Shown in pieces: positions 1-63,008 of a DNA stretch of 63,008 bases. The notes beneath the pieces were generated by a model, which saw only the letters and a list, made by a program, of their open reading frames with translations, had not been told where the DNA came from and made no database searches. Within the stretch, counting starts at the first letter, position 1. Every line of letters begins with the position of its first letter. The position numbers and the translations under genes are program-made. The DNA is taken from assembly GCA_009886035.1 (NCBI GenBank), contig VFJN01000090.1, forward strand, positions 1 to 63,008. The letters run 5' to 3'. The DNA is from Actinomycetota bacterium (GTDB lineage: Bacteria > Actinomycetota > Acidimicrobiia > Acidimicrobiales > VFJN01).

Positions 1-167
1 GTGACATCGAAGACCAAATCCCGGGGTACATCGAAAGACAATTCGGGGGACCTGGCCCGTGGAAGTTCGAGTGCTTCGATGTGACCACGGCTACTACGAT
101 GACTCCCTAACCCGAGGAATAGGTCGAGGTCACCCCGACTATTTGTATACACCTTCCATGACATTCC

Positions 168-389
168 CTAGGGGCACGTCAACCTCGAACACCTCCCCGG
201 CACCACCACACGGAGAGAGGGGTCGGGCTCCGCTGCGCAACAGGACAGCAACGTGGTCTTCCCCGAGCCCGGCGCCCCAGCGATCACGATCGACGCGGGG
301 ACGCGGGGCCGGATCGTGATCACGGTCCTCTGGGCAGGACGCGACGGCCGTAGCCGGGAGCGGAGGTCTTTCATGTTGTGATGGCGCAA
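168..389 (-). pseudogene. P-loop NTPase fragment (possibly a decayed VirB11/CpaF/TadA-like or kinase-like ATPase)
   Basis: The 73-aa ORF has an intact Walker A ('IVIAGAPGSGKTTLL') but stops 25 codons later. A shifted frame continues briefly ('GEVFEVDVPLGNV') and then stops inside a visibly lower-GC stretch (about 100-170). The family cannot be resolved by eye. Confidence 0.3.
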
Positions 390-414
390 CGTCTGGATCC
401 TGTGCTGACGATCT

Positions 415-2334
415 TCATACGGGCTTGGGGTGGCAGTCCGCCGGAGGTGGGGGAACGTCGAGGGGGGGATTTTGGTCGAAGAACCCGACTGGAGCGAGGA
501 GAAAGCCGGTGTACTCGACGGGCATCACGGGCCAGTCCTCGGGTCGGGGTACGTGGGTCACTCCGAATGTGTGCCAGACGACGATGCCTGTGTCGACGAG
601 GGATCGGTCAGCCGCGGTCCAGCGAACCAGGCCATCACCGCCGGGGTGCTGGTTCGGGTGTTCACCAGCGGCGCGCCGTTCGTCGGGGCGCTGAGGGGTG
701 ACCCAGAGGTTTTCGGTGGCGAACCCGGCCCGGCGACCGATGCTGGAGTCGGGGTGGGCGAGCAGGGTCGGGGTAGCGCCGGGCACGAGCTTGTAGGCCA
801 CCGGTTCTCCGAAACGGTTGCGGGACGTGGGGTTGGAGACCTTCCAGGTACGGCTGCGCGACGCGTCGACCCGGCGCCGGGCCTGCGACTCCGAGTCGAG
901 CCGGGTGGAGCGCGCGGTGAACCCGTTACCCCACGGGTTCGCGTCGCCCAACCCGACGGGTTCGACGTCGACCTCGTATACCTCGTTTACGGGGCCGTCC
1001 ACATCGAAGTCGAGCCTGGCGCAGAACAGGTGCTGGTGCAACGGCGCCGCCAACCCGGGGGCAATGCGCCGGGCGAAGGGAGACTCCTCGCCGTCGGGGA
1101 GCGCCTGGGTGGACATGATCCCGGTGAGCTTGACCTCGAGCTGGATGGTGCCGTCGAGGTAGAAGTACCAGTAGAAGCCGTACTCGTAGTTCCCGATTGT
1201 GGCAATCGAGGAGACAACGAGCCGGCGAGATCGGCGCACTTCGGTGCGGCCGGAGTTCATGTCCTGGTGCTTCCAGAGGATCCCGTAGTCCTCCTCGTGC
1301 AGGCAGATCACGTTGGGAACGGTTACCGGCTCGCCACGCTCATCTGCGGTGATGGCATCGAAGTAGTAGATCTCCCCGAGGCAGTCACAGCCGAGGGCGA
1401 GGGAGTTCGCCATGCGGCCGAGCCCCCACTCGCCGGCGTCGAAGGTGTTCTTCCAGCCGTGGAGGGGGCCGGGGTCACCGTAGGGGACGACCATCTCGCT
1501 GATGGACGCCCGGTGCAGGATCGACCGGATCGCTCCCCCATCCTCGTAGCCGACGGTATGCAGCACCAAGCCCTCGTGGGGGTCGAGAGACACCCGCAGC
1601 GACCAGCGCTGCCAGGACACCAGGTTGCCTATGACCGTGCAGCTCGGCCCCTCCGGCTGAGTGATTCGCAGGGGCTTCAGGTCGGGGCGAAGCGGCCCGT
1701 TGTCCTCTGGGTAGTAGCTGCCGAGCTCCGGCGGCTGCGGCACGACGCCGTGATCGCTCACGTCGAGCACCTCGCCGCGGGCCATATCGACGCGGGCCAG
1801 GAGTCCCTCGATCGGTCGGGCATAGCCGTGCACGCCGGGGTGCTCGCGGTAGTAGGGAATGCAGCGCACGACCCGCCGACCGGCTTCGGCAGGCACACCG
1901 AAGTCGCCCGTGGGCCATGGGTCGATCTGCACCTTTGTGAGGTCGGTGATACCGCGCTTGGCCAGCGCGACCACCCAGTCGGGGTGGTCGTGGAGTGCGA
2001 TGATGGCGTTGAACGACTCGTCCAGCAGCAAGGCTGGACGCACGTCGTCGAGGTCGTTCCATGCGACGACCGCGCCTGAGCCCACGTCGACCACTGCGTC
2101 GATCAACCTCGCTTCAGGCCCCGGCACGATCGACAGCCGAAGCCGTCGGGGCGTCTCGCCGCCTTCGGCGAACCCGGCCAGCTCGGCCTTGATGGGCTCG
2201 TCCAGGGTGACGGCCGCGAACAGAATGGCATCCGCGACGCGCCCGCTCGATTTCACGACGTTGACTGCAGCGCAGATCTCCCCGGCGGTGAGCAGTTCCA
2301 GGGGATGGCGACGGCCTGCCGCTGTTTCGCTCAC
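415..2334 (-). CDS. Copper-containing (topaquinone) amine oxidase
   Basis: 639-aa ORF. It carries the TPQ precursor consensus N-Y-E-Y in 'IATIGNYEYGFYWYFYLDG'. His-rich blocks 'APLHQHLFCARLD' and 'VWHTFGVTHVPRPEDWPVMP' are typical of copper amine oxidases. Strong GC3 bias in this frame. Confidence 0.9.
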   Translation of the reverse strand: MSETAAGRRHPLELLTAGEICAAVNVVKSSGRVADAILFAAVTLDEPIKAELAGFAEGGETPRRLRLSIVPGPEARLIDAVVDVGSGAVVAWNDLDDVRPALLLDESFNAIIALHDHPDWVVALAKRGITDLTKVQIDPWPTGDFGVPAEAGRRVVRCIPYYREHPGVHGYARPIEGLLARVDMARGEVLDVSDHGVVPQPPELGSYYPEDNGPLRPDLKPLRITQPEGPSCTVIGNLVSWQRWSLRVSLDPHEGLVLHTVGYEDGGAIRSILHRASISEMVVPYGDPGPLHGWKNTFDAGEWGLGRMANSLALGCDCLGEIYYFDAITADERGEPVTVPNVICLHEEDYGILWKHQDMNSGRTEVRRSRRLVVSSIATIGNYEYGFYWYFYLDGTIQLEVKLTGIMSTQALPDGEESPFARRIAPGLAAPLHQHLFCARLDFDVDGPVNEVYEVDVEPVGLGDANPWGNGFTARSTRLDSESQARRRVDASRSRTWKVSNPTSRNRFGEPVAYKLVPGATPTLLAHPDSSIGRRAGFATENLWVTPQRPDERRAAGEHPNQHPGGDGLVRWTAADRSLVDTGIVVWHTFGVTHVPRPEDWPVMPVEYTGFLLAPVGFFDQNPPLDVPPPPADCHPKPV

Positions 2335-2667
2335 GACGCCGACGGTTTCATCGGGCGCCGACGAAGGCGCAGTGTCAGCAGTGCCCTACCATCAAGCCCA
2401 TTCGTCGAGTGTCCGCCGCCGCAGCTCCCAACGACAGCCACGCCGCCGAGATCGGCCCAAGTCCTTCGCCACCCCACAGCACCAACTTAGTGCCGGCCAG
2501 CCACGCTGGTCGGGCGCCGTCGAGCCAGCGTGCTCGCAGCGGATCGAAATGGCCCAACCGGGCCTGGCACAAGGCCTGTCTCAATAGCCTCCCGAGCCGA
2601 CAACGCAGCGGCGTTGCCGGATGACAACCGAACGCGCTTCCACGAGACGGATCGGCAGACCGAGCGC

Positions 2668-3636
2668 TCAGCCTCCGCTGTATGGCAGCGAGAAACCGTG
2701 TGCCTCCGCAGCAGTGCGTAGCGAAGCTTCCAAGGTCCAAGCCTCCGAGCGGATGACAAGTTCGCCGAACACGTTGTAAACCGAGGCCACGACCAGGGTG
2801 CCCTCCCCGGCCGGAAGGTCCATCCGGCACTCGACTAGGTCCACGCCTCGCACTGCAAACAGGAGCGCGCACGAAGCCGCGGCGCCGTTGCCAAGACCTG
2901 TGGTCACGAAGATAAGCGCACGGCGGAACCGCTCGATCTGGCGGAGATCCACGATGATCCGTTGGTGCTGCTTGAACGACCCCCACAGCAAGGCGTCGGG
3001 TTTCGGCACGGGGTCTGTCGTGGCGTCGACCACGAGCGTGCGGGCGTGCGGCGACGCCGCAATCTCGTAGGCACATCCGAGGGCAGCCCGTTCGGCACCG
3101 ACGCCGACTAGAGCTACCGCCAGGGCTCCGACACCGGATTGAAGCCGGCTCAGGGTGACGCTCGGCCGCTCGAGATTAAGCTCGGTGAGCGCCCCGGCCG
3201 GCGCTCGTCGGGCCCGGCGCACCGGAAGCAGCGCTCCCTTCGCGCCCGGGTTCGGTCCCGCTTCGACGCTGGAGGCCGCCGCTGGCCCCGGCGCCTGACG
3301 CTGGTCGAGGTCGAGCGAGGTGCTCACCGGCACAGCGCTCGGAGGCGACGCCCTGGGGGCTGGAGCTGGGGATCGCGGCGATACCAGAGTGGGAGGCGGA
3401 GCAGAGTGGGGATCCGTGTGCGGCCGAGGAGTCGGGGCGAGCGTTCGATCGCGTCCTGGGTGCACCAGCGATACCTTCACCGGCGGAGGCGGGGGCGCTG
3501 ATCGGGTACTCGCACCCGCTGTCGCCGTCGGCGTGCCGCTCGCAGCTGGCCGCGGCGTCCTCGCGCCCCGGCGGTGACGCAGGTAGCTGATATCGCGGCG
3601 CTTCGGCGCAAAGCGCGGGTCGGGGATCTCGCTCAC
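2668..3636 (-). CDS. Ter-operon protein: about 150-aa Pro-rich disordered N-terminus plus a divergent TerD-like C-terminal domain
   Basis: The GTG start overlaps the terD stop (GTGA, 3633-3636), indicating translational coupling. The C-terminal 170 aa ('VTLSRLQSGVGALAVALVG...IIVDLRQIERFRRALIFVTT...VYNVFGELVIRSEAW') follows the strand pattern of TerD domains but lacks the acidic Ca-binding motifs. The domain call is tentative. Confidence 0.5.
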   Translation of the reverse strand: MSEIPDPRFAPKRRDISYLRHRRGARTPRPAASGTPTATAGASTRSAPPPPPVKVSLVHPGRDRTLAPTPRPHTDPHSAPPPTLVSPRSPAPAPRASPPSAVPVSTSLDLDQRQAPGPAAASSVEAGPNPGAKGALLPVRRARRAPAGALTELNLERPSVTLSRLQSGVGALAVALVGVGAERAALGCAYEIAASPHARTLVVDATTDPVPKPDALLWGSFKQHQRIIVDLRQIERFRRALIFVTTGLGNGAAASCALLFAVRGVDLVECRMDLPAGEGTLVVASVYNVFGELVIRSEAWTLEASLRTAAEAHGFSLPYSGG

Positions 3637-4199
3637 CAACTCAGGCCGTAAGCGGACCCGATGTCCGCCACGCCTCCGCCATACCCCTGCCCGACCACCC
3701 GGAATTTCCAGCCCGTGTCGTGTCGGTACAACTCACCGAGTACCAGCGCAGTCTCATTCGAGAGCGCTCCCGCAAGATCCTCGGAGCGCGTGAGCTCGGC
3801 GTTGGTCTCGAGGTTCAGGACTCGAACGCGGCAACTGCGCAGTTGCGCAAGGCTGCGACGCGCTAGCGATCCTTCGTTGATGTAGAGCACGACCGCAATC
3901 CGGCCGACCGCTCCGGGCACGGCGCCGAGGTCAACCTCGATCTGCTCGTCGTCCTCGCCGAGAGCTTTCCCCATCTGGACGACCGACAGGTCGGGGCTCT
4001 TAAGCTGGTTGAAGAAGATGAAATGCTGGTCTGACAGGATGGATCCCGAGGCGTTGCATAGCAGGACTGCGGCGACGAGGTTGGCCGACAGCGTGCTGTC
4101 GGCACCTGCGTCCCAGTGAACCCCGAGCACAACTCCCTTGAGATTCGGTACTTCTCTCGTAAGGGCGACATTCGCGCCGCGCTTCAGTGGAGGTGCCAT
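3633..4199 (-). CDS. terD: TerD-family stress/tellurite-resistance protein
   Basis: 188 aa with classic TerD blocks: 'KGANVALT', 'LGVHWDA', 'FIFFNQLKSPD', 'GEDDEQIEVDL', 'IAVVLYI', 'WKFRVVGQGY'. Its ATG overlaps the stop of the upstream gene (TGATG). Confidence 0.9.
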   Translation of the reverse strand: MAPPLKRGANVALTREVPNLKGVVLGVHWDAGADSTLSANLVAAVLLCNASGSILSDQHFIFFNQLKSPDLSVVQMGKALGEDDEQIEVDLGAVPGAVGRIAVVLYINEGSLARRSLAQLRSCRVRVLNLETNAELTRSEDLAGALSNETALVLGELYRHDTGWKFRVVGQGYGGGVADIGSAYGLSW

Positions 4200-4705
4200 C
4201 AGAGCTTCAAATCATCCCTTCCGAATTTCGCCTGCAGGAATCGACCCTGCACGTCGAGCGGGTTCGCAGTGCCGGTGCGCACCGAGTCGAGAAGATCCTG
4301 CATGCCTTTCGAGAGGAGCTCCACTTGCGTGCACAGCTGGACCTCCGCAGTGTGCTGCGTGGCGTCGTCGTCGAGGCCCACGAGGTTGGTCACCGAAAGG
4401 AACGACTCGACGGATGTCGGGAGGTAGTCCGTCACTGTGGACTCAAGCGTCACGACGACCAGTGCATCGATGGGTGAGCCGCTCGTGCGACGGCGATCGA
4501 GCTCGCGGACCAGTTGAGCGACCGCGTCACCAACATCCCGGGCGCACACCACCGCTGCAGGCGGGATGCGACCGGATGAAGACCTTATCCGACCAATGAC
4601 CGCGTCAAGCTGCTGCGAGATGACGGCGAAGTCTTCGGGGGGCGATGCCGACGCCGCCGGATCTAGTAGGTCGTCCTGCGCGAAAAGGCGCCGCCATCGG
4701 CTCAT
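4199..4705 (-). CDS. Hypothetical protein embedded in the ter operon
   Basis: 168-aa ORF with GC3 bias, located between telA and terD. Its stop overlaps the terD start by 1 nt. No recognisable motif. Confidence 0.6.
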   Translation of the reverse strand: MSRWRRLFAQDDLLDPAASASPPEDFAVISQQLDAVIGRIRSSSGRIPPAAVVCARDVGDAVAQLVRELDRRRTSGSPIDALVVVTLESTVTDYLPTSVESFLSVTNLVGLDDDATQHTAEVQLCTQVELLSKGMQDLLDSVRTGTANPLDVQGRFLQAKFGRDDLKL

Positions 4706-4735
4706 GAGAGGTACAACCGTCTTCTACGAAGCACG

Positions 4736-5962
4736 TCACTGCAACTCAGATCGACGGCTCCGTTCCAGGTAAGCCTTGGAACGCCCGACCTGCTCCTCGA
4801 GGGAGGTGATGGTGGTCGACATGTTCGCGACCGCCTGCGCCTTGTAGGTGTCGATGGCGTCCATGGTCGCGAAGACGTTGTCGAATGCCGTCTTCAGCGA
4901 ATCCATGTCAATAACGGACGACGACGCCTGCTCGTGGATCGCTGCACCCTGCGTCTTCAACATTTCCGAGGTCGACTGAATCATCGATGAGGTCGTGGAG
5001 TTCAGCGCTGTGATCTGGTCGAGGACCAGGCGCTGGTTGGCAAGCGCCTGGGCGACGATCACTGCCGTGCGCAGGGCTGAAATCGTGGTTGTCTGCGCAC
5101 GGTCGACGCCCTTGATGAGTTCGATGTTGTTCTTACGCACGAGGTCGAGAGCCAGATAGCCCTGAGCGCTTACCGCGAGCTGGGTGAGAATGTCCTGCCG
5201 CCGCTGGCGGATCGGGAACAGTGCGTCCGAGGTGACCGTGTTCGCGTCTTCAGTACGCCCTTGACCCTGCATTTCGGTGATCCGTGCGCTCACCGCTGTG
5301 TCGAGCTCAGCCGCCAGTGCCGTGTACTCGGTGAGCTTTCCCATCGTCGTCCACATGTTGGCCTTCTCAGCCTCGATGGCGGCGTTGTCCTTGCGCAACT
5401 CGTCCTGCCCGCTAGCGAGCGCCTTGATGATGGCGTCGATCTGGCCTTGTGCGGACTGGTACCGCTCGAAGTAGCGCTGCAACTTGTCCCCACCGGGGAG
5501 GAACTTGAGGAGCTTTCGAGCACCCGTGAGGTCGGCGCGCCCGGGGTCGAGCTCAGTGACCGTGGTGCGCAGGTCTCCTAGCGTCTTGGAGACCTTGGCA
5601 GTGGCGTCGCCCCCCGCTCCGCTGGCCCCACGAAGGGCCGCTGCTGGTCGAGCGAGCATGCGGTTTGACACGTTCGCGCTGGCCCGGATCTCTGCGTCAC
5701 CCAGCGTGGCGATCGCGTCGACCTTCTTCGTAAACTCGGGCGATCGAACGTCGAGGCCAACCAACTCGGTGGCGAACGCCGCCGCCTTGCCGCGGATCTC
5801 GGTAGCGGTCGCGGGGTCGAGCGGCAGCATGCTGGCCGCCTGCTCATCAGCGACCGGTGCCACCGGAGCGGGGGGCACTAGGACGAGTTCCGTACTACTG
5901 ATGCCTGCCGACGGCGCTGAGGTCCCGCCGAGATCGAGTTCGGACACCGAATTCCCCTCCAA
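4736..5962 (-). CDS. telA: TelA/KlaA-family toxic anion resistance protein
   Basis: 408-aa all-helical protein with the TelA-type central block 'LLKFLPGGDKLQRYFERYQSAQGQIDAIIKALASGQDELRKDNAAIE'. Confidence 0.88.
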   Translation of the reverse strand: MEGNSVSELDLGGTSAPSAGISSTELVLVPPAPVAPVADEQAASMLPLDPATATEIRGKAAAFATELVGLDVRSPEFTKKVDAIATLGDAEIRASANVSNRMLARPAAALRGASGAGGDATAKVSKTLGDLRTTVTELDPGRADLTGARKLLKFLPGGDKLQRYFERYQSAQGQIDAIIKALASGQDELRKDNAAIEAEKANMWTTMGKLTEYTALAAELDTAVSARITEMQGQGRTEDANTVTSDALFPIRQRRQDILTQLAVSAQGYLALDLVRKNNIELIKGVDRAQTTTISALRTAVIVAQALANQRLVLDQITALNSTTSSMIQSTSEMLKTQGAAIHEQASSSVIDMDSLKTAFDNVFATMDAIDTYKAQAVANMSTTITSLEEQVGRSKAYLERSRRSELQ

Positions 5963-6234
5963 TTGACGTTTGCAGCGAGGCTACACGGGTCGTTCCCCGC
6001 CCGAACGACTGCGGTTGCTAGGTTAGCACCCGCGAAGCATATTGCGAAGCGCCCGCACCTCGTCCTCGTCAGCGGTCAGCCTCCACCGGATCTTCACTGT
6101 CGCCCAGTCGGTCGCGAAGTCGCACCAGACTTCACGGTTTGGAGGTTGCCACGACGCAGGATCGCGGTCCGACTTCGAGCGGTTTGTTGCCGCTAAGACG
6201 TGGGGGCCGCCGGCTACCCCGCGGTGGCCTGGTT

Positions 6235-6690
6235 TCAGAGATCGAACTCGGAAGGCGGAAGGTTGCAGGCAAAGCACGCGTCGCGCACCGCCTTCTTCTC
6301 GTGCTCATCGAAGTCGCCATCGGCCCCACCAATGATGATGCCGACCTGGATGACAGCGCGTGCCTGGTCGGGCTTGCTCTTCAGTTTGCCGATGGCCTGG
6401 ACTACCTCGACCTTGCCGAAGTCAAAGTCAGACTCGAGTTTCGAGCAAAATCGATCGAACGTCTTGCGCAGCTGATCGGCCGGGAAGATTGACAGAACAT
6501 CATTCGAGGCGATGAAGCCGGCCGTCTTCTGTCGTTCGGATGGCTCGATGGTGCCATCGGCGGCGGCGATTAGGGCACACATTGCCATCGACGCGTTCGC
6601 GAAGTCAGCGTTCTTGAATGTGCTCGCCTTCGTCTTCAACTGCGAGCTCATCTCGGAGGTCCGGCTCTTCAACTGATCCCACAGGGGCAT
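6235..6690 (-). CDS. terB: TerB-family tellurite resistance protein
   Basis: Two TerB-type repeats: 'ALIAAADGTIEPSERQK' and 'IIGGADGDFDEHEKKAVRDA'. I prefer the ATG at 6690 ('MPLWDQLKS'), which gives about 151 aa, the typical TerB size. The ORF track extends to 6762. Confidence 0.85.
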   Translation of the reverse strand: MPLWDQLKSRTSEMSSQLKTKASTFKNADFANASMAMCALIAAADGTIEPSERQKTAGFIASNDVLSIFPADQLRKTFDRFCSKLESDFDFGKVEVVQAIGKLKSKPDQARAVIQVGIIIGGADGDFDEHEKKAVRDACFACNLPPSEFDL

Positions 6691-6793
6691 AACTGCGCTC
6701 CTCTTGTCGACTCTGAGACACGATCCTCGCAGACTCACGGCACGCCGCGACAGCGGGGCCACAAGAGGGCGACACCCGGGGCGGTGTCGCTAG

Positions 6794-7003
6794 GTCGACG
6801 ACTATCCCGACCGGATCGGGGCGGTCAATGCGCTCGGGCTCGACGAGGTCCTCTTGGTTCGGGTGGGGCCTTGGCGGATCAAGGCCTGGTCGACGTCGAT
6901 CGTGGACACCCGCGCCGGGACGCTCCTCGATGTGATCCCCGGTAGCACCGCCGCAGGGGCTTGCGCGTGGTTCGAGTGGGCGACGTTGGACCTCTCGGGC
7001 CCC
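6794..7003 (+). mobile_element. ISL3-family transposase relic (internal fragment, no start codon)
   Basis: The open frame between stops at 6791 and 7004 translates to 'IGAVNALGLDEVLLVRVGPWRIKAWSTSIVDTRAGTLLDVIPGSTAAGACAWFEWATLDL'. This matches my recollection of the ISL3 DDE core pattern 'lGvDEh....(y.T.ivDl)...llDv.pGRs......Wl'. No upstream or downstream remainder and no inverted repeats were seen. Confidence 0.45.
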
Positions 7004-7123
7004 TAGCGGCTGGCGTTCAACACTATGGTCCCTCGCGCCACCCAGGGCGCTCCAGAGCACACGTGAGACCCAGTCCGATTCAGATTGGGCCGGCTGCTCA
7101 AGTAGCTTGTACTGAGGGCAGGT

Positions 7124-7633
7124 ATGGGGATGGAGCGGGCAGCAATCGCAGCGCTCAGCACGCTTCTCGTCGTCGGAGCTGTCCTGATCGGAGTGACGAT
7201 TGGGAAGCGTGACGCCGGGCCTGGCCCGCGCGCCGACCCTGCAGAAGCGGAACGTGTTGTCCTCCCGGAGCCTGAGCCTGACTCGCCTTCAGCCGACGAT
7301 GTGCTTACTGGCTCCGCCGCCCTTGTCGCAACGTTTCGTGAGCTCACGGCTCCGCTCCTTCAGCTCGACAGCGTTGCAGGCGTCAATGGCCGGTACGCGG
7401 TTTGCGCCGAGGTTGCCGAAGCCCTGAACGGTGATGTCGACCCAGTGGCGCTTCTTGAAGCAGCCGGTGCGATCTCCGACCCCGTCCTCTCTGAGCTCGC
7501 CGCCAATCAGCGCGTGGCGCTGAGCGACACGCTCATCGCGTGTGGCGCTCGGAACGCAGAAGCGACCGAGGAAGCTCTGCGGGATGTCCTCGCGATCGAG
7601 GTGCTGTTCGATCGCCGGATGGGGCAACTGTGA
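7124..7633 (+). CDS. Small membrane-anchored protein, partner of the SGNH hydrolase (module copy 1)
   Basis: 169 aa with an N-terminal TM helix ('AAIAALSTLLVVGAVLIGVTIG') followed by an Ala/Glu/Leu-rich domain containing 2 Cys. The TGA stop overlaps the GTG start of the next gene (GTGA at 7630-7633). Confidence 0.6.
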   Translation: MGMERAAIAALSTLLVVGAVLIGVTIGKRDAGPGPRADPAEAERVVLPEPEPDSPSADDVLTGSAALVATFRELTAPLLQLDSVAGVNGRYAVCAEVAEALNGDVDPVALLEAAGAISDPVLSELAANQRVALSDTLIACGARNAEATEEALRDVLAIEVLFDRRMGQL

Positions 7634-9105
7634 TTCATCGGCGGCTCTCTGTCGCCATCCTCGCCGCGATGGCTGCGGTGTCGTTTGGTTCGGCCGACGC
7701 GACCGGCTCCAAGCCAGCGACGGCCGCGTCGAGCCAGCCAATGTCGTGGCTCGCAGCAGGAGACTCGTATTCCGCCGGCTACGGGCTGCCTGGCTCAGCC
7801 GGCCTCATCGGTGCCGACTGCCACCCCGCGCCGTCCGGCTCGTGGCCGCTCCTGACCCGAGACCGAATCGCGCCGAACCTGCCATTCGAGCCTTTCACCT
7901 ACATCGCGTGCACGGGCGGCAAGCGGGAAGACCTCTTCAGTAATGACGAGAACGTTGCCCTGCAGTGGGACGGGCACAGCCAGTACGACCTCGTGACCTT
8001 CTCCTACGGAGGCAACGACGCCGGTTTCCGCAACGCCCTGATCATTTGTGCAGGCGGCAACCTTGCCGGCGAGCTCACAGACCTCGGACAGTTTGACTGG
8101 CTGGTCGACTCGGTTGCCGGGTGCCCGCCGGACGGTGCCCTCCGGTCCGCGATCGGCCAAGTGGGCAACACCTATCCCGCCTTCCTGCGCAAGATCGTGG
8201 ACGCTGGGATGGTTAGCCCCGGCGGACATGTCGTGGTCATGGGCTATCCGGCGATCTTCGAGGAACCGGACAAGTGGAATCTCACCGCCAAGGCCACCGG
8301 GCTCTGCCACACCGTCAACAGGGAGGGCGCCCGGCGCATTCGAGGGTGGGCGGGTTTGCTGAATGCCCGGGTCGGCGGAGCGGTCCAGGCGACCAACGGG
8401 TACAAGGGCGTCGGGTTCACCTTTGTCAACGTGCAAGACGGTGCCGGAAACCCGGCACCGAACGGTATCGATCCCTTGCGTAGCCCATCGCTGTACGAGG
8501 CCACCGGATCGGCTGACCGACACAACCTGTGCGGTTCAGACTCGTGGATGTTCGGGACGTTCCGCGGCAACTTCCACCCCAACGACGCCGGCCACCAAGC
8601 CATGTCGAGGGTCCTCGCTCCGATCATCGAACACCTCGACTGGAGCCGGCTCAACCCGGCGACCCCGCCCCCCGTCACATCAACGCCCGCGACGGCACCA
8701 CCGGCCGCGTCTCCACCGGCGACATCTACACCGGCCACGTCACCGCCCGCTACGACAAAGACGCTGACCGTGTACAACCAAGTAACCAACGGTGGAACGC
8801 AGATACGCGAGGACACCCCAGCGTATCTGGCGACCGTAACGAAGAACTTCTGTCGTCGAGACGGCTGCATGCTCTCCGGCACCGACGTGCTCACGACGGG
8901 ATCGACCGTGGTCGCTGAGTGCTGGGCGAACGGTGATCGAACCACCAACGGCCAGGACAACTCGGCGATAGATGACTCCAATCCAAACCTGTACCAGTCG
9001 ACCCGTTGGTATCGGGTCCGCTGGCCAGACGGGCGCTGGGGGTACCTCTCGGAGGTTTGGATCACAGCCGCTCACCGTGGAGGTGCGGGACTCCCACCAT
9101 GTTGA
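7630..9105 (+). CDS. Secreted SGNH/GDSL hydrolase with Pro/Thr linker and a Cys/Trp-rich C-terminal domain
   Basis: Signal-like N-terminus 'RRLSVAILAAMAAVSFGSADA'. SGNH block I 'AAGDSYSAGYG', block III 'SYGGNDAGF', block V 'FHPNDAGH'. A PT-rich linker lies at about 8655-8760. The roughly 115-aa tail is 'RWYRVRWPDGRWGYLSEVWI' (SH3-like feel, unverified). Confidence 0.85.
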   Translation: MIHRRLSVAILAAMAAVSFGSADATGSKPATAASSQPMSWLAAGDSYSAGYGLPGSAGLIGADCHPAPSGSWPLLTRDRIAPNLPFEPFTYIACTGGKREDLFSNDENVALQWDGHSQYDLVTFSYGGNDAGFRNALIICAGGNLAGELTDLGQFDWLVDSVAGCPPDGALRSAIGQVGNTYPAFLRKIVDAGMVSPGGHVVVMGYPAIFEEPDKWNLTAKATGLCHTVNREGARRIRGWAGLLNARVGGAVQATNGYKGVGFTFVNVQDGAGNPAPNGIDPLRSPSLYEATGSADRHNLCGSDSWMFGTFRGNFHPNDAGHQAMSRVLAPIIEHLDWSRLNPATPPPVTSTPATAPPAASPPATSTPATSPPATTKTLTVYNQVTNGGTQIREDTPAYLATVTKNFCRRDGCMLSGTDVLTTGSTVVAECWANGDRTTNGQDNSAIDDSNPNLYQSTRWYRVRWPDGRWGYLSEVWITAAHRGGAGLPPC

Positions 9106-9412
9106 GGTCGCGCCGGAGATGAGAGGGGCGTCTGTCGATTTTCAGAGCGCTTGGGGTTCACGATCTCGTAGCGAACCGGACGCCACACTCCCCCGACGGC
9201 GACACGGGGTAGCTCGACCCAGCCCGACCGGCCTCCGTCTACATCTCGCTCAAACGATTGCCCCTAGCATCCGGGCGTGGCGTCAAGTCTCTCCAAGCGC
9301 CCGAACACCGCGCTACGATGTCCCTGCGTCATGAGAGACGGGTGCCGGGACTGGCTCAGGGTCGCCCGGCACCACGGCCTCGTTCAGGGCTAGCGGCAGG
9401 GGGACGTCGTCG

Positions 9413-9961
9413 ATGAGTGGATATTCGATCTCGGACGCACTCGCTCACAGCGGTCAAGCTGAGCCGGGCGAGAAGCGCCTACGGCCTCGACGAGGCAGGC
9501 GTTGGGCCTTGGGATCGCTTGCGGTCCTGCTCGTCGCGGGAGCAGGCGCGACCGCGGCGCGGTACCTGCTAGCCGAGGAGGACGTGTATGCCTCTCCAGA
9601 GACGGTGGACCTGCCGCCGCCTCCCGACGACGCGGCGCCGACTCGTGAATATATCAGCGGCCCCGAGGGAGCATTGGTGCGCGCTCTCCTCGACGCCGCT
9701 GACCAGGCGCTCGCTGGCGGCACGGGAACGGTCGCCTGCGAAACGGCCATCGCCACCCTCGACGGCACCGGTGCACCGCAGCAGGTCTTTGCCGCCGCTC
9801 AGGGGCTGCCGGACCCAGCCAGTGCAGAGATGGCGGTTCGGCACGCGTCCGCATTGAGCCGGTTCCTCGGGATCTGTATTTCTGAGGGCGCCGCCCCTGA
9901 CCCAAAGGAGCTCGTGTTCACGAGCACTATCATGCGATGTCGCCTGGATGAGCTCGGATGA
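9413..9961 (+). CDS. Small membrane-anchored protein, partner of the SGNH hydrolase (module copy 2)
   Basis: 182 aa with a TM helix ('WALGSLAVLLVAGAGATAA') and a C-terminal Ala-rich, Cys-containing domain. Same architecture and position as 7124-7633. The stop overlaps the next ATG (ATGA at 9958-9961). Confidence 0.55.
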   Translation: MSGYSISDALAHSGQAEPGEKRLRPRRGRRWALGSLAVLLVAGAGATAARYLLAEEDVYASPETVDLPPPPDDAAPTREYISGPEGALVRALLDAADQALAGGTGTVACETAIATLDGTGAPQQVFAAAQGLPDPASAEMAVRHASALSRFLGICISEGAAPDPKELVFTSTIMRCRLDELG

Positions 9962-11475
9962 CGCACCGACTCGCTCGGCGCGGGCTTGCGCTGTCGGCTT
10001 CGATCCTGCTGCTAGCGATCGCCGCCCCGATGTCGGCTGCGCTGCCCAGCCAACCGCAGCCTCCGGACCGGTCGATCGCCTGGCTCACACTCGGCGACAG
10101 CTACGGCGCCGGTGAAGGGGCAAGCGCGGCGACGGGCCATTGCCAGCGCTCCCCCAATGCTGGCGGTCCGAAGGCGGCCACGATCCTTCGCGAGGAGGCG
10201 GGATGGACCATCGGCCCAGAAGTGTTTTCCGCCTGCACTGGCGGGTATGCCGCTGACATCTTCAGCTCCCGGACCGAGCTGGTCGGCGCCGGCTACGAGA
10301 TCTACGAAGACCTGGTTGGGTCCTACCCCGATGGCGCCGAGATCGTGAACGACGACAGCTTGTACGACTGGGCCCGAGCCCAGGGTCCCCCTGGTCAGCG
10401 CTACGACGTGATCGTGACTTCCTTCGGCGGGAACGACATCGGCTTCGCCAACGTCGTCTACGGGTGCACGGACATCACTCGCTCCCTCATCAACGCAGGA
10501 GGCTTCGTCGCGGGATCGCTCGCCAAGTCGCCGTGGACGAGTTTTGTCATCGATGTTGTCACCGACGAAGCAGCTGACCGGATCGACGAGGAAGGCTGCG
10601 GCTCCGTCGCCCAGGAGTTGGAGAGTCGCGTCGTCGAGCTGCTGAACGAGCCGCGCATGCCAGCCGCCGGCGACTCGCCGCGTCAGGGCACAGCCGGGAA
10701 TCTGGTCGACTTATACAAATCGATGGCTGATGACCTGCTCACTGATGACGGCGTGGTGGTGGTCTTGGGCTACCCACGCCTCACCACGCCGTCGGACACC
10801 TGGGGACGTTGGCGCGGCGACTAATGCAACATGCTCAGCGGCTCGGACGCCGACCGGCTCGGATCCGCAGCCGAGAACTTCGACGCCCTCCTCGAGGACG
10901 CCGTCGAATCGATCGACCCTCGCTTCGAGTACGTGTCCAGGCTCGACATCTTCGACGACGGCGGCAACTACCACTCACTGTCCGGCCGGGGCGTTGAATG
11001 GCTCAACACCCCTCTCCTGTTTCTCCGCGACGGCACCGCTCGGTACCAGCGGGGATTCCACCCCAACGATCTTGGATATCTAGCAACAGCAGAGGCCGTC
11101 GCCGGGGCGGTGCAGTCCCGACTAGGTATCTCACCTGAGCCACCTCCGGACACGGCTTCGACGGGGCCGACGTCATCAGTCACGGTTCGCTCGAGTGAAC
11201 CTCACTTCGACGTCGGCGAAGACTTCGATGCCCAGTGCACCATTGCGTGGCCAACGGCCCCGGCGCGAGGTGTCGACTCGATCCAGATGCGTACGTTCTG
11301 CCCATCTGTCCCGGATCAGTTCCTGTTTGTTGACATCATCTATGGCGACCCAGATCTGGACGTCACGCCTTCGCGGTCGACAATGCGCGTTCGTGGCGCG
11401 ATCGTCGACATCATCCGCAGCGAGTACGGATACACCGTGCTCGCGGTTGAGGCAGACGACATCCAGTTGCTATAA
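9958..11475 (+). pseudogene. SGNH/GDSL hydrolase interrupted by an in-frame TAA (10822-10824)
   Basis: ORFs 9958-10824 and 10831-11475 are in the same frame. The first carries the signal peptide, block I 'TLGDSYGAGEG' and block III 'SFGGNDIGF'. The second carries block V 'FHPNDLGY'. The junction 'GYPRLTTPSDTWGRWRGD*CNMLSGSDADRL' aligns with 'GYPAIFEEPDKWNLTAKATGLCHTVNREGARRI' of the paralog at 7630-9105. Confidence 0.75.
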
Positions 11476-11495
11476 GGAGCGAGGGCTCAGCCAAG

Positions 11496-11720
11496 GTGGC
11501 ACAGCGCATCGAGTGGCGGTTTAGCGAGGGCAGCGTGCTCAGCATCGGGCACTGGTACCTCGACTGGGGAAACCCAAACAACGAAGCGTTGCTGACGCTG
11601 ACGCAGGTGATCCACGCCTCGGACAACCCGATCTGGTGTCTTCGTGAGCACGCTGCGGTACTCAGCCGAATCGTCGCCGGTGCCGAGGAAGGGACTACCG
11701 CGGGGGGAGGGGACATCTGA
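11496..11720 (+). CDS. Hypothetical small protein (74 aa)
   Basis: GTG start preceded by 'aaggag' at about 11474-11479. Plausible composition ('HWYLDWGNPNNEALLTLTQVIHASDNPIWCLREH'). No motif recognised. Confidence 0.3.
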   Translation: MAQRIEWRFSEGSVLSIGHWYLDWGNPNNEALLTLTQVIHASDNPIWCLREHAAVLSRIVAGAEEGTTAGGGDI

Positions 11721-11979
11721 GCTGGCTTGCCCGAAGGGGTGGCGCGGTTCACCCAGCCGGGTCGGTCCCGAACGGCCACCGACCCGGCAACTGTGCCAGT
11801 GGATTGTGGGTGTTCCTGACACCTACCTGCCGGCAGTCACCGAGCGGTGGTCGCACCTCGAGATCCGCGACCGCCGGGACAAGCTCCGGCGTCAAGCTCC
11901 CTGACCACCACGGTTCCGATAACGGCGGTAGACCACCGACGCTTCGGGCGCGGCTCCCGAAGCGGTAACGTCTGGCTCC

Positions 11980-12453
11980 ATGGCCGACGCCCCCACCATT
12001 CAGATTCAGCCCACCGACACCTTCACCGTGACCATTGCCACCGACAAGGGCGACATCGTCCTCGCCTTGGACGCGGCCTTGGCGCCGATCACCGTGAACC
12101 ACTTTGTGGTCCAGGCCCGAGCAGGCTTCTACGACGGCCTCACCTTTCACCGCGTGGTGCCCGGCTTCGTGATCCAAGGCGGTGACCCCGAAGGCAGCGG
12201 ACGCGGTGGGCCGGGGTACAAGTTTGCCGATGAGCCGGTCCTCAGCGCTTACACCCTCGGCGCGGTGGCCATGGCTAATGCCGGTCCCCATACCAACGGC
12301 TCGCAGTTCTTCATTTGCATCGACGACTGCCAAAAAAGTTTGGGCCCGCTCTACAACCTGTTCGGCTACGTCACCTCCGGCATTGAGATCGCCCAGCGGA
12401 TCGCCGTCGGCGACAAAATGACCAAGGTCACCGTCACCGACAACCCCGCCTGA
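11980..12453 (+). CDS. Cyclophilin-type peptidyl-prolyl cis-trans isomerase
   Basis: Motifs 'FHRVVPGFVIQGGDP', 'MANAGPHTNGSQFFI', 'LFGYVTSG'. 157 aa. Confidence 0.92.
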   Translation: MADAPTIQIQPTDTFTVTIATDKGDIVLALDAALAPITVNHFVVQARAGFYDGLTFHRVVPGFVIQGGDPEGSGRGGPGYKFADEPVLSAYTLGAVAMANAGPHTNGSQFFICIDDCQKSLGPLYNLFGYVTSGIEIAQRIAVGDKMTKVTVTDNPA

Positions 12454-12467
12454 GTTCGCTAGCGGCC

Positions 12468-13592
12468 ATGCACGATCCCGCCCCGCTCCGGCGGCTGGTG
12501 CACGTGCCAGCCCTCGACATTCTGCGGGCCTTCGCGGTGAGCCTCGTGGTGATGTCCCACATCTGGGTGGTGGCCCCGTACTTCTATTATCGCGAGATTT
12601 TTTCGCAGGCCGGCTTTTTGGGAGTCGACCTCTTCTTCGTGTTGAGCGGCTTCCTCATCACCGCTCTACTCGTGCAGGAGCACCACGACCGGGGCCGGAT
12701 CCGCTTCGGACGCTTCTATCTGCGTCGAGCCGTTCGGCTGCTCCCGGCGCTGATCGCCATGCTCTCGGGCTATTTGCTTTACGCCTGGCTCGCCGGTTGG
12801 CCACCGTTGGGAAACCGGAGTTGGGTGGTGGGCAGTGCCGGTGCCACCGTCGTGTTCGCCATGAACTGGCGGACGTTGTGGAACCCACTGGCGGCCGGCG
12901 ATCTCGTGGCGATGTGGTCGCTGGCCATTGAGGCGCAGTTCTATCTGGTGTGGCCGGTAATCCTGTCGGTGATCTTCGGGATCCGCCGCAACGTCCGCCT
13001 CGTGATCCCGGCCCTGGCGGGTCTGATCATCGCCGTCACCGCATGGAGGGTGCTGGTGTACCACTGGTGGGGCTGGGAAGCGGCCTACCTGCGCACCGAC
13101 ACCCGGGTGGATGGGCTCCTCATCGGCGCTCTTACCGCCACCCTGTTCGTGCGGGGACTCACACCAGCCCGCCTCCCCCGCTGGACACCCTGGGTGGTGG
13201 GGGCAACCTGGTTCGGTCTGATGCTCACCGTGAAAGCCGATGGCTCCTTCGCTTACCAGGGCGGCATCACCCTCTGGATCGTCGCTTCTGCCATCATGAT
13301 CCTCTACGTCGTGAGCCATCCCCGACCGCTGCGTTCGTGGCCCGCCCGGGGAGCCGAGATCATCGGCAAGGGCTCCTACGCCATCTATCTATGGCAGGTC
13401 CCGGTGATCTATGCCGTGAGTCGACAGGGAAATCCCAACGCCTCGGTCCGACGCATCATCCTGTGCCTCGTGGGAATCGCCATCACCGCCACGCTCTCCT
13501 GGTTCCTCGTGGAACAGCCGGCGCAGCGATTCGCACGCCGGTTCGGGGCCCGAGGCGCGTCGTCGGTGGATTCTCCGCCTAGTGCCTTCTGA
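12468..13592 (+). CDS. Acyltransferase family 3 membrane O-acyltransferase
   Basis: 374 aa and about 10 TM segments. N-terminal 'LDILRAFAVSLVVMSHI' and 'GVDLFFVLSGFLIT' are typical of acyltransferase-3 (OafA/YrhL-like) proteins. Confidence 0.85.
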   Translation: MHDPAPLRRLVHVPALDILRAFAVSLVVMSHIWVVAPYFYYREIFSQAGFLGVDLFFVLSGFLITALLVQEHHDRGRIRFGRFYLRRAVRLLPALIAMLSGYLLYAWLAGWPPLGNRSWVVGSAGATVVFAMNWRTLWNPLAAGDLVAMWSLAIEAQFYLVWPVILSVIFGIRRNVRLVIPALAGLIIAVTAWRVLVYHWWGWEAAYLRTDTRVDGLLIGALTATLFVRGLTPARLPRWTPWVVGATWFGLMLTVKADGSFAYQGGITLWIVASAIMILYVVSHPRPLRSWPARGAEIIGKGSYAIYLWQVPVIYAVSRQGNPNASVRRIILCLVGIAITATLSWFLVEQPAQRFARRFGARGASSVDSPPSAF

Positions 13593-14478
13593 ACGGCCGG
13601 GCGGCGCGGCTGAGCAATCCCAGGGTGCGGCTGATGGCCCCGTCGGAAAGACGCAGACGACGCTTCACCAGGTCGTAGCCAGCCAGCGCTTTCGTATCCA
13701 GGTAAATGGAGATGCCCCGCCAGCCATCGGTGGGCCGTGCCCGGTAGGTGGTGGAGCGGGTGAGCACATGGTCTTCTTCGGTGAAGTAGTAAAGAGCGAG
13801 CGACTGTCGAGCCCGGCCGGGGGGAACCGCGAGAGGTTCGGGATGCCCGTGGTAGGAGTGCTCATCGGTGGTGAAAATAAAGAGTCGGTTGCCGGTGGGC
13901 TCCACCCGGGTAACCGCTCGTTGCATGTCCTTGGACCACAGTTGCAACTGGCCGCCCCAGGCCGACTCCCAGGTGGGATTCAGATAGAGGAGGAGGTTCA
14001 CGCGACGACGCCACCCCGGCTTGCTGTGGTGGGCGGTGAAGTCGGCGTGGACGTTCAAGAAGCCACCCGCCACGGACCGATGAAGACCGCCACCGTCCAT
14101 GACATCGTCGGCCTGGAGGTTCACGAATCCGGTGAGCTCGCCCAGGAAGGCCACGAAGCGCTCCGAGGTGAGGGCGGCCGACACTGCCTCCAGCGTGGGT
14201 CCCCAGGATGACTTAGTGGTGTTGGCGTATTTCCGCTCATTGAGATGGAGGTAGTTCGTCCATGCCCCTTCCTCAATGCGCCCGAACTCCTCGTACACCC
14301 GAGTGATGACATCGCTGTGCAACACATCATCGAGCACGATGTGGGGGTACGGACTGGCGGCGGCGTAGCGCTCGGAGAGCTCCGGAAGGGCCTCCTCTAA
14401 CTTGTCGATGCAGAGGAGGTCTGAGGTGGTGGGGTGCATGGCTCCAACGTCGTCGCGGGGGGATTCCAACCCCGGCAA
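13579..14478 (-). CDS. 2OG-Fe(II) oxygenase-family protein
   Basis: 'GGGLHRSVAGGFLNVHADFTAHH...RRVNLLLYLNPTW...GGQLQLW...GNRLFIFTT...SYHG' fits the H-x-D...H jelly-roll pattern of prolyl-hydroxylase-like 2OG oxygenases seen in glycan clusters. An alternative ATG lies at 14439. Confidence 0.7.
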   Translation of the reverse strand: MPGLESPRDDVGAMHPTTSDLLCIDKLEEALPELSERYAAASPYPHIVLDDVLHSDVITRVYEEFGRIEEGAWTNYLHLNERKYANTTKSSWGPTLEAVSAALTSERFVAFLGELTGFVNLQADDVMDGGGLHRSVAGGFLNVHADFTAHHSKPGWRRRVNLLLYLNPTWESAWGGQLQLWSKDMQRAVTRVEPTGNRLFIFTTDEHSYHGHPEPLAVPPGRARQSLALYYFTEEDHVLTRSTTYRARPTDGWRGISIYLDTKALAGYDLVKRRLRLSDGAISRTLGLLSRAARPFRRH

Positions 14479-14552
14479 AGTTAGGTTACTGTACCGGCGG
14501 TGCCCCCCCTGGACCGACTCCGCCGGCTACGCCCCTGGCCTGCGCCGGTCAT

Positions 14553-16631
14553 TTGATTCACCCCTTCGCCACCACCCGTGCCCGGTGGGACCAGGCCGAG
14601 CCCGATCTGCGCCGATACACCCGCAGCGTCGCCGTGGCGGGTGGCCTGGGCGTCATCGCGTACCTCCTGGTGCTCTGGGACTTCGGCTGGCATCCCTTGC
14701 GCACGGCCATTGGGGGTGCCGACTTCTCCGGCTTCTACGACCTCCAAACCCGCCAGTTGTTCCACGGGCACCTCGATGTGCCCCGGAGCATCCTCGGCTT
14801 AGAAGCCTTCGCCGTGCGCGGCCGAGAATTCATGTACTTCCCCCCGGGACCCTCCTTGCTCCGGGCCCCGTTTTTTCTCTTTACCGATCGCTTGGACAGC
14901 AAGTTCACTGCCTTTTCGATGCTGGCGGCCTGGATTGTTGCGGCCGTTCTCATCGCCCTACTGATGTGGCGGGTTCGGCTTCTGCTGCGAGGACGCACCG
15001 GCCTGGGACGGGCGGAGGCGGTTGGGTTCGGCCTCCTGCTGTTCTCCCTCATGGCGGGGTCGGTCGTGCTCTACCTGGGGTCGCTCCCCTTCGTGTATCA
15101 CGAGGCCTACGCCTGGGCTATCGCCATGGCCCTCGGGGCCACCTTCGCCACCATCGGCCTGCTGGAGCGCCCATCCAACCGCGGGGCCCTCACGGCCGGA
15201 GCCTTCACCCTCGGAGCCATTCTCAGCCGCACCACCTCCGGCTGGGCGTGCGCCGGGGGTCTGATCCTGGCGGCGCTGTGGTTCGCGTCAGGTCGCAGCC
15301 ACCAGGTGCTTCCGCGCCGCTGGGTGGCCACTCTGTTCGCCGCCGCCTTTGTGCCGTTGGTTGTCGGCATCATTCTGAACTGGGCCAAGTTCCGCCACCC
15401 CTACTTCTTCCCCCTTCAGGATCAGATCTGGACCGGTATGAGTGCGCAGCGACGCGCCGCCCTCGCGGCCAACGGCGGGGACCTCGTCTCTCCGAACATC
15501 CTCCCGGCCACCGTGATGGGGTACTTCCGGCCGGACGGGATCCGCTTCAGCACGCTCTTTCCCTACATCACGCTGCCCGCCGAGGTCCCCCAAAACTATG
15601 GCGGGTCGTTCCTGGACCAGATGTACCGCACCGGCAGTGTGGTGGCGTTCATGCCGGTGCTGGTGCTCCTGAGCATCTGGGGCCTCATCACCACCTTTCG
15701 ACGCGGCGTGAAACGAGAGATCCGGAACCTCCGCATCCCCCTGCTGGCGGTTCTGGCCATTCCGCTTCCCATCATGTTCTACGGCTACATCGCCATGCGC
15801 TACACGGCGGAGTTCATCCCGTTGTTCGCCCTCGCCGGCAGCATTGGCTTCGTTGACATCGCCCGTCGCGGCGGACCCCACCCGAAGCGTGCCCGCCTGG
15901 CGTTCGGGATCCTTGCGGTGCTGGTGGTCTTCGGCTTCGCCGCCAACCTCGCCGTGTCGGTCACATCGGCGCGATTGGCCAACCCTGGCACCCCCCTCAC
16001 GCAGTACGTCCGGGTGCAGACCATCCTCAGCGACCGCACCCCCGGACGCCCCTTAGACCGCCTCATTCGCCAATCCCCTACCCTCCCTCGCTCCGGTCCC
16101 GCCGACCGCATCCAGATCGTGGGCGACTGCCGCGCCGCCTACATCGGGAGCGGCGACCCCCTCGCCCCGTGGATTCCCTTCGAAATCCAACCCCTCGAGT
16201 GGGACCTCGATCTGAGCACGACCCCAACGACCCCAACGACCCTCGACCTCGCCCAAGCCGACGGCGTAGCGGGTGACGGCCTCCAGCTCGAATTCGATGG
16301 CGCCGGGCGCTACCGGGGCACCTTCACCTCCACCACCGGGGTCGCGGTGGGCCGCTGGCGGTCCGTCCCCCCCGGTGGGGTGCATCTGCGCCTCTTCGCG
16401 TACCTCACCGAACACCTCTACATCCTCATCGATGTGGAGCGGCCCGCCCGGGGCCTCGTCGACCTGCCCTTAGGCCAACTTGATCAGACGCCGTACCGTC
16501 AGCAGTTGACCTTCCATCCCACCGACGGCGACGATCCGGCGGCCGGTGGACTCACCCTCACCCCACGGAAATCGACCCCACCGCCGTTGTGTCCGGCGCT
16601 GCGGGAACGAATCGAACCGGGAGGCGGCTGA
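14553..16631 (+). CDS. Polytopic membrane protein, GT-C-like glycosyltransferase candidate (paralog A) with a roughly 230-aa C-terminal soluble domain
   Basis: 692 aa with more than 10 TM helices. The first-loop acidic motif is 'GADFSGFYDLQTRQLFHGHLDVP'. Clear paralogy to 28429-30618: 'VYHEAYAW'/'VYHEASLW', 'YFRPDGIRFSTLFPYITLP'/'YIRPDALRFTAAFPFIDFP', 'IVGDCRAAY'/'IIGDCEAMY'. Family not assigned. Confidence 0.65.
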   Translation: MIHPFATTRARWDQAEPDLRRYTRSVAVAGGLGVIAYLLVLWDFGWHPLRTAIGGADFSGFYDLQTRQLFHGHLDVPRSILGLEAFAVRGREFMYFPPGPSLLRAPFFLFTDRLDSKFTAFSMLAAWIVAAVLIALLMWRVRLLLRGRTGLGRAEAVGFGLLLFSLMAGSVVLYLGSLPFVYHEAYAWAIAMALGATFATIGLLERPSNRGALTAGAFTLGAILSRTTSGWACAGGLILAALWFASGRSHQVLPRRWVATLFAAAFVPLVVGIILNWAKFRHPYFFPLQDQIWTGMSAQRRAALAANGGDLVSPNILPATVMGYFRPDGIRFSTLFPYITLPAEVPQNYGGSFLDQMYRTGSVVAFMPVLVLLSIWGLITTFRRGVKREIRNLRIPLLAVLAIPLPIMFYGYIAMRYTAEFIPLFALAGSIGFVDIARRGGPHPKRARLAFGILAVLVVFGFAANLAVSVTSARLANPGTPLTQYVRVQTILSDRTPGRPLDRLIRQSPTLPRSGPADRIQIVGDCRAAYIGSGDPLAPWIPFEIQPLEWDLDLSTTPTTPTTLDLAQADGVAGDGLQLEFDGAGRYRGTFTSTTGVAVGRWRSVPPGGVHLRLFAYLTEHLYILIDVERPARGLVDLPLGQLDQTPYRQQLTFHPTDGDDPAAGGLTLTPRKSTPPPLCPALRERIEPGGG

Positions 16632-16664
16632 GGCCCCCGACCACGATCGCCTACGCTCCCGGCT

Positions 16665-18299
16665 GTGGCGGTCGTAAAGGTGCCTGAGGAACTGAACCTG
16701 GCCGACGTACACGAAGCCATTGCCGCCACCGTTCCCGATCGAGACTGCATCGTCTGGCGCCAGCGCCACTGGAGTTGGGCCGAGGTCACCGACCGGACGC
16801 GACGGATGGCCGCCGTTCTCCAGGAGGCAGGACTGGGGATCAACTCCCCGGCGGCGGAACGCCAGGGGTGGGAATCCCCCCACGACCACGTTGCCATTTA
16901 TCTTCACAACGGCAACGAGTACCTCGAAGTACTCCTTGGTGCCGCCAAGGCCCGCGCCGCGGGAGTGAACATCAACTTCCGGTACGTCGCCGAAGAACTG
17001 CGCTACGTGCTCAACGACTGCCGGGCCACGGCCATCGTCTACCACGGCGCCTTCGCCGCCACGCTGGCCGAGGTGCTGCCCGATCTGCCCGACGTGCGGT
17101 TGCTCCTGCAGGTGGAGGACAGCTCCGGTGCCCCCCTTTTGCCGGGCGCCCGACGCTATGAAGAGGCGTTGGCCGCCGCCGTCCCCGTCGCCCCCACCGG
17201 CTTGTCCCCCGACGACCTCTACATCCTCTACACCGGTGGCACCACGGGTATGCCCAAGGGGGTGCTCTGGCGCCAGGCCGATTTTCTGGCCGCCTGCCTC
17301 GGGGTGGCGAGTACCAAGGCCGATCTGGTCACCGCCGCCGCCACTGCCCGCCTTCGTGCTCTCCCCGCGCCCCCGTTCATGCACGGCGCCGCCCACTGGA
17401 ATGCGATCAGCGCCTGGATCTCCGGTGGCACGGTAGTGATTCAGTCCGACCCCCATCGGTTCGACCCGGTAGACATCCTCGACACCATCGAAGGCGAAGA
17501 GGTTTCCTCCTTACTCATCGTGGGCGACGCCTTTGCCCGGCCCCTGGTGGACGAACTCGAGATCCGCCCCCGACCCCTGCCGCAGTTCCGTTTTCTCCTC
17601 ACCGGTGGCGCCATCCTGTCGCCGGCGGTCAAGACCCAGTTCCTCACCATCCTTCCCCAGCTGCGGATCGTGGATGTGTTGGGCTCATCGGAAACGGGAC
17701 GGCAGGGCGTGGCGCGATCCGACCAACAACACCCGGCCACCGCCGCCATGTTCCAGCCGTCCCCCACCACCGCCGTCCTCTCCGCCGATCGCCAACGCGT
17801 ACTCCCCGCCGGCGATCCCGAAGTCGGATGGCTCACCCAGACCGGGCGGGTGCCCCTCGGTTACCTCGGGGATGGGCCAAAAACGATGGCCACTTTTCCG
17901 ATGATCGATGGAATTCGCCATGCCGTAGCCGGCGACCGAGCCCGAATCCACGCCGATGGGTCCGTTGAACTGTGCGGACGGGATTCGGTGACCATCAATA
18001 CCGGTGGCGAGAAGGTGTTCGCCGAAGAAGTGGAGCAGGTCCTCAAGCAGCACCCCGCGGTGTTCGACGTGTTGGTAGTGGGTCGACCGAGTGAACGCTG
18101 GGGCCAAGAGGTGACTGCGGTGGTGCAACTGCGCCCGGGCACCTCCCCCGCCGACGCGGAGTTAGCCACGGTGGTCCGGAGTTGCCTGGCTGCCTACAAA
18201 GTTCCCAAGGCCTTCGTGCGGGTGGAGCAGATCGAGCGCAGTCCCAGTGGGAAGCCCGACTACCGCTGGGCAGATTCCATAGCCCGCAGTAGCGTGTAA
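16665..18299 (+). CDS. AMP-dependent acyl-CoA synthetase/ligase (FadD-like)
   Basis: AMP-binding motif 'YTGGTTGMPKGV', later 'GDRARIHADGSVELCGRDS' and 'SGKPDYRW'. 544 aa. Confidence 0.9.
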   Translation: MAVVKVPEELNLADVHEAIAATVPDRDCIVWRQRHWSWAEVTDRTRRMAAVLQEAGLGINSPAAERQGWESPHDHVAIYLHNGNEYLEVLLGAAKARAAGVNINFRYVAEELRYVLNDCRATAIVYHGAFAATLAEVLPDLPDVRLLLQVEDSSGAPLLPGARRYEEALAAAVPVAPTGLSPDDLYILYTGGTTGMPKGVLWRQADFLAACLGVASTKADLVTAAATARLRALPAPPFMHGAAHWNAISAWISGGTVVIQSDPHRFDPVDILDTIEGEEVSSLLIVGDAFARPLVDELEIRPRPLPQFRFLLTGGAILSPAVKTQFLTILPQLRIVDVLGSSETGRQGVARSDQQHPATAAMFQPSPTTAVLSADRQRVLPAGDPEVGWLTQTGRVPLGYLGDGPKTMATFPMIDGIRHAVAGDRARIHADGSVELCGRDSVTINTGGEKVFAEEVEQVLKQHPAVFDVLVVGRPSERWGQEVTAVVQLRPGTSPADAELATVVRSCLAAYKVPKAFVRVEQIERSPSGKPDYRWADSIARSSV

Positions 18300-18305
18300 C
18301 TCCTC

Positions 18306-19202
18306 ATGTTCCGACGCACCATCCCGCTGGCTTCGCCGCTGGCGCTAGCGCAAACCCTGGCGGCGCTTCGCCTAGGACAGTCGGACCCCACCATGGTGCT
18401 GTCGCCAACGAGGGCACTGATGGCCACCCGCACCCCCAATGGTCCTGCGACCGTCGACGTCCAACACTACGACGACGTGCTCGAGGTTGAGGCCTGGGGC
18501 GAAGGAGCGGAATGGGCCCTGGCGCAGGCCCCGGCCGCCCTGGGGGTGCTCGACGACGCGGCGGGTTTTCATCCCTCCCACCCGGCCGTGCGCCAACTAC
18601 ACGAGGCGGCGAGTGGCCTTCGCCTACCCCGCACCGCCCTCGTGTTCGATGCCGTGCTCTCCGCCCTCCTTCGCCACCAGGCCACACCCTTCGAAGCCCG
18701 GCGCTCCTTCCAGCAACTCGTGGATCGCTGGGGCGAGCCCGCCCCCGGACCCGGTGGCCTGCGCTTGCGTCCCGCTGCTCATGAGCTGGCCGCCCTCGGC
18801 GAGTACGAGCTCCACGCGGCCGGGGTCGAGGCCCAACGCGCCGACGCCCTCAAGCGGGCCAGTGCCCATGCCAGCCGTATCGAGGCCGCCGCCGTCCTTC
18901 CCGGGCCGGAGATGCGCGCCGCCTTGGAGTTGATCCCTGGCATCACGGCCTGGACCGCCGCAGAGGCTGCTCGCGTGGCGGCGGGTGACAGCGATGCCAT
19001 CGACCTGGGCGACCCGGCCCAGCGGAAGCTCATCGGCCACACCCTCCGGGGCGGCCCGGAACCCTCGGAGGAGCAGGTGCATGAACTCCTTGAGGAGTTC
19101 ACGGGTCAGCGAGGACGAGTGTGCGTCCTCATCGAGTGGGCCGCTCTCTCATCTCCCCTGGGCCTCGGTGAACCCCGGACGTCCTTCCCCGCCCCGCACT
19201 GA
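18306..19202 (+). CDS. HhH-GPD superfamily DNA glycosylase (AlkA-like 3-methyladenine glycosylase II family)
   Basis: 298 aa. N-terminal 'LRLGQSDPTM' and helix-hairpin-helix 'LIPGITAWTAAEAARVAAGDSDAIDLGD' resemble actinobacterial AlkA-family proteins. Confidence 0.55.
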   Translation: MFRRTIPLASPLALAQTLAALRLGQSDPTMVLSPTRALMATRTPNGPATVDVQHYDDVLEVEAWGEGAEWALAQAPAALGVLDDAAGFHPSHPAVRQLHEAASGLRLPRTALVFDAVLSALLRHQATPFEARRSFQQLVDRWGEPAPGPGGLRLRPAAHELAALGEYELHAAGVEAQRADALKRASAHASRIEAAAVLPGPEMRAALELIPGITAWTAAEAARVAAGDSDAIDLGDPAQRKLIGHTLRGGPEPSEEQVHELLEEFTGQRGRVCVLIEWAALSSPLGLGEPRTSFPAPH

Positions 19203-19420
19203 CGCTCACTCCTTTTGCGCCACCGCGTTCGGCGTCACATGCATGACCGGCTCGAAGGCCACCGGTGCCACCACCCGGGCTTCACCGCGAACCGTGGCCC
19301 GAAGATCCCTTCGGCACGCCGGGCACGGTCCGTAGTACGGGCCATCGGAGGGTTGGGCACAACGCGGGCAGGTCATGGTCATACCCGCCAGGTTCCCACG
19401 AGGGGGTACCTTGCTACGCC

Positions 19421-21343
19421 ATGTCCGTCGCCATCCCCCCGTTCCTCCGCCGCCACTGGCCCGCCCTGGTGCTGGCTGCGCTCGCCGCCGCGGTGGCGGC
19501 CTGGGCGCGTTATCGGATCTATCCCGGGCTGTCCTTCAACCGGGACGAGGCCGTGTACCTCTGGCAGGTGGAGACCCTCGACCAGGGATTCCTGAAGTCA
19601 ACCGATGGCGGTCGCCCCGGCCTGTTCCTGCCCTGGCTCTCCGGGGCCCGAGATGGATCGCTGTTCACCCAGTACACCCTCGGATGGCCCCTGGTTCTGC
19701 TGGCGGCCAAAGTCCTCACCGGTTCCGTCGCCTCCGCTTTGTATGCCGGGGCCAGCCTGGCGGTGATCGGCACCTATGCCTTTGCCTGGGAGGTCACCCA
19801 GCGACGAGCCACCGCCATCCTGGCGGCCACTTGTATGGTCGCCTCGCCCATCGTGGCGATCCAGGGCGGGATCTATCTCAGTTACCTCTTCACGCTCGGA
19901 CTGGGGTTGCTCTTCGGCGTGGGCCTGCTCTCGGGGATCCGCACGGGCCGCCCCGGGCGCGTGGTGATCGCCGGCGCCCTGCTGGGATGGATCTTCTTCA
20001 CCCGCCCCTACGACGGGCTGCTCTGGGGGATCACCTTCGGGCTCTACGCCATCATCGCCACGCGCCATCAGTGGCGGCTGCTCGTGCGTCCCTTCCTGCT
20101 CGTGGCCATCGGAGCCACGCCGCTGGTGCTGGCCACCATGGCCTACAACCGGAGCACGACCGGAGCGCCGCTGGCCTTCCCGATCACTGCTGTTGATCCG
20201 CTGGACACCTTCGGATTCGGGCTGCGCCGGATGATGCCGGGCTCCGGCAGCACCCAGTACTCGCTCCCCGCCGGGCTCTACGCCCTGGCCAAGCACGCCT
20301 TCTTCTTCCCCTGGTTCCTCCTCGGGAGTTATCTCGGAATCGGGGTGGCTGCCGCCGGTCTCTGGAGGGCCCGTCACCGCCAGACCACCCTGCTCATTGT
20401 GATGATGGGGCTGATGTTTCCCCTCGGCTACCTGCCCTTTTGGGGGACGTGGGTGTCGGGGCAGTTCACCCGGGTGAGTGGACCGATCTACTACCTCCCT
20501 CTCTACACGAGCATCGTCGTGCTCATCGCTATTGCTCTCGTCGAGTGGTATCCGCGCCACCATGCCGGGGTGAGCGCCCTCGGCGTGGCCCTCGTGCTGG
20601 CCACCCTCCCCCCGGCGATCAGTCGACTTCACATCAACAACCACCTGAGCACCCCCCAGCAGGCGTGGCTACGCAGCGTTGAGGCCATCGACGGCCCCGC
20701 CATCGTTTTCGTCGGCGACACGAAGGGTCACCTGTTGTTCCTCAACCCCTTCAGCGCCAACGGCCCCCAGCTGAACGACCGCATCCTCTACGCCGTGGAT
20801 CAACGCCCCGACATGCTCGACCTCATCGCCGACGAGCCCGACCGTCGCCCCTACCTCCAGTGGGCCAGCGCCTCCCAAGAGGACCTCGGCCCGAAAGAGA
20901 AACCCGTCTCCTTCGATGTGGTGCTCGAGCCGGTCACCGTGGCACGCGGGGCCACCCTGGACCTCCAGGTGACCGCCGGCGACCCCCACGGTGAGTCGGT
21001 GGTGGCGATCGAGGTGCGGGTGGATGGCCAGTCCATCCGACGCCACGCGCCAGCCGGTACGCCACTGCCTCCGCTCACCATCGGGCCCCCGGGCGGCACC
21101 GCCGATCTCATCCTGCCGCCGCGAGGGGTACTGGTGATCACCCTCGGGTACGGGGCCACCGAAGAGGCGGCGCTCACATCGCCGCGAGCCCAACACCGCA
21201 TGGTGTTCCGACGGGTGGGTTCCGAGGTGGAGGTGTTGGTACCTGCCAATCGATTTGTCTACGAAAAACTCCTGGACCGCTCGGAGTGGCGACACCGATT
21301 GATCACTCCCGACCTTGCGGTGGCAATCACTCCGTCGGGCTGA
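19421..21343 (+). CDS. GT-C glycosyltransferase candidate (ArnT/PMT-like, families 39/83) with a C-terminal soluble domain
   Basis: I prefer the ATG at 19421 ('MSVAIPPFLRRHWPALVLAALAAA'). The first-loop 'FNRDEAVYLWQ' (D-E motif) is followed by about 11 TM helices and a roughly 200-aa tail. Confidence 0.7.
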   Translation: MSVAIPPFLRRHWPALVLAALAAAVAAWARYRIYPGLSFNRDEAVYLWQVETLDQGFLKSTDGGRPGLFLPWLSGARDGSLFTQYTLGWPLVLLAAKVLTGSVASALYAGASLAVIGTYAFAWEVTQRRATAILAATCMVASPIVAIQGGIYLSYLFTLGLGLLFGVGLLSGIRTGRPGRVVIAGALLGWIFFTRPYDGLLWGITFGLYAIIATRHQWRLLVRPFLLVAIGATPLVLATMAYNRSTTGAPLAFPITAVDPLDTFGFGLRRMMPGSGSTQYSLPAGLYALAKHAFFFPWFLLGSYLGIGVAAAGLWRARHRQTTLLIVMMGLMFPLGYLPFWGTWVSGQFTRVSGPIYYLPLYTSIVVLIAIALVEWYPRHHAGVSALGVALVLATLPPAISRLHINNHLSTPQQAWLRSVEAIDGPAIVFVGDTKGHLLFLNPFSANGPQLNDRILYAVDQRPDMLDLIADEPDRRPYLQWASASQEDLGPKEKPVSFDVVLEPVTVARGATLDLQVTAGDPHGESVVAIEVRVDGQSIRRHAPAGTPLPPLTIGPPGGTADLILPPRGVLVITLGYGATEEAALTSPRAQHRMVFRRVGSEVEVLVPANRFVYEKLLDRSEWRHRLITPDLAVAITPSG

Positions 21344-24300
21344 CCTCACCCCGGCTGAGGAGGAGTTCGACCGCCAACGCCACCAAAGACAACCAAGCCA
21401 CCGACGGCCGCTCCAACACACGGCTGGCCACCAGTGCCGTAGGCGCCACCACCACGAGAACCAACCGGCCTCGACGCATTCCTCCCGCCACCGCGGTGAG
21501 TAGACCAGCGGCCACCACCATCGGCACCGCCGGAGTAGCCACCAGGAATGCACCCCCGCTCACCACCAGCGCCGCCCCTGCCACCCGGCTCCAGGGTTGA
21601 GTGGAAGCGGTGAAGGGCGAGCGAAAGGCGGGTACCGCCCGGCCCGATTCCATCGCCCCACCCCGCCGTCGAAAAAGAACGATGCCGCACCCGATGGCGG
21701 CGAGGCCTGAACTAGCCAAGCCGATACCCACGAGCCGCTGGGGGGTCCACCGCAGCGACACCGTGACCGGGCCCGGACCCCGGGGGGTAAGGACCCACCC
21801 ATTGGCGTACCCGTCCACCAAGGTGCGTTCACCGACGGTTCCGTTATCGACCGCGATGGTCCATCCATCACTCGCGCTTTCGCCCAACACGAACCAGAAC
21901 GGGGTGCCCTCGGCGTCGACGACCGCCCTCACCGTGGACGACCCCAACTCGGTGATGGTCACCGCGGGAGCGCCGGCTATCCCCGGCCCGCGAGGGGCGA
22001 CGGTGGTGGCCTCTCCATCGGCATCGGTCGAGAGCACGATCTGATCGATGTTCCAACCGGTCAGGGCGCCGGGCGCGGCGGTGACCCGGTGGCTCCCGGC
22101 GGCGAGGTTGACCGGAGTGCAGGTGGTGAAAGCCACCGTCGAAGCCAACCCGGCCGCGAGCTGCACCGCCACGGCCACTCCGTCGATCTCCACGAGATCG
22201 TCCCGGCACTCCGCCCCCGCCACCGCCGGCGCGCCGGAAGCAGTTCGAGCGGTGCCCTGCATCCGAAAGGATCGGTTCAGGGGGAGTTCGAATCGGCGAT
22301 CCAGGCTGGCTTCATCATCGAGGCGATCCGTACCGGGCAAGAACAGCCGGAGGCGAGTGAGCACCACATCGAGGCTGTGGCCTTCGAGATCGTCGCCCAC
22401 GCGATTGAGCAGATCCACGGGGAGACGCACCACTTCAGACACCACCGTGTTGCCGATGCCAATCTCGGCGAAACCCACCGGCGCCTGCGGGTCACCGCCA
22501 CCCCCGTCGGTCGTCCCGGTGATCTCCACCCGTAGACGGGCTACCGACTGGGGCGGGATGGCCACCAACTGCCCGGACCCCTCCAACGACTCCGGACCCA
22601 ACACCACGGTGAAAGGGGTCTCGTCACCCACGGCGATTCGGGCGGTGCGCACCGCCCGACCCACGCGAGCCGACGACGGCTGACGAAGCCGCACCCCATC
22701 CACCCTCGGCGCCGGATCAGGAGCCACCACGATGAACTGGCCGCGCGGATCGGCGCCCCCCACGCGCCACGAAGTGGCGGGGTCGCCATCGACGGCGTTG
22801 GCGCCACGATCCTCGGGGCGCTCGGGCCCGCCATCACCACTTACCTCCACGCGGCCGCCCACCTGCTCCACCACCGAGCGGTCATTGTCAGTCGAGCCCG
22901 GGAAGGGGTCCAGGCGGAAGTCGTAGCCAGTGGGGTCAACGGCGGTCTCGCCCGCTCGTTCGGTGTGACCGCGACTATCTCGCAAGGCGTAGAACCAGGT
23001 CTGGATACGACGACGATTGGAATCGGTGAGCACCAGATGGGCCGATGCGGCCAGGGCCTCGCCCACCTGTTCGTCACTCAGCGCCGCCGATTCGAGCACG
23101 ATCGAATTGCCGTCCAGTAATCCGGCCGTGGCGGCATCCACGATGCCGCTCCCATCACCATCGAGAACCACCGGCCCCACCGTGGGTGCCGTGCGCACAA
23201 TGCGCCGGGGCGACTCCACCCCAAACAACGCCACCGACGGCAGATCCGGGTTCTGACCATCCCCGCCCGGAGGGCCATACCGCTGCGGGGGGGCCAATCC
23301 GGGGGCGTGAATCAGGGCCTCCCAGACGGGCCCCGGCGGGGGCGAAAAGCCACGCGCCGGATCTTCGAGGTCGGCCCGCAAGGAAACCGTACCCACACCC
23401 AACAAGCGGGCCAGCGGGGCGATCGAGAGCGGATCGAGCACCCCGAGTTGGGCCTGACGGTCAAGCGCATCGAGCAGGTTCACCGAGGCCGGGGTGCCGT
23501 AGGGCAACACCTCCCGGGCCAAATAGGGGCGATCGGTAAGACCCGGCGTAAGCGGGTCCACCAGATTGCCCCAGCGATAGCCGGCGAAGTTGGACCCGGG
23601 TAATTCGAGGATTCTGGTGGTGTGGTCGCCGGCATCGAGGGACTTCACCGCCTCGATCCAGTAGGACGGGATCTCCTCGGGTCGATCCTGCCCCGCCGAG
23701 AGGTACCCGCCCTGGCCCACCGGCAACAACGCGCCCACCGCCAGGACCGCCACGGCCGCCGCACCCGCCCGAGTCCAACTGCGGCGCGGGATTGCCGCCA
23801 CGCCGGCGGCGCACAGGCCGGCCAAGCCCAACACGATGAGTGGAACCGCTCGCGGACTGTTGCGAAAGGCCAACCCGAGAGAGGTTTCGGTGGTGAATAC
23901 CTTCCAGGCCCGCCCGTAGGGGGTGGGATCCTCAAAGGGCCAGGAGCCCACAGAGATCACGGTGCCCACGAGCACCAGAAGGCTGAAATACACCCGGTAG
24001 GACCAGCGCAGGAGCAGGGCCACCACCAGGCCCACCACCGGGACGGCGTAGGTCAGGCCCAGCACCAGGGGGTCTCGTAGGTAGACCGATGCCTGTTCGA
24101 GAGAGAACCCGGAGAGATCTCGACCGTAAAAGAACCAGTTGCCGAGACCGCGCAGCACGTCCCCGGGGGTCGACCACTCCGCCACGGTGGCCAAATTTTC
24201 CGTGAGTTGTAGCACCGGAAGCCCATAACGACCCTGCAGGCGCAAACCAACCAGCCACCAGGCCGACACCCCGACGCTTACGAGCACCAACCGTCCGGCG

Positions 24301-24932
24301 CTCGCCAGCACCGCCCGAGGATGGCCCCGGAACCCTTCGAGCACGAGCCAGAGCAATGGCGCCACGCCTACCAGCAACAGCGACGAAGCGTTGATGCCGC
24401 CGGCCAGCAACAACACCACTCCGATCCCGGCGGGAGCCCGCCAATCTCGGTCCCGGGTCGCGCGCATCGTAAGACCCACGATCCACGGCAAGGCCACCCA
24501 CGGCACCAAGAGCACCGACATTCGCGCCGTGAAGGCCAGTTGGTACGGGGTGAACCCGTAGATGAGCGCCCCCGCCAACGCCCCCGCCCGGCCCGGGCCA
24601 AGTTGCAAGAACAGCCAGCGGGCGCCCACCACGGCCAGAAACGTGAGCGTGCCTAGCCACAGTCTCTGCGCAATCCAGTCCGGCATCCCCAACCGGTCCA
24701 AACCCCAAAAGATGGGGGCGACCGGGAAGGCGTAACCGAGGTGCTGGTGGGGCACCGTGCCCGCCCCGATACTCGGATCCCAGAGCTGCAGGGTGCGGCG
24801 CAGGAACGCTCCGGGATCAAGGTACAGGTACTGCTTACTGTCGGCGCTCACCCGCCCCGGCGAAGACCACAAAAACGGGAGATACACCAGAGCCGCCACC
24901 ACGACCAGTTCGGGTTTGCACCGGCGACGCAC
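21327..24932 (-). CDS. AftD-like giant GT-C membrane glycosyltransferase with a discoidin (F5/8 type C)-like carbohydrate-binding module
   Basis: N-terminal 'SPGRVSADSKQYLYLDPGAFLRRTLQLWDPSIGAGTVPHQHLGYAFP' matches the AftD N-terminus as I recall it ('SPGqispDTKlDL..nP..FL.ral.lW'). It has multiple TM helices, the motif 'NAVDGDPATSWRV', and C-terminal TM helices. Start set at GTG 24932, because the upstream 180 codons of the ORF run antisense through the oxidoreductase gene. Confidence 0.72.
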   Translation of the reverse strand: MRRRCKPELVVVAALVYLPFLWSSPGRVSADSKQYLYLDPGAFLRRTLQLWDPSIGAGTVPHQHLGYAFPVAPIFWGLDRLGMPDWIAQRLWLGTLTFLAVVGARWLFLQLGPGRAGALAGALIYGFTPYQLAFTARMSVLLVPWVALPWIVGLTMRATRDRDWRAPAGIGVVLLLAGGINASSLLLVGVAPLLWLVLEGFRGHPRAVLASAGRLVLVSVGVSAWWLVGLRLQGRYGLPVLQLTENLATVAEWSTPGDVLRGLGNWFFYGRDLSGFSLEQASVYLRDPLVLGLTYAVPVVGLVVALLLRWSYRVYFSLLVLVGTVISVGSWPFEDPTPYGRAWKVFTTETSLGLAFRNSPRAVPLIVLGLAGLCAAGVAAIPRRSWTRAGAAAVAVLAVGALLPVGQGGYLSAGQDRPEEIPSYWIEAVKSLDAGDHTTRILELPGSNFAGYRWGNLVDPLTPGLTDRPYLAREVLPYGTPASVNLLDALDRQAQLGVLDPLSIAPLARLLGVGTVSLRADLEDPARGFSPPPGPVWEALIHAPGLAPPQRYGPPGGDGQNPDLPSVALFGVESPRRIVRTAPTVGPVVLDGDGSGIVDAATAGLLDGNSIVLESAALSDEQVGEALAASAHLVLTDSNRRRIQTWFYALRDSRGHTERAGETAVDPTGYDFRLDPFPGSTDNDRSVVEQVGGRVEVSGDGGPERPEDRGANAVDGDPATSWRVGGADPRGQFIVVAPDPAPRVDGVRLRQPSSARVGRAVRTARIAVGDETPFTVVLGPESLEGSGQLVAIPPQSVARLRVEITGTTDGGGGDPQAPVGFAEIGIGNTVVSEVVRLPVDLLNRVGDDLEGHSLDVVLTRLRLFLPGTDRLDDEASLDRRFELPLNRSFRMQGTARTASGAPAVAGAECRDDLVEIDGVAVAVQLAAGLASTVAFTTCTPVNLAAGSHRVTAAPGALTGWNIDQIVLSTDADGEATTVAPRGPGIAGAPAVTITELGSSTVRAVVDAEGTPFWFVLGESASDGWTIAVDNGTVGERTLVDGYANGWVLTPRGPGPVTVSLRWTPQRLVGIGLASSGLAAIGCGIVLFRRRGGAMESGRAVPAFRSPFTASTQPWSRVAGAALVVSGGAFLVATPAVPMVVAAGLLTAVAGGMRRGRLVLVVVAPTALVASRVLERPSVAWLSLVALAVELLLSRGEVSPTE

Positions 24933-24992
24933 AACGGGCCACGGTAGTTGCCCCGCACCCCTCGCACCGCCTGCCAGAAAGCATCGCTGCCC

Positions 24993-26492
24993 ATGCCCGC
25001 ACCGACCGACTCGTCCGCCCCCCCCCACGACCCTGGCCGCGTGGTGATCATCGGCGCTGGTCCGGCTGGGCTCACCGCCGCGTATCAGTTGGGCAAGGCC
25101 GGACACCCCTGCACCATCCTGGAGGGCATGGGCGTCGTGGGAGGCATCAGCCAGACCGTGGTGCGCGACGGTTGGCGATTCGACATCGGCGGTCATCGCT
25201 TCTTCACCAAGGTGCCCGAAGTGGAAGCGCTGTGGCACGAAATCCTGCCCGATGAAGATTTCCTGCTGCGACCCCGGGCGAGCCGCATCTACTACCAGGG
25301 AAAGTTTTACGCCTACCCGATCAAACCCTTGAACGCCCTCCGCAACCTCGGCCTCATCGAGGCCACTCGCTGCGTGCTTTCCTACGGTTGGGTGCGGATC
25401 CACCCGCCCGCCGATCAGAGCACCCTGGAGGGATACATCGCCACCAACTACGGATGGCGCCTCTACGGGCATTTCTTTCGGACGTACAGCGAGAAGGTGT
25501 GGGGGGTACCGCCGTCGCAGATCTCCGCCGAGTGGGGCGCCCAGCGCATCAAGGGGATGTCGCTATTCAAGGCCGTATGGGAACCACTACGCGCCCGCCT
25601 CGCCGGCCGGCGCGCCGGCCGCCAGCAGGTCACCAGCCTCATCGAGGAATTTCAGTACCCCAAGTTTGGTCCCGGGATGATGTGGGAACGCTGCCAGGAT
25701 CTCGTGGTCGAGCAAGGATCGACGATCCGGTTCCACGCGCCGGTGACGCGCATCGCGCATCGAGATGGACTTGCCGTGTCGGTCTCCACCCCCGACGATC
25801 TCCACGAGGTCGACCATGTGATTTCCTCCATGCCCTTCAACGCGCTGCTGCGCGCCATGGACCCCCCGGTACCGGCACCGGTGCTGGCCGCCGCCAATGA
25901 TCTCGGCTTCCGAGATTTCCTCTCGGTGGCCCTGGTGGTCCCCGCCGACAAGGTGGCCTGGACCGACAACTGGATCTACATCCATGCCCCCGAGGTCAAG
26001 ACGATGCGCGTGCAGAACTTCGGTTCCTGGTCGCCCCACATGGTCAAAGACGGCCACAACGTCCTCGGCCTGGAGTACACCGTGGAGCAGGGCGACGAGT
26101 GGTGGAACGCCAGCGACGAGGAACTCATCGAAAAGGGCAAAACGGAGTTGGAAGCGCTCGGACTCATGCAGGCCAGTGATGTCGAGGCGGGCTACGTGGT
26201 GCGCATGCCCAAGGCGTACCCCCTCTACGACGCCACCTACAAGGCCAACGTCGAGACGCTGAGAGACTGGCTCCGCCAGAACGCCTCCAATGTGCATCCG
26301 GTGGGACGTAACGGCATGCACAAGTACAACAACCAGGACCACTCGATGTACACGGCGATGCTGACCGTGGAGAACCTGCTCGGTGCCTCCCACGACATCT
26401 GGGACGTCAACGTGGAGGAGGAGTACCACGAGGAGTCATCCGGCAAGGGCGGCACCGGGCGCGATGCTCCCATCCTCCCCAAGCGCGCTTAG
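24993..26492 (+). CDS. FAD/NAD(P)-binding oxidoreductase (amine-oxidase/UDP-galactopyranose-mutase-like fold)
   Basis: Rossmann dinucleotide motif 'VVIIGAGPAGLTAAYQL' and C-terminal 'HPVGRNGMHKYNNQDHSMYTAMLTVENL'. About 499 aa from the ATG at 24993. Confidence 0.8.
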   Translation: MPAPTDSSAPPHDPGRVVIIGAGPAGLTAAYQLGKAGHPCTILEGMGVVGGISQTVVRDGWRFDIGGHRFFTKVPEVEALWHEILPDEDFLLRPRASRIYYQGKFYAYPIKPLNALRNLGLIEATRCVLSYGWVRIHPPADQSTLEGYIATNYGWRLYGHFFRTYSEKVWGVPPSQISAEWGAQRIKGMSLFKAVWEPLRARLAGRRAGRQQVTSLIEEFQYPKFGPGMMWERCQDLVVEQGSTIRFHAPVTRIAHRDGLAVSVSTPDDLHEVDHVISSMPFNALLRAMDPPVPAPVLAAANDLGFRDFLSVALVVPADKVAWTDNWIYIHAPEVKTMRVQNFGSWSPHMVKDGHNVLGLEYTVEQGDEWWNASDEELIEKGKTELEALGLMQASDVEAGYVVRMPKAYPLYDATYKANVETLRDWLRQNASNVHPVGRNGMHKYNNQDHSMYTAMLTVENLLGASHDIWDVNVEEEYHEESSGKGGTGRDAPILPKRA

Positions 26493-27223
26493 CGACCCCG
26501 CCGGAACACTCGATCTCGCAGGGCCCACCAGGTAACCAGGAACATGGCTTCGGCCACGATCCGTGACGACATCTTGGAGGTGCCGCGCACCCGGTCGGAG
26601 AAGATGATCGGCACCTCTGTGATCAACCCCCCCACCCGACGGACGCGGTAGGCCATCTCCACCTGGAAGGCGTAGCCATCGGCGCTGGTGGTCTGGTACT
26701 CGATGGCCCGGAGCAATTCGGCCCGGTAGGCACGAAACCCTGCGGTGGCATCCCGCACGCCGAGACCTAACACCATGCCGGCATACCGGTTTCCCCACCG
26801 CGACAAAAGGCGCCGCCGCAGAGGCCAATGCGGGGTGCCGCCGCCACTTACGTAGCGAGAGCCCACCGCCAGCGACGCACCGTTGTCCACTGCGTCCAGC
26901 AGACGCGGTACATCGGCGGGGTTGTGGGATAGGTCGGCATCCATCTCCACCAACACGTCGTAGCCCCTCTCGATACCCCACTCGAAGCCGGCCCGATAGG
27001 CGCCGCCCAGCCCCGACTTGTGGGGGCGGCGCAACACGGAAATCTGACCCAACGCCACCCCCGCCGACTCGGCGAGGTCCGCCGTGCCGTCGGGACTACC
27101 GTCGTCCACCACGAGAACCGAAACCTCGGGGGCCGCCGCCCGCACCTGCTCGAGAACCACCCCGATGTTTTCCGCCTCTTGGTAGGTGGGAATCACAACC
27201 AACGGGCGCGTCGAGCGGGGCAC
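26489..27223 (-). CDS. ppm1: Polyprenol-phosphate mannose synthase-like GT2 (Ppm1/DPM1 family)
   Basis: 244 aa with 'VVIPTYQEAENI', 'VVDDGSPDGT', 'GLGGAYRAGF', 'EMDADLSHNP'. These are the canonical soluble DPM1-type GT2 motifs. Confidence 0.82.
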   Translation of the reverse strand: MPRSTRPLVVIPTYQEAENIGVVLEQVRAAAPEVSVLVVDDGSPDGTADLAESAGVALGQISVLRRPHKSGLGGAYRAGFEWGIERGYDVLVEMDADLSHNPADVPRLLDAVDNGASLAVGSRYVSGGGTPHWPLRRRLLSRWGNRYAGMVLGLGVRDATAGFRAYRAELLRAIEYQTTSADGYAFQVEMAYRVRRVGGLITEVPIIFSDRVRGTSKMSSRIVAEAMFLVTWWALRDRVFRRGR

Positions 27224-27283
27224 CGCTGAACCTTAGCGGTGCCCATTCCCCCGCTGGAACCACCACTAAGGTCGGGAGTTCTG

Positions 27284-28441
27284 ATGTCCGAAACCACCCC
27301 TGATCGCCAGAAACTGGGCGACGTAGCCGCCGCCGCCGGCCTCCGCCGGATGCACGTACTCGCCTGGCGTGACCTCGACGACATCGAAGCCGGCGGATCG
27401 GAGGTACACGCCGCCGAGATTGCCTCGCGCTGGGCGGCCGCCGGCATCGACGTGGTGATGCGCACCTCTCATGCCCAGGGCCATCCCAGTCGGATCCAAC
27501 GCGACGGCTACCGGGTGATCCGTCGCCGGGGGCGCCACGTCGTATTCCTCGATGCGCCCCTGCAGGAACTCTGCCGAGTGGGTGGCCGCCGCGACGGGCT
27601 GTTGGAAGTTTGGAACGGGCTCCCCTTTTTCACCCCCCTGTGGGCCCGAGGGCCGCGCACCACCTTCATCCACCATGTCCACGGCGACATGTGGCGACAG
27701 GTCATGTCGCCCCGCCTCGCCCGCCTCGGTGAAGTGCTCGAACTGCGCGTGGCCCCCCGCGTCTATCAGCGTTCCCGCATCCTCACGCCATCGCCGTCGT
27801 CGCGGGAGCAGATCATTCGCCGCTTGGGGCTCTCCCCCGATCGGATCACGGCGGTGCCCAACGGCATCGACCCTCGCTTCTGCCCCGGGGGCACGCGCAG
27901 TACCGATCCGAAGGTACTGGTGGTAGGCCGACTCGTCCCCCACAAGCGCCTCGAGTGGATCATCGCGGCGGTGGTGGGCATCCGCCCTCGCCTCCCTGAC
28001 GTGCAGTTGGTCATTGTCGGAGAAGGGTACGAGCGCGGTGCCCTCACTCGTCTTGTGCACGACCAGCAAGCTGATGCCTTCGTGCACTTCGAGGGCCGCG
28101 TCTCCCCCGAGGCGCTGGTCGACCACTACCGATCAGCATGGCTCGTCGCCAGCGCCTCCTCCCACGAGGGCTGGGGCATGACCCTCACCGAGGCCGCCGC
28201 CTGCGGCACCCCGGCGGTGGCAACCCGAATCGATGGCCACGTCGATGTGGTGCAGGACCAACACTCGGGACTGCTCGCCGACAACCAGCACGAACTCACC
28301 GCCGCCATCGAGCACGTCCTCACTCATGGGGATCTCCGCCGCGCGCTGGGAGCCGCCGCCCAGACGCAGGCCGACGGGCTCACCTGGGATCGAACTGCCC
28401 TTGAGGTCTTACAGAGCGTGGCGGACCAATGCCTCCGGTAA
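27284..28441 (+). CDS. Glycosyltransferase family 4 (GT-B fold)
   Basis: C-terminal 'SSHEGWGMTLTEAAACGTPAVATRIDGHVDVV' (E-x7-E region) and 'VGRLVPHKR'. Alternative starts at 27239 and 27350. The stop overlaps the next gene by 13 nt. Confidence 0.85.
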   Translation: MSETTPDRQKLGDVAAAAGLRRMHVLAWRDLDDIEAGGSEVHAAEIASRWAAAGIDVVMRTSHAQGHPSRIQRDGYRVIRRRGRHVVFLDAPLQELCRVGGRRDGLLEVWNGLPFFTPLWARGPRTTFIHHVHGDMWRQVMSPRLARLGEVLELRVAPRVYQRSRILTPSPSSREQIIRRLGLSPDRITAVPNGIDPRFCPGGTRSTDPKVLVVGRLVPHKRLEWIIAAVVGIRPRLPDVQLVIVGEGYERGALTRLVHDQQADAFVHFEGRVSPEALVDHYRSAWLVASASSHEGWGMTLTEAAACGTPAVATRIDGHVDVVQDQHSGLLADNQHELTAAIEHVLTHGDLRRALGAAAQTQADGLTWDRTALEVLQSVADQCLR

Positions 28442-30618
28442 CGCCACGTCGCCGATGGCAACCGGCCTGGACCACTGGCCCCCAAGGTCGTTTCCTCGTG
28501 GCCAGCGGCGCGGGAGCCGCCGTGGCCCTCGCCCTGTTCACGTTCGTGATCACCCGCGGGCGCCCCGATCTCCTCCAGTGGCAGCGGAGTGGGGATTTCT
28601 ACGACGCCCAAGCCCACGCCTGGCTAGCGGGCCGCTGGAGCATCCCCGATGGGATCTTGAGTATCGAGAAGTTCCTGCACGACGGGCGCGCCTACATGTA
28701 CCAGGGACCGTGGCCGGCGGTGCTGCGGCTCCCCCTCGCGGCGCTGACCACTCGCTTCGACTCCCGTCTCACCCAACTCTCCATGATGCTCGCCACCCTC
28801 GTGGCGATGGCGGGAACCACCCGTCTCCACTGGCGGATCCGGTCCCTGGTGCGCCCGGCCACGCCGCTACGGCGGAGCGATCTGGCCGCCGCCGCCCTCA
28901 TCACCTTTGCCGTGGGCGGTGGCTCCACGTTCCTCTTCGAAGCCAGCCGGGCGTGGGTGTATCACGAGGCCTCGTTATGGGGCGCCGCCTGGACCATCGT
29001 GGGGATCGACGCCGTCGTGGGGTGCGTACAGCAGCCGAGTCGGCGTCGCTTCGCCTGGGCGGGATTAGTCATCACCCTGGCGATGTATTCTCGGAGTTCG
29101 GTGGCGCTGGGAGGCGTGGCCGCCATGGCCATCCTGGCCGGCGGGAACCTCATCCTGCGGATGCCTTGGCGGCGCGGTCGTACCTCCCCGTGGTTCGCCT
29201 GGGCCGGCAGCGCCAGTCGCCCCGACGGCCGTGTTCCGGTGCTGGCCCCCGCTCTAGCCGCCGGCATTCCCGTGGCTCTTTACGCCGCGGTGAACTACAT
29301 CAAGTTCGCCACCCTCTTCTCCATCCCGTTCTATAGCCAGGGCTTCACCATCGAAGACGCCCAGCGGCGCCAATTCCTCGATGCCAACAACGGCACCCTG
29401 TTTGGCCTCAAATGGGTCCCCACCACCGTGGTGCAGTACATCCGACCCGATGCCCTCCGTTTCACCGCTGCCTTCCCCTTCATCGATTTTCCCCCGCCTG
29501 CCCGTCCCTTCAGTGGCGTGCAGTTCGACCTAGTCGACTACGCCAGCAGCCTGCCGTCGTCCATGCCGGTTCTGGCGGTGCTGGCGGCGCTCGGGGTCTG
29601 GGCCCTGCTGCGGGCCCCGCGCCAGCGCTCGGGCACCGGCGTGGCGGCGCTGCGCGGGCCCGCCCTCGGTGCCCTGGCCGGGGGGATCACCATCCTCCCC
29701 TTTGCCTACGTCGCCAACCGCTACCTCACCGACCTCATCCCCGCCCTGGTGATCCTCAGCCTCATCGGGGTTCACCACCTGCTGGCCCGCAGCACCGCAG
29801 TGGCTGATCATCGGCCCCGCTGGGCCGTTCCCGTATGGGCCACGCTGGGTGTTCTCCTGCTGGCAGGGGTATGGGTCAACCTCTCCCTCGGCCTCGTCTT
29901 CGGTCGGCTCTACAGCTCTGATGTGAAAGACGACGTCGCCATAGGCTTCCTCGACACGCGCTACGACGTGGGCCAGTCGCTCGGGCGCGAGCCGTTCATC
30001 CCGCTTCAAGCCGGTGAGGGCCTCCCCAACGACGCCCGGCGCGGTCAAATCGCCATCATTGGCGATTGCGAGGCCATGTACCTGGCCGACGGCATGCCCC
30101 TCAACGCGTCGAAGCATCATGCCTGGAACCCGTTGATGCGTTCTGAAGCCGGCGGCCGCTATTTGCGCACCATCACGTTCCCGGCCGAAGCGCCCGGCAC
30201 CCGACTGCCGCTGTTCACCCTCACCAGTTCGGCGGGCGACGGGCAGCTCTATGCCGAATGGATGGGCGGCGCCGGGGTGCGGTTCACCTATCAGGGCCCC
30301 GGGAGCGGCTATCGCAGCCCCACGTTGTTCCTCCCCCCCGATCGTACGTACACCCTCGATCTCGTCGTCGATCCTCGGCTCGAGTTTGTCCAGATCTGGC
30401 TCGACGACGTGCTGGCCTTTCAGAGTTTCTATACAACCCCCGCCGACGCGCTGATCACCGTCGGCGCCGATATCCTCGGCGACCCGTTGCTCGCTGATAC
30501 CTACACGGGCCGGTTCGACCCTCTGCCGGAACGAAATGTGCGCCGCTGCGAGGAACTGCGGGACGAAGGGCTCGCCCAGCAAGCTCAGTCCACCGATGAC
30601 AACTCGTACACGAACTGA
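28429..30618 (+). CDS. Polytopic membrane protein, GT-C-like glycosyltransferase candidate (paralog B)
   Basis: 729 aa. First-loop 'SGDFYDAQAHAWLAGRWSIPD'. Collinear similarity to 14553-16631 through the TM region and the C-terminal domain. Confidence 0.65.
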   Translation: MPPVTPRRRWQPAWTTGPQGRFLVASGAGAAVALALFTFVITRGRPDLLQWQRSGDFYDAQAHAWLAGRWSIPDGILSIEKFLHDGRAYMYQGPWPAVLRLPLAALTTRFDSRLTQLSMMLATLVAMAGTTRLHWRIRSLVRPATPLRRSDLAAAALITFAVGGGSTFLFEASRAWVYHEASLWGAAWTIVGIDAVVGCVQQPSRRRFAWAGLVITLAMYSRSSVALGGVAAMAILAGGNLILRMPWRRGRTSPWFAWAGSASRPDGRVPVLAPALAAGIPVALYAAVNYIKFATLFSIPFYSQGFTIEDAQRRQFLDANNGTLFGLKWVPTTVVQYIRPDALRFTAAFPFIDFPPPARPFSGVQFDLVDYASSLPSSMPVLAVLAALGVWALLRAPRQRSGTGVAALRGPALGALAGGITILPFAYVANRYLTDLIPALVILSLIGVHHLLARSTAVADHRPRWAVPVWATLGVLLLAGVWVNLSLGLVFGRLYSSDVKDDVAIGFLDTRYDVGQSLGREPFIPLQAGEGLPNDARRGQIAIIGDCEAMYLADGMPLNASKHHAWNPLMRSEAGGRYLRTITFPAEAPGTRLPLFTLTSSAGDGQLYAEWMGGAGVRFTYQGPGSGYRSPTLFLPPDRTYTLDLVVDPRLEFVQIWLDDVLAFQSFYTTPADALITVGADILGDPLLADTYTGRFDPLPERNVRRCEELRDEGLAQQAQSTDDNSYTN

Positions 30619-32021
30619 TAGCTGAACAGTTGGGGACGAATCGCCACCAGCGATCCGTCTAGTCGGCGCAGCCCATCGCGCATCCCGCCGCCGCCGCCCG
30701 CCCCGGATCCCCCGCGATCGGCTACCTCCAGCGGCAGACCGATCGCTTCCTCGCGACGAATCTCCCAGCCGTTCGAATGCACCAGATGGGCGAAACTTCG
30801 CTTGGTGAAGAACCGCAGGTGCCCACGGTCCAGAATGCCGCGGGCGTCGTAGTCGAAGCGACCAACCGCCACTCGAACGCGCGGATACCAATGGCCGAAG
30901 TTGGGGATGCTGGTAATCACACTCCCGCCCGATCGAAGCACCGACCGCGCCGATTCCAGCACATTCTCCGGCGATCGAACGTGCTCGAGGACATCCGCGC
31001 AGAGCACCACGTCGAAATTGTCTCCGACCCCCTCGGGGATCCCCGCCTCGAGATCGGCTTGGAAGAAAGCGGTGAGCCGACCCTGCACACCCTTGTGTTC
31101 CTCGAGGTCCACCCCGATCACTTCATGACCCATCTCCATGAGGCGAGCCCCCAACTCCCCGTCGGAACAGCCAAGATCTAAAATGCGCGAGGGCGGTCGC
31201 AGGCTCATCCACCGCTGGATCCGACCGTGGGACGAAGCATCACCGGCTTTGATGTCGTAGGCGCTGGTCGAGAACGCTTTCGACCCGGTGCCGAAGCCCA
31301 TCTTGTGGGCGCGATAGCGCAACACATCCTTGACGACGTCTTTGGCGTACCCCAAACCATCGACGTAACAGATCTCGTCGCCGTAGTAGGTGGGGATGGG
31401 GATCTCTTGGATCCGGTACCCGGCCTCATGGAACTGAATGATGATCTCCGTGTCGAAGTTGAACCCGTCGGCGTTGACGGCGAGCGGGAGCGCCGCCAGT
31501 GCCTTCACGTCGTAGGCCCGGTAACCGGAGTGCCACTCCGAGAGTTCGGTACCGACTACCGCATTTTGGAAGGTGGTGAGAATCCGGTTGCCCACGTATT
31601 TGTAGGCGGGCATCCCGCCGAGACGGGCTTCGCCATGGTTCATGATCCGCGACCCGAATACCGCTTCCGCTCGGCCCTCCACAATCGGCTTGATCATGGA
31701 GGGCAGTAACTCGGGGGCATACTGGCCGTCGCCGTGGAGCAACACCACCACGTCCCACCCATGGTCGATGGCGTACTGGTAGCCCCACTTCTGGTTGCCG
31801 CCGTAACCGAGGTTGTGTTCGTGACGGACGATGCGCAGCGGTAGTTCCGGAGAAATCTGCTGGTAGCCCAGCGCCACGAGGTGGGTGGAATCCTGGCTGT
31901 AGTCGTCGCCGATGAGGATCTCATGAATCTCCCCCCGGAAATCCAAGGGGATGCGGTCGAGGGTCTGCGCGAGAGTGTTGGCGGCGTTGTAGGCAACCAC
32001 GAGAATTCCAACCTTCTTCAT
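30585..32021 (-). CDS. Fusion protein: N-terminal GT2 glycosyltransferase plus C-terminal class I SAM-dependent methyltransferase
   Basis: N-terminus 'VGILVVAYNAANTL...IGDDYSQDST...LLHGDGQY' (GT2). C-terminus 'ILDLGCSDGELGARLMEMGHEVIGVDL...FDVVLCADVLEHV' (methyltransferase motifs I-III). 478 aa. Confidence 0.8.
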   Translation of the reverse strand: MKKVGILVVAYNAANTLAQTLDRIPLDFRGEIHEILIGDDYSQDSTHLVALGYQQISPELPLRIVRHEHNLGYGGNQKWGYQYAIDHGWDVVVLLHGDGQYAPELLPSMIKPIVEGRAEAVFGSRIMNHGEARLGGMPAYKYVGNRILTTFQNAVVGTELSEWHSGYRAYDVKALAALPLAVNADGFNFDTEIIIQFHEAGYRIQEIPIPTYYGDEICYVDGLGYAKDVVKDVLRYRAHKMGFGTGSKAFSTSAYDIKAGDASSHGRIQRWMSLRPPSRILDLGCSDGELGARLMEMGHEVIGVDLEEHKGVQGRLTAFFQADLEAGIPEGVGDNFDVVLCADVLEHVRSPENVLESARSVLRSGGSVITSIPNFGHWYPRVRVAVGRFDYDARGILDRGHLRFFTKRSFAHLVHSNGWEIRREEAIGLPLEVADRGGSGAGGGGGMRDGLRRLDGSLVAIRPQLFSYQFVYELSSVD

Positions 32022-32118
32022 CGTCCGATCCTACTGGCCGTTGGGCGACCCAGGAAGATCTTGGACCCACCGGAGCATGACTCACCCCGGCACCCGTGAG
32101 GAGTCATGCTCTATTTCC

Positions 32119-33651
32119 ATGAGTCGCCGCCCCCTCACCATCACCCACAAGATCGTTATGGTGTTGGTGGGCCTCGTGGCGGTGGTGGCGGGCGGGGTGG
32201 TCGCCTTCGCCACGGCTCCGAACGGGCCCGCCCTCAGCGTGGACTCCGCCTCCTACGAACTCGCCGCCACCGCCTACCGAGACGAACCGTGGCGAGTTCC
32301 CCTCGTCCTCAACGGCGTGTTCCCGCCGGGCTACTCCGCCGCTATCGCCGGGGCTCGCTTCGGGAGCGCCACCGCCCGCGAGGCCGCCCGGGTGGTGAAC
32401 ATTGCGTGTCTCATGGCCATCATCGTCATGGTGGCCGCCGCGGTGGCCTCGGCCCGGCCCCGCCGCGGCGCCGATGCCGTCGCGGCGCCCGTCGCGGCGG
32501 CATTGCTTCTGGCTACCTCCGCGGCCATGTTGCGCTGGACGGGCTACGTCATGGCCGAGGTCATCTCCATCACCGCCGTGGTGGCGGCGGTGACTACTGC
32601 GGCGATCGCCCTGACGCGACCGCGATGGTTGGTGGTGGTCGGGGCCGCGGCCGGGGCGGCGGGGCTCGCCCGCCATGGTGCACTCATCACCGTCCCGGCT
32701 TTGGCGCTAGTGGTTCCCGCTCTGGTGCAGGGGCGGCGAGCGCAGGCGCGGGCCGGGGCCACCATTGCGCTGGTGGGCGCCGCCACCTGGTATTTCGGCA
32801 CTCGCCTCCTGCTCGATGGCCCGCCGCAATCCAGTCGGGCGATCGTGTGGCATCCACCGGGGGTCGGCGACCTTCGTGCCCTCGTCGACACCCTCGGGGC
32901 CTATTGGCTGCCGAGCGCCCTGGGCTCCACCCTCACCCGGGCGGTGGTCCTGGCCGCCGGGGGGCTGGCAGTGGTGGTCATCGCCCGGGCGGCGGTGAGG
33001 GGCGGTCCGGGGCGCGCCGACCACCGGCCGCCGGTGGTCATCTTGGCGGGCGGAATGGCCCTCGCCCAGATCCTCGTACTGGCGGTCAGCAAGGCGTGGC
33101 TCGATAAGGCCATCGTGGCCGACGAACGCCTCGTCCTGCCCGTGGTACCCCTGGTGATCCTCATGCTCGGCGCGGCCTGGCCGGCCGACACCACCCACCA
33201 ACCCCGACGTCGCGCCATCGGGGCCACGCTGGTGGTCGTGGTGCTCTGCGCCCAACTCGCCCGCACCAGCGACTGGATCCACCAATCCCGAGGCGATGGC
33301 ATCGAGTACGGCCAGCGTCGTTTCGCCACCTCGCCCACGCTCGCCGCCGTGCGCTCCCTCCCCGGAACCGCCCCACTGTGGACCAACGATGTAACGCTGC
33401 TGTCGCTGCGGGCCGACCGGCAAGCATTCCCCGTGCCCGCCCGTACCAACGGGTACAGCGGCCGTCCCGATCCCACTTTCGATGCCAATCTGACGGCTCT
33501 GCGCGATGGCGTGGCCGCGGGAGGGGCGGTGGTATACGTGGAGGGATTCACCTATCCGCTCTTGCTCCCCCGGGACGAACTGATGGCGTTGGTACCCGGT
33601 TTGGTGGCCGAACCCTTTGCTGATGGCGTCATCCTGCGGGCCGGGGCCTGA
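32119..33651 (+). CDS. Polytopic membrane protein, GT-C-like candidate
   Basis: About 510 aa from the ATG at 32119. It has roughly 11 Ala-rich TM helices, a first-loop 'SVDSASYELAATAYRDEPW', and a roughly 110-aa C-terminal soluble tail. Family not assigned. Confidence 0.5.
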   Translation: MSRRPLTITHKIVMVLVGLVAVVAGGVVAFATAPNGPALSVDSASYELAATAYRDEPWRVPLVLNGVFPPGYSAAIAGARFGSATAREAARVVNIACLMAIIVMVAAAVASARPRRGADAVAAPVAAALLLATSAAMLRWTGYVMAEVISITAVVAAVTTAAIALTRPRWLVVVGAAAGAAGLARHGALITVPALALVVPALVQGRRAQARAGATIALVGAATWYFGTRLLLDGPPQSSRAIVWHPPGVGDLRALVDTLGAYWLPSALGSTLTRAVVLAAGGLAVVVIARAAVRGGPGRADHRPPVVILAGGMALAQILVLAVSKAWLDKAIVADERLVLPVVPLVILMLGAAWPADTTHQPRRRAIGATLVVVVLCAQLARTSDWIHQSRGDGIEYGQRRFATSPTLAAVRSLPGTAPLWTNDVTLLSLRADRQAFPVPARTNGYSGRPDPTFDANLTALRDGVAAGGAVVYVEGFTYPLLLPRDELMALVPGLVAEPFADGVILRAGA

Positions 33652-33670
33652 CCTCTCCTAGGATCCAGGC

Positions 33671-34345
33671 GTGTCTGATTCTGTTGCCCTCGTCCACGGG
33701 TTCGCCACCTCGAGTGCTCGTACCTGGGGCGACAACGGATGGCTCGACCTCCTCGCCGATGCGGGCCGTCGCCCGCGGCCGATCGATCTGCTCGGCCACG
33801 GCACCGCCGCCAAGCCCCACGACCCGGCGGCCTACGACGCCATGGAGCAATTGGTGCTGGCTCAGCTCCCCGCCGAACCGGTCGACGGCATCGGCTTCTC
33901 ACTCGGTGCCCGGGTACTGCTCAGTCTCGCCAGCGAGGTGCCCGAGCGCTTCGAGCGCCTTGTCCTCACCGGCGTCGGCGCCAACCTGTTGCGCAGCGAC
34001 GGCAGTGATCTGGTGCTCCGGGCCATCCAGGGCGAAGGTGATCCCGCCAATCCCGTCGTGGCGTACTTCGCCGGCCTAGCCCAGCACCCCGACGTGGATC
34101 CGCTCGCCCTCGCCGCCTGTCTCCGGTCGTCGCGTCCCGCCCTGAGCCCCGAGCGCCTCGCCCGGGTCACCATGCCGGTCCTGGTGATCATCGGCGACCA
34201 AGACTTCGCCGGCCCCGGTGAGCCATTGGTCGATCTGCTTCCTCAGGGCAAACTGGTCACCTTGCGCAACATCGATCACTTCGCCACCCCCAAAGATTTT
34301 GGCTGCATCGATGCCGCCCTCACGTTCCTCGGAGCCTCCCTGTGA
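33671..34345 (+). CDS. Alpha/beta-fold hydrolase
   Basis: 'VALVHGFATSS' (oxyanion region), nucleophile elbow 'GFSLGA', C-terminal 'DHF'. 224 aa. Confidence 0.78.
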   Translation: MSDSVALVHGFATSSARTWGDNGWLDLLADAGRRPRPIDLLGHGTAAKPHDPAAYDAMEQLVLAQLPAEPVDGIGFSLGARVLLSLASEVPERFERLVLTGVGANLLRSDGSDLVLRAIQGEGDPANPVVAYFAGLAQHPDVDPLALAACLRSSRPALSPERLARVTMPVLVIIGDQDFAGPGEPLVDLLPQGKLVTLRNIDHFATPKDFGCIDAALTFLGASL

Positions 34346-34352
34346 CGCCGCC

Positions 34353-35012
34353 ATGAGCCGCGATTTCATCCTCGGGGTCGACCTCGACGGCGTCTGCGGC
34401 GACTACACCGCCGGCTTCCGTGCCGTGGTGGCCGCCGATCGCCAGGTGGACCCGGAGACACTCGTGGACGCCCGCACCTGGGACTTCGCCGAATGGGGCA
34501 TCACCGGTCCCGAGGAGTTCGACCGCCTCCATCGTCTGGCGGTGCTCGAACACCACATGTTCCGCACGATGCCGGCGTTGCCGGGAGTAGCCGAGAGCCT
34601 CTGGCGACTTTCTGATGCGGGGGTCTGGATCCGCATCATCACGCATCGCCTCTGCGTGAACTGGGGTCATGCCGTGGCCGTGGCCGACACCGTGGCCTGG
34701 CTCGACGACACCGGCATCCCCTACCGAGACATCTGCTTCTTGGGGGCCAAACCCGAGGTGGAAGCCGATGCCTATGTCGACGACGCCGCCCACAACGTGG
34801 AGGCCCTGCGAGCAGCCGGCAACGCCGTAATCGTCTTTGATGCCCCCTATAACCAGGCGGTCGAAGGCCCCCGAGCGTCTACCTGGGCGGAGGTGGAGAC
34901 CTTCGTGCTCGACTTGGTCAGTGAGCGCGGGATACCCCTGCAGCCCACCCTGCCTGGTCTCGACGAGGGTGCCGATCGCCTCACCCATCGCGTCACCCAC
35001 CCCTGGGGCTAG
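34353..35012 (+). CDS. HAD-superfamily 5'(3')-deoxyribonucleotidase-like phosphatase
   Basis: HAD motif I 'GVDLDGVCGDY' at the N-terminus and later 'YVDDAAHN'. About 219 aa from the ATG at 34353. Confidence 0.6.
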   Translation: MSRDFILGVDLDGVCGDYTAGFRAVVAADRQVDPETLVDARTWDFAEWGITGPEEFDRLHRLAVLEHHMFRTMPALPGVAESLWRLSDAGVWIRIITHRLCVNWGHAVAVADTVAWLDDTGIPYRDICFLGAKPEVEADAYVDDAAHNVEALRAAGNAVIVFDAPYNQAVEGPRASTWAEVETFVLDLVSERGIPLQPTLPGLDEGADRLTHRVTHPWG

Positions 35013-35111
35013 CCCACCCTCATGGCGTTGGCGTCGATGGCGCTGGAGCGATACCGGGCGTCCGGCGCCGATGAACCCAATCTTCACTGTCACCACCGGC
35101 CACCTCTCGCG

Positions 35112-35891
35112 TCATGTGTTTTGCACGGTGAGGCCACCATCCACCGCGATCACCGCGCCGGTGGTGAACGAGGCCGCCGGCAACAAAAGCGACAGGGTGA
35201 TCTGGGCCACTTCTTCGGGGTCGCCGTAGCGCCGCATCGGCACCCGTCGCCGAGCGAATTTGGCCTTGTCCACGTCGGGTATCGCCTCGGTCATGCCGGT
35301 GTGAATCGGTCCGGGGCAGACACAATTGACCGTGACCCCTCGAGGGCCGAGTTCCACCGCCAGCGACCGCGTGAGGCCCACCACCCCGTGTTTGGCGCTG
35401 GTATAGGGGGCGATGAACGCCGTGGCTCCGAGGCCCTCGGTCGAGGCGATATTCACCACCCGTCCGGCCCCGTGGCGGGAGAGATCCGGCAGCGAGGCGC
35501 GGATCATGCGGGCGTAGGCGGTGAGGTTGACGGCCAAGGTCTGCGCCCAGGCATCGTCGAAATCCTCGTGATCGATCGGGGCCGGGATGCTGATGCCGGC
35601 GTTGTTCACCAAAAGATCGATCGGCCCCAGGGCCGCCCGGGCCTGCTCCACGGCGGCCGTGATGGCGTCGCCCTCCGCCAGATCCACCACCACGGCCACG
35701 GCCTGACCCCCATTGGCCACGATGTCCTGCGCCACGGCCTCCGCCGCCTCCCGGCTGCGGTCCAGCACCGCTACCGAGGCGCCTTCATCAGCCAGGAGGT
35801 AGGCGGTGGAGCGCCCCATGCCGCTGGCGGCACCGGTGACCACGGCCACCTGATCGACAATCGAGCGACTGAGACGGGTGAGGCGAGCCAT
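35112..35891 (-). CDS. Short-chain dehydrogenase/reductase (FabG-like)
   Basis: 'VTGAASGMGRSTA' (T-G-x3-G-x-G), 'NNAG', catalytic 'YTSAKHGVVGLT'. 259 aa. Confidence 0.9.
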   Translation of the reverse strand: MARLTRLSRSIVDQVAVVTGAASGMGRSTAYLLADEGASVAVLDRSREAAEAVAQDIVANGGQAVAVVVDLAEGDAITAAVEQARAALGPIDLLVNNAGISIPAPIDHEDFDDAWAQTLAVNLTAYARMIRASLPDLSRHGAGRVVNIASTEGLGATAFIAPYTSAKHGVVGLTRSLAVELGPRGVTVNCVCPGPIHTGMTEAIPDVDKAKFARRRVPMRRYGDPEEVAQITLSLLLPAASFTTGAVIAVDGGLTVQNT

Positions 35892-35994
35892 GGCCGCACC
35901 CTAGAACCATGGGATGAACCCGCGGTCGCCAAGCCGGTGCGGTGGATGATCCCCGCACCCCCGGTCCGGGTTCTCGGGCTGCGAGTGGCAGGCT

Positions 35995-37284
35995 GTGGCG
36001 ATGGACGCTCGTGCCCTCCTCAATTTCATCGATGCCTCCCCCTCGCCGTTTCATGCCTGCGCCACCGTCGTCGCCCGGCTCGAGGCGGAGGGGTACCGGG
36101 AAGTTTCCGACCAATCCGCCTTCCCCACCGACCCCGGCCGCTATGTTCTGCGGCGGGGCGGAAGCTTGGTGGCGTGGGCGGTAGCGCCCCAGCACCGGGC
36201 GACGGATGGCTTTCGAATCATCGGGGCCCACACCGATTCGCCGAATCTGCGATTACGGCCCCACCCCGATACCGGCGGTTACGGGTACCGGCAACTGGCG
36301 GTGGAGGTGTACGGCGGGGCCCTGCTCAACTCTTGGCTCGACCGTGACCTCGGGCTGTCGGGGCGGGTTGTGGTGCGCGGGGCCCACGGCCCGATGGAAC
36401 AACTCATCCTCATCGACCGTCCCATCGCCCGGGTGCCGCAACTCGCCATCCACCTCGACCGCGCCGTGTCTACGGCGGGGCTGCTGCTCAACCCCCAGGA
36501 GCATCTGTATCCCATTTGGGGCCTCGGCGATCCCCAGCAAGGGGATGTGGCCCACTTTGTGGCCGCCGAGGCCGGGGTGAGCGTCGACGACATTCTCGGG
36601 CTGGACGTGATGCTCCACGACCTCACCCCCAGCACCTTCATGGGGGAGAACCAAGATCTGATCAGCGCCCCCCGTCTCGACAACCTCTGTTCCTCCTGGG
36701 CCGGGATGGAGGCCCTCGTGGCGGCCACTCACCCCGCGGCCCCCGCCGCCGCCCCCATTCCGATCCTCGCCTTGTTCGATCACGAAGAGGTGGGTTCGTC
36801 ATCCGATCGGGGGGCCGCCTCACCGCTGCTGGAGGGGGTGATCGAGCGCATCGGGCTGGCCTTGGGGGGTGGACGAGACGAGCACCGGCGGGCCCTCGCG
36901 GCCTCGTGGTGCTGCTCGGCCGACATGGCCCACGCTACCCATCCGAACTATCCGGAGCGGCACGAACCGGGCCACTTCATCGACCTCGCCGGCGGCCCCG
37001 TGCTCAAGATCAACAGTAACCAGCGCTATGCCACCGATGCCCTCTCCGGGGCGGTGTTTGTGGTGGCCTGCGAGCAGGCCAATGTGCCGCTCCAGCGCTA
37101 CGCCCACCGCGGCGATCTCCCCTGCGGTTCCACCATCGGACCGATCACCGCCACCCGAATGGGGATCGCCACCTTCGACGTCGGAGCGCCACAGTTGGCC
37201 ATGCATTCGGCTCGCGAACTGTGTGCCGCCGGTGAACCCATCCGCTACGCCCAGGCCATGACGGCGTTCCTCTCCCCCGCGTAG
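35995..37284 (+). CDS. M18-family aminopeptidase (aspartyl aminopeptidase-like)
   Basis: 'LLNFIDASPSPFHA', 'GAHTDSPNLRLRP', 'FDHEEVGS', 'SADMAHATHPNY'. 429 aa. Confidence 0.88.
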   Translation: MAMDARALLNFIDASPSPFHACATVVARLEAEGYREVSDQSAFPTDPGRYVLRRGGSLVAWAVAPQHRATDGFRIIGAHTDSPNLRLRPHPDTGGYGYRQLAVEVYGGALLNSWLDRDLGLSGRVVVRGAHGPMEQLILIDRPIARVPQLAIHLDRAVSTAGLLLNPQEHLYPIWGLGDPQQGDVAHFVAAEAGVSVDDILGLDVMLHDLTPSTFMGENQDLISAPRLDNLCSSWAGMEALVAATHPAAPAAAPIPILALFDHEEVGSSSDRGAASPLLEGVIERIGLALGGGRDEHRRALAASWCCSADMAHATHPNYPERHEPGHFIDLAGGPVLKINSNQRYATDALSGAVFVVACEQANVPLQRYAHRGDLPCGSTIGPITATRMGIATFDVGAPQLAMHSARELCAAGEPIRYAQAMTAFLSPA

Positions 37285-37386
37285 GCCATGAGGGGTAGGC
37301 GCTCCGGCCGCCAGGCGAGGCGGCGAGTTGGTCCTGGACAATCAGGGCACACTGTCGGGGTGGATGATCACGACCGGCAACAGCGG

Positions 37387-37548
37387 ATGTGCGGGAGCAA
37401 GGCCCGCCATCGGAACCAGGCGGCGGCCGAGGAGGCTATCGAGCGTCGCCGCTGGGACCAGGCCTCCGGTGATCCGGCCCTCTCGTGCTACCCCTGCGAC
37501 TACTGCCACCAGTGGCACCTCACCAGTCAGACCCCCCGATGGTCATAA
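37387..37548 (+). CDS. Small Cys-containing hypothetical protein (53 aa)
   Basis: '[48 protein letters not shown]': a C-x2-C-x2-C-x3-H cluster at the C-terminus, immediately upstream of msrB. Support is weak (no clear RBS seen). Confidence 0.3.
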
Positions 37549-37565
37549 TCCGGCAGACTGTACCC

Positions 37566-37973
37566 ATGCCCGACGAACCCTCCCTCCCCCTTCCTACCGA
37601 CGACGAACTGCGCGCTCGGCTCACCCAGGAGCAATACAACGTCACCCAGAAGGGCGGCACCGAGCGGGCCTTCAGTGGTGCCTACTGCCACACCAAGGAC
37701 CCCGGCTCGTATCGCTGCATCGTGTGCGATGCCGAGCTCTTCCACTCTGCCACCAAGTACGACTCGCACAGTGGCTGGCCTAGCTTCACCGACCCGACCC
37801 AGCGCGACGCCGTGCGTTTGCTCACCGACTCCAGCCACGGCATGGCGCGCACCGAGGTGCGCTGTGCCCGCTGCGATGCCCACCTGGGGCATGTGTTCCC
37901 CGACGGTCCCGGTCCTACCGGTGAGCGTTACTGCATGAACAGCGCCTCGCTCGTGTTACTGCCCGAAGACTGA
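37566..37973 (+). CDS. msrB: Peptide-methionine (R)-S-oxide reductase
   Basis: '[11 protein letters not shown]', 'SGWPSF', '[21 protein letters not shown]', 'RYCMNS' (two CxxC pairs plus the catalytic Cys). About 135 aa from the ATG at 37566. Confidence 0.92.
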
Positions 37974-38005
37974 CAACCAGCGCGCCCGGCGCTAGGATCG
38001 AACGT

Positions 38006-39997
38006 ATGTTCGCGTCTCTCGCCCTCACCGACGAACAGGAACGGGCCGCCACCCACGGTGGAGGGCATCTGCTCATCGTGGCCGGGGCCGGCACCGGCAA
38101 GACCACCACCCTGGCCGCCCGCCTGGCCCACCTGGTGGACACCGGCGTGGCCCCCGAACACATCCTGCTGCTCACCTTCAGCCGCCGGGCGGCCGCCGAG
38201 CTCACCCAGCGGGCCGAAGTGGTGATCGGGGCCCGCATCGCCGCCGCCTGCTGGAGTGGCACGTTCCACGCCATGGCCAACCGCTTCCTCCGCCGCTACG
38301 GGCGTGCCATCGCTCTGGACCCCAACTTCACCGTGCTCGATCAAGCCGATGCCGCCGACCTCCTGGCCTATTTGCGCGATGAGCAACAACCGGCGGATGG
38401 GCGGCGTCGCCGTCGCACCAACAAGGACGCGCTGGCCTCGATCTGGAGTCGCTGTGTCAACACCCGTCGTCCCCTCGTGGAGGTGCTCGAACGCTGGTAC
38501 CCGTGGTGTATCGACGACGCCGAGGAACTACGCGGCGTCTACGCGGCCTACGTTGAGCGCAAGCACACCCACTGCGTCCTCGATTACGACGACCTCCTCC
38601 TGCACTGGTGGGCGTTACTGCGTACCCCCAGCATCCGGCCTCTGGTGGCCGAGCAGGTAACCCACGTGCTGGTGGACGAGGTGCAAGATACCAATGTCCT
38701 CCAGGGCGATCTCCTCGCCGAGTTAGCGGCACTCGGCGCCACCATTACCGCCGTCGGCGACGATGCCCAGGCCATCTACGGATTCCGAGCCGCCACGGTG
38801 CGCAACATCCTGGATTTTCCCACCCGGTTCGGGGCCGAGGTGGTCACCCTGACCCGGAATCACCGCTCCACTCCCGAGGTTCTCGCCGCCGCCAACGCCG
38901 TGATGGCGCAAGCCGTCGAGCGGCATCCGAAAAATCTTCGCGCCGAACGTGCCTCCGGGGCCCGGCCGCGGCTCGTCACCGCCCACGATGAGCACGCGCA
39001 GGCCATCGGGGTGTGCGACGCCGTCGTGGAGCGCATGGAAGCCGGCGTGGCGTTGCAGCAGCAGGCCGTCCTGTTCCGCACCAGCCATCACAGCCAGGTC
39101 CTCCAGGTGGAGCTCACCATCCGTAACATCCCCTTCATCCTCTACGGCGGCCTCAAGTTCTTGGAGGCATCCCATGTGAAAGACCTCGTCTGTGCGCTCC
39201 GTCTGGTGGAAAATCCGGCCGACGATCTGGCCTGGTTCCGGGTGCTGCAGTTGATCGACGGCATCGGTCCCACCCATGCCAGGGCCATCACCGCCGCCCT
39301 CCATGGCCACGAAGCCATCGACAATCCCCACCTCGATCCCCTGCTCGCCGCGCTCGCCACGGCGCGCGCTCCCGCCTTACGCGCCACCCCGGGGGCCCAA
39401 GTGGCGGCGGTCCGGCGCTGGCTCGATGCCCGGGTGGAGCGGCGCCACCGCAACGGTGCCGCCCGCGCCGCCGATCTCGACCGCCTCGAACAGGCGGCCG
39501 GGACCGCCCCCAGCCTGGAGCGATTCCTCACCGAACTCACCCTCGACCCCCCCTCCTCCACCGGCGACCTCGCCGGCCCGCCCCATCTCGATGACGATTA
39601 CCTCACCTTGTCCACCATCCACTCAGCCAAGGGAGCCGAGTGGGATGTTGTGCACCTCATTCACCTGGCCGACGGATGCCTCCCGTCGGATATGGCCACC
39701 GGACATCCCGAGGAGATCGAGGAGGAGCGGCGCCTCCTCCATGTGGGCATGACCCGGGCCCGCGACGATCTCTGGCTCCATGTGCCATTGCGGTACCACC
39801 ACCACCGTCAGAACAGTCGCGGGCGCGATGCCCACAGCTACGCCCAACGTTCGCGGTTCCTCTCCCCCGCCGTGGCATCCGAGTGCGACGAGACCTTCAC
39901 CACTCCTCCCGCCCCCCCGGCGGAGACGCCGGCGCTGGCGGTGGCCCCGGCGGTGGCCGAGGTACGGGACTTCCTCGCCGGCCTCCTCGAGCGCTGA
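38006..39997 (+). CDS. UvrD/REP-family ATP-dependent DNA helicase
   Basis: Walker A 'GAGTGKTTTLA', motif II 'VLVDEVQDTN', 'VGDDAQAIYGFRAA', 'NHRST', 'TIHSAKGAEWDVV', 'EEERRLLHVGMTRAR'. 663 aa. Confidence 0.88.
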   Translation: MFASLALTDEQERAATHGGGHLLIVAGAGTGKTTTLAARLAHLVDTGVAPEHILLLTFSRRAAAELTQRAEVVIGARIAAACWSGTFHAMANRFLRRYGRAIALDPNFTVLDQADAADLLAYLRDEQQPADGRRRRRTNKDALASIWSRCVNTRRPLVEVLERWYPWCIDDAEELRGVYAAYVERKHTHCVLDYDDLLLHWWALLRTPSIRPLVAEQVTHVLVDEVQDTNVLQGDLLAELAALGATITAVGDDAQAIYGFRAATVRNILDFPTRFGAEVVTLTRNHRSTPEVLAAANAVMAQAVERHPKNLRAERASGARPRLVTAHDEHAQAIGVCDAVVERMEAGVALQQQAVLFRTSHHSQVLQVELTIRNIPFILYGGLKFLEASHVKDLVCALRLVENPADDLAWFRVLQLIDGIGPTHARAITAALHGHEAIDNPHLDPLLAALATARAPALRATPGAQVAAVRRWLDARVERRHRNGAARAADLDRLEQAAGTAPSLERFLTELTLDPPSSTGDLAGPPHLDDDYLTLSTIHSAKGAEWDVVHLIHLADGCLPSDMATGHPEEIEEERRLLHVGMTRARDDLWLHVPLRYHHHRQNSRGRDAHSYAQRSRFLSPAVASECDETFTTPPAPPAETPALAVAPAVAEVRDFLAGLLER

Positions 39998-40050
39998 GTG
40001 GGCGCCTATCACGCGTGCGGTAGGGCGAGGCGCGTATCGTTCGATGCTCC

Positions 40051-41238
40051 GTGAACGAACCGCCCATCCGCCGAGATCAACGTCGTGTGCACATACCAGC
40101 ACCGACCTCGGCGACCCCCCCGGCCGCTCCGCCGGCCGCGCCGCCTCGCCGCCCCGCCCCGGGCCGCTCCGTCTTCGGAACGCCCGCCGCCCCATCGGCC
40201 CGGCCGCCATCCCCCGCGTCCGGCCGGCCGACTCCGCCTCCGCCCCCCCAGAAACCACGGGCCGCCAAGCCATCTTCTCGCCGTCGGCGTCGCCCCAAAC
40301 TGCGTCGGATACTTCTCCTCACGTCGCTGATCCTGCCCATCGTGTTGCTGCTGGGCCTGCTCCTCGGATATCGCTACGCCTCCTCGGTTTACAACAACAT
40401 CGAAAAGATCCCCCTCGCCACTGTCCTTGATACCGGCGGCACTGGCACCAACTATTTGATCGTGGGTTCCGACTCGCGCGACCCCCAGGCGATCCTCGAT
40501 GCGGGGCTGAATCCCGCCGCCTTCGAGGACGGTGGCGGCGATCGCTCCGACACCATGCTCATCCTCCGGATGAAGGGTTCGACCGCCACGATGATGTCGA
40601 TACCTCGTGATCTCTACCTTCCCGTCGCTGATACCGGCGGCTCCCAAAAGATCAACGCCGCCTACAACGGCGGGCCGGCCCGCTTGGTGAAAACGATCCA
40701 GTCCTCGCTTGGTATCCCGATCAACCATTACATGGAGGTCGACTTCGTCAGCTTTGCCCGACTGGTGGACAGCCTCGGGGGCATCGTCATCGACTTCCCC
40801 AATGCGGCCATCGACACCAACTCCGGTCTGAACATCACCCAGGCCGGACCAAACCTGCTCGACGGACCCCAGGCGCTCTCCTACGTGCGCTCACGGCACT
40901 ACGAGGTGGTGGGAGGCAACGGCACCGTCGAGCCCATCGAGGTGGCCACCGACCTCGGGCGGGTGTTGCGCCAGCAGCGGTTCCTCACCACCGTCTTCGC
41001 CCGACTAGGGGCCACCAAGAATCCGATGGTGCTGGCCCGTGCCGCCGCTGACGGCAGTGATGGTCTGCGAATCGACGATTCGCTGGGCCTGATCGACGCG
41101 ATGCGACTGGGTTGGCAACTCCGCTCCCTCAACCCCACTTCGGTGGAGTTGCCGGTGACCAGTGGCCGCAACAAGTCGGGCGCGGTTCTCTTCTTGTCGC
41201 AACCGGGAGCCGATGCCGCCCTCGCTCAGTTTCGGTGA
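40051..41238 (+). CDS. LCP (LytR-CpsA-Psr) family cell-wall polymer ligase
   Basis: Pro-rich cytoplasmic N-terminus, one TM helix, then 'NYLIVGSDSRD', 'DRSDTMLILRM', 'SIPRDLY', 'KINAAYNGGP', 'INHYMEVDFVSFARLVDSLGG'. Confidence 0.88.
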   Translation: MNEPPIRRDQRRVHIPAPTSATPPAAPPAAPPRRPAPGRSVFGTPAAPSARPPSPASGRPTPPPPPQKPRAAKPSSRRRRRPKLRRILLLTSLILPIVLLLGLLLGYRYASSVYNNIEKIPLATVLDTGGTGTNYLIVGSDSRDPQAILDAGLNPAAFEDGGGDRSDTMLILRMKGSTATMMSIPRDLYLPVADTGGSQKINAAYNGGPARLVKTIQSSLGIPINHYMEVDFVSFARLVDSLGGIVIDFPNAAIDTNSGLNITQAGPNLLDGPQALSYVRSRHYEVVGGNGTVEPIEVATDLGRVLRQQRFLTTVFARLGATKNPMVLARAAADGSDGLRIDDSLGLIDAMRLGWQLRSLNPTSVELPVTSGRNKSGAVLFLSQPGADAALAQFR

Positions 41239-41245
41239 CCAGCCC

Positions 41246-42316
41246 TCACGCGGGGTAGGCGGCGACCTCAGTGGCTTTGACACTGACCCAGACCTCGGCG
41301 CCAACGCCCAGCGCCATCTCCGCCACGGCCGCCGCCGTTACCTCGGCCACCAGAGGCACCGGTCCCGCCACCTGTACCCGCACTCGTTCTCCGTATCCTT
41401 CGATGGCCGCGACGGTGCCGCCCCAGATGTTTCGGGGACTGCCGTCGGGGCGATGACGGTAGAGCGCCACCGCGCCGGGCCGGATGGCCACGAACACCGG
41501 GCCATCTCCCGGGGCCTCCGCCGCCCGAATGATCCCTCCCCCCGGCACGGCCAGGGCCACCCCGCGGGCCTGGGCCGGGAGCAGATTGGTGCCCCCCAAC
41601 TCCGCCGCCCAGGCGGTTCGCGGGCGCGCCACCAGATCGCTGAGCACGCCACGGTCGCTCACCTCCCCGTTCTCGATCACCACGACCCGGTCGGCCAACA
41701 CGGCGGCATCGAGGGGGTCGTGGGTCACCATCACGCACGGACCGTGGTGAGTGGCGAGGTGGTCGCGCAGCTCTCGGCGCACCGCCGCCCGCTGGTAAGA
41801 GTCGAGGGCAGCCAGGGGTTCGTCGAGGAGTAACACCATCGGCGCCGGGGCCAATGAGCGGGCCAACGCCACCCGCTGGGCTTCCCCCCCCGACAACGCG
41901 GCCACCGCGTCGTTGGCCCGCCCTTCCAGTCCCATGCGCGCCAGCCAGTCGAGTGCTTCTCGGCGAGCGGCGCGACGGGCGGTGCCACCGGCGCGCAGAC
42001 CGAAGGCCACGTTGTCGGCTACGTCAAGAGCATCGAAGAGCCGCAGGTCCTGGAACACCACCCCGATGGACCGGTCCTCGGGAGGGACGAAGGTGGCCGT
42101 GGCGGGCTCGTCGAGCACCTCCACTCCCAAACAGAGGCGGCCCTCGGTGAGCGGCGACAGACCGCACAACACCCGCAGCAGGGTCGTCTTCCCCGCCCCG
42201 TTGGGCCCAAGCACCGCCACGGTTTCCCCCGGCTCCACCATCAGATCCACCTGGAGGTGCCCGTCCCCCATGGGGGCCCCTCCCGCCAGGGCCAACCTCA
42301 TGTTCCCCCCAGCCAA
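41246..42316 (-). CDS. modC: Molybdate ABC transporter ATP-binding protein with C-terminal TOBE domain
   Basis: Walker A 'GPNGAGKTT', signature 'LSGGEAQRVALARSL', Walker B 'LLLDEP'. C-terminal TOBE-like 'GERVRVQVAG...EVWVSVKATEVAAYP'. Confidence 0.82.
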   Translation of the reverse strand: MAGGNMRLALAGGAPMGDGHLQVDLMVEPGETVAVLGPNGAGKTTLLRVLCGLSPLTEGRLCLGVEVLDEPATATFVPPEDRSIGVVFQDLRLFDALDVADNVAFGLRAGGTARRAARREALDWLARMGLEGRANDAVAALSGGEAQRVALARSLAPAPMVLLLDEPLAALDSYQRAAVRRELRDHLATHHGPCVMVTHDPLDAAVLADRVVVIENGEVSDRGVLSDLVARPRTAWAAELGGTNLLPAQARGVALAVPGGGIIRAAEAPGDGPVFVAIRPGAVALYRHRPDGSPRNIWGGTVAAIEGYGERVRVQVAGPVPLVAEVTAAAVAEMALGVGAEVWVSVKATEVAAYPA

Positions 42317-43122
42317 TGATCCCGCAACGAAGCGAGGACGGTGACCGACACGCCGAGCAGCACGAGGCTGAGCAAAATGGCGGTTGGCTCGTCGGTCTTG
42401 AGGGCTTGGTTGATGGCCAGCGGCATCGTGCGGGTGCGGCCCTCAAAACTCCCGGCGAAGGTGATGGTGGCCCCGAATTCGCCGAGTGCCCGGGCCCACG
42501 ACAAGGCCGCTCCCGCGCCCAGAGCGCCGCGTATCGAGGGCAACGTCAGGCGCGTCAACACCATGCCTCGGGAAGCACCGAGGGTGAGGGCGGCGTCCTC
42601 GTAGCGACGGTCCGCGCCCCGCAACGCCGACTCCACGGTGATCACAAAGAAGGGCAGGCTCACGAAGGTGGCCGCTACCACCGCCGCCGCGGTCGTGAAG
42701 GCCAGTTGGATACCGAACCAGCGGTCGAGCCACTGGCCCACCAACCCGTCCGGGCCGAAGGCCAACAGGAGCGCCACCCCGCCCACCACCGGCGGTACCA
42801 CCATCGGCAGGGTCACAAGCGCCCGAGCCACCCGACGCCCCGGGAAGGCCACCCGCGCCAGCAGCCAGGCGATGGGAAACCCAAAGCCCACGCTGAGCAG
42901 GAGAGCCCAACCTGAGACCACGAGCGAGAGCCGTAGCGCCCGCCGGTTGGCCGGTTGGGCGAGGATCTCACCGGCGGAGGACCACGGGGCCCGGGCCACG
43001 AGGGCCACCACGGGAATCACCACCAAGACCAGCAGGGCTGCCCCCCCCACCGCGGCGAGTAGCCCGGTACTCAGGCCTCGGCGGACACGCCGGGGATGCC
43101 CAACGGTGCGATGCGGTGCCAT
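42298..43122 (-). CDS. modB: Molybdate ABC transporter permease
   Basis: 'ARALGEFGATITFAGSFEGRTRTMPLAI' is the ModB-type EAA loop. About 274 aa from the ATG at 43122. Overlaps modC by 19 nt. Confidence 0.85.
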   Translation of the reverse strand: MAPHRTVGHPRRVRRGLSTGLLAAVGGAALLVLVVIPVVALVARAPWSSAGEILAQPANRRALRLSLVVSGWALLLSVGFGFPIAWLLARVAFPGRRVARALVTLPMVVPPVVGGVALLLAFGPDGLVGQWLDRWFGIQLAFTTAAAVVAATFVSLPFFVITVESALRGADRRYEDAALTLGASRGMVLTRLTLPSIRGALGAGAALSWARALGEFGATITFAGSFEGRTRTMPLAINQALKTDEPTAILLSLVLLGVSVTVLASLRDHWLGGT

Positions 43123-43165
43123 CGCTCCCAGGGTAGTCAGGTTTTGACTACAAGGGAGACGGTGG

Positions 43166-43693
43166 TTGGATAGGGGGATGGACCGCTCCCCGGAGACGCG
43201 CCGCCTCACCGAATGGGTGCTCCTCGGCCTGCTTGATGAGAGCCCCAACCACGGCTTTGCCCTTGCTCGCCTCCTGGGCCGAGGCGGAGAGATTGGGCGG
43301 GTGTGGGCGGCCAGTCGGCCCCTCACCTACCGGGCCATCGAGCAACTGGTGGCCGCCGATCTCATCACCCCGGCCCGCACCGAAGCAGGCGACGGACCGG
43401 TGCGCACGGTGTATCGACTCCGTCCCGCCGGCCGACGGGCGGTACGTCAGTGGCTGGCGACCCCCGTAGCCCGCTTCCGGGATGTCCGAGCCGAGTTGAT
43501 CGTGAAACTTCTGCTGCTGGAGCGATCCAATCGGTCCACCGCCCCTTTGCTCAGGGACCAGCGACGGGCCTTCGCCGATGCATTGGCCCTCGCCCAGGGC
43601 ACCGTCGAAACCGATGCCGTGAGTCGCTGGCGCCGCAGCCAGGCCCACGCCATCGAGGCCTTCCTCGAATCAGGGACCGCCCCGTTGGGTTAG
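43166..43693 (+). CDS. PadR-family transcriptional regulator
   Basis: Winged-helix 'VLLGLLDESPNHGFALARLL...YRAIEQLVAADLI...VYRLRPAGRRAVRQWL'. Divergent from modB with a 43-bp spacer. Confidence 0.78.
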   Translation: MDRGMDRSPETRRLTEWVLLGLLDESPNHGFALARLLGRGGEIGRVWAASRPLTYRAIEQLVAADLITPARTEAGDGPVRTVYRLRPAGRRAVRQWLATPVARFRDVRAELIVKLLLLERSNRSTAPLLRDQRRAFADALALAQGTVETDAVSRWRRSQAHAIEAFLESGTAPLG

Positions 43694-43778
43694 CCCGGCG
43701 GCTGTCGGCGGCGCCCTGACCATTCGGGGGGGAAGGCGTCAGGGGTGACACCGCCCACCGGCCGGAGCGAACCAATGC

Positions 43779-44204
43779 TCACGCGTCCACGGTCACCTGG
43801 AGAACCCGGTCGACGAAATCGGCGACGCCGCTCGCCAGCTTGTCGCGCCGAATCAGCTGGCCGCCGAGCACCTCAGCCCCCAAGGCGGTGGCCGCGTCGG
43901 ACATTTTGGTGAGGGCCCTCCCCGGATCGATGGCGTAGGTAAGAAACACGATGGTTCGCTTTCCGGCCAGGGCCGGCAGGGCGCGAATCCGACCCAGGCG
44001 ACCGGGCCGCTGTCCGACGAGGAGGAGCCCATCCACCCAACTGCCCAGAATCACCACGTCCGCGTTGGACAGCGCCTGGTAATCGATCTGGGTCATGGGG
44101 AACGCCGAGGTGGGAAGCCCCCGCTCGCTCAGGCCCGCGGCGATGGCATAGCCAGCCTTGGCCGTGTTCCCGGTGAGGCTCTCAAAGATCACGACGGCTT
44201 CCAT
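43779..44204 (-). CDS. Flavodoxin-like fold protein
   Basis: 'AVVIFESLTGNTAKAGYAIAAGL' (flavodoxin phosphate-binding-loop-like) and 'ADVVILGSWV'. 141 aa. Confidence 0.6.
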   Translation of the reverse strand: MEAVVIFESLTGNTAKAGYAIAAGLSERGLPTSAFPMTQIDYQALSNADVVILGSWVDGLLLVGQRPGRLGRIRALPALAGKRTIVFLTYAIDPGRALTKMSDAATALGAEVLGGQLIRRDKLASGVADFVDRVLQVTVDA

Positions 44205-44225
44205 AGCGGCCTTTCTCGTCCCTGC

Positions 44226-45185
44226 TCAGCGGGCGGCTTGTTTGATGCGGGCCATGACGTCCTCGGTGAGTTGGGGCATCACCTCGAGGGCCACCATGTT
44301 CTCCTGCACCTGTTCCACACAACTCGCCCCGGTGATCACCGTAGAGACATGAGGGTTCTTGGCGCACCAGGCCAGGGAAAGTTGCGACAGGGTGCAATCG
44401 AGTTCCTCGGCGATCTGGGCCAGCGCCTTCACCTTCGCGTTGCGGCCTTCGTCGATGAGCATGTCCCGGAGCCACTCATAGCCCGGCAGCGTGGCCCGGC
44501 TCCCCTCGGGAATGCCGTTCAGGTACTTGCCCGACAGGAGCCCCGACGCCAGCGGACTCCAGGTGGTGAGCCCGAGGCCGATGTCTTCGTAGAGACGGGC
44601 GTACTCCCGCTCCACCCGCTTGCGTTCGAGAATGTTGTACTGCGGTTGTTCCATCACTGGCTTGCGGAGGTGGTATTTGTCGGCGATGTCCCACGCCGCC
44701 CGGATCTCATCCGCCGACCATTCCGAGGTACCCCAATAGAGGGCCTTTCCCTGATCGATGATGTCCGACATCGCCCACACCGTCTCTTCAATCGGTGTCT
44801 GCGGGTCGGGCCGGTGGCAGAACAGCAGATCCACGAAATCGAGACCGAAGCGCTGGAGCGACCCGTCCACCGAATGCATGAGGTACTTGCGGTTCAGCGT
44901 GTTGCGAGTGTTCACCCCTTCGGTAAGCCCCCAAAACACCTTGGTGGACACCACGTAGGTCTCGCGGGCCCACCCGAGTTGGGCAATGGCCTCCCCCATG
45001 ATCCGTTCGGATTCGCCCCCGGCGTACGCCTCTGCGTTGTCAAAGAAGTTCACGCCGCCGTCGTGGGCGGCCTCGATACAATCCCGGGCCTTCCCTACGT
45101 CGAGTTGGGGTCCGAAGGAAACCCAGGAGCCGAAGGAGAGGACACTTACTTTGAGGCCGGAACGGCCCAGTCGTCGATATTCCAT
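44226..45185 (-). CDS. Aldo/keto reductase (Kv-beta-subunit-like)
   Basis: '[21 protein letters not shown]', '[14 protein letters not shown]', 'DLLFCHRPD', 'YWGTSEW', 'EQPQYN'. 319 aa. Confidence 0.9.
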
Positions 45186-46114
45186 TGTCCCTTTCTACCG
45201 CTTACCCTGCCGATATGGTTTCTGAACTGTTCGATGCCGATGCCTGGGACGCCGTGGAAGGCTTCGACCTCACCGACATCACCTACCACCGGTCCAGGCA
45301 CCACGGCACCGTGCGGGTGGCCTTCAACCGACCCGAGGTACGCAACGCCTTTCGACCGGACACGGTCGATGAGTTGTACCGGGTGCTCGACCATGCCCGC
45401 CAGAGCCCCGACGTGGGCTGCGTGCTGCTCACTGGCAACGGCCCGTCGCCCAAAGACGGGGGCTGGGCGTTTTGCTCGGGCGGCGACCAACGCATCCGGG
45501 GTGCCGACGGGTATCGCTACGCGCAGGGCGATACGGCGAGCACCATCGACCCCACCCAGACCGGCCGTCTGCACATCCTGGAGGTGCAGCGCCTCATCCG
45601 CTTCATGCCCAAGATCGTGATCGCCGTGGTTCCCGGCTGGGCCGCCGGGGGTGGCCACAGCCTGCATGTGGTGGCCGACCTCACCCTGGCCTCCCAGGAG
45701 CATGCGCGGTTCAAACAGACCGACGCCGATGTGGCCAGTTTCGACGGCGGGTTCGGCTCGGCCTACCTGGCCCGCCAAGTAGGGCAGAAGTTTGCCCGGG
45801 AGATCTTCTTCCTCGGCGAGGAGTACAGCGCCGCCGATGCCCACCGGATGGGCATGGTGAACGCCGTGGTGCCCCATGCCGACCTCGAGCGGGTGGCGTT
45901 GGAGTGGGGAGCCAAGGTGAACGCCAAGAGCCCCACCGCCCAGCGAATGCTGAAGTACAGCTTCAACCTCATCGACGACGGCCTGGTGGGCCAGCAACTC
46001 TTCGCCGGGGAGGCCACCCGCCTGGCCTACATGACCGAAGAAGCCACCGAAGGCCGCGACAGTTTTCTCGAAAAGCGGGAGCCCAACTGGGCCCCGTACC
46101 CCTGGCACTACTAG
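45185..46114 (+). CDS. menB: 1,4-dihydroxy-2-naphthoyl-CoA synthase
   Basis: '[24 protein letters not shown]', '[26 protein letters not shown]', '[13 protein letters not shown]', '[14 protein letters not shown]'. An alternative ATG at 45215 is perhaps more likely. Confidence 0.92.
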
Positions 46115-46120
46115 GTCGGG

Positions 46121-47968
46121 TCAGTCCGCCGACTTGGCCCGCTTGGCGCTCCGGGCCCGGGTGGTTTGGTCGAGGATCACCTTCCGCAGGCGCACGCTGG
46201 AGGGCGTCACCTCCACACACTCATCTTCGGCAATCAGTTCGAGGGCCTGCTCCAGCGACAGCGCCCGCGGCGGAATGAGTTTCTCGAACGCCTCCGCCGT
46301 GGAGGAGCGAATATTGTTGAGTTTCTTCTCTTTGGTCGGGTTGATGTCCATGTCGTCGGATCGAGAGTTCTCCCCCACGATCATCCCCTCGTAGACCGGC
46401 ACCCCCGGGCCCACAAACATCACTCCCCGCTCCTGGAGGGCGGTCAGGGCGAAGCCGGTGGTGGGGCCAATCCGGTCGGCCACCAATGATCCGTTGGGCC
46501 GCCCCTTGATCTCCCCGGCCCACGGCTCCATGCGCTCGAACACATGGTGCAAGAGCCCCGTGCCGCGGGTCTCGGTGATGAACTCGGTGCGGAACCCGAT
46601 CAAACCTCGCGCCGGCACGAGGTACTCCATGCGCACCCAGCCCGTGCCGTGGTTGATGATCTGTTCCATGCGCCCCTTGCGTAGGGCCAGCAACTGGGTG
46701 ACCACCCCGAGGAAGTCTTCCGGCACGTCGATGGTGAGCCGGTCGACGGGCTCGTGAATCTTTCCGTCGATCTCCTTGGTGAGCACCTGGGGCTTGCCCA
46801 CCGTGAGTTCGAATCCCTCGCGGCGCATCATCTCCACCAATACCGCCAGTTGCAACTCGCCGCGACCCTGCACCTCCCAGGTGTCGGGCCGCTCGGTGGG
46901 CAGCACCCGGATGCTCACATTGCCCACCAGTTCACGATCGAGGCGGGCCTTTACGAGGCGGGCGGTGAGGAGCTTGCCCTCCTTGCCGGCGAGAGGCGAG
47001 GTATTGATGCCGATCGTCATCGACAAGCTCGGCTCGTCGATGTGGATCACCGGCAGGGGTCGTGGATCGTTCACATCGGTGAGGGTTTCCCCGATGGTGA
47101 TCTCCGGGATCCCGGCGATGGCGATGATCTCCCCCGGGCCCACCTCCTCGGCCGCCACGCGCTCCAGTTCTTCGGTGATGAACAATTCGGTGATCTTGGC
47201 TCGTTCGGTGGTGCCATCGGCCCGACACCACGCCACCGTGTCGCCCTTGTGCAGATGACCGTTCATGATTCGACACAACGCCACCCGACCCAGATACGGG
47301 GAGGAGTCCAGGTTCGTCACGAGGGCCTGGAAGGGGGCTTCGGGATCGAACTCAGGGGCGGGAATCCGCTCGATCAGGAGGTCGAGGAGGGGCTTCAGGG
47401 TGGCGCCATCGGGGAGTCCGGCGCCGTCGGCGGGCCGTTCCATGGACGCCTTTCCCTCCCGGGAAACGCAGTAGACGATCGGGAAGTCAAGTTGGTCGAG
47501 GTCGGCTTCGAGGTCGAGGAAGAGTTCCTCCACCTCGTGCACCACCTCGGCGATGCGGGCGTCGGCCCGGTCTACCTTGTTGACCACCAAGACCACCGGC
47601 AACTTGGCCTCCAGCGCCTTGCGCAGCACGAAGCGCGTCTGGGGCAGCGGACCTTCCGAGGCGTCCACCAGGAGCAACACCCCATCCACCATCGACAGAC
47701 CCCGCTCCACCTCGCCACCAAAATCGGCGTGACCGGGAGTGTCGATGATGTTGATCTTCACGTCGCCGTAGGCCACCGAGGTGTTTTTGGCGAGAATGGT
47801 GATCCCTTTCTCCCGCTCGAGGTCCATCGAGTCCATGACGCGCTCGTTCACGTCCTGGTTCGACCGGAAGGCACCGGACTGCCAGAGCATCTTGTCCACA
47901 AGGGTGGTCTTACCGTGATCAACGTGGGCCACAATGGCCACGTTGCGGAGGTCGGCGCGAGTCGCCAT
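46121..47968 (-). CDS. typA: Translational GTPase TypA/BipA
   Basis: '[19 protein letters not shown]', '[16 protein letters not shown]', 'VVNKVDR'. About 615 aa from the ATG at 47968; the N-terminal extension in the ORF track is Arg/Pro-rich and implausible. Confidence 0.95.
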
Positions 47969-48069
47969 GGGCGAGGTTCCTTCGGTCTGCGGGGGGTTGA
48001 TCAGACTACGGGTTGCCCTGGTTCCGACCCTCATCGACCCCCGGCCCCGTCGACCATGATGGGGGGGTG

Positions 48070-50241
48070 ATGACCCCCTGGGAGAGAGCCCTGGCCGACG
48101 TGACGGCTGGCCACGCGCCCCACGCGGCGGCGGCAGCCCTCGTGTTATTGATGACACCCGAGGAGCGACGACGCTGCCTCTCCGGTGATCTTCCGTTCTG
48201 GGCGGGCCTGGCCCACATGGCGACCGGGGGCATCCACCGGCGGCCGTTCCGCGCCGCCACCGTGCCCCGTCTCGGCATCCCCGGCCTCGCCTTCAGTGAT
48301 GGGCCACGGGGAGTGGTGGTCGGTACCGCCACCTGCTTTCCCGTGAGCATGGCCCGGGGCGCCACCTGGGATCTCGATCTGGAGGAACGCATCGGAGAGG
48401 CCATCGGCATCGAGCTACGGACGGTGGGGGCCAACCTCTTCGGCGGCGTCTGCGTGAACATCTTGCACCACCCCGCCTGGGGACGAGCCCAGGAGACCTA
48501 CGGAGAGGACCCGCACCACGTAGGCGAGTTCGGCGCCGCCCTCACTCGGGGCGTGCAGCGACACGTGATGGCCACCGTCAAACACTTCGCCGCCAATTCG
48601 ATGGAAAACGCTCGGTTCCAGGTGGATGTGACCATCGCCAACCAGGCTCTCCACGAGGTCTACCTCCCCCACTTCAAGCGTGTGGTCCAGGAGGGGGTGG
48701 CCTGCGTCATGACCGCCTACAACTCGCTCAACGGCGAGTGGTGCGGCCAAAGCCCAGCGCTGATCTCCGACGTACTGCGCACCGAGTGGGGCTTCGAGGG
48801 CTTGGTGATCAGCGACTGGATCTTCGGCGTGCGCGATGCGGCGGCATCCATCAATGCGGGCCTCGATCTCGAAATGCCCGGGCCGATGGTCCGCCACGCT
48901 GGTCTCGACGCCGCCCTCGCCTCCGGTGACACCACCTGGGCGGCCATCGATGCGTGCGTCACCCGTACCCTCGCCGCCCTCCTGCGCCAGACCACCCGCA
49001 CCCCCTCCACGGCCCCGGATCATTCGGCGGTGGCCGGGCCCGGCCACCGGGCCCTGGCCCGGGAGGCGGCGGCCAAGTCCATCGTGCTCCTGCGCAACGA
49101 ACCCATCGACGGGGCCCCGCTGCTCCCCCTGGCGGCGGCGAGCCTCACTTCGGTGGCCGTCTTCGGGGCCTGGGCGGCGATGCCCAATCTGGGCGACAGT
49201 GGGTCGAGCGACGTGAACCCCCCTGACGTGGTCACACCGTTGGAGGGCCTGGTGGCCGCCCTCCCGCAGACGACGGTGGTGCTCCAAAGCGCACCGGCGG
49301 CGGCGGCCGGGAGCGATGTGGCCATCGTGGTGGTCGGCTACACGAGCGCCGACGAAGGTGAGTACGTCGGATACCACCCTCACCCGGCCCTCACCGCCCT
49401 GTTGCCCGGGGCCGATGATCCCGACGAGGCCGCCGCTTTTACCGCCGTGATCGCCGCCGAGACCACCTCCACTTTCGCCCCGAGGGTGGGCCCGGAGGGG
49501 ATCCCCGGTCGCCGTTCGGTTGGCGGTGACCGCACCTCATTGCGACTGTCGCCGACCGATGAGGCCCTCATTGCGGCGGTCGTAGCCATCAATCCCCGCA
49601 CCATCGTGGCGGTGGTCGCCGGCAGCGCGGTGATCATGGAGGCCTGGCGACACCAGGTGCCGGCCATTGTCCAACTCTGGTATTCCGGAATGGAGGGCGG
49701 CCACGGCTTGGCCGATGTGCTCCTGGGTCGGACCGATGCCAGCGGTCGCCTCCCCTTCACCGTGCCCACCGACGCCCGCCACCTCCCGCCCTTCGACCGT
49801 TCGGCCACCACCGCCGTGTACGACGGGTGGCACGGCTACTGGCGCTTAGCGCGCGACCGCCACGCGGCCGCCTACCCATTCGGGTTTGGCCTCTCCTACA
49901 CGGCGTGGGCCCTGGGCCCCACCACTGTCGATGAGCACGAAGACCACCTGGTAGTGCAAGCCACCGTGAGAAATCTTGGCTCTCGCGAGGGTGCCGACGT
50001 GGTGCAGGTGTACGCCGGGCGGCCTGCCGATGCCACTCGCCCGGCGCGCCGCCTCGTGGCCTTTGCCCGGGTATCGGTCCCGGCCCATCGCGAGACGGTC
50101 GTGGAAATCCGCATTCCGTGGAGCGCTCTGGCGGTACGCCAAGGCGATGCCTGGCTCATCGCGGCGGGCACCTACGTGCTCACCGTGGGCCGCCACAGCG
50201 CCGATCTCGACGCCGTCGACCTCATCATCGACCGTCCCTAG
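48070..50241 (+). CDS. Glycoside hydrolase family 3 (beta-glucosidase/beta-hexosaminidase-like)
   Basis: 'FSDGPRG', '[10 protein letters not shown]', nucleophile region '[10 protein letters not shown]'. A C-terminal fibronectin-like domain is present. About 723 aa. Confidence 0.9.
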
Positions 50242-50299
50242 GCCCGGTTAGCGGGGGCGTGCTTGCTGGCGAAGACAGCGGCGAGTTGACTGAAGTCCG

Positions 50300-51343
50300 A
50301 TGCTCACCGACCAAGTCACCTTCACCGAAGCCGAACTCCTGCTGGACCACCCCATGGCCGAGCCGCTCATCGAGGGCGGCGTGCGCTGCCATGGCGGTTT
50401 CGATGCCGACGGCACCTACTGTTCGCCCCGCACCCGGTTCCGAGTACCCGCCATCGCCGCCTGGCAGGCCCAAAACACTGAGACCTTCGGCACCGAACCC
50501 CTCCATGTGCCGCTCGATACCTGGCCCGCCCACCTGCCCAATGTGGCCCAGGCCCGCCACCTCATCACCGCCGGGGTTCCCGAACCGCTCATCGCCACCC
50601 TCACTCGCATCGGCACGGTGGAAGGATTCGGCGCCAACATCCGATTCCTGCAGCCCGGCGACCTGCAGCCACACTTCGAGGAGGACGTGCGGGGCACCGC
50701 CATCGACCACCTCGGCCGAGGGTTGTTCGAAGCCCACGGACGCGACGAAGCCGGCTGGGAGCAAGAGGCTGGGCACCGCGACATGTGGTTCGCCGCCCGA
50801 GACATCGCCTTCCAATCCCCCTCTGCCGAGATCGACGTGGATGCCATGCTGGCCCGCATGGGCTTCGGCCCCGCGGGGTCCGGGTCTGCCCCCGAGCCCG
50901 CCCGCGTTCTCCCCGCCGACATCGACCCCAATCTCGAGTTGATCGCCAGCCTCATGATCAAGGTCCTGCTCATCGAGGTGCAGGCCTTCCACACCTTTGC
51001 GTGGGCCGAGGAATGGCTTTCCGATCCGGATCTGGTGGCCGGCGATGGTCGAGCCGCCGACCTGGTGTCGTTTATTCGCGCCGACGAGACCCCCCACGTC
51101 GATTACCTGCGCACCGCGCTCAGTGAGATGCGCGACCGCACGTGGATCGGATCGGGTGGAGCGAAGCACCCCGGCACCGAGATGATCGGAACACTGTGGC
51201 GCCGTGGCCTCGAACAGTCCCTGGGGGCCGGGCGGGCCCAGACCCACGCGGCGGTGCTCGCCGAGGTGGAGCATTGGTGCCAGAACCACCCGCAGGGCAC
51301 CGCCACCCTCGAGGAGTTCCACGCCCTGGCGAGCCCGGCGTAA
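50300..51343 (+). CDS. Hypothetical protein (possible ferritin-like/di-metal helical protein)
   Basis: 347-aa ORF with good GC3 bias; the antisense ORF 50225-51346 is Gly/Arg-rich. Carboxylate/His pairs occur at 'FEAHGRDEAGWEQEAGH' and 'ADETPHVDYL'. Function not recognised. Confidence 0.55.
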   Translation: MLTDQVTFTEAELLLDHPMAEPLIEGGVRCHGGFDADGTYCSPRTRFRVPAIAAWQAQNTETFGTEPLHVPLDTWPAHLPNVAQARHLITAGVPEPLIATLTRIGTVEGFGANIRFLQPGDLQPHFEEDVRGTAIDHLGRGLFEAHGRDEAGWEQEAGHRDMWFAARDIAFQSPSAEIDVDAMLARMGFGPAGSGSAPEPARVLPADIDPNLELIASLMIKVLLIEVQAFHTFAWAEEWLSDPDLVAGDGRAADLVSFIRADETPHVDYLRTALSEMRDRTWIGSGGAKHPGTEMIGTLWRRGLEQSLGAGRAQTHAAVLAEVEHWCQNHPQGTATLEEFHALASPA

Positions 51344-51352
51344 CACCGGCGG

Positions 51353-51376
51353 CGGGGCCCCGCTCCCGCGGCCCCG
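51353..51376. terminator. GC-rich hairpin between convergent genes (possible bidirectional terminator)
   Basis: Inverted repeat CGGGGCC (51353-51359) / GGCCCCG (51370-51376) with a 10-nt loop, located between the stops at 51343 (+) and 51389 (-). No U-tract. Confidence 0.3.
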
Positions 51377-51388
51377 ACTCGAGGGTCC

Positions 51389-51805
51389 TCAGGCGGCGCC
51401 GACGGTGGGGCGGTGGGGAACGGCGATCGGCGGCGGCACCGGCATCGTCGTGCGCAACTCCACCCTTCCCAGCGGCCCGTCGATGCTCAGCGTCTCCCCT
51501 GCGCACCGGTAGGAACACATCCCGGCGAAGGAGTGGACCACCCGGCGCGCCTGATGCACGAGAGCCGAGGGCCCATCGCGTCGGGTGGTCGCCACCGGGC
51601 CCACCGTGAGGTAGTTGGCGGTGACGTTGTAACTGGCGGAGAACCCATTGACGCCGGTACTACCCGAGACACGGCCGTCGTGACCGAACTCCACCCGCAG
51701 CGATGGTCCATCGAGGGCGGAGATGCCGTTGATAGCGACGATCTGCCAACGAGTACCCGCTAGGTGGTTGCTCGTGGCGGGCCCGATGAGGGCGACGGCG
51801 GTCAT
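51389..51805 (-). CDS. META-domain (HslJ-like) protein
   Basis: 'GTRWQIVAING...LRVEFGHDGRVSGSTGVNGFSASYNV..NYLTVGPVATTR' is the META-domain pattern. Start set at the ATG at 51805; the ORF extends to 51955. Confidence 0.62.
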   Translation of the reverse strand: MTAVALIGPATSNHLAGTRWQIVAINGISALDGPSLRVEFGHDGRVSGSTGVNGFSASYNVTANYLTVGPVATTRRDGPSALVHQARRVVHSFAGMCSYRCAGETLSIDGPLGRVELRTTMPVPPPIAVPHRPTVGAA

Positions 51806-52113
51806 CGGCGGCAGGCTACCCGCCGAGCAGCCCGAGCCTCTAAAGGGGGACGGCCCCGGGCGCCTCCTGCCGAAGCGGGAGGCGGCCCCGGGGCCGCCAG
51901 TCGGACGAGCATCCACCGAGCGATCGTTGCGAACCCGTAGGTTCTCATCGATCACTCACATCGCCCGTCGGAGCCAAAGCTCTGGCGGGCGATGCCCGTT
52001 GGGGGCCGACTCGCCGAAGCGCTCCGACTCCCTTCCGCTGGCGGGCTGGGTTGCCCCAACTGCCTGGCGAACCGTTCAACCCAAGCGGCTTGCGCCTCCC
52101 CGATTGAACGGAC

Positions 52114-52357
52114 GGTGGATAACTCGTCCTCCCACGGCGGCGGTTTCGGTGCGTTCCTGAGGGTTCTCCATCGGCCGAAGCCTCTGGCCACTTCTCGCTC
52201 TGGCACCGCTCCATTTCGCTGCGGTACTGATGATGATGAACCTCATCGGTGACGCCGTCAACGAGTTTCAGAACATCCCCAGGGTTATCCCCCAACCTTT
52301 TTACTTGTCCACAAAATGGAGTGGGTTGTCCACCTTCTGCCCACAGCCACACCCACA
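52114..52357. promoter_or_regulatory. Cluster of DnaA-box-like 9-mers in a long divergent intergenic region
   Basis: TTGTCCACA (52305-52313, perfect actinobacterial-type box). TTGTCCACC (52326-52334, 21 bp later, same orientation). Weaker TTATCCCCC (52285-52293) and CTGCCCACA (52337-52345). Inverted TTATCCACC (complement of 52114-52122). Confidence 0.35.
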
Positions 52358-52417
52358 GATAGCCCGACCCATCACGCGCCGGCCGCACCCGGGGCGTCCA
52401 TCGGCCAGACTCGCGGA

Positions 52418-53203
52418 ATGGCCCGCTCCCCGATGAATCGATCCGGCGATTACGAAACACTGCAGGTGGACCGGGACGCCGAATTGGACGGCCTGCTCAC
52501 CATCACGCTGAACCGCCCGGCGAAACTCAACGCCCTGACCATCGCCCTGCACGACGAATTGCAGGATCTGTGCGCGGGCCTGGAAACCGACCCCACCGTG
52601 CGGGTAGTGGTACTCACCGGCTCTGGCCGAGCGTTCTCCGCCGGGGCCGACCTTTCGGACCGTCGACCACTGCCCCCGGTCAATGATCTCGACCGCCAGG
52701 CCCGGGCGCACCTCGGGGGACGAACCTGCGAGATGCTCGATCGCCTCCCCCAGGTCACCATCGGCGCCGCCAACGGCCTCGCCATCGGGGGTGGCGTCGT
52801 GCTGTTGACCTGTTGCGATCTTCGCCTCGCCGCCGCCTCCGCCTGGTTCTCGATCCCCGAGGTGGAACTCGACCTCCCCCTCACCTGGCAGGCCCTCCCC
52901 CGGTTGATGCGCGAGTTGGGGCCGGCTCGCACCCGAGAGGTGGCGATGCTCTGCGAGCGCTTCACGAGCGCCGAGGCGGCGGCCTGGGGTCTGGTCAACT
53001 ATGTCCACCCCGACGCCGAGCTCCCCGGGGCGGTGCGCACCATGGCGGCTCGCCTCCTCTCGATGGACCCGCTCAGCCTCTCCTCGACCAAGCGGGCCTG
53101 TGCCGCCCTGGCCAACGCCATGGTGCCCAAGGAGGTGACCTGGAGTGATGCCGAGATGATGCTTCTCGCTCATCGTCAGCAGGCCCTCCGGCGCGATGGG
53201 TGA
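52418..53203 (+). CDS. Enoyl-CoA hydratase/isomerase (crotonase) family protein
   Basis: 'LTITLNRPAKLNAL', 'VVLTGSGRAFSAGADL', 'AANGLAIGGGVVL'. About 261 aa from the ATG at 52418. Confidence 0.88.
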   Translation: MARSPMNRSGDYETLQVDRDAELDGLLTITLNRPAKLNALTIALHDELQDLCAGLETDPTVRVVVLTGSGRAFSAGADLSDRRPLPPVNDLDRQARAHLGGRTCEMLDRLPQVTIGAANGLAIGGGVVLLTCCDLRLAAASAWFSIPEVELDLPLTWQALPRLMRELGPARTREVAMLCERFTSAEAAAWGLVNYVHPDAELPGAVRTMAARLLSMDPLSLSSTKRACAALANAMVPKEVTWSDAEMMLLAHRQQALRRDG

Positions 53204-53244
53204 CCTCGCCAACCCCCGGGCGCTGGGGCGTGCCATCGCCATGA

Positions 53245-53320
53245 TTGGTGGGCGCTGCCGGGTTCGAACCGACGACCTGCTCGGTGTAAACGAGCTGCTC
53301 TACCAGCTGAGCTAAACGCC
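53245..53320 (-). tRNA. tRNA-Val (anticodon TAC), CCA encoded
   Basis: The reverse complement folds as GGGCGTT-TA-GCTC-AGCTGGTA-GAGC-A-GCTCG-TTTACAC-CGAGC-AGGTC-GTCGG-TTCGAAC-CCGGC-AGCGCCC-A-CCA. Clean cloverleaf, 76 nt. Confidence 0.93.
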
Positions 53321-53412
53321 CGGGAACCGAACCATCGCGGTCCGGCTGTGGTCCGGGCACCGTAGCGGGTTCGCGCGCTCTCCACGGGTCCCCGGTTCGG
53401 AACGAGACGGTT

Positions 53413-54357
53413 TTAGACCCTCACCGGCCGAGGGGTCGGGGCCCCGACGAAGGCATCGTCCCCCCGGGGGCGACGGGCCGCCACGAGGGTGTACATCGAC
53501 GGACCCACCGGGAACAGGGCCAAACCGCCCGGCCGCCCCGCCACCACCGGTGCGGGCATGAGAGGTGGCTCCGGGATCAGGGCGGTGGCGGTCTGCTCCC
53601 CGCCCAGGAGGGCCAGCGGCACCTCGATACAGGCCGTGATCCCCCCCTCGGGTGTCGTGCGCAGCCGCACCACCACGCCCATTCGACGGGCCAGGTGCCC
53701 GGCCACGAAGTGACCCAGGTAACGGGTGGGCACCACGCCGGGGGAGTCTTCACCGGCGAGGCGCTGGTTGGCCCGCACAATGTCGTGGTCGATCATGCCC
53801 CCACCGTGGTCCCTCACCAGGATCGTGTAGCCCGCCGGGGTGAGACTCCCTCCCACCTCTACGGCAGCGTCAAGGGGCGAATACCGCAAGGCATTCTCGA
53901 TGAGTTCAGCCATGACATGCACCAGGGATGGTGCCTCGATGCCGCGGATGGACGCCGGGTCGAGATCACCCACCTCCACGCGTTCGTGGGCCTCAACCTC
54001 CCCTAAGGCGGCGTAAACGGCATCCGACACGGGCATCGAATCCGGGTGCGATGACCGAAGACCGCTTCCGGCGAGCACCCGCCGCGACGCAGCCGTTCGC
54101 CGCTGCCGGGGGGTGAGACCCTCACCACCGCAGTGGTCGCCCCCGGCCCCGGGAGCAGGTGCGGGGCCCGTCGCGCCGCCACTAGTACCTCGCCCCCCCA
54201 CCGCTGGCGGAGGCCAGGCGACGGCCAGGGTCGACCCTCCGCTCGTTCGTGCCGCCGTTGTGACGATGGCCAATCGACCGAACCTCTGCCGGACGGCCAC
54301 CACCAGCAGAACCGCGCCAAGCGATAAAACCAGGGTCCACGACGGCGGGATGGCCAT
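53413..54357 (-). CDS. Membrane-anchored, N-terminally truncated CvnA-like GHKL (HATPase_c) protein lacking sensor and phospho-acceptor regions
   Basis: TM helix 'WTLVLSLGAVLLVVAV', then a Gly/Pro/Ala-rich spacer. Next comes 'RRTAASRRVLAGSG...PVSDAVYAALGEVEAHERVEV...LVHVMAELIENALRYSP...ILVRDHGGGM...YLGHFVAGHLARRMGVVVRLRTTPEGGITACIEVP'. This matches the C-terminal half of conservon CvnA-type kinase-like proteins as I recall them. No H-box was seen. Confidence 0.68.
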   Translation of the reverse strand: MAIPPSWTLVLSLGAVLLVVAVRQRFGRLAIVTTAARTSGGSTLAVAWPPPAVGGRGTSGGATGPAPAPGAGGDHCGGEGLTPRQRRTAASRRVLAGSGLRSSHPDSMPVSDAVYAALGEVEAHERVEVGDLDPASIRGIEAPSLVHVMAELIENALRYSPLDAAVEVGGSLTPAGYTILVRDHGGGMIDHDIVRANQRLAGEDSPGVVPTRYLGHFVAGHLARRMGVVVRLRTTPEGGITACIEVPLALLGGEQTATALIPEPPLMPAPVVAGRPGGLALFPVGPSMYTLVAARRPRGDDAFVGAPTPRPVRV

Positions 54358-54402
54358 CGACACGCTGGTGAGGATGTGGGGAGCGGGAAACACGGGCTTC
54401 TC

Positions 54403-56976
54403 CTATTCAGATGGGATGAGGGGTGACCGCTGCCCGGCCCAGCGGCGAGTTGTCGCCATGGGAGCAGCCGGGACCGGGACCGGGACCGGGACCGGGACCG
54501 GGACAACAACCGGCGCCACGAGGGCCGCGGCCACGGGAGCCACGACAACGGGAGCCACAACAACGGGGGCCGCAGCGAGCGGAGCCACGACAACGGGGGC
54601 AGGAACCACGATGGCGACGGGGTGCTCTAGATCTCGCTGAAGCACCGCCGCCGGAATCGCCAACCCCGCCGGGGCGGGCAGTTCAATCGCCCAGGCCAGG
54701 ATGTTCGGGTCCTCGGAGAGCACCACGATCGGACGGTCTTCGGAGGCGTGGAGGAGAGTACGGAGCAACGCTCCGGTGGTGGCGACCGCGAGATCCCCGA
54801 ACGGCTCGTCGAGCACCACGAGCCTGTCGGGATCCGCAGCCTGCAGCACGGTCTCCAAGCCCGCCACCAGGTCTTCGCTCACTCCCTCGTCCACCACCGT
54901 CTCGGCGACCAGAGCAGCCGCACGCGCTTCGGCGAGGCGCCTCGCCGTGGCCGCCACGTCGGTCTCGGCCTGGCTCCGGGCGGAGTCGAGCGACGTGGCC
55001 TGATCTTTGAGGCGGCCCACCAACCCGGCGAGGTCCTCCAGGGGATCACCGGCAAACCGGTCGGCACCGGGTAGTTCCTCGGCGAGTTGCCGCACCTTGC
55101 GAGCCGTGCCACGAAACACCAACACGGCCGCTTCGAGATTGCCCTCGGCCGAGGCACAGCCCTCCGCCGTGCGATCCATTTCGCACTGGGCCGCCTGTTG
55201 GGCCACCACCAGGGAACCGGTAGCTCCGTCGATCTGGCTTCGCATGTCCGCCAGCGCTTCCGCTTCGTCCGCCCGAACCGCATCCCGGGTGGCGCGTTGG
55301 CTGAGTTCACTCTCCACCGCCGCCACCGAGCCCTGCGCCAACTGGAGTTCCTCGGCCAAGCGATCTACTTCCCACTCGGCCGACCGAAGATCCACTTCGT
55401 AGGCCTCGTCACGCTGATCGTCCGCCGCCCCCGGGATCTGGCCTCTCGCCTCCACCGATCGGGCCGTCGCATCGGCAACTCCCCCTTCGCCGACCACCAC
55501 CCCTCGGCTCTCCACATAGGCGGTGGCCGCCGATTCGAGATCGATCCCCGCCGGTCGGATGCCGGCCTCGGCGAGCGCCTCGATGAGGTCTACCTGGAGG
55601 CTCCGGGGCACCTGGCGGTGTGCTTTGAGGAGTTCCGGCGTGCGGTCACGGGGGTCCACCCCGAGGAGCTCAACCACCATGGCGTGCAATCGCTGACGCT
55701 CGGACGCGAGGTGTTGGCGCTCGGGAGATCCCTCGGAGGCCACCACGAGAGCCCCCAGGGCGGCGGCGGCGCTTTGACGCTCGCGATCCAGGCCGGCATG
55801 GCGGGGATCAAACACCTGCGAGCGGCCACCGGACATGACCACATCGATGTAGGCCGGGAACCCGTGGTGGGCTAGCAGCGCCTGTTCGGCGGCTCGGGCT
55901 TCGGTCACTCGCGTTCCCCTAGCCGCCGCCCCCCAGCGACGACCCACCCCATCCTCGGCCTCCAACAGCGCTCCATGAGCAGCGTCGAGTGCGGCCCGGT
56001 CAGCGGCGCTGAGGGTGTTGGCACGCGCCGCCCGCTCGATCTCACCAAACTCGGCTTCGACGGCGGCCACGCGAGCGCGCGCCGTTGCGAGTTCCGCCTC
56101 GCTGGGAGCAAGATCCGCGGCAGGCAGTTCGGCTAGGTCAGCCTCCAGGTTCCCCCAGGCCTCGGCGAGCGCGGTGGCATGGGGGTCCACATCCTCGAAA
56201 CCCGCTGAAACCGACCGCAATGCCACGAGGGCATTGACGACCGCCGCCAGCGCGGGATCCTCTCTCCGCTCAGCGTGATCCGGTGTTGGGGCCACGACCG
56301 GGGGGGCGAGGACGAGCACCGCTCGGGCTCCGATGGCCACCGCCTGACGATCCGCCAGCCGCCCCTTGGCCTCCTCATGGGCCACCGTGGCCTCGTGCAC
56401 GGCCCGACCGGCGGCCTCGAGTTCGCGGCGCAAACCTCGTTCGTTCATCCCCAGCTCGTTGTCGTCCCCCCGGTGACGATCAGCATGGTTGATGGCTTCC
56501 TCCAGTGCCTGACGCTGCTGGAGGATCTGAGCCATTTGGAGGTCGGCGGCGGCATGCTCCCGCCGACGAATCTCCAGAAGCGCTTCGGCCTCGTGAAGGG
56601 CTCCCTGATCGCTCCGGACGGTGGCTTCGGCCTGCTCTACCCAGACCGCCCCGTCGAGCAGAACCCTCTGTCGGCTACTCACCACCACTAGTTCACGCGA
56701 GGCCGTTTCATGCTGCTCGCGAGCGGCGGCTACCCCCGCCGCCAAACCGGCTTGCCGGTTTGCTCGGTCGGCGGCCCGCCGCTGTGAGAATCCAGCGGCG
56801 GCCGTCCGCAGATCGGCGGAGTTCATCACCACTGCCGCCACGGCGCGAATCGCGTCACCCGGTGCCTCCCCCACCAGCTGCACCAGCGCCGAGCGCTCCG
56901 CGCTGGTGGAAAGCGCGACGGTGAGTCGTTCATGGAGGCTGCGGAGGCGGAGGTGAGGAGGCGAGTTCGTCGACAT
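54403..56976 (-). CDS. Long coiled-coil SMC/Rad50-like protein with degenerate Walker A, retained Walker B, and an Ala/Pro/Val low-complexity tail
   Basis: About 857 aa from the ATG at 56976 and Ala/Glu/Arg-rich throughout. N-terminal 'LVQLVGEAPGDAIRAVAAVV' sits where SMC-type 'ivGpNGsGKSn..dAi' would be. C-terminal 'DRLVVLDEPFGDLAVATTGALLRTLLHASEDRPIVVLSEDPNILAWA' follows the ABC/SMC Walker B, D-loop and H-loop layout, but with His replaced. The tail is 'PVVVAPVVVAP...VPVPVPVPVPVP'. Confidence 0.62.
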   Translation of the reverse strand: MSTNSPPHLRLRSLHERLTVALSTSAERSALVQLVGEAPGDAIRAVAAVVMNSADLRTAAAGFSQRRAADRANRQAGLAAGVAAAREQHETASRELVVVSSRQRVLLDGAVWVEQAEATVRSDQGALHEAEALLEIRRREHAAADLQMAQILQQRQALEEAINHADRHRGDDNELGMNERGLRRELEAAGRAVHEATVAHEEAKGRLADRQAVAIGARAVLVLAPPVVAPTPDHAERREDPALAAVVNALVALRSVSAGFEDVDPHATALAEAWGNLEADLAELPAADLAPSEAELATARARVAAVEAEFGEIERAARANTLSAADRAALDAAHGALLEAEDGVGRRWGAAARGTRVTEARAAEQALLAHHGFPAYIDVVMSGGRSQVFDPRHAGLDRERQSAAAALGALVVASEGSPERQHLASERQRLHAMVVELLGVDPRDRTPELLKAHRQVPRSLQVDLIEALAEAGIRPAGIDLESAATAYVESRGVVVGEGGVADATARSVEARGQIPGAADDQRDEAYEVDLRSAEWEVDRLAEELQLAQGSVAAVESELSQRATRDAVRADEAEALADMRSQIDGATGSLVVAQQAAQCEMDRTAEGCASAEGNLEAAVLVFRGTARKVRQLAEELPGADRFAGDPLEDLAGLVGRLKDQATSLDSARSQAETDVAATARRLAEARAAALVAETVVDEGVSEDLVAGLETVLQAADPDRLVVLDEPFGDLAVATTGALLRTLLHASEDRPIVVLSEDPNILAWAIELPAPAGLAIPAAVLQRDLEHPVAIVVPAPVVVAPLAAAPVVVAPVVVAPVAAALVAPVVVPVPVPVPVPVPAAPMATTRRWAGQRSPLIPSE
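54469..54504. repeat. Perfect hexanucleotide microsatellite (CGGGAC)x6 inside the coiled-coil gene
   Basis: Six exact tandem CGGGAC units on the + strand, equal to (GTCCCG)6 on the coding strand and encoding (VP)6. They are flanked by degenerate 15-18-bp repeats encoding 'APVVV' units up to about 54620. Confidence 0.95.
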
Positions 56977-57149
56977 GTCGTTGAGTCCCACATCCCAACA
57001 CCGTTGGTGTTGTTGAAGGCAGGGGTTGAGGTGGTATCGGCCGGGATCGAAGAACACTTGAGACCATCCCTAACGCTTCAGATGACGCCCCCTAAAGTCG
57101 ATCAAGGACAACGGCCCCGATGTAGGGACCACAGCTAACGGAGGATCCC

Positions 57150-58094
57150 GTGCCGGTGCGAAATCGTTCCACCGATGGTGAGGGTACGGTCGACCTTACT
57201 CGTCGTTATCTCAGCGAATTAGGCGGCTTCCCGCTCCTCACCGCGGAGCAAGAAGTCGAACTGGCCCAGGCCATCGAAGCCGGTCGTCTGGCCGAAGAAG
57301 AACTGGCCACCACCACCCCCTCTCGGGTCCGCAAGACGCTGCTCGAGAAGCAGGCGGCGGCGGCCGAAGTGGCGCGCAGCACATTCATCCAATCCAACCT
57401 GCGGCTCGTGGTGTCGATTGCCAAGCGGTATCAGGGCACGGGGATGACACTGCTCGACCTGATCCAGGAAGGAAACCTCGGGCTGATGCGGGCGGTGGAG
57501 AAGTTCGACTACCGCAAAGGCTTCAAGTTTTCCACCTACGCCACCTGGTGGATTCGCCAGTCCATCGGCCGAGGTATCGCCGATAAGGCCCGCACGATCC
57601 GGCTGCCTTCCCACCTCGTGGACACGATGTCGGTGCTCTCGAAGGCCTCGGCCACGCTGCTCAAGACCCTCGGGCGCGAACCCACTCCGGCGGAGTTGGC
57701 TGAGGACACCGGCATGCGCCTTGATCGAGTGGAGTTAGCCCTCCAAGCATCGCCTGACCTCATCTCGTTGTCCGTCCCGATCGGCGAAGACGACGCCGAG
57801 TTGGGCGACATGCTGGCGGACGACAACGCCGAGGCCCCGTTTGACGCCGCCGCTCTGTCCCTGGCCAAGTCCGACCTGCACACCCTGCTCGACTTCCTCA
57901 ATCCCCGAGAGCGAGAAATTCTTTCGCTCCGCTTTGGGCTCGAAGGCGAACACCCCCTCACTCTCGATGAGGTTGGGCGTCGCTACAACGTCACCCGTGA
58001 GCGCATTCGCCAGATCGAGGCGAAGGCGCTCACGAAGTTGCGCCATCCGTGTTCGGCCCAGCAGCGCCGCCTGGTCTCCTCGCTGGGGAACTGA
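57150..58094 (+). CDS. RNA polymerase sigma-70 family factor, group 1/2 (HrdB/SigB-like, no long region 1.1)
   Basis: Region 2 'DLIQEGNLGLMRAVEKFDYRKGFKFSTYATWWIRQSI', region 3 'RTIRLPSHLVDTM', region 4.2 'TLDEVGRRYNVTRERIRQIEAKAL'. 314 aa. Confidence 0.92.
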   Translation: MPVRNRSTDGEGTVDLTRRYLSELGGFPLLTAEQEVELAQAIEAGRLAEEELATTTPSRVRKTLLEKQAAAAEVARSTFIQSNLRLVVSIAKRYQGTGMTLLDLIQEGNLGLMRAVEKFDYRKGFKFSTYATWWIRQSIGRGIADKARTIRLPSHLVDTMSVLSKASATLLKTLGREPTPAELAEDTGMRLDRVELALQASPDLISLSVPIGEDDAELGDMLADDNAEAPFDAAALSLAKSDLHTLLDFLNPREREILSLRFGLEGEHPLTLDEVGRRYNVTRERIRQIEAKALTKLRHPCSAQQRRLVSSLGN

Positions 58095-58575
58095 GCCAGT
58101 CGGCATCCACTCGGGCGGCGGCGACGATCGCCCCACTGGCCTCGGCCTGCAGTTCGGGTAACGAACTGGGGAGGAACCAACCGACCTCCGAGATTTCGGG
58201 CGACATGGGGCGGGCCGAAGTGGCGTCAACCCCCTCGGCCAGCACGGCCCGAAAGATCACGTCCACCCGCTGAGCGCTGGCATCGACCACCACGTGGGGC
58301 TCCCGCACCAATCGCACCATCACCCCCACCTCCTCCGCGACCTCCCGCCGGGCCGCTTCGGCGGTGGTCTCGCCCCGTTGGAGAAGCCCACCGGGAAGGC
58401 CCCACCGGTCCCGGTAACTGAGGCGCACCAGCAGGAGAGCACCGTCGGTCCGCTCGATGATGCAGATGGCGCCCACGGTGAACGACGGGGCAATGGTACG
58501 AACCACTCGGCGGCGGAGGCGGACGGGAAGCCGACGGAACACGGCGAGGGCACCACGGTGCAGGGAAGCGATCAC
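58030..58575 (-). CDS. NUDIX hydrolase
   Basis: Nudix box 'GLPGGLLQRGETTAEAARREVAEEVGV'. 181 aa. The 3' end overlaps the convergent sigma gene by 65 nt. Confidence 0.85.
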   Translation of the reverse strand: MIASLHRGALAVFRRLPVRLRRRVVRTIAPSFTVGAICIIERTDGALLLVRLSYRDRWGLPGGLLQRGETTAEAARREVAEEVGVMVRLVREPHVVVDASAQRVDVIFRAVLAEGVDATSARPMSPEISEVGWFLPSSLPELQAEASGAIVAAARVDADWLSSPARRPGGAAGPNTDGATS

Positions 58576-58579
58576 GGGG

Positions 58580-59362
58580 TCAGGTTACGAGGCCTTCCGC
58601 CGCCCACGGCCCATAATCGGCGAAGCGGCGGCGCGCCGCCACGGCCTCAGCCAACAATGCAGGGGTGGCCGCCGCCACCGGGGTGCGCCGAACAGCGTGA
58701 TCGATGGTGACGAGGGGCCGATCGTAGGCGTCCACCACGGTCGCGCCGGCTTCGGCACAGATGAGGAGACCACCGAGGTAATCCCAGGCCCCGTGGGCGC
58801 TCGGACTGCAGTCGACATAGGCATCAAGGCGGCCACCGGCCACCGCACACAGGTCGAGCGCAATGGCACCGAGGGCCCGGAACTGCTTCCAGCCGAACCA
58901 GACGGGCGGATACCCCGACAGTCCCACCATGGCCTCGCCGAGGCTGCGGCAGGCACTGGGCCGCAGGGCCACGCCATCGGCCCGGGCTCCCGCGCCCCGC
59001 ACCGCTTCGAAGCGGGTGCCACTGGACTGATCAACCACGACCGACACTCGGGCGCCGTCGCCATCCACCGCGCAGAGACTGGTGGCATACCAAGGCAGAC
59101 CTCGGCTGGCGTTGGTGCTGCCATCCACCGGGTCCACCACCACGATGATCGAGCGCTCGGCGTGATGCAGACCCGACTCCTCACTCATGGCTCCGAGTCC
59201 GGCACGATCAATCACGGCGAGGGCGGCCGTATCGGCGGCCAGATCCGAGAGGTACTGCCCCGGGCGGGTACCCGCACTCCCCCAGTCCGCCAAGCCCGAA
59301 AGCGCAACCTTCACCGCCGAGGCGGCTTCGTGGAGCACCTCGAGGAGAATCTCGTCTTTCAT
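58580..59362 (-). CDS. Inositol monophosphatase-family phosphatase (SuhB/ImpA/HisN-like)
   Basis: 'VVVDPVDGSTNASRGLP' and 'WDYLGGLLICAEAGATV' motifs. 260 aa. Lies 4 nt upstream of the Nudix gene. Confidence 0.88.
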   Translation of the reverse strand: MKDEILLEVLHEAASAVKVALSGLADWGSAGTRPGQYLSDLAADTAALAVIDRAGLGAMSEESGLHHAERSIIVVVDPVDGSTNASRGLPWYATSLCAVDGDGARVSVVVDQSSGTRFEAVRGAGARADGVALRPSACRSLGEAMVGLSGYPPVWFGWKQFRALGAIALDLCAVAGGRLDAYVDCSPSAHGAWDYLGGLLICAEAGATVVDAYDRPLVTIDHAVRRTPVAAATPALLAEAVAARRRFADYGPWAAEGLVT

Positions 59363-59391
59363 CGCTCTTTAGCGTACGGGTTCCCGGGCGC

Positions 59392-59976
59392 GTGGCAATG
59401 TGGGGGGTCATGGCTGCCATCGATATTGCCGGATTCGTCGCCGACCTCAAGGACCATGCCGTGGACCACGGCTTCCATGTGCATGACGAACGCCATTTCG
59501 TAGAGACGTACTCGCTGCGCCAGGCCTGGGAAGTGGACCTGCACCCCGAAGAGGCCTGTGGTGGCCCGCTCGATCTCCATCTGTCCTTAGAGGTCGACCC
59601 GCGGGTGCTGCTGTCTTTTGAGGACCTCATCGTGACCCTGCCCGAAGACGACGATCCGCCCGAGGGATTTTGGTTCCCTCTCTTGTTCACCTGGTCGCTA
59701 CCGCCGCTTCCGCACGGTCCCGATCTCCTCTTGCTAGCCACCGACCTCGCCGGTGTGGGGGGAGCCGAGTTCCCCCTGGAGGTGTCGGCCATCGATTCCT
59801 ACCCGTCAGCCACCGACCCCTCGGAACGCAGCCTCACCGTCGTGGCTCGTATCGAGGTGTCTCTCGCGCATGTGTTCAGCGGTCAGGAACAACTGTGTGT
59901 GGTGTTGGATCGCTGCGCCGAGGTGAGCCACCACCTCCTCGACCGGGCTCCCGGCTGGCTCGGCGACGACACGTAG
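59392..59976 (+). CDS. Hypothetical acidic protein
   Basis: 194-aa ORF with GC3-rich codons and natural-looking composition (His, Asp, Glu, Trp). No motif recognised. Alternative ATG at 59410. Confidence 0.5.
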   Translation: MAMWGVMAAIDIAGFVADLKDHAVDHGFHVHDERHFVETYSLRQAWEVDLHPEEACGGPLDLHLSLEVDPRVLLSFEDLIVTLPEDDDPPEGFWFPLLFTWSLPPLPHGPDLLLLATDLAGVGGAEFPLEVSAIDSYPSATDPSERSLTVVARIEVSLAHVFSGQEQLCVVLDRCAEVSHHLLDRAPGWLGDDT

Positions 59977-60115
59977 GCACCGGCAGGCAACGTAGGTGCC
60001 CCCGGCCCAGCCAAAGACGCCTTCGCCCTAGATTCGACGTAGGGGGATGCCTCGTGACCATTCTGTGACCACCGCTGGGTGGCGTTTGCCCCACCGGCGA
60101 CCAGTGGCCCTATCG

Positions 60116-60631
60116 CTACGGCGTGAACCCTTGAGGCCAGATAGTGACCGCATCCCATTCGGATCCGGTCAGGTTGGCCCCAGACAGGGTGGCGCCGTAC
60201 AGGTTGGCGCCGAAAAGGCGGGCGTTGGTCAGGGTGGCGTAGTACAGGTTGGCGCCGGACAAGATGGCGCCGGACAGGGTGGCGTCGGACAGGTTGGCGC
60301 CCCACAGGTTGGCGTTGGTCAGGTTGGCGCCGGACAGGTTGGCGTTGGACAGGTCGGCCCCGGACAGTTCGAAGCCGGACAGGTTGGCGCCGGACAGGTC
60401 GGCTTGGCTCAGGTCGGCGCCGGACAGGATGGCGTTGGACAGGTTGGTACCGGACAGATCGGCTTGGCTCAGGTTGGCGCCGGACAGGATGGCGTTGGAC
60501 AGGTTGGCCCGGGACAGGTTGGTGACGAACAGATTGGCGCCTTGCAGGTCGGCGCCAGCCAGGTCGGCACCGGACAGGTCGGCGCCAGCCAGGTTGGCGT
60601 TGGGTTCGATCGTGTAGCCATTCACGAGCAT
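60116..60631 (-). CDS. Pentapeptide-repeat protein (MfpA/Qnr-sized)
   Basis: 171 aa, almost entirely A(D/N)LXX repeats ('[23 protein letters not shown]...'), capped by '[15 protein letters not shown]'. A 15-bp DNA periodicity is visible across about 60160-60610. Confidence 0.92.
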
Positions 60632-60682
60632 TTCGACCTCTAGCCCCTCATTGCTAGTTACTGCTACCGGCGAACCTAGCCT

Positions 60683-61039
60683 CTACCGTCTCCGCTGATG
60701 ACTGGGTTCCTGGCCGCCCCGTTGCCCCCTAAGGCGATCCGTGGCAACCAGTGGCACTACCCGGCCCCACGTTTTCGCCAGCCTTAACCCTGCCGGCACC
60801 TGATCCGGCGTGAGCGCCCGGGTGATCCGATCGTCGAACGTGTCGAGTTCGAGGTCGAGCCACTGGTGCCGTTTCCGTTCGATGAGGTCGAGCGTGATCC
60901 TCTCGTGATCCCGCAACCATTTCGTGCGGGCCACGTTGCGGCCCACCTCGCCGACCACCGCCAGTCGGTCCACTTCGTACACGTCGAACAGTGTGTGTTC
61001 GGCGGTTTCGTACTCGGCGGTCACTTCCACAACAGCCAC
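60683..61039 (-). CDS. Hypothetical protein (118 aa)
   Basis: GTG start. The first roughly 85 codons are GC3-rich ('EYETAEHTLFDVYEVDRLAVVGEVGRNVARTKWLRDHERITLDLIERKRHQWLDLELDTFDD'), but codon quality decays near the 3' end. No motif recognised. Confidence 0.4.
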   Translation of the reverse strand: MAVVEVTAEYETAEHTLFDVYEVDRLAVVGEVGRNVARTKWLRDHERITLDLIERKRHQWLDLELDTFDDRITRALTPDQVPAGLRLAKTWGRVVPLVATDRLRGQRGGQEPSHQRRR

Positions 61040-61166
61040 CGCATAGGCAGCCAGGTCACCCCGGCGGCTCTCGGCCCAGGCAACCGTTTCGTAGGCAGCC
61101 AGTTAACGGTGTCCGGTTTCGCTGGTGGCACCGTCGACCGGGCCGCCGGTGGTGAGGCTCGACGAG

Positions 61167-62645
61167 CTATAACCCGATGACCCGCTGCGCGACCGACGAG
61201 CTGTATGTGGTCCCGTTACTAAGCTGCCCCCAGTAGTTGTAGCCCCAGCATCTGAGGGTCCCGCCCAACAACAAAGCACACGAATGCTGGTAGCCGGCGG
61301 TGACGGCGATCGCGTTAGTCATCGCAACGAACCAGGGGTCGACGACCGTCACCGGGATCGACGAGACGCCACCGCCGGAAAACACCAAGTTGGCCCCGTT
61401 ACCGAGCCCCCCGAATTGGTTGCTGCCCCAGCATTCGACGGTCCCGCCCGACAACACAGCACACGAATGCTGGTCGCCGGCGGTTATGGCGGTTGCGCTG
61501 GTGATCCCGGTGACTGTCACCGGGGTCGACGAGGACGTTGTGGTCCCGTTACCGAGCTGCCCGGAGTAGTTGTCACCCCAGCATTCGACGGTCCCGCCCG
61601 ACAACAAAGCACACGAATGAAACCGGCCGGCGGTGATGGCGACGGCGGTAGTGATCCCTGTGACCGTCACCGGGGTCGACGAATTCACGGTGGTCCCGTT
61701 ACCGAGCTGCCCGGAGTAGTTCCAGCCCCAGCATTCGACGGTCCCGCCCGACAACAAAGCACACGAATGGTAGCCGCCGGCGGCGACGGCGGTGGCGGTA
61801 GTGATCCCGGTGACCGGCACCGGGGTCGACGAGGCCGTGTAGGTCCCGTTACCGAGCTGCCCGTCGCCGTTGGAGCCCCAGCATGTGACGGTCCCCCCCG
61901 ACAACAAAGCACACGAATGGTAGAAGTCGGCGGTGATGGCGGTGGCGGTAGTGATCCCTGTGACCGTCACCGGGGTCGACGAGTTCGTGTAGGTCCCGTT
62001 ACCGAGCTGCCCGTTGTCGTTGTGGCCCCAGCATGTGACGGTCCCGCCCGACAACAAAGCACACGAATGAAACCGGCCGGCGGTGATGGCGATAGCGGTA
62101 GTGATCCCGGTGACCTTCACCCGGTTCAGCGAGGACGTGAAGGTCCCGTTACCGAGCTGGCCGTTGCCGTTGTAGCCCCAACATTGGACGGTCCCACCCG
62201 TCAACAAAGCACACGAATGATCGCCGCCGGCGGCGATGGCCGTCGCACCGGCGGTGGTGATGGTGAGGGTAGCGGCGGGGGCGAAGGTGTTGTCATCGAG
62301 ATAGGCAAACACGGCGTAGCTGTAAGTCGTCAAAGGAGCCAGACCCCTGTCGGTCACCGTGGCCTCCGGCCACACATCAGCGACCAAAGTCCCCTGGGTG
62401 GGCCCTGACGGAGGTACCGACCCGGACACCCGACGCACGACCGCACCCGATGCCAACGCCGGCCACGGGACCGGTTTCGTCCACGTCAGTGTCGCCGACG
62501 TAGCCGTCGGTACCGCCCCCAACCCCGTCACCGGACCGGGCGTGATCCCACACCCCGCCAGCGACAACATCCCCACCGCAGCTATCCCCAGCAGGACAAC
62601 CCGGCCCCAAACAAACCCTCGCCGTTCACCTGAACCAACCATCAC
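61167..62645 (-). CDS. Lipoprotein with an Fn3-like domain and a seven-blade RCC1-repeat beta-propeller
   Basis: Lipobox 'LSLAGCG'. 'ATSATLTWTKP...YSYAVFAY' looks Fn3-like. Seven repeats of 'HSCALLSGGTV.CWG.N..GQLGNGT'. 492 aa. Confidence 0.88.
   Translation of the reverse strand: MMVGSGERRGFVWGRVVLLGIAAVGMLSLAGCGITPGPVTGLGAVPTATSATLTWTKPVPWPALASGAVVRRVSGSVPPSGPTQGTLVADVWPEATVTDRGLAPLTTYSYAVFAYLDDNTFAPAATLTITTAGATAIAAGGDHSCALLTGGTVQCWGYNGNGQLGNGTFTSSLNRVKVTGITTAIAITAGRFHSCALLSGGTVTCWGHNDNGQLGNGTYTNSSTPVTVTGITTATAITADFYHSCALLSGGTVTCWGSNGDGQLGNGTYTASSTPVPVTGITTATAVAAGGYHSCALLSGGTVECWGWNYSGQLGNGTTVNSSTPVTVTGITTAVAITAGRFHSCALLSGGTVECWGDNYSGQLGNGTTTSSSTPVTVTGITSATAITAGDQHSCAVLSGGTVECWGSNQFGGLGNGANLVFSGGGVSSIPVTVVDPWFVAMTNAIAVTAGYQHSCALLLGGTLRCWGYNYWGQLSNGTTYSSSVAQRVIGL
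61200..62240. repeat. Tandem 150-bp DNA repeats encoding the RCC1 blades
   Basis: The anchor 'gtcccgcccgacaacaaagcacacgaatg' (or a 1-3-nt variant) recurs at 61441, 61591, 61741, 61891, 62041 and 62191, an exact 150-bp phase. One more copy lies at about 61258. Long stretches are identical between units. Confidence 0.9.
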
Positions 62646-62864
62646 GACCCCCGGGTCGCTAAAAGCCCTGCCTCACCCTAACGCACCACCGGCCAGAGAT
62701 GTGGGGCGTGAACCGCCAGCCAGCCACCCGCACCGAAAGAGGCGCCCACCACTAGGCCAGCAATCCTGATCCAGGAGCGGCCCACCTACACACCCATGCG
62801 CCCCTAGGGACGGGACTGCTGCACGACCTGAACCCTCGCAGGTCAAACCTGCAGGTCACAAGGG

Positions 62865-62937
<73 letters not shown>

Positions 62938-63008
62938 TCACCGCCCGCAAGGTCTACACCGCGGCCGCCGGTGTCACGGTGATCACGCCACAATCCGGTT
63001 GGACACCA

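Follow-up and report, generated by a model that had tools for sequence, protein, structure and literature searches.

Gene content of the locus

The window, i.e. the whole analysed stretch of 63 kb (63,008 nucleotides) from an uncultured bacterium of the class Acidimicrobiia, harbours a gene cluster for a cell-surface sugar polymer which is real and partly conserved. All genes named in a preliminary description of this DNA were recovered at their coordinates, and its central proposal, that GT-C enzymes form the basis of a locus for glycan assembly outside the cytoplasm, was borne out: besides polyprenyl-phosphate-type GT2 enzymes and a GT4, the locus encodes an O-acyltransferase as well as a methyltransferase. 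The following features were assigned:

12468-13592, + strand: acyltransferase-3 (AT3) membrane O-acyltransferase (PF01757, Acyl_transf_3, 3.5e-29)
13579-14478, - strand: 2OG-Fe(II) oxygenase, prolyl-hydroxylase-type fold (PF13640, 2OG-FeII_Oxy_3, 1.3e-16)
14553-16631, + strand: GTCa1, predicted GT-C-fold glycosyltransferase with a C-terminal beta-sandwich (lectin/LamG-like) domain (AlphaFold model, Foldseek)
16665-18299, + strand: acyl-CoA synthetase (AMP-binding 1e-51; NF005863, 643 bits)
18306-19202, + strand: HhH-GPD/AlkA-like protein, weak (NF007641 7.3e-7, far under cutoff; HhH-GPD 0.086)
19421-21343, + strand: ArnT/PMT_2-like polytopic protein, probable GT-C, with a C-terminal DUF7846 (invariant first-loop residues)
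21327-24932, - strand: AftD-like GT-C of 1201 aa with an N-terminal GT-C part, a large outer domain and a C-terminal TM bundle (PF11847)
24993-26492, + strand: UDP-galactopyranose-mutase-like flavoenzyme, eukaryotic type (PDB sequence matches, invariant residues)
26489-27223, - strand: DPM1/Ppm1-like GT2, soluble, 244 aa, polyprenyl-phosphate sugar synthase type (PF00535, 6.8e-30)
27284-28441, + strand: GT4, cytoplasmic glycosyltransferase of GT-B and retaining type (PF00534, 1.6e-32)
28429-30618, + strand: GTCa2, paralog of GTCa1 (sequence identity)
30585-32021, - strand: second DPM1/AglJ-like GT2 domain fused to a SAM methyltransferase (Pfam domains)
32119-33651, + strand: GTCb, member of a rare family with a predicted ArnT-like GT-C fold; its slot is variable (model and Foldseek)
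33671-35012, + strand: alpha/beta hydrolase and NT5C-type HAD nucleotidase, conserved flank (Pfam)
40051-41238, + strand: LCP family glycopolymer ligase (PF03816 4.7e-33; TIGR00350 108 bits, above cutoff)

The gene starts 24993 and 27284 and the span 21327-24932 match public gene calls, and the starts 19421 and 32119 are consistent with homologs of 640 aa and 510 aa, respectively. Nearly every gene of the cluster had been considered glycan related; this applies to 12 of the 14 genes in the span rather than to all, because the acyl-CoA synthetase and the HhH-GPD-like gene, left out of that description, occupy 16.6-19.4 kb. The position of the synthetase, a possible syntenic passenger, is conserved in loci L001, L004, L006, L008, L009, L011 and L013, and the HhH-GPD-like gene, which is probably not related to the glycan, is syntenic in the same loci. 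We count the interruption of the cluster by these two genes against the reading preferred below.

Membrane glycosyltransferases

All five polytopic proteins begin with an Arg-rich N-terminus followed by a first transmembrane segment (TM1), and their first loop contains an acidic residue that is conserved. Four of the five proposed GT-C proteins (AftD-like, the two paralogs and the fifth protein) were established as such by test, and the ArnT-like protein is a probable member. When three of the polytopic families were checked for a transporter origin, GT-C matches were obtained and the glycosyltransferase reading survived.

The AftD-like protein matched PF11847 (GT-C_AftD) with 2.1e-80 and the AftD structures 6w98/6wbx with 1.8e-28 over residues 9-560. 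Its TM segments lie at 91-407 and 1067-1195, and 4057 representative homologs were collected at E<=1e-3. The discoidin-type module attributed to it earlier gave an F5/8-type-C match (1.3e-4, 22.5 bits) that lies under the Pfam cutoff.

GTCa1 and GTCa2 are 31% identical over 505 aa (E = 4e-57), and GTCa2 aligns in A1. Pfam GT-C families matched none of the 41 GTCa1 family members, the family has neither a Pfam nor an NCBIfam model, and a PDB sequence search with GTCa1 returned no match. The AlphaFold model of GTCa1 (pLDDT 90.1, pTM 0.91) gave Foldseek matches of which the best 20 were all GT-C proteins (AglB, PglB, STT3, Pmt4, AftA, ALG12/9, EmbC; best E 4.8e-6). By its predicted structure, GTCa1 is thus a GT-C-fold protein, presumably with glycosyltransferase activity. 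Within the family alignment, Q65 and E84 of the first loop are invariant and F61-Y62-D63 near-invariant. An AT3 domain is fused N-terminal to the GTCa1 homologs in P0051, P0067, P0068 and P0106; we know of no described AT3-GT-C fusion.

For GTCb (model pLDDT 83.4), Foldseek ranked ArnT (5ezm/5f15) best with TM 0.57-0.60, followed by ALG12/9, AglB, AftD and AftB; as modelled, it is a GT-C protein of ArnT-like fold with a corresponding putative activity. Only 17 homologs were found; D42 is invariant after TM1, and one distant relative carries a PMT domain. The ArnT-like protein contains the sequence NRDEAVY at residues 40-46, and S38, N40, R41, D42, E43, V45 and Y46 after TM1 are invariant among 42 homologs, some of which carry the JGI name 'ArnT-like glycosyltransferase'. 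PMT_2 matched one of these homologs (6.6e-6) and DUF7846 matched 19. Comparison with the GTCb family by hhalign yielded E 1.4e-4 and a probability of 53%, which fell to only 15% under other settings. Together with the invariant NRDE loop, these data make a GT-C assignment probable.

A mutase-like flavoenzyme inside the cluster

The protein encoded at 24993-26492 has an FAD/amine-oxidase fold by domain search. Previously described as a Rossmann FAD oxidoreductase, it resembles UDP-galactopyranose mutases most: 4dsg was the best PDB match (7.9e-20, residues 31-481), followed by 3ute/3uka (about 3e-17) and by bacterial-type mutases at about 1e-7; 4dsg, 3ute and 3uka represent the Trypanosoma cruzi and Aspergillus fumigatus enzymes. 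The likeness to the eukaryotic type thus covers nearly the full length, although overall similarity to the solved structures is modest (74 bits). The flavin-binding GxGxxG, the GGH histidine loop, the AQR arginine, RxQNF, KAYP and GRNGMHxYNNQDHS are kept in the mutase alignment, the latter five being invariant in 14 family members. These conserved Arg, Tyr, Asn and further residues presumably correspond to H63, W167, R182, R327, Y419, R447, Y453 and N457 of AfUGM. Differences from the solved eukaryotic-type enzymes are a serine in place of AfUGM N163 and an additional conserved C-terminal tail, GTGRDAPxLPR. The protein matched NF005548 with 708 bits and did not match the Pfam GLF domain; public annotation names it only 'NAD(P)/FAD-dependent oxidoreductase' or 'protoporphyrinogen oxidase'.

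Because of this resemblance and the invariance of the presumed catalytic residues, we conclude that a glf-like gene lies inside the cluster, and the enzyme probably makes a furanose sugar. This points to a furanose sugar, beyond the mannose that the preliminary description had put forward as a possible donor sugar of the AftD-like enzyme.

Cytoplasmic glycosyltransferases

The DPM1-like GT2 matched dolichol monophosphate mannose synthase best (5mlz, 3.3e-33), then ArnC (1e-10); PpgS, AglJ and Dol-P-hexose transferase models of NCBIfam matched under their cutoffs, and a member of the same 90%-identity cluster is named 'polyprenol monophosphomannose synthase'. In the GT2-methyltransferase, PF00535 covers residues 6-175 (9.2e-19) and Methyltransf_23/MetW residues 268-422, with AglJ (4.8e-21) and PpgS (5e-13) again under cutoffs. 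The GT4, matched under cutoffs by MshA, EpsE and similar NCBIfam models, likely serves in primer or anchor synthesis.

Conservation in Acidimicrobiia

Comparison of 80 Acidimicrobiia loci with 10-kb flanks did not bear out one dedicated pathway. Only the AftD-like, ArnT-like and mutase-like genes, often with the DPM1-like GT2, are widely kept; the remainder is confined to the closest relatives, with the fifth GT-C in a variable slot. This conserved core consists of membrane glycosyltransferases and an enzyme that probably makes a furanose (five-membered-ring) sugar. Entire gene order is preserved in L001, L004 and L013 at 59-73% AftD identity. Among 17 ortholog-level loci (AftD-like identity >=45%, full flanks), 15 carry the ArnT-like gene, 14 the mutase-like gene and 6 the GT2, and wherever the first two occur they adjoin the AftD-like gene (15/17 and 14/17). 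In 12 of 30 loci, a DPM1-type GT2 lies <=1 kb from the mutase-like gene, the layouts being convergent as well as co-directional; L017 and L035 carry a compact GT2-mutase-ArnT-like run with gaps of 36-90 bp beside the AftD-like gene. No GT2 or GT4 was detectable near the mutase-like gene in L006, L008, L009 and L011. A mutase-GT4-AftD-like run without GT2 is found in L044, L047, L060, L065, L074 and L077.

The locus is modular, and its non-core modules (AT3/2OG/GTCa1; GT4/GTCa2/GT2-methyltransferase; variable slot) are best read as lineage-specific decorations. AT3 stays beside GTCa1 in L001, L004 and L013, the only relatives that also keep the 2OG oxygenase between them, and GTCa2 is present in L001, L004, L007 and L013. 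In L004 and L013 the GTCb slot is taken by a PMT_2 GT-C, in L007 by an FkbM methyltransferase, and a GTCb homolog lies 250 kb off the cluster in the contig of L001; such variability is typical of surface-glycan diversification.

Assembly model and alternatives

We consider it most plausible, with a probability of roughly 0.7, that this modular envelope-glycan locus of a Microthrixaceae-related Acidimicrobiia host directs the polyprenyl-phosphate-dependent assembly of a wall glycan that contains a furanose and carries acyl and methyl groups. Its core would comprise two outward-facing GT-C transferases (AftD-like and ArnT-like), the mutase-like flavoenzyme and the DPM1-like GT2. In the cytoplasm, the mutase-like enzyme would convert an NDP-hexopyranose, most simply UDP-Galp, to the furanose, as its conserved residues suggest. 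The two DPM1-like GT2 domains would, judging from their family, put sugars on polyprenyl phosphate, and the GT4 would make a lipid-linked primer. After flipping, the GT-C enzymes, as their fold suggests, would elongate the polymer and introduce its branches at the outer membrane face. AT3 would O-acylate it with GTCa1, since the AT3-GTCa gene fusions suggest joint action, and the fused methyltransferase would add O-methyl groups.

Our leading sub-hypothesis, to which we give less than even odds, has the furanose transferred to polyprenyl phosphate and then serving as substrate for the AftD-like enzyme; if true, the decaprenyl-phospho-arabinose (DPA) route would be replaced and the lipid-linked furanose donor would be novel. 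Several points count against the preferred assembly reading. The GT2, being closest to mannose-type synthases, may simply make polyprenyl-P-mannose. The mutase-like gene lacks a neighbouring GT2 in the ten loci named above, and its product did not match the Pfam GLF domain. Neither a flippase (GtrA, MATE, SMR types) nor Wzx/Wzy nor an ABC exporter was found in the window. GT-C enzymes invert, so that a lipid-linked beta-Galf donor would yield alpha-Galf, which is rare. DPA-pathway genes could also be encoded elsewhere in the genome.

Rather unlikely in our view is a division of labour as in arabinogalactan synthesis, in which UDP-Galf from the mutase feeds cytoplasmic Leloir transferases that build a lipid-linked galactofuranan-type primer, the GT2 is a polyprenyl-P-mannose synthase, and the GT-Cs including the AftD-like enzyme are mannosyltransferases as in lipomannan synthesis. 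The closeness of the GT2 to dolichol-P-mannose synthase and its public name fit this scheme, and so does the more distant group, where 20 of 21 loci have a GT4 next to the AftD-like gene, with the mutase-like gene immediately upstream in some of them; lipomannan logic likewise combines PimA/PimB-type GT4 enzymes, Ppm1 and GT-C enzymes. The cluster, however, lacks a GlfT-type GT2 or other known type of galactofuranosyltransferase, both GT2 domains are DPM1/AglJ-like and the GT4 enzymes are retaining. Moreover, the compact units of L017 and L035 contain no other Leloir transferase to consume an NDP-furanose, and the window holds no exporter that could carry a polymer made in the cytoplasm.

True arabinan synthesis is improbable. 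Here the AftD-like enzyme would use decaprenyl-phospho-arabinofuranose from UbiA/DprE1/DprE2 homologs outside the 63-kb window, and the mutase would serve a separate galactan part. The strong AftD family match would agree with this, as would the wide occurrence of AftD homologs in Actinobacteria according to a survey of orders of that class (10.1101/2019.12.22.885152). Profile searches found no UbiA, DprE1 or DprE2 in the window, as the preliminary description had stated, nor did any turn up among the genes inspected for L001, L009 and L012; the nearby SDR is a generic FabG-like one. AftD homologs also exist in orders not known for arabinan. Least probable of all is that secreted proteins are the targets of some GT-Cs (ArnT/PMT-like, GTCb, GTCa), perhaps at residues that the 2OG oxygenase has modified. 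GTCa1 and GTCb do resemble oligosaccharyltransferases and PMTs in fold, yet among many GT-C enzymes, and the PMT domain of the distant GTCb relative and the 2OG-FeII_Oxy_3 and cyclophilin genes at the cluster edge could be read likewise. However, the 2OG gene is kept in the closest relatives only and the cyclophilin gene looks like a plain synteny marker, while glycan acceptors would suit both the C-terminal beta-sandwich of GTCa and the AftD-like protein with its large outer domain, and decoration through AT3 and methyltransferase enzymes is a typical feature of polysaccharides.

Comparison with known systems

Arabinogalactan and lipoarabinomannan assembly in Corynebacteriales (AftD, Emb, AftA-C, Ppm1, PimA/B, Glf, Lcp1) shares with the present locus a GT-C of the AftD family that bears a large outer domain, further GT-Cs, a DPM1/Ppm1-like GT2, a GT4 and an enzyme of the galactopyranose-mutase type, with an LCP ligase nearby. 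In contrast, the present host belongs to Acidimicrobiia, its AftD-like protein is about 200 aa shorter, its mutase is of eukaryotic rather than bacterial type, three of its GT-C families lack a Pfam model, and the window is devoid of UbiA/DprE1/DprE2, GlfT1/2-type GT2 and a Wzm-Wzt exporter.

Three-component systems (Gtr; Arn; GT136 pentofuranose, Kelly et al. 2024, PMC11127046) similarly pair a cytoplasmic polyprenyl-phosphate-sugar enzyme with a GT-C transferring outside, with an auxiliary enzyme setting sugar identity and a GT-C bearing a carbohydrate-binding domain. They differ in their flippase gene (GtrA, MATE or SMR), none of which was found here, and in adding single side chains, whereas several GT-Cs here suggest polymer building. 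In the present locus, the lipid donor would arise from an NDP-sugar via GT2, not from PRPP, and the sugar would be a hexofuranose, which Kelly et al. do not mention. OafA/OafB-type O-acetyltransferases also tie an AT3 membrane domain to a surface-glycan pathway; the partner here is not a fused SGNH domain but, in some relatives, a GT-C-fold protein fused C-terminally.

Five unrelated genes (alpha/beta hydrolase, NT5C, SDR, M18 peptidase, UvrD) separate the cluster from the LCP gene, a putative partner whose position falls outside the 10-kb flanks covered for all compared loci. The hydrolase/NT5C flank accompanies the AftD-like loci of L004, L007 and L013, and its two genes occur in 9/21 and 10/21 distant loci.

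Gene organisation of the cluster

The gene order between 12.4 and 35 kb was derived from an ORF listing with codon-position GC and from Pfam and NCBIfam scans; the window, a 63,008-bp contig from an uncultured Acidimicrobiia bacterium, has a GC content of 63-70%. The glycan gene cluster of the preliminary description was confirmed, and its gene coordinates proved correct, several being identical to public gene calls. All genes listed there are present, and two more at 16.6-19.4 kb, which had been left out, were added. The closest named relatives of the window proteins belong to 'MAG: Acidimicrobiia bacterium' (MSO86672-86678) and to Microthrixaceae MAGs.

Genes of the cluster and its downstream flank (coordinates, strand, assignment)
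12468-13592, +, acyltransferase-3 (AT3)
13579-14478, -, 2OG-Fe(II) oxygenase (2OG)
14553-16631, +, polytopic protein GTCa1
16665-18299, +, acyl-CoA synthetase
18306-19202, +, HhH-GPD/AlkA-like protein (weak match)
19421-21343, +, ArnT-like polytopic protein
21327-24932, -, AftD-like protein
24993-26492, +, FAD enzyme (mutase-like)
26489-27223, -, GT2
27284-28441, +, GT4
28429-30618, +, polytopic protein GTCa2
30585-32021, -, GT2-methyltransferase fusion
32119-33651, +, polytopic protein GTCb
33671 onward (to 35012), +, alpha/beta hydrolase, then NT5C-type nucleotidase

The upstream genes for a copper amine oxidase (415-2334) and for a tellurite-resistance-type pair, TerD/TelA (3633-4199 and 4736-5962), are unrelated to the glycan cluster. 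Downstream, an ORF at 35022-36347 (+) without family match overlaps the well-supported SDR gene 35112-35891 (-) and is probably a spurious high-GC ORF.

Fold assignment of the polytopic proteins

GTCa1 and GTCa2 are paralogs (31% identity, E = 4e-57) without any Pfam or NCBIfam family match, and none of 41 homologs matched a Pfam GT-C family. For these two proteins, as for GTCb and the ArnT-like protein, neither single-sequence nor profile searches retrieved a PDB entry. An AlphaFold model of GTCa1 built from 41 sequences (pLDDT 90, pTM 0.91) gave exclusively GT-C enzymes as its best 20 Foldseek PDB matches, namely AglB, PglB, STT3, Pmt4, AftA, ALG12/9 and EmbC, with probabilities of 1.00 except for one of 0.75 and TM-scores by target of up to 0.51. 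The C-terminal 190 residues were modelled as a beta-sandwich resembling lectin/LamG-type domains. Both the near-invariant D63 and the invariant E84 follow the first transmembrane helix (TM1, residues 26-44) and lie in the first outer loop. As modelled, GTCa1 is a GT-C-fold protein, and GTCa2 is assigned to the same fold through paralogy.

The GTCb family is rare, with 17 homologs. Its model (pLDDT 83) matched ArnT best in Foldseek (5ezm/5f15, TM 0.57-0.60, E 2e-6), D42 in the first loop is invariant, and a distant homolog carries PF02366; judged by the model, GTCb is a GT-C-fold, ArnT-like protein. In the protein encoded at 19421-21343, TM1 spans residues 15-33 and is followed by an invariant first loop S-x-N-R-D-E-x-V-Y (N40, R41, D42, E43, V45 and Y46 in 42 sequences). 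The window protein itself has no PMT_2 match. This loop, the JGI label 'ArnT-like' for its homologs, a PMT_2 match in one of the 42 (6.6e-6) and a faint profile similarity to GTCb (hhalign probability 53% or 15%, depending on the setting) make it a probable GT-C enzyme. Thus, four of the five polytopic proteins are GT-C proteins and the ArnT-like protein probably is one; all five share an Arg-rich N-terminus, then TM1 and a conserved acidic residue. The preliminary description had raised a transporter identity as the reading contrary to its own, and Foldseek and profile evidence pointed to GT-C. Transporters appeared only at Foldseek probabilities of at most 0.20 for the GTCa1 and GTCb models, and this identity was rejected.

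Profile-profile comparison among the GT-C families gave no significant score, save the weak one between the ArnT-like protein and GTCb; they are separate families and, GTCa1/GTCa2 excepted, not recent duplicates. The locus provides two GT-C-fold families without a Pfam or NCBIfam model.

Four GTCa1 homologs (P0051, P0067, P0068 and P0106) are fusions of an N-terminal AT3 with a C-terminal GTCa domain. These natural fusions match the gene order of the window and are good evidence that AT3 and GTCa1 act together, tying O-acylation to one specific transferase; to our knowledge, no AT3-GT-C fusion has been described. Immediately before the cluster, at 7540-9105 and 9958-10824 (both +), two genes encode secreted-looking proteins of the GDSL/SGNH type, one with a Lipase_GDSL_2 match, the other with an 'LGDSYGAGEG' block and a signal-like N-terminus. 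AT3 acyltransferases usually have SGNH domains as their outer partners, so these proteins might serve AT3. The pair is absent from the equivalent position of a relative's 538-kb metagenome contig (L001).

The AftD-like protein

The AftD-like protein matched Pfam GT-C_AftD (PF11847) at 2.1e-80 (270.9 bits, the cutoff being 26) and the solved mycobacterial AftD (6w98/6wbx) at 1.8e-28, while an F5/8-type-C match stayed below the Pfam cutoff. With 1201 aa it is shorter than the family mean of 1381 aa. Its transmembrane segments at 91-407 and 1067-1195 are separated by about 650 soluble residues, and it shares the layout of the AftD family: an N-terminal transmembrane region, a long outer region, which in the family bears carbohydrate-binding modules, and a C-terminal transmembrane bundle (10.1101/2019.12.22.885152). 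Among relatives, residues D31, K33, D39, E245, R357, D467 and E474 are invariant or nearly so and might include equivalents of the residues essential in M. abscessus AftD (K39, D41, E251, K361 and D474).

At a distance of 14 kb on the downstream side, the cluster is followed by a gene for a GH3 glycoside hydrolase with an Fn3-like domain (48013-50241, +). Mycobacterial aftD also neighbours a GH3 gene (LpqI), and the proximity here is possibly a coincidence.

A predicted furanose mutase in the middle of the cluster

The enzyme encoded at 24993-26492, previously described as a Rossmann FAD oxidoreductase, turned out to be similar to UDP-galactopyranose mutases. Family models were uninformative: NCBIfam NF005548 (708 bits) is named 'hypothetical protein', Pfam gave Amino_oxidase and NAD_binding_8 only, and neither Pfam GLF nor a curated mutase model matched. 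Its best 14 PDB matches were all UDP-galactopyranose mutases, led by 4dsg (7.9e-20, residues 31-481 aligned to 11-455) and 3ute/3uka (about 3e-17). It is closest to the eukaryotic type of about 500 aa; bacterial-type mutases matched only at about 1e-7. The alignment retains the GGH histidine loop (DIGGHRFF), KVW, the arginines of 'AQR' and 'RVQNF..WS', 'KAYP' and the C-terminal motif 'GRNGMHKYNNQDHS' (pattern GRNGMHxYNNQDHS). The retained, presumably catalytic residues correspond to H63, W167, R182, R327, Y419, R447, Y453 and N457 of the Aspergillus fumigatus mutase (AfUGM); counting along the alignment reproduces the AfUGM numbers with the chain's +3 offset. The position of AfUGM N163 is occupied by Ser. 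Across 14 members of the family encoded at other loci, the GGH, AQR, RxQNF, KAYP and GRNGMHxYNNQDHS residues are invariant. By homology, the protein is probably an NDP-sugar pyranose-furanose mutase, which would place a glf-type function mid-cluster, whereas the preliminary description had expected glf to be sought elsewhere in the genome. A literature search returned nothing on PRK07208 and nothing relevant on bacterial eukaryotic-type mutases.

Conserved in the family as well is a C-terminal extension (VNVEEEYHEE ... GTGRDAPxLPR) past the last residue that aligns to eukaryotic mutases.

Polyprenyl-phosphate glycosyltransferases and missing donor genes

The 244-aa GT2 (26489-27223), whose gene adjoins the mutase-like gene, is a putative DPM1/Ppm1-type polyprenyl-phosphate glycosyltransferase. 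Its closest solved structure is dolichol-phosphate mannose synthase 5mlz (3.3e-33), followed by ArnC (1e-10 to 5e-9); the top-ranking NCBIfam models were PpgS, AglJ and Dol-P-hexose transferase, none of which came near its cutoff, and a mate in its 90%-identity cluster bears the name 'polyprenol monophosphomannose synthase'. The GT2-methyltransferase fusion has a GT2 domain of the same DPM1-like type. Since both are DPM1-like, the locus encodes two domains of the polyprenyl-phosphate-sugar-synthase type and no GlfT-type GT2.

As noted previously, UbiA and DprE1/DprE2 were not seen, and Pfam and NCBIfam scans found none in the 63-kb window. The SDR encoded at 35112-35891 was considered as DprE2 and rejected as generic FabG-like. 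None of the scanned window genes matched a flippase family (GtrA, MATE, SMR), and the tight packing of the genes leaves no room for an overlooked one. The LCP domain of the protein encoded at 40051-41238 was confirmed; its gene and the AftD-like gene are 15 kb apart, which puts it beyond the 10-kb flanks with which relatives' loci were compared.

Conservation and modularity

On L001, proteins are about 50-80% identical to those of the window and the order is PPIase-AT3-2OG-GTCa1-(ECH)-synthetase-HhH-ArnT-like-AftD-like-mutase-GT2-(methyltransferase)-GT4-GTCa2. An extra Methyltransf_24 gene lies there between GT2 and GT4. When 185,579 species genomes were scanned with an alignment of 8 AftD-like sequences, 80 loci were obtained, all assigned to Acidimicrobiia by title or content, with which the window proteins were compared by tblastn. 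Synteny, suggested earlier as a check, was kept for the AftD-like/ArnT-like/mutase-like core, but the full order was found only in the closest relatives among the scanned loci: L004 (73%), L013 (69%) and, in part, L007. In 17 loci, AftD-like identity reached 45% or more and no less than 8 kb was available on either side. Of these, 15 carry the ArnT-like gene, 14 the mutase-like gene and 6 GT2; AT3, 2OG, GTCa1, GTCa2 and GT2-methyltransferase each occurred in at most 2. In the distant group (below 45%, n = 21), GT4 is adjacent in 20 loci and the mutase-like gene present in 7, usually in a co-directional mutase-GT4-AftD-like run with gaps of commonly 50-150 bp. In 12/30 loci the mutase-like gene has a DPM1-like GT2 gene no more than 1 kb away; some of these pairs are convergent, others co-directional, and the occurrence of both arrangements argues for selection on this linkage.

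GTCb, counted in the preliminary description as the fifth polytopic member, does not belong to the cluster in a stable manner: its L001 homolog lies 250 kb away beside an arginine operon. Between the GT2-methyltransferase and alpha/beta hydrolase genes, relatives carry non-homologous genes, a PMT_2-type GT-C in L004 (1359-2750) and L013 (2503-3942) and an FkbM methyltransferase in L007 (1063-1980). Such a variable slot is as expected for a surface-glycan diversification locus. Many relatives' loci contain another AftD-like paralog or a GT-C of the PMT_2 type.

A possible lipid-linked hexofuranose donor

The earlier proposal of a dedicated wall-glycan pathway is partly supported, and the mutase assignment and the modular structure make it more precise. 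In the probable scheme, the mutase-like enzyme would supply an NDP-hexofuranose, the DPM1-like GT2s would load polyprenyl phosphate, GT4 would prime, the GT-C enzymes would extend and branch the polymer outside the membrane, and AT3 and the methyltransferase would decorate it. For the route of the furanose to the polymer, we tentatively suggest, with a probability of roughly 0.3, that the core serves to make and use a lipid-linked hexofuranose donor. The mutase-like enzyme would then make UDP-Galf or a related NDP-hexofuranose, the DPM1-like GT2 would move this sugar onto polyprenyl phosphate, and the AftD-like and ArnT-like proteins would polymerise it outside the membrane. Such a donor is favoured by the compact GT2-mutase-ArnT-like-AftD-like units and by the absence of other Leloir transferase types. 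Our literature search found no report of polyprenyl-phospho-galactofuranose or another lipid-phospho-Galf, and the paper on pentofuranose three-component systems (PMC11127046) makes no mention of hexofuranoses.

The same genes may instead serve an arabinogalactan-like division of labour, with UDP-Galf used in the cytoplasm and polyprenyl-P-mannose supplied to the GT-C enzymes. Three points favour this reading: the GT2 is near mannose-type synthases, some loci have the mutase-like gene without a nearby GT2, and a lipid-linked route would be expected to give alpha-Galf, which is rare. It seems rather improbable that decaprenyl-phospho-arabinose is made by genes elsewhere in the genome, outside the window, and the AftD-like gene adjoins a predicted furanose mutase gene and not an arabinose-donor pathway.

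The enzyme types are those of the arabinogalactan and lipoarabinomannan machinery of Corynebacteriales, but the class here is Acidimicrobiia, the mutase is of another type and the window lacks decaprenyl-phospho-arabinose, GlfT and exporter genes. The logic is also that of three-component extracytoplasmic glycosylation systems, although here there is no flippase gene, several GT-C enzymes are encoded and a hexofuranose would be the sugar transferred. If a lipid-linked furanose is indeed used, it would represent a new class of glycosyl donor, the hexose counterpart of decaprenyl-phospho-arabinose, and could explain the role of AftD homologs in actinobacteria without arabinan. Acidimicrobiia are abundant in soil, freshwater and activated sludge, and AftD-type enzymes are studied as relatives of tuberculosis drug targets; our literature search found no description of Acidimicrobiia envelope glycans, nothing on AftD in this class and nothing relevant on Acidimicrobiales wall sugars.

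Further observations at relatives' loci

The acyl-CoA synthetase and HhH-GPD-like genes (16665-19202) stay between GTCa1 and the ArnT-like gene at 55-73% AftD identity and are retained even without GTCa1, 2OG and AT3 (L006, L008, L009, L011). The alpha/beta hydrolase and the NT5C-type HAD nucleotidase (33671-35012) flank distant AftD-like loci in 9/21 and 10/21 cases, respectively, the relevant loci including L044, L047, L060, L065, L066 and L078. The proximity of a HAD phosphatase to a furanosyl-lipid pathway is reminiscent of polyprenyl-phosphoribose routes, which include a phosphatase step, but a phosphoribosyltransferase is absent.

Two AftD-like genes adjoin on opposite strands in L012, L014-L016, L020, L024, L026, L027, L029, L030, L033, L035 and L038, their products being about 39-43% identical to the window protein; L012 additionally has a PMT_2 GT-C and an ORF with CBM_AftD. 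Several loci (L020, L021, L023, L036, L046, L049, L056, L077) stem from MAGs titled Bifidobacteriaceae or Bifidobacterium breve, labels which look wrong because the AftD-like loci are of the Acidimicrobiia type (40-54% identity) with the usual neighbours. In L013 (CAVRKU010000028.1), GT2-methyltransferase, GTCa2, GT2, synthetase and AftD-like genes match in consecutive, frameshift-like pieces, for which assembly indel errors seem a more likely cause than pseudogenes.
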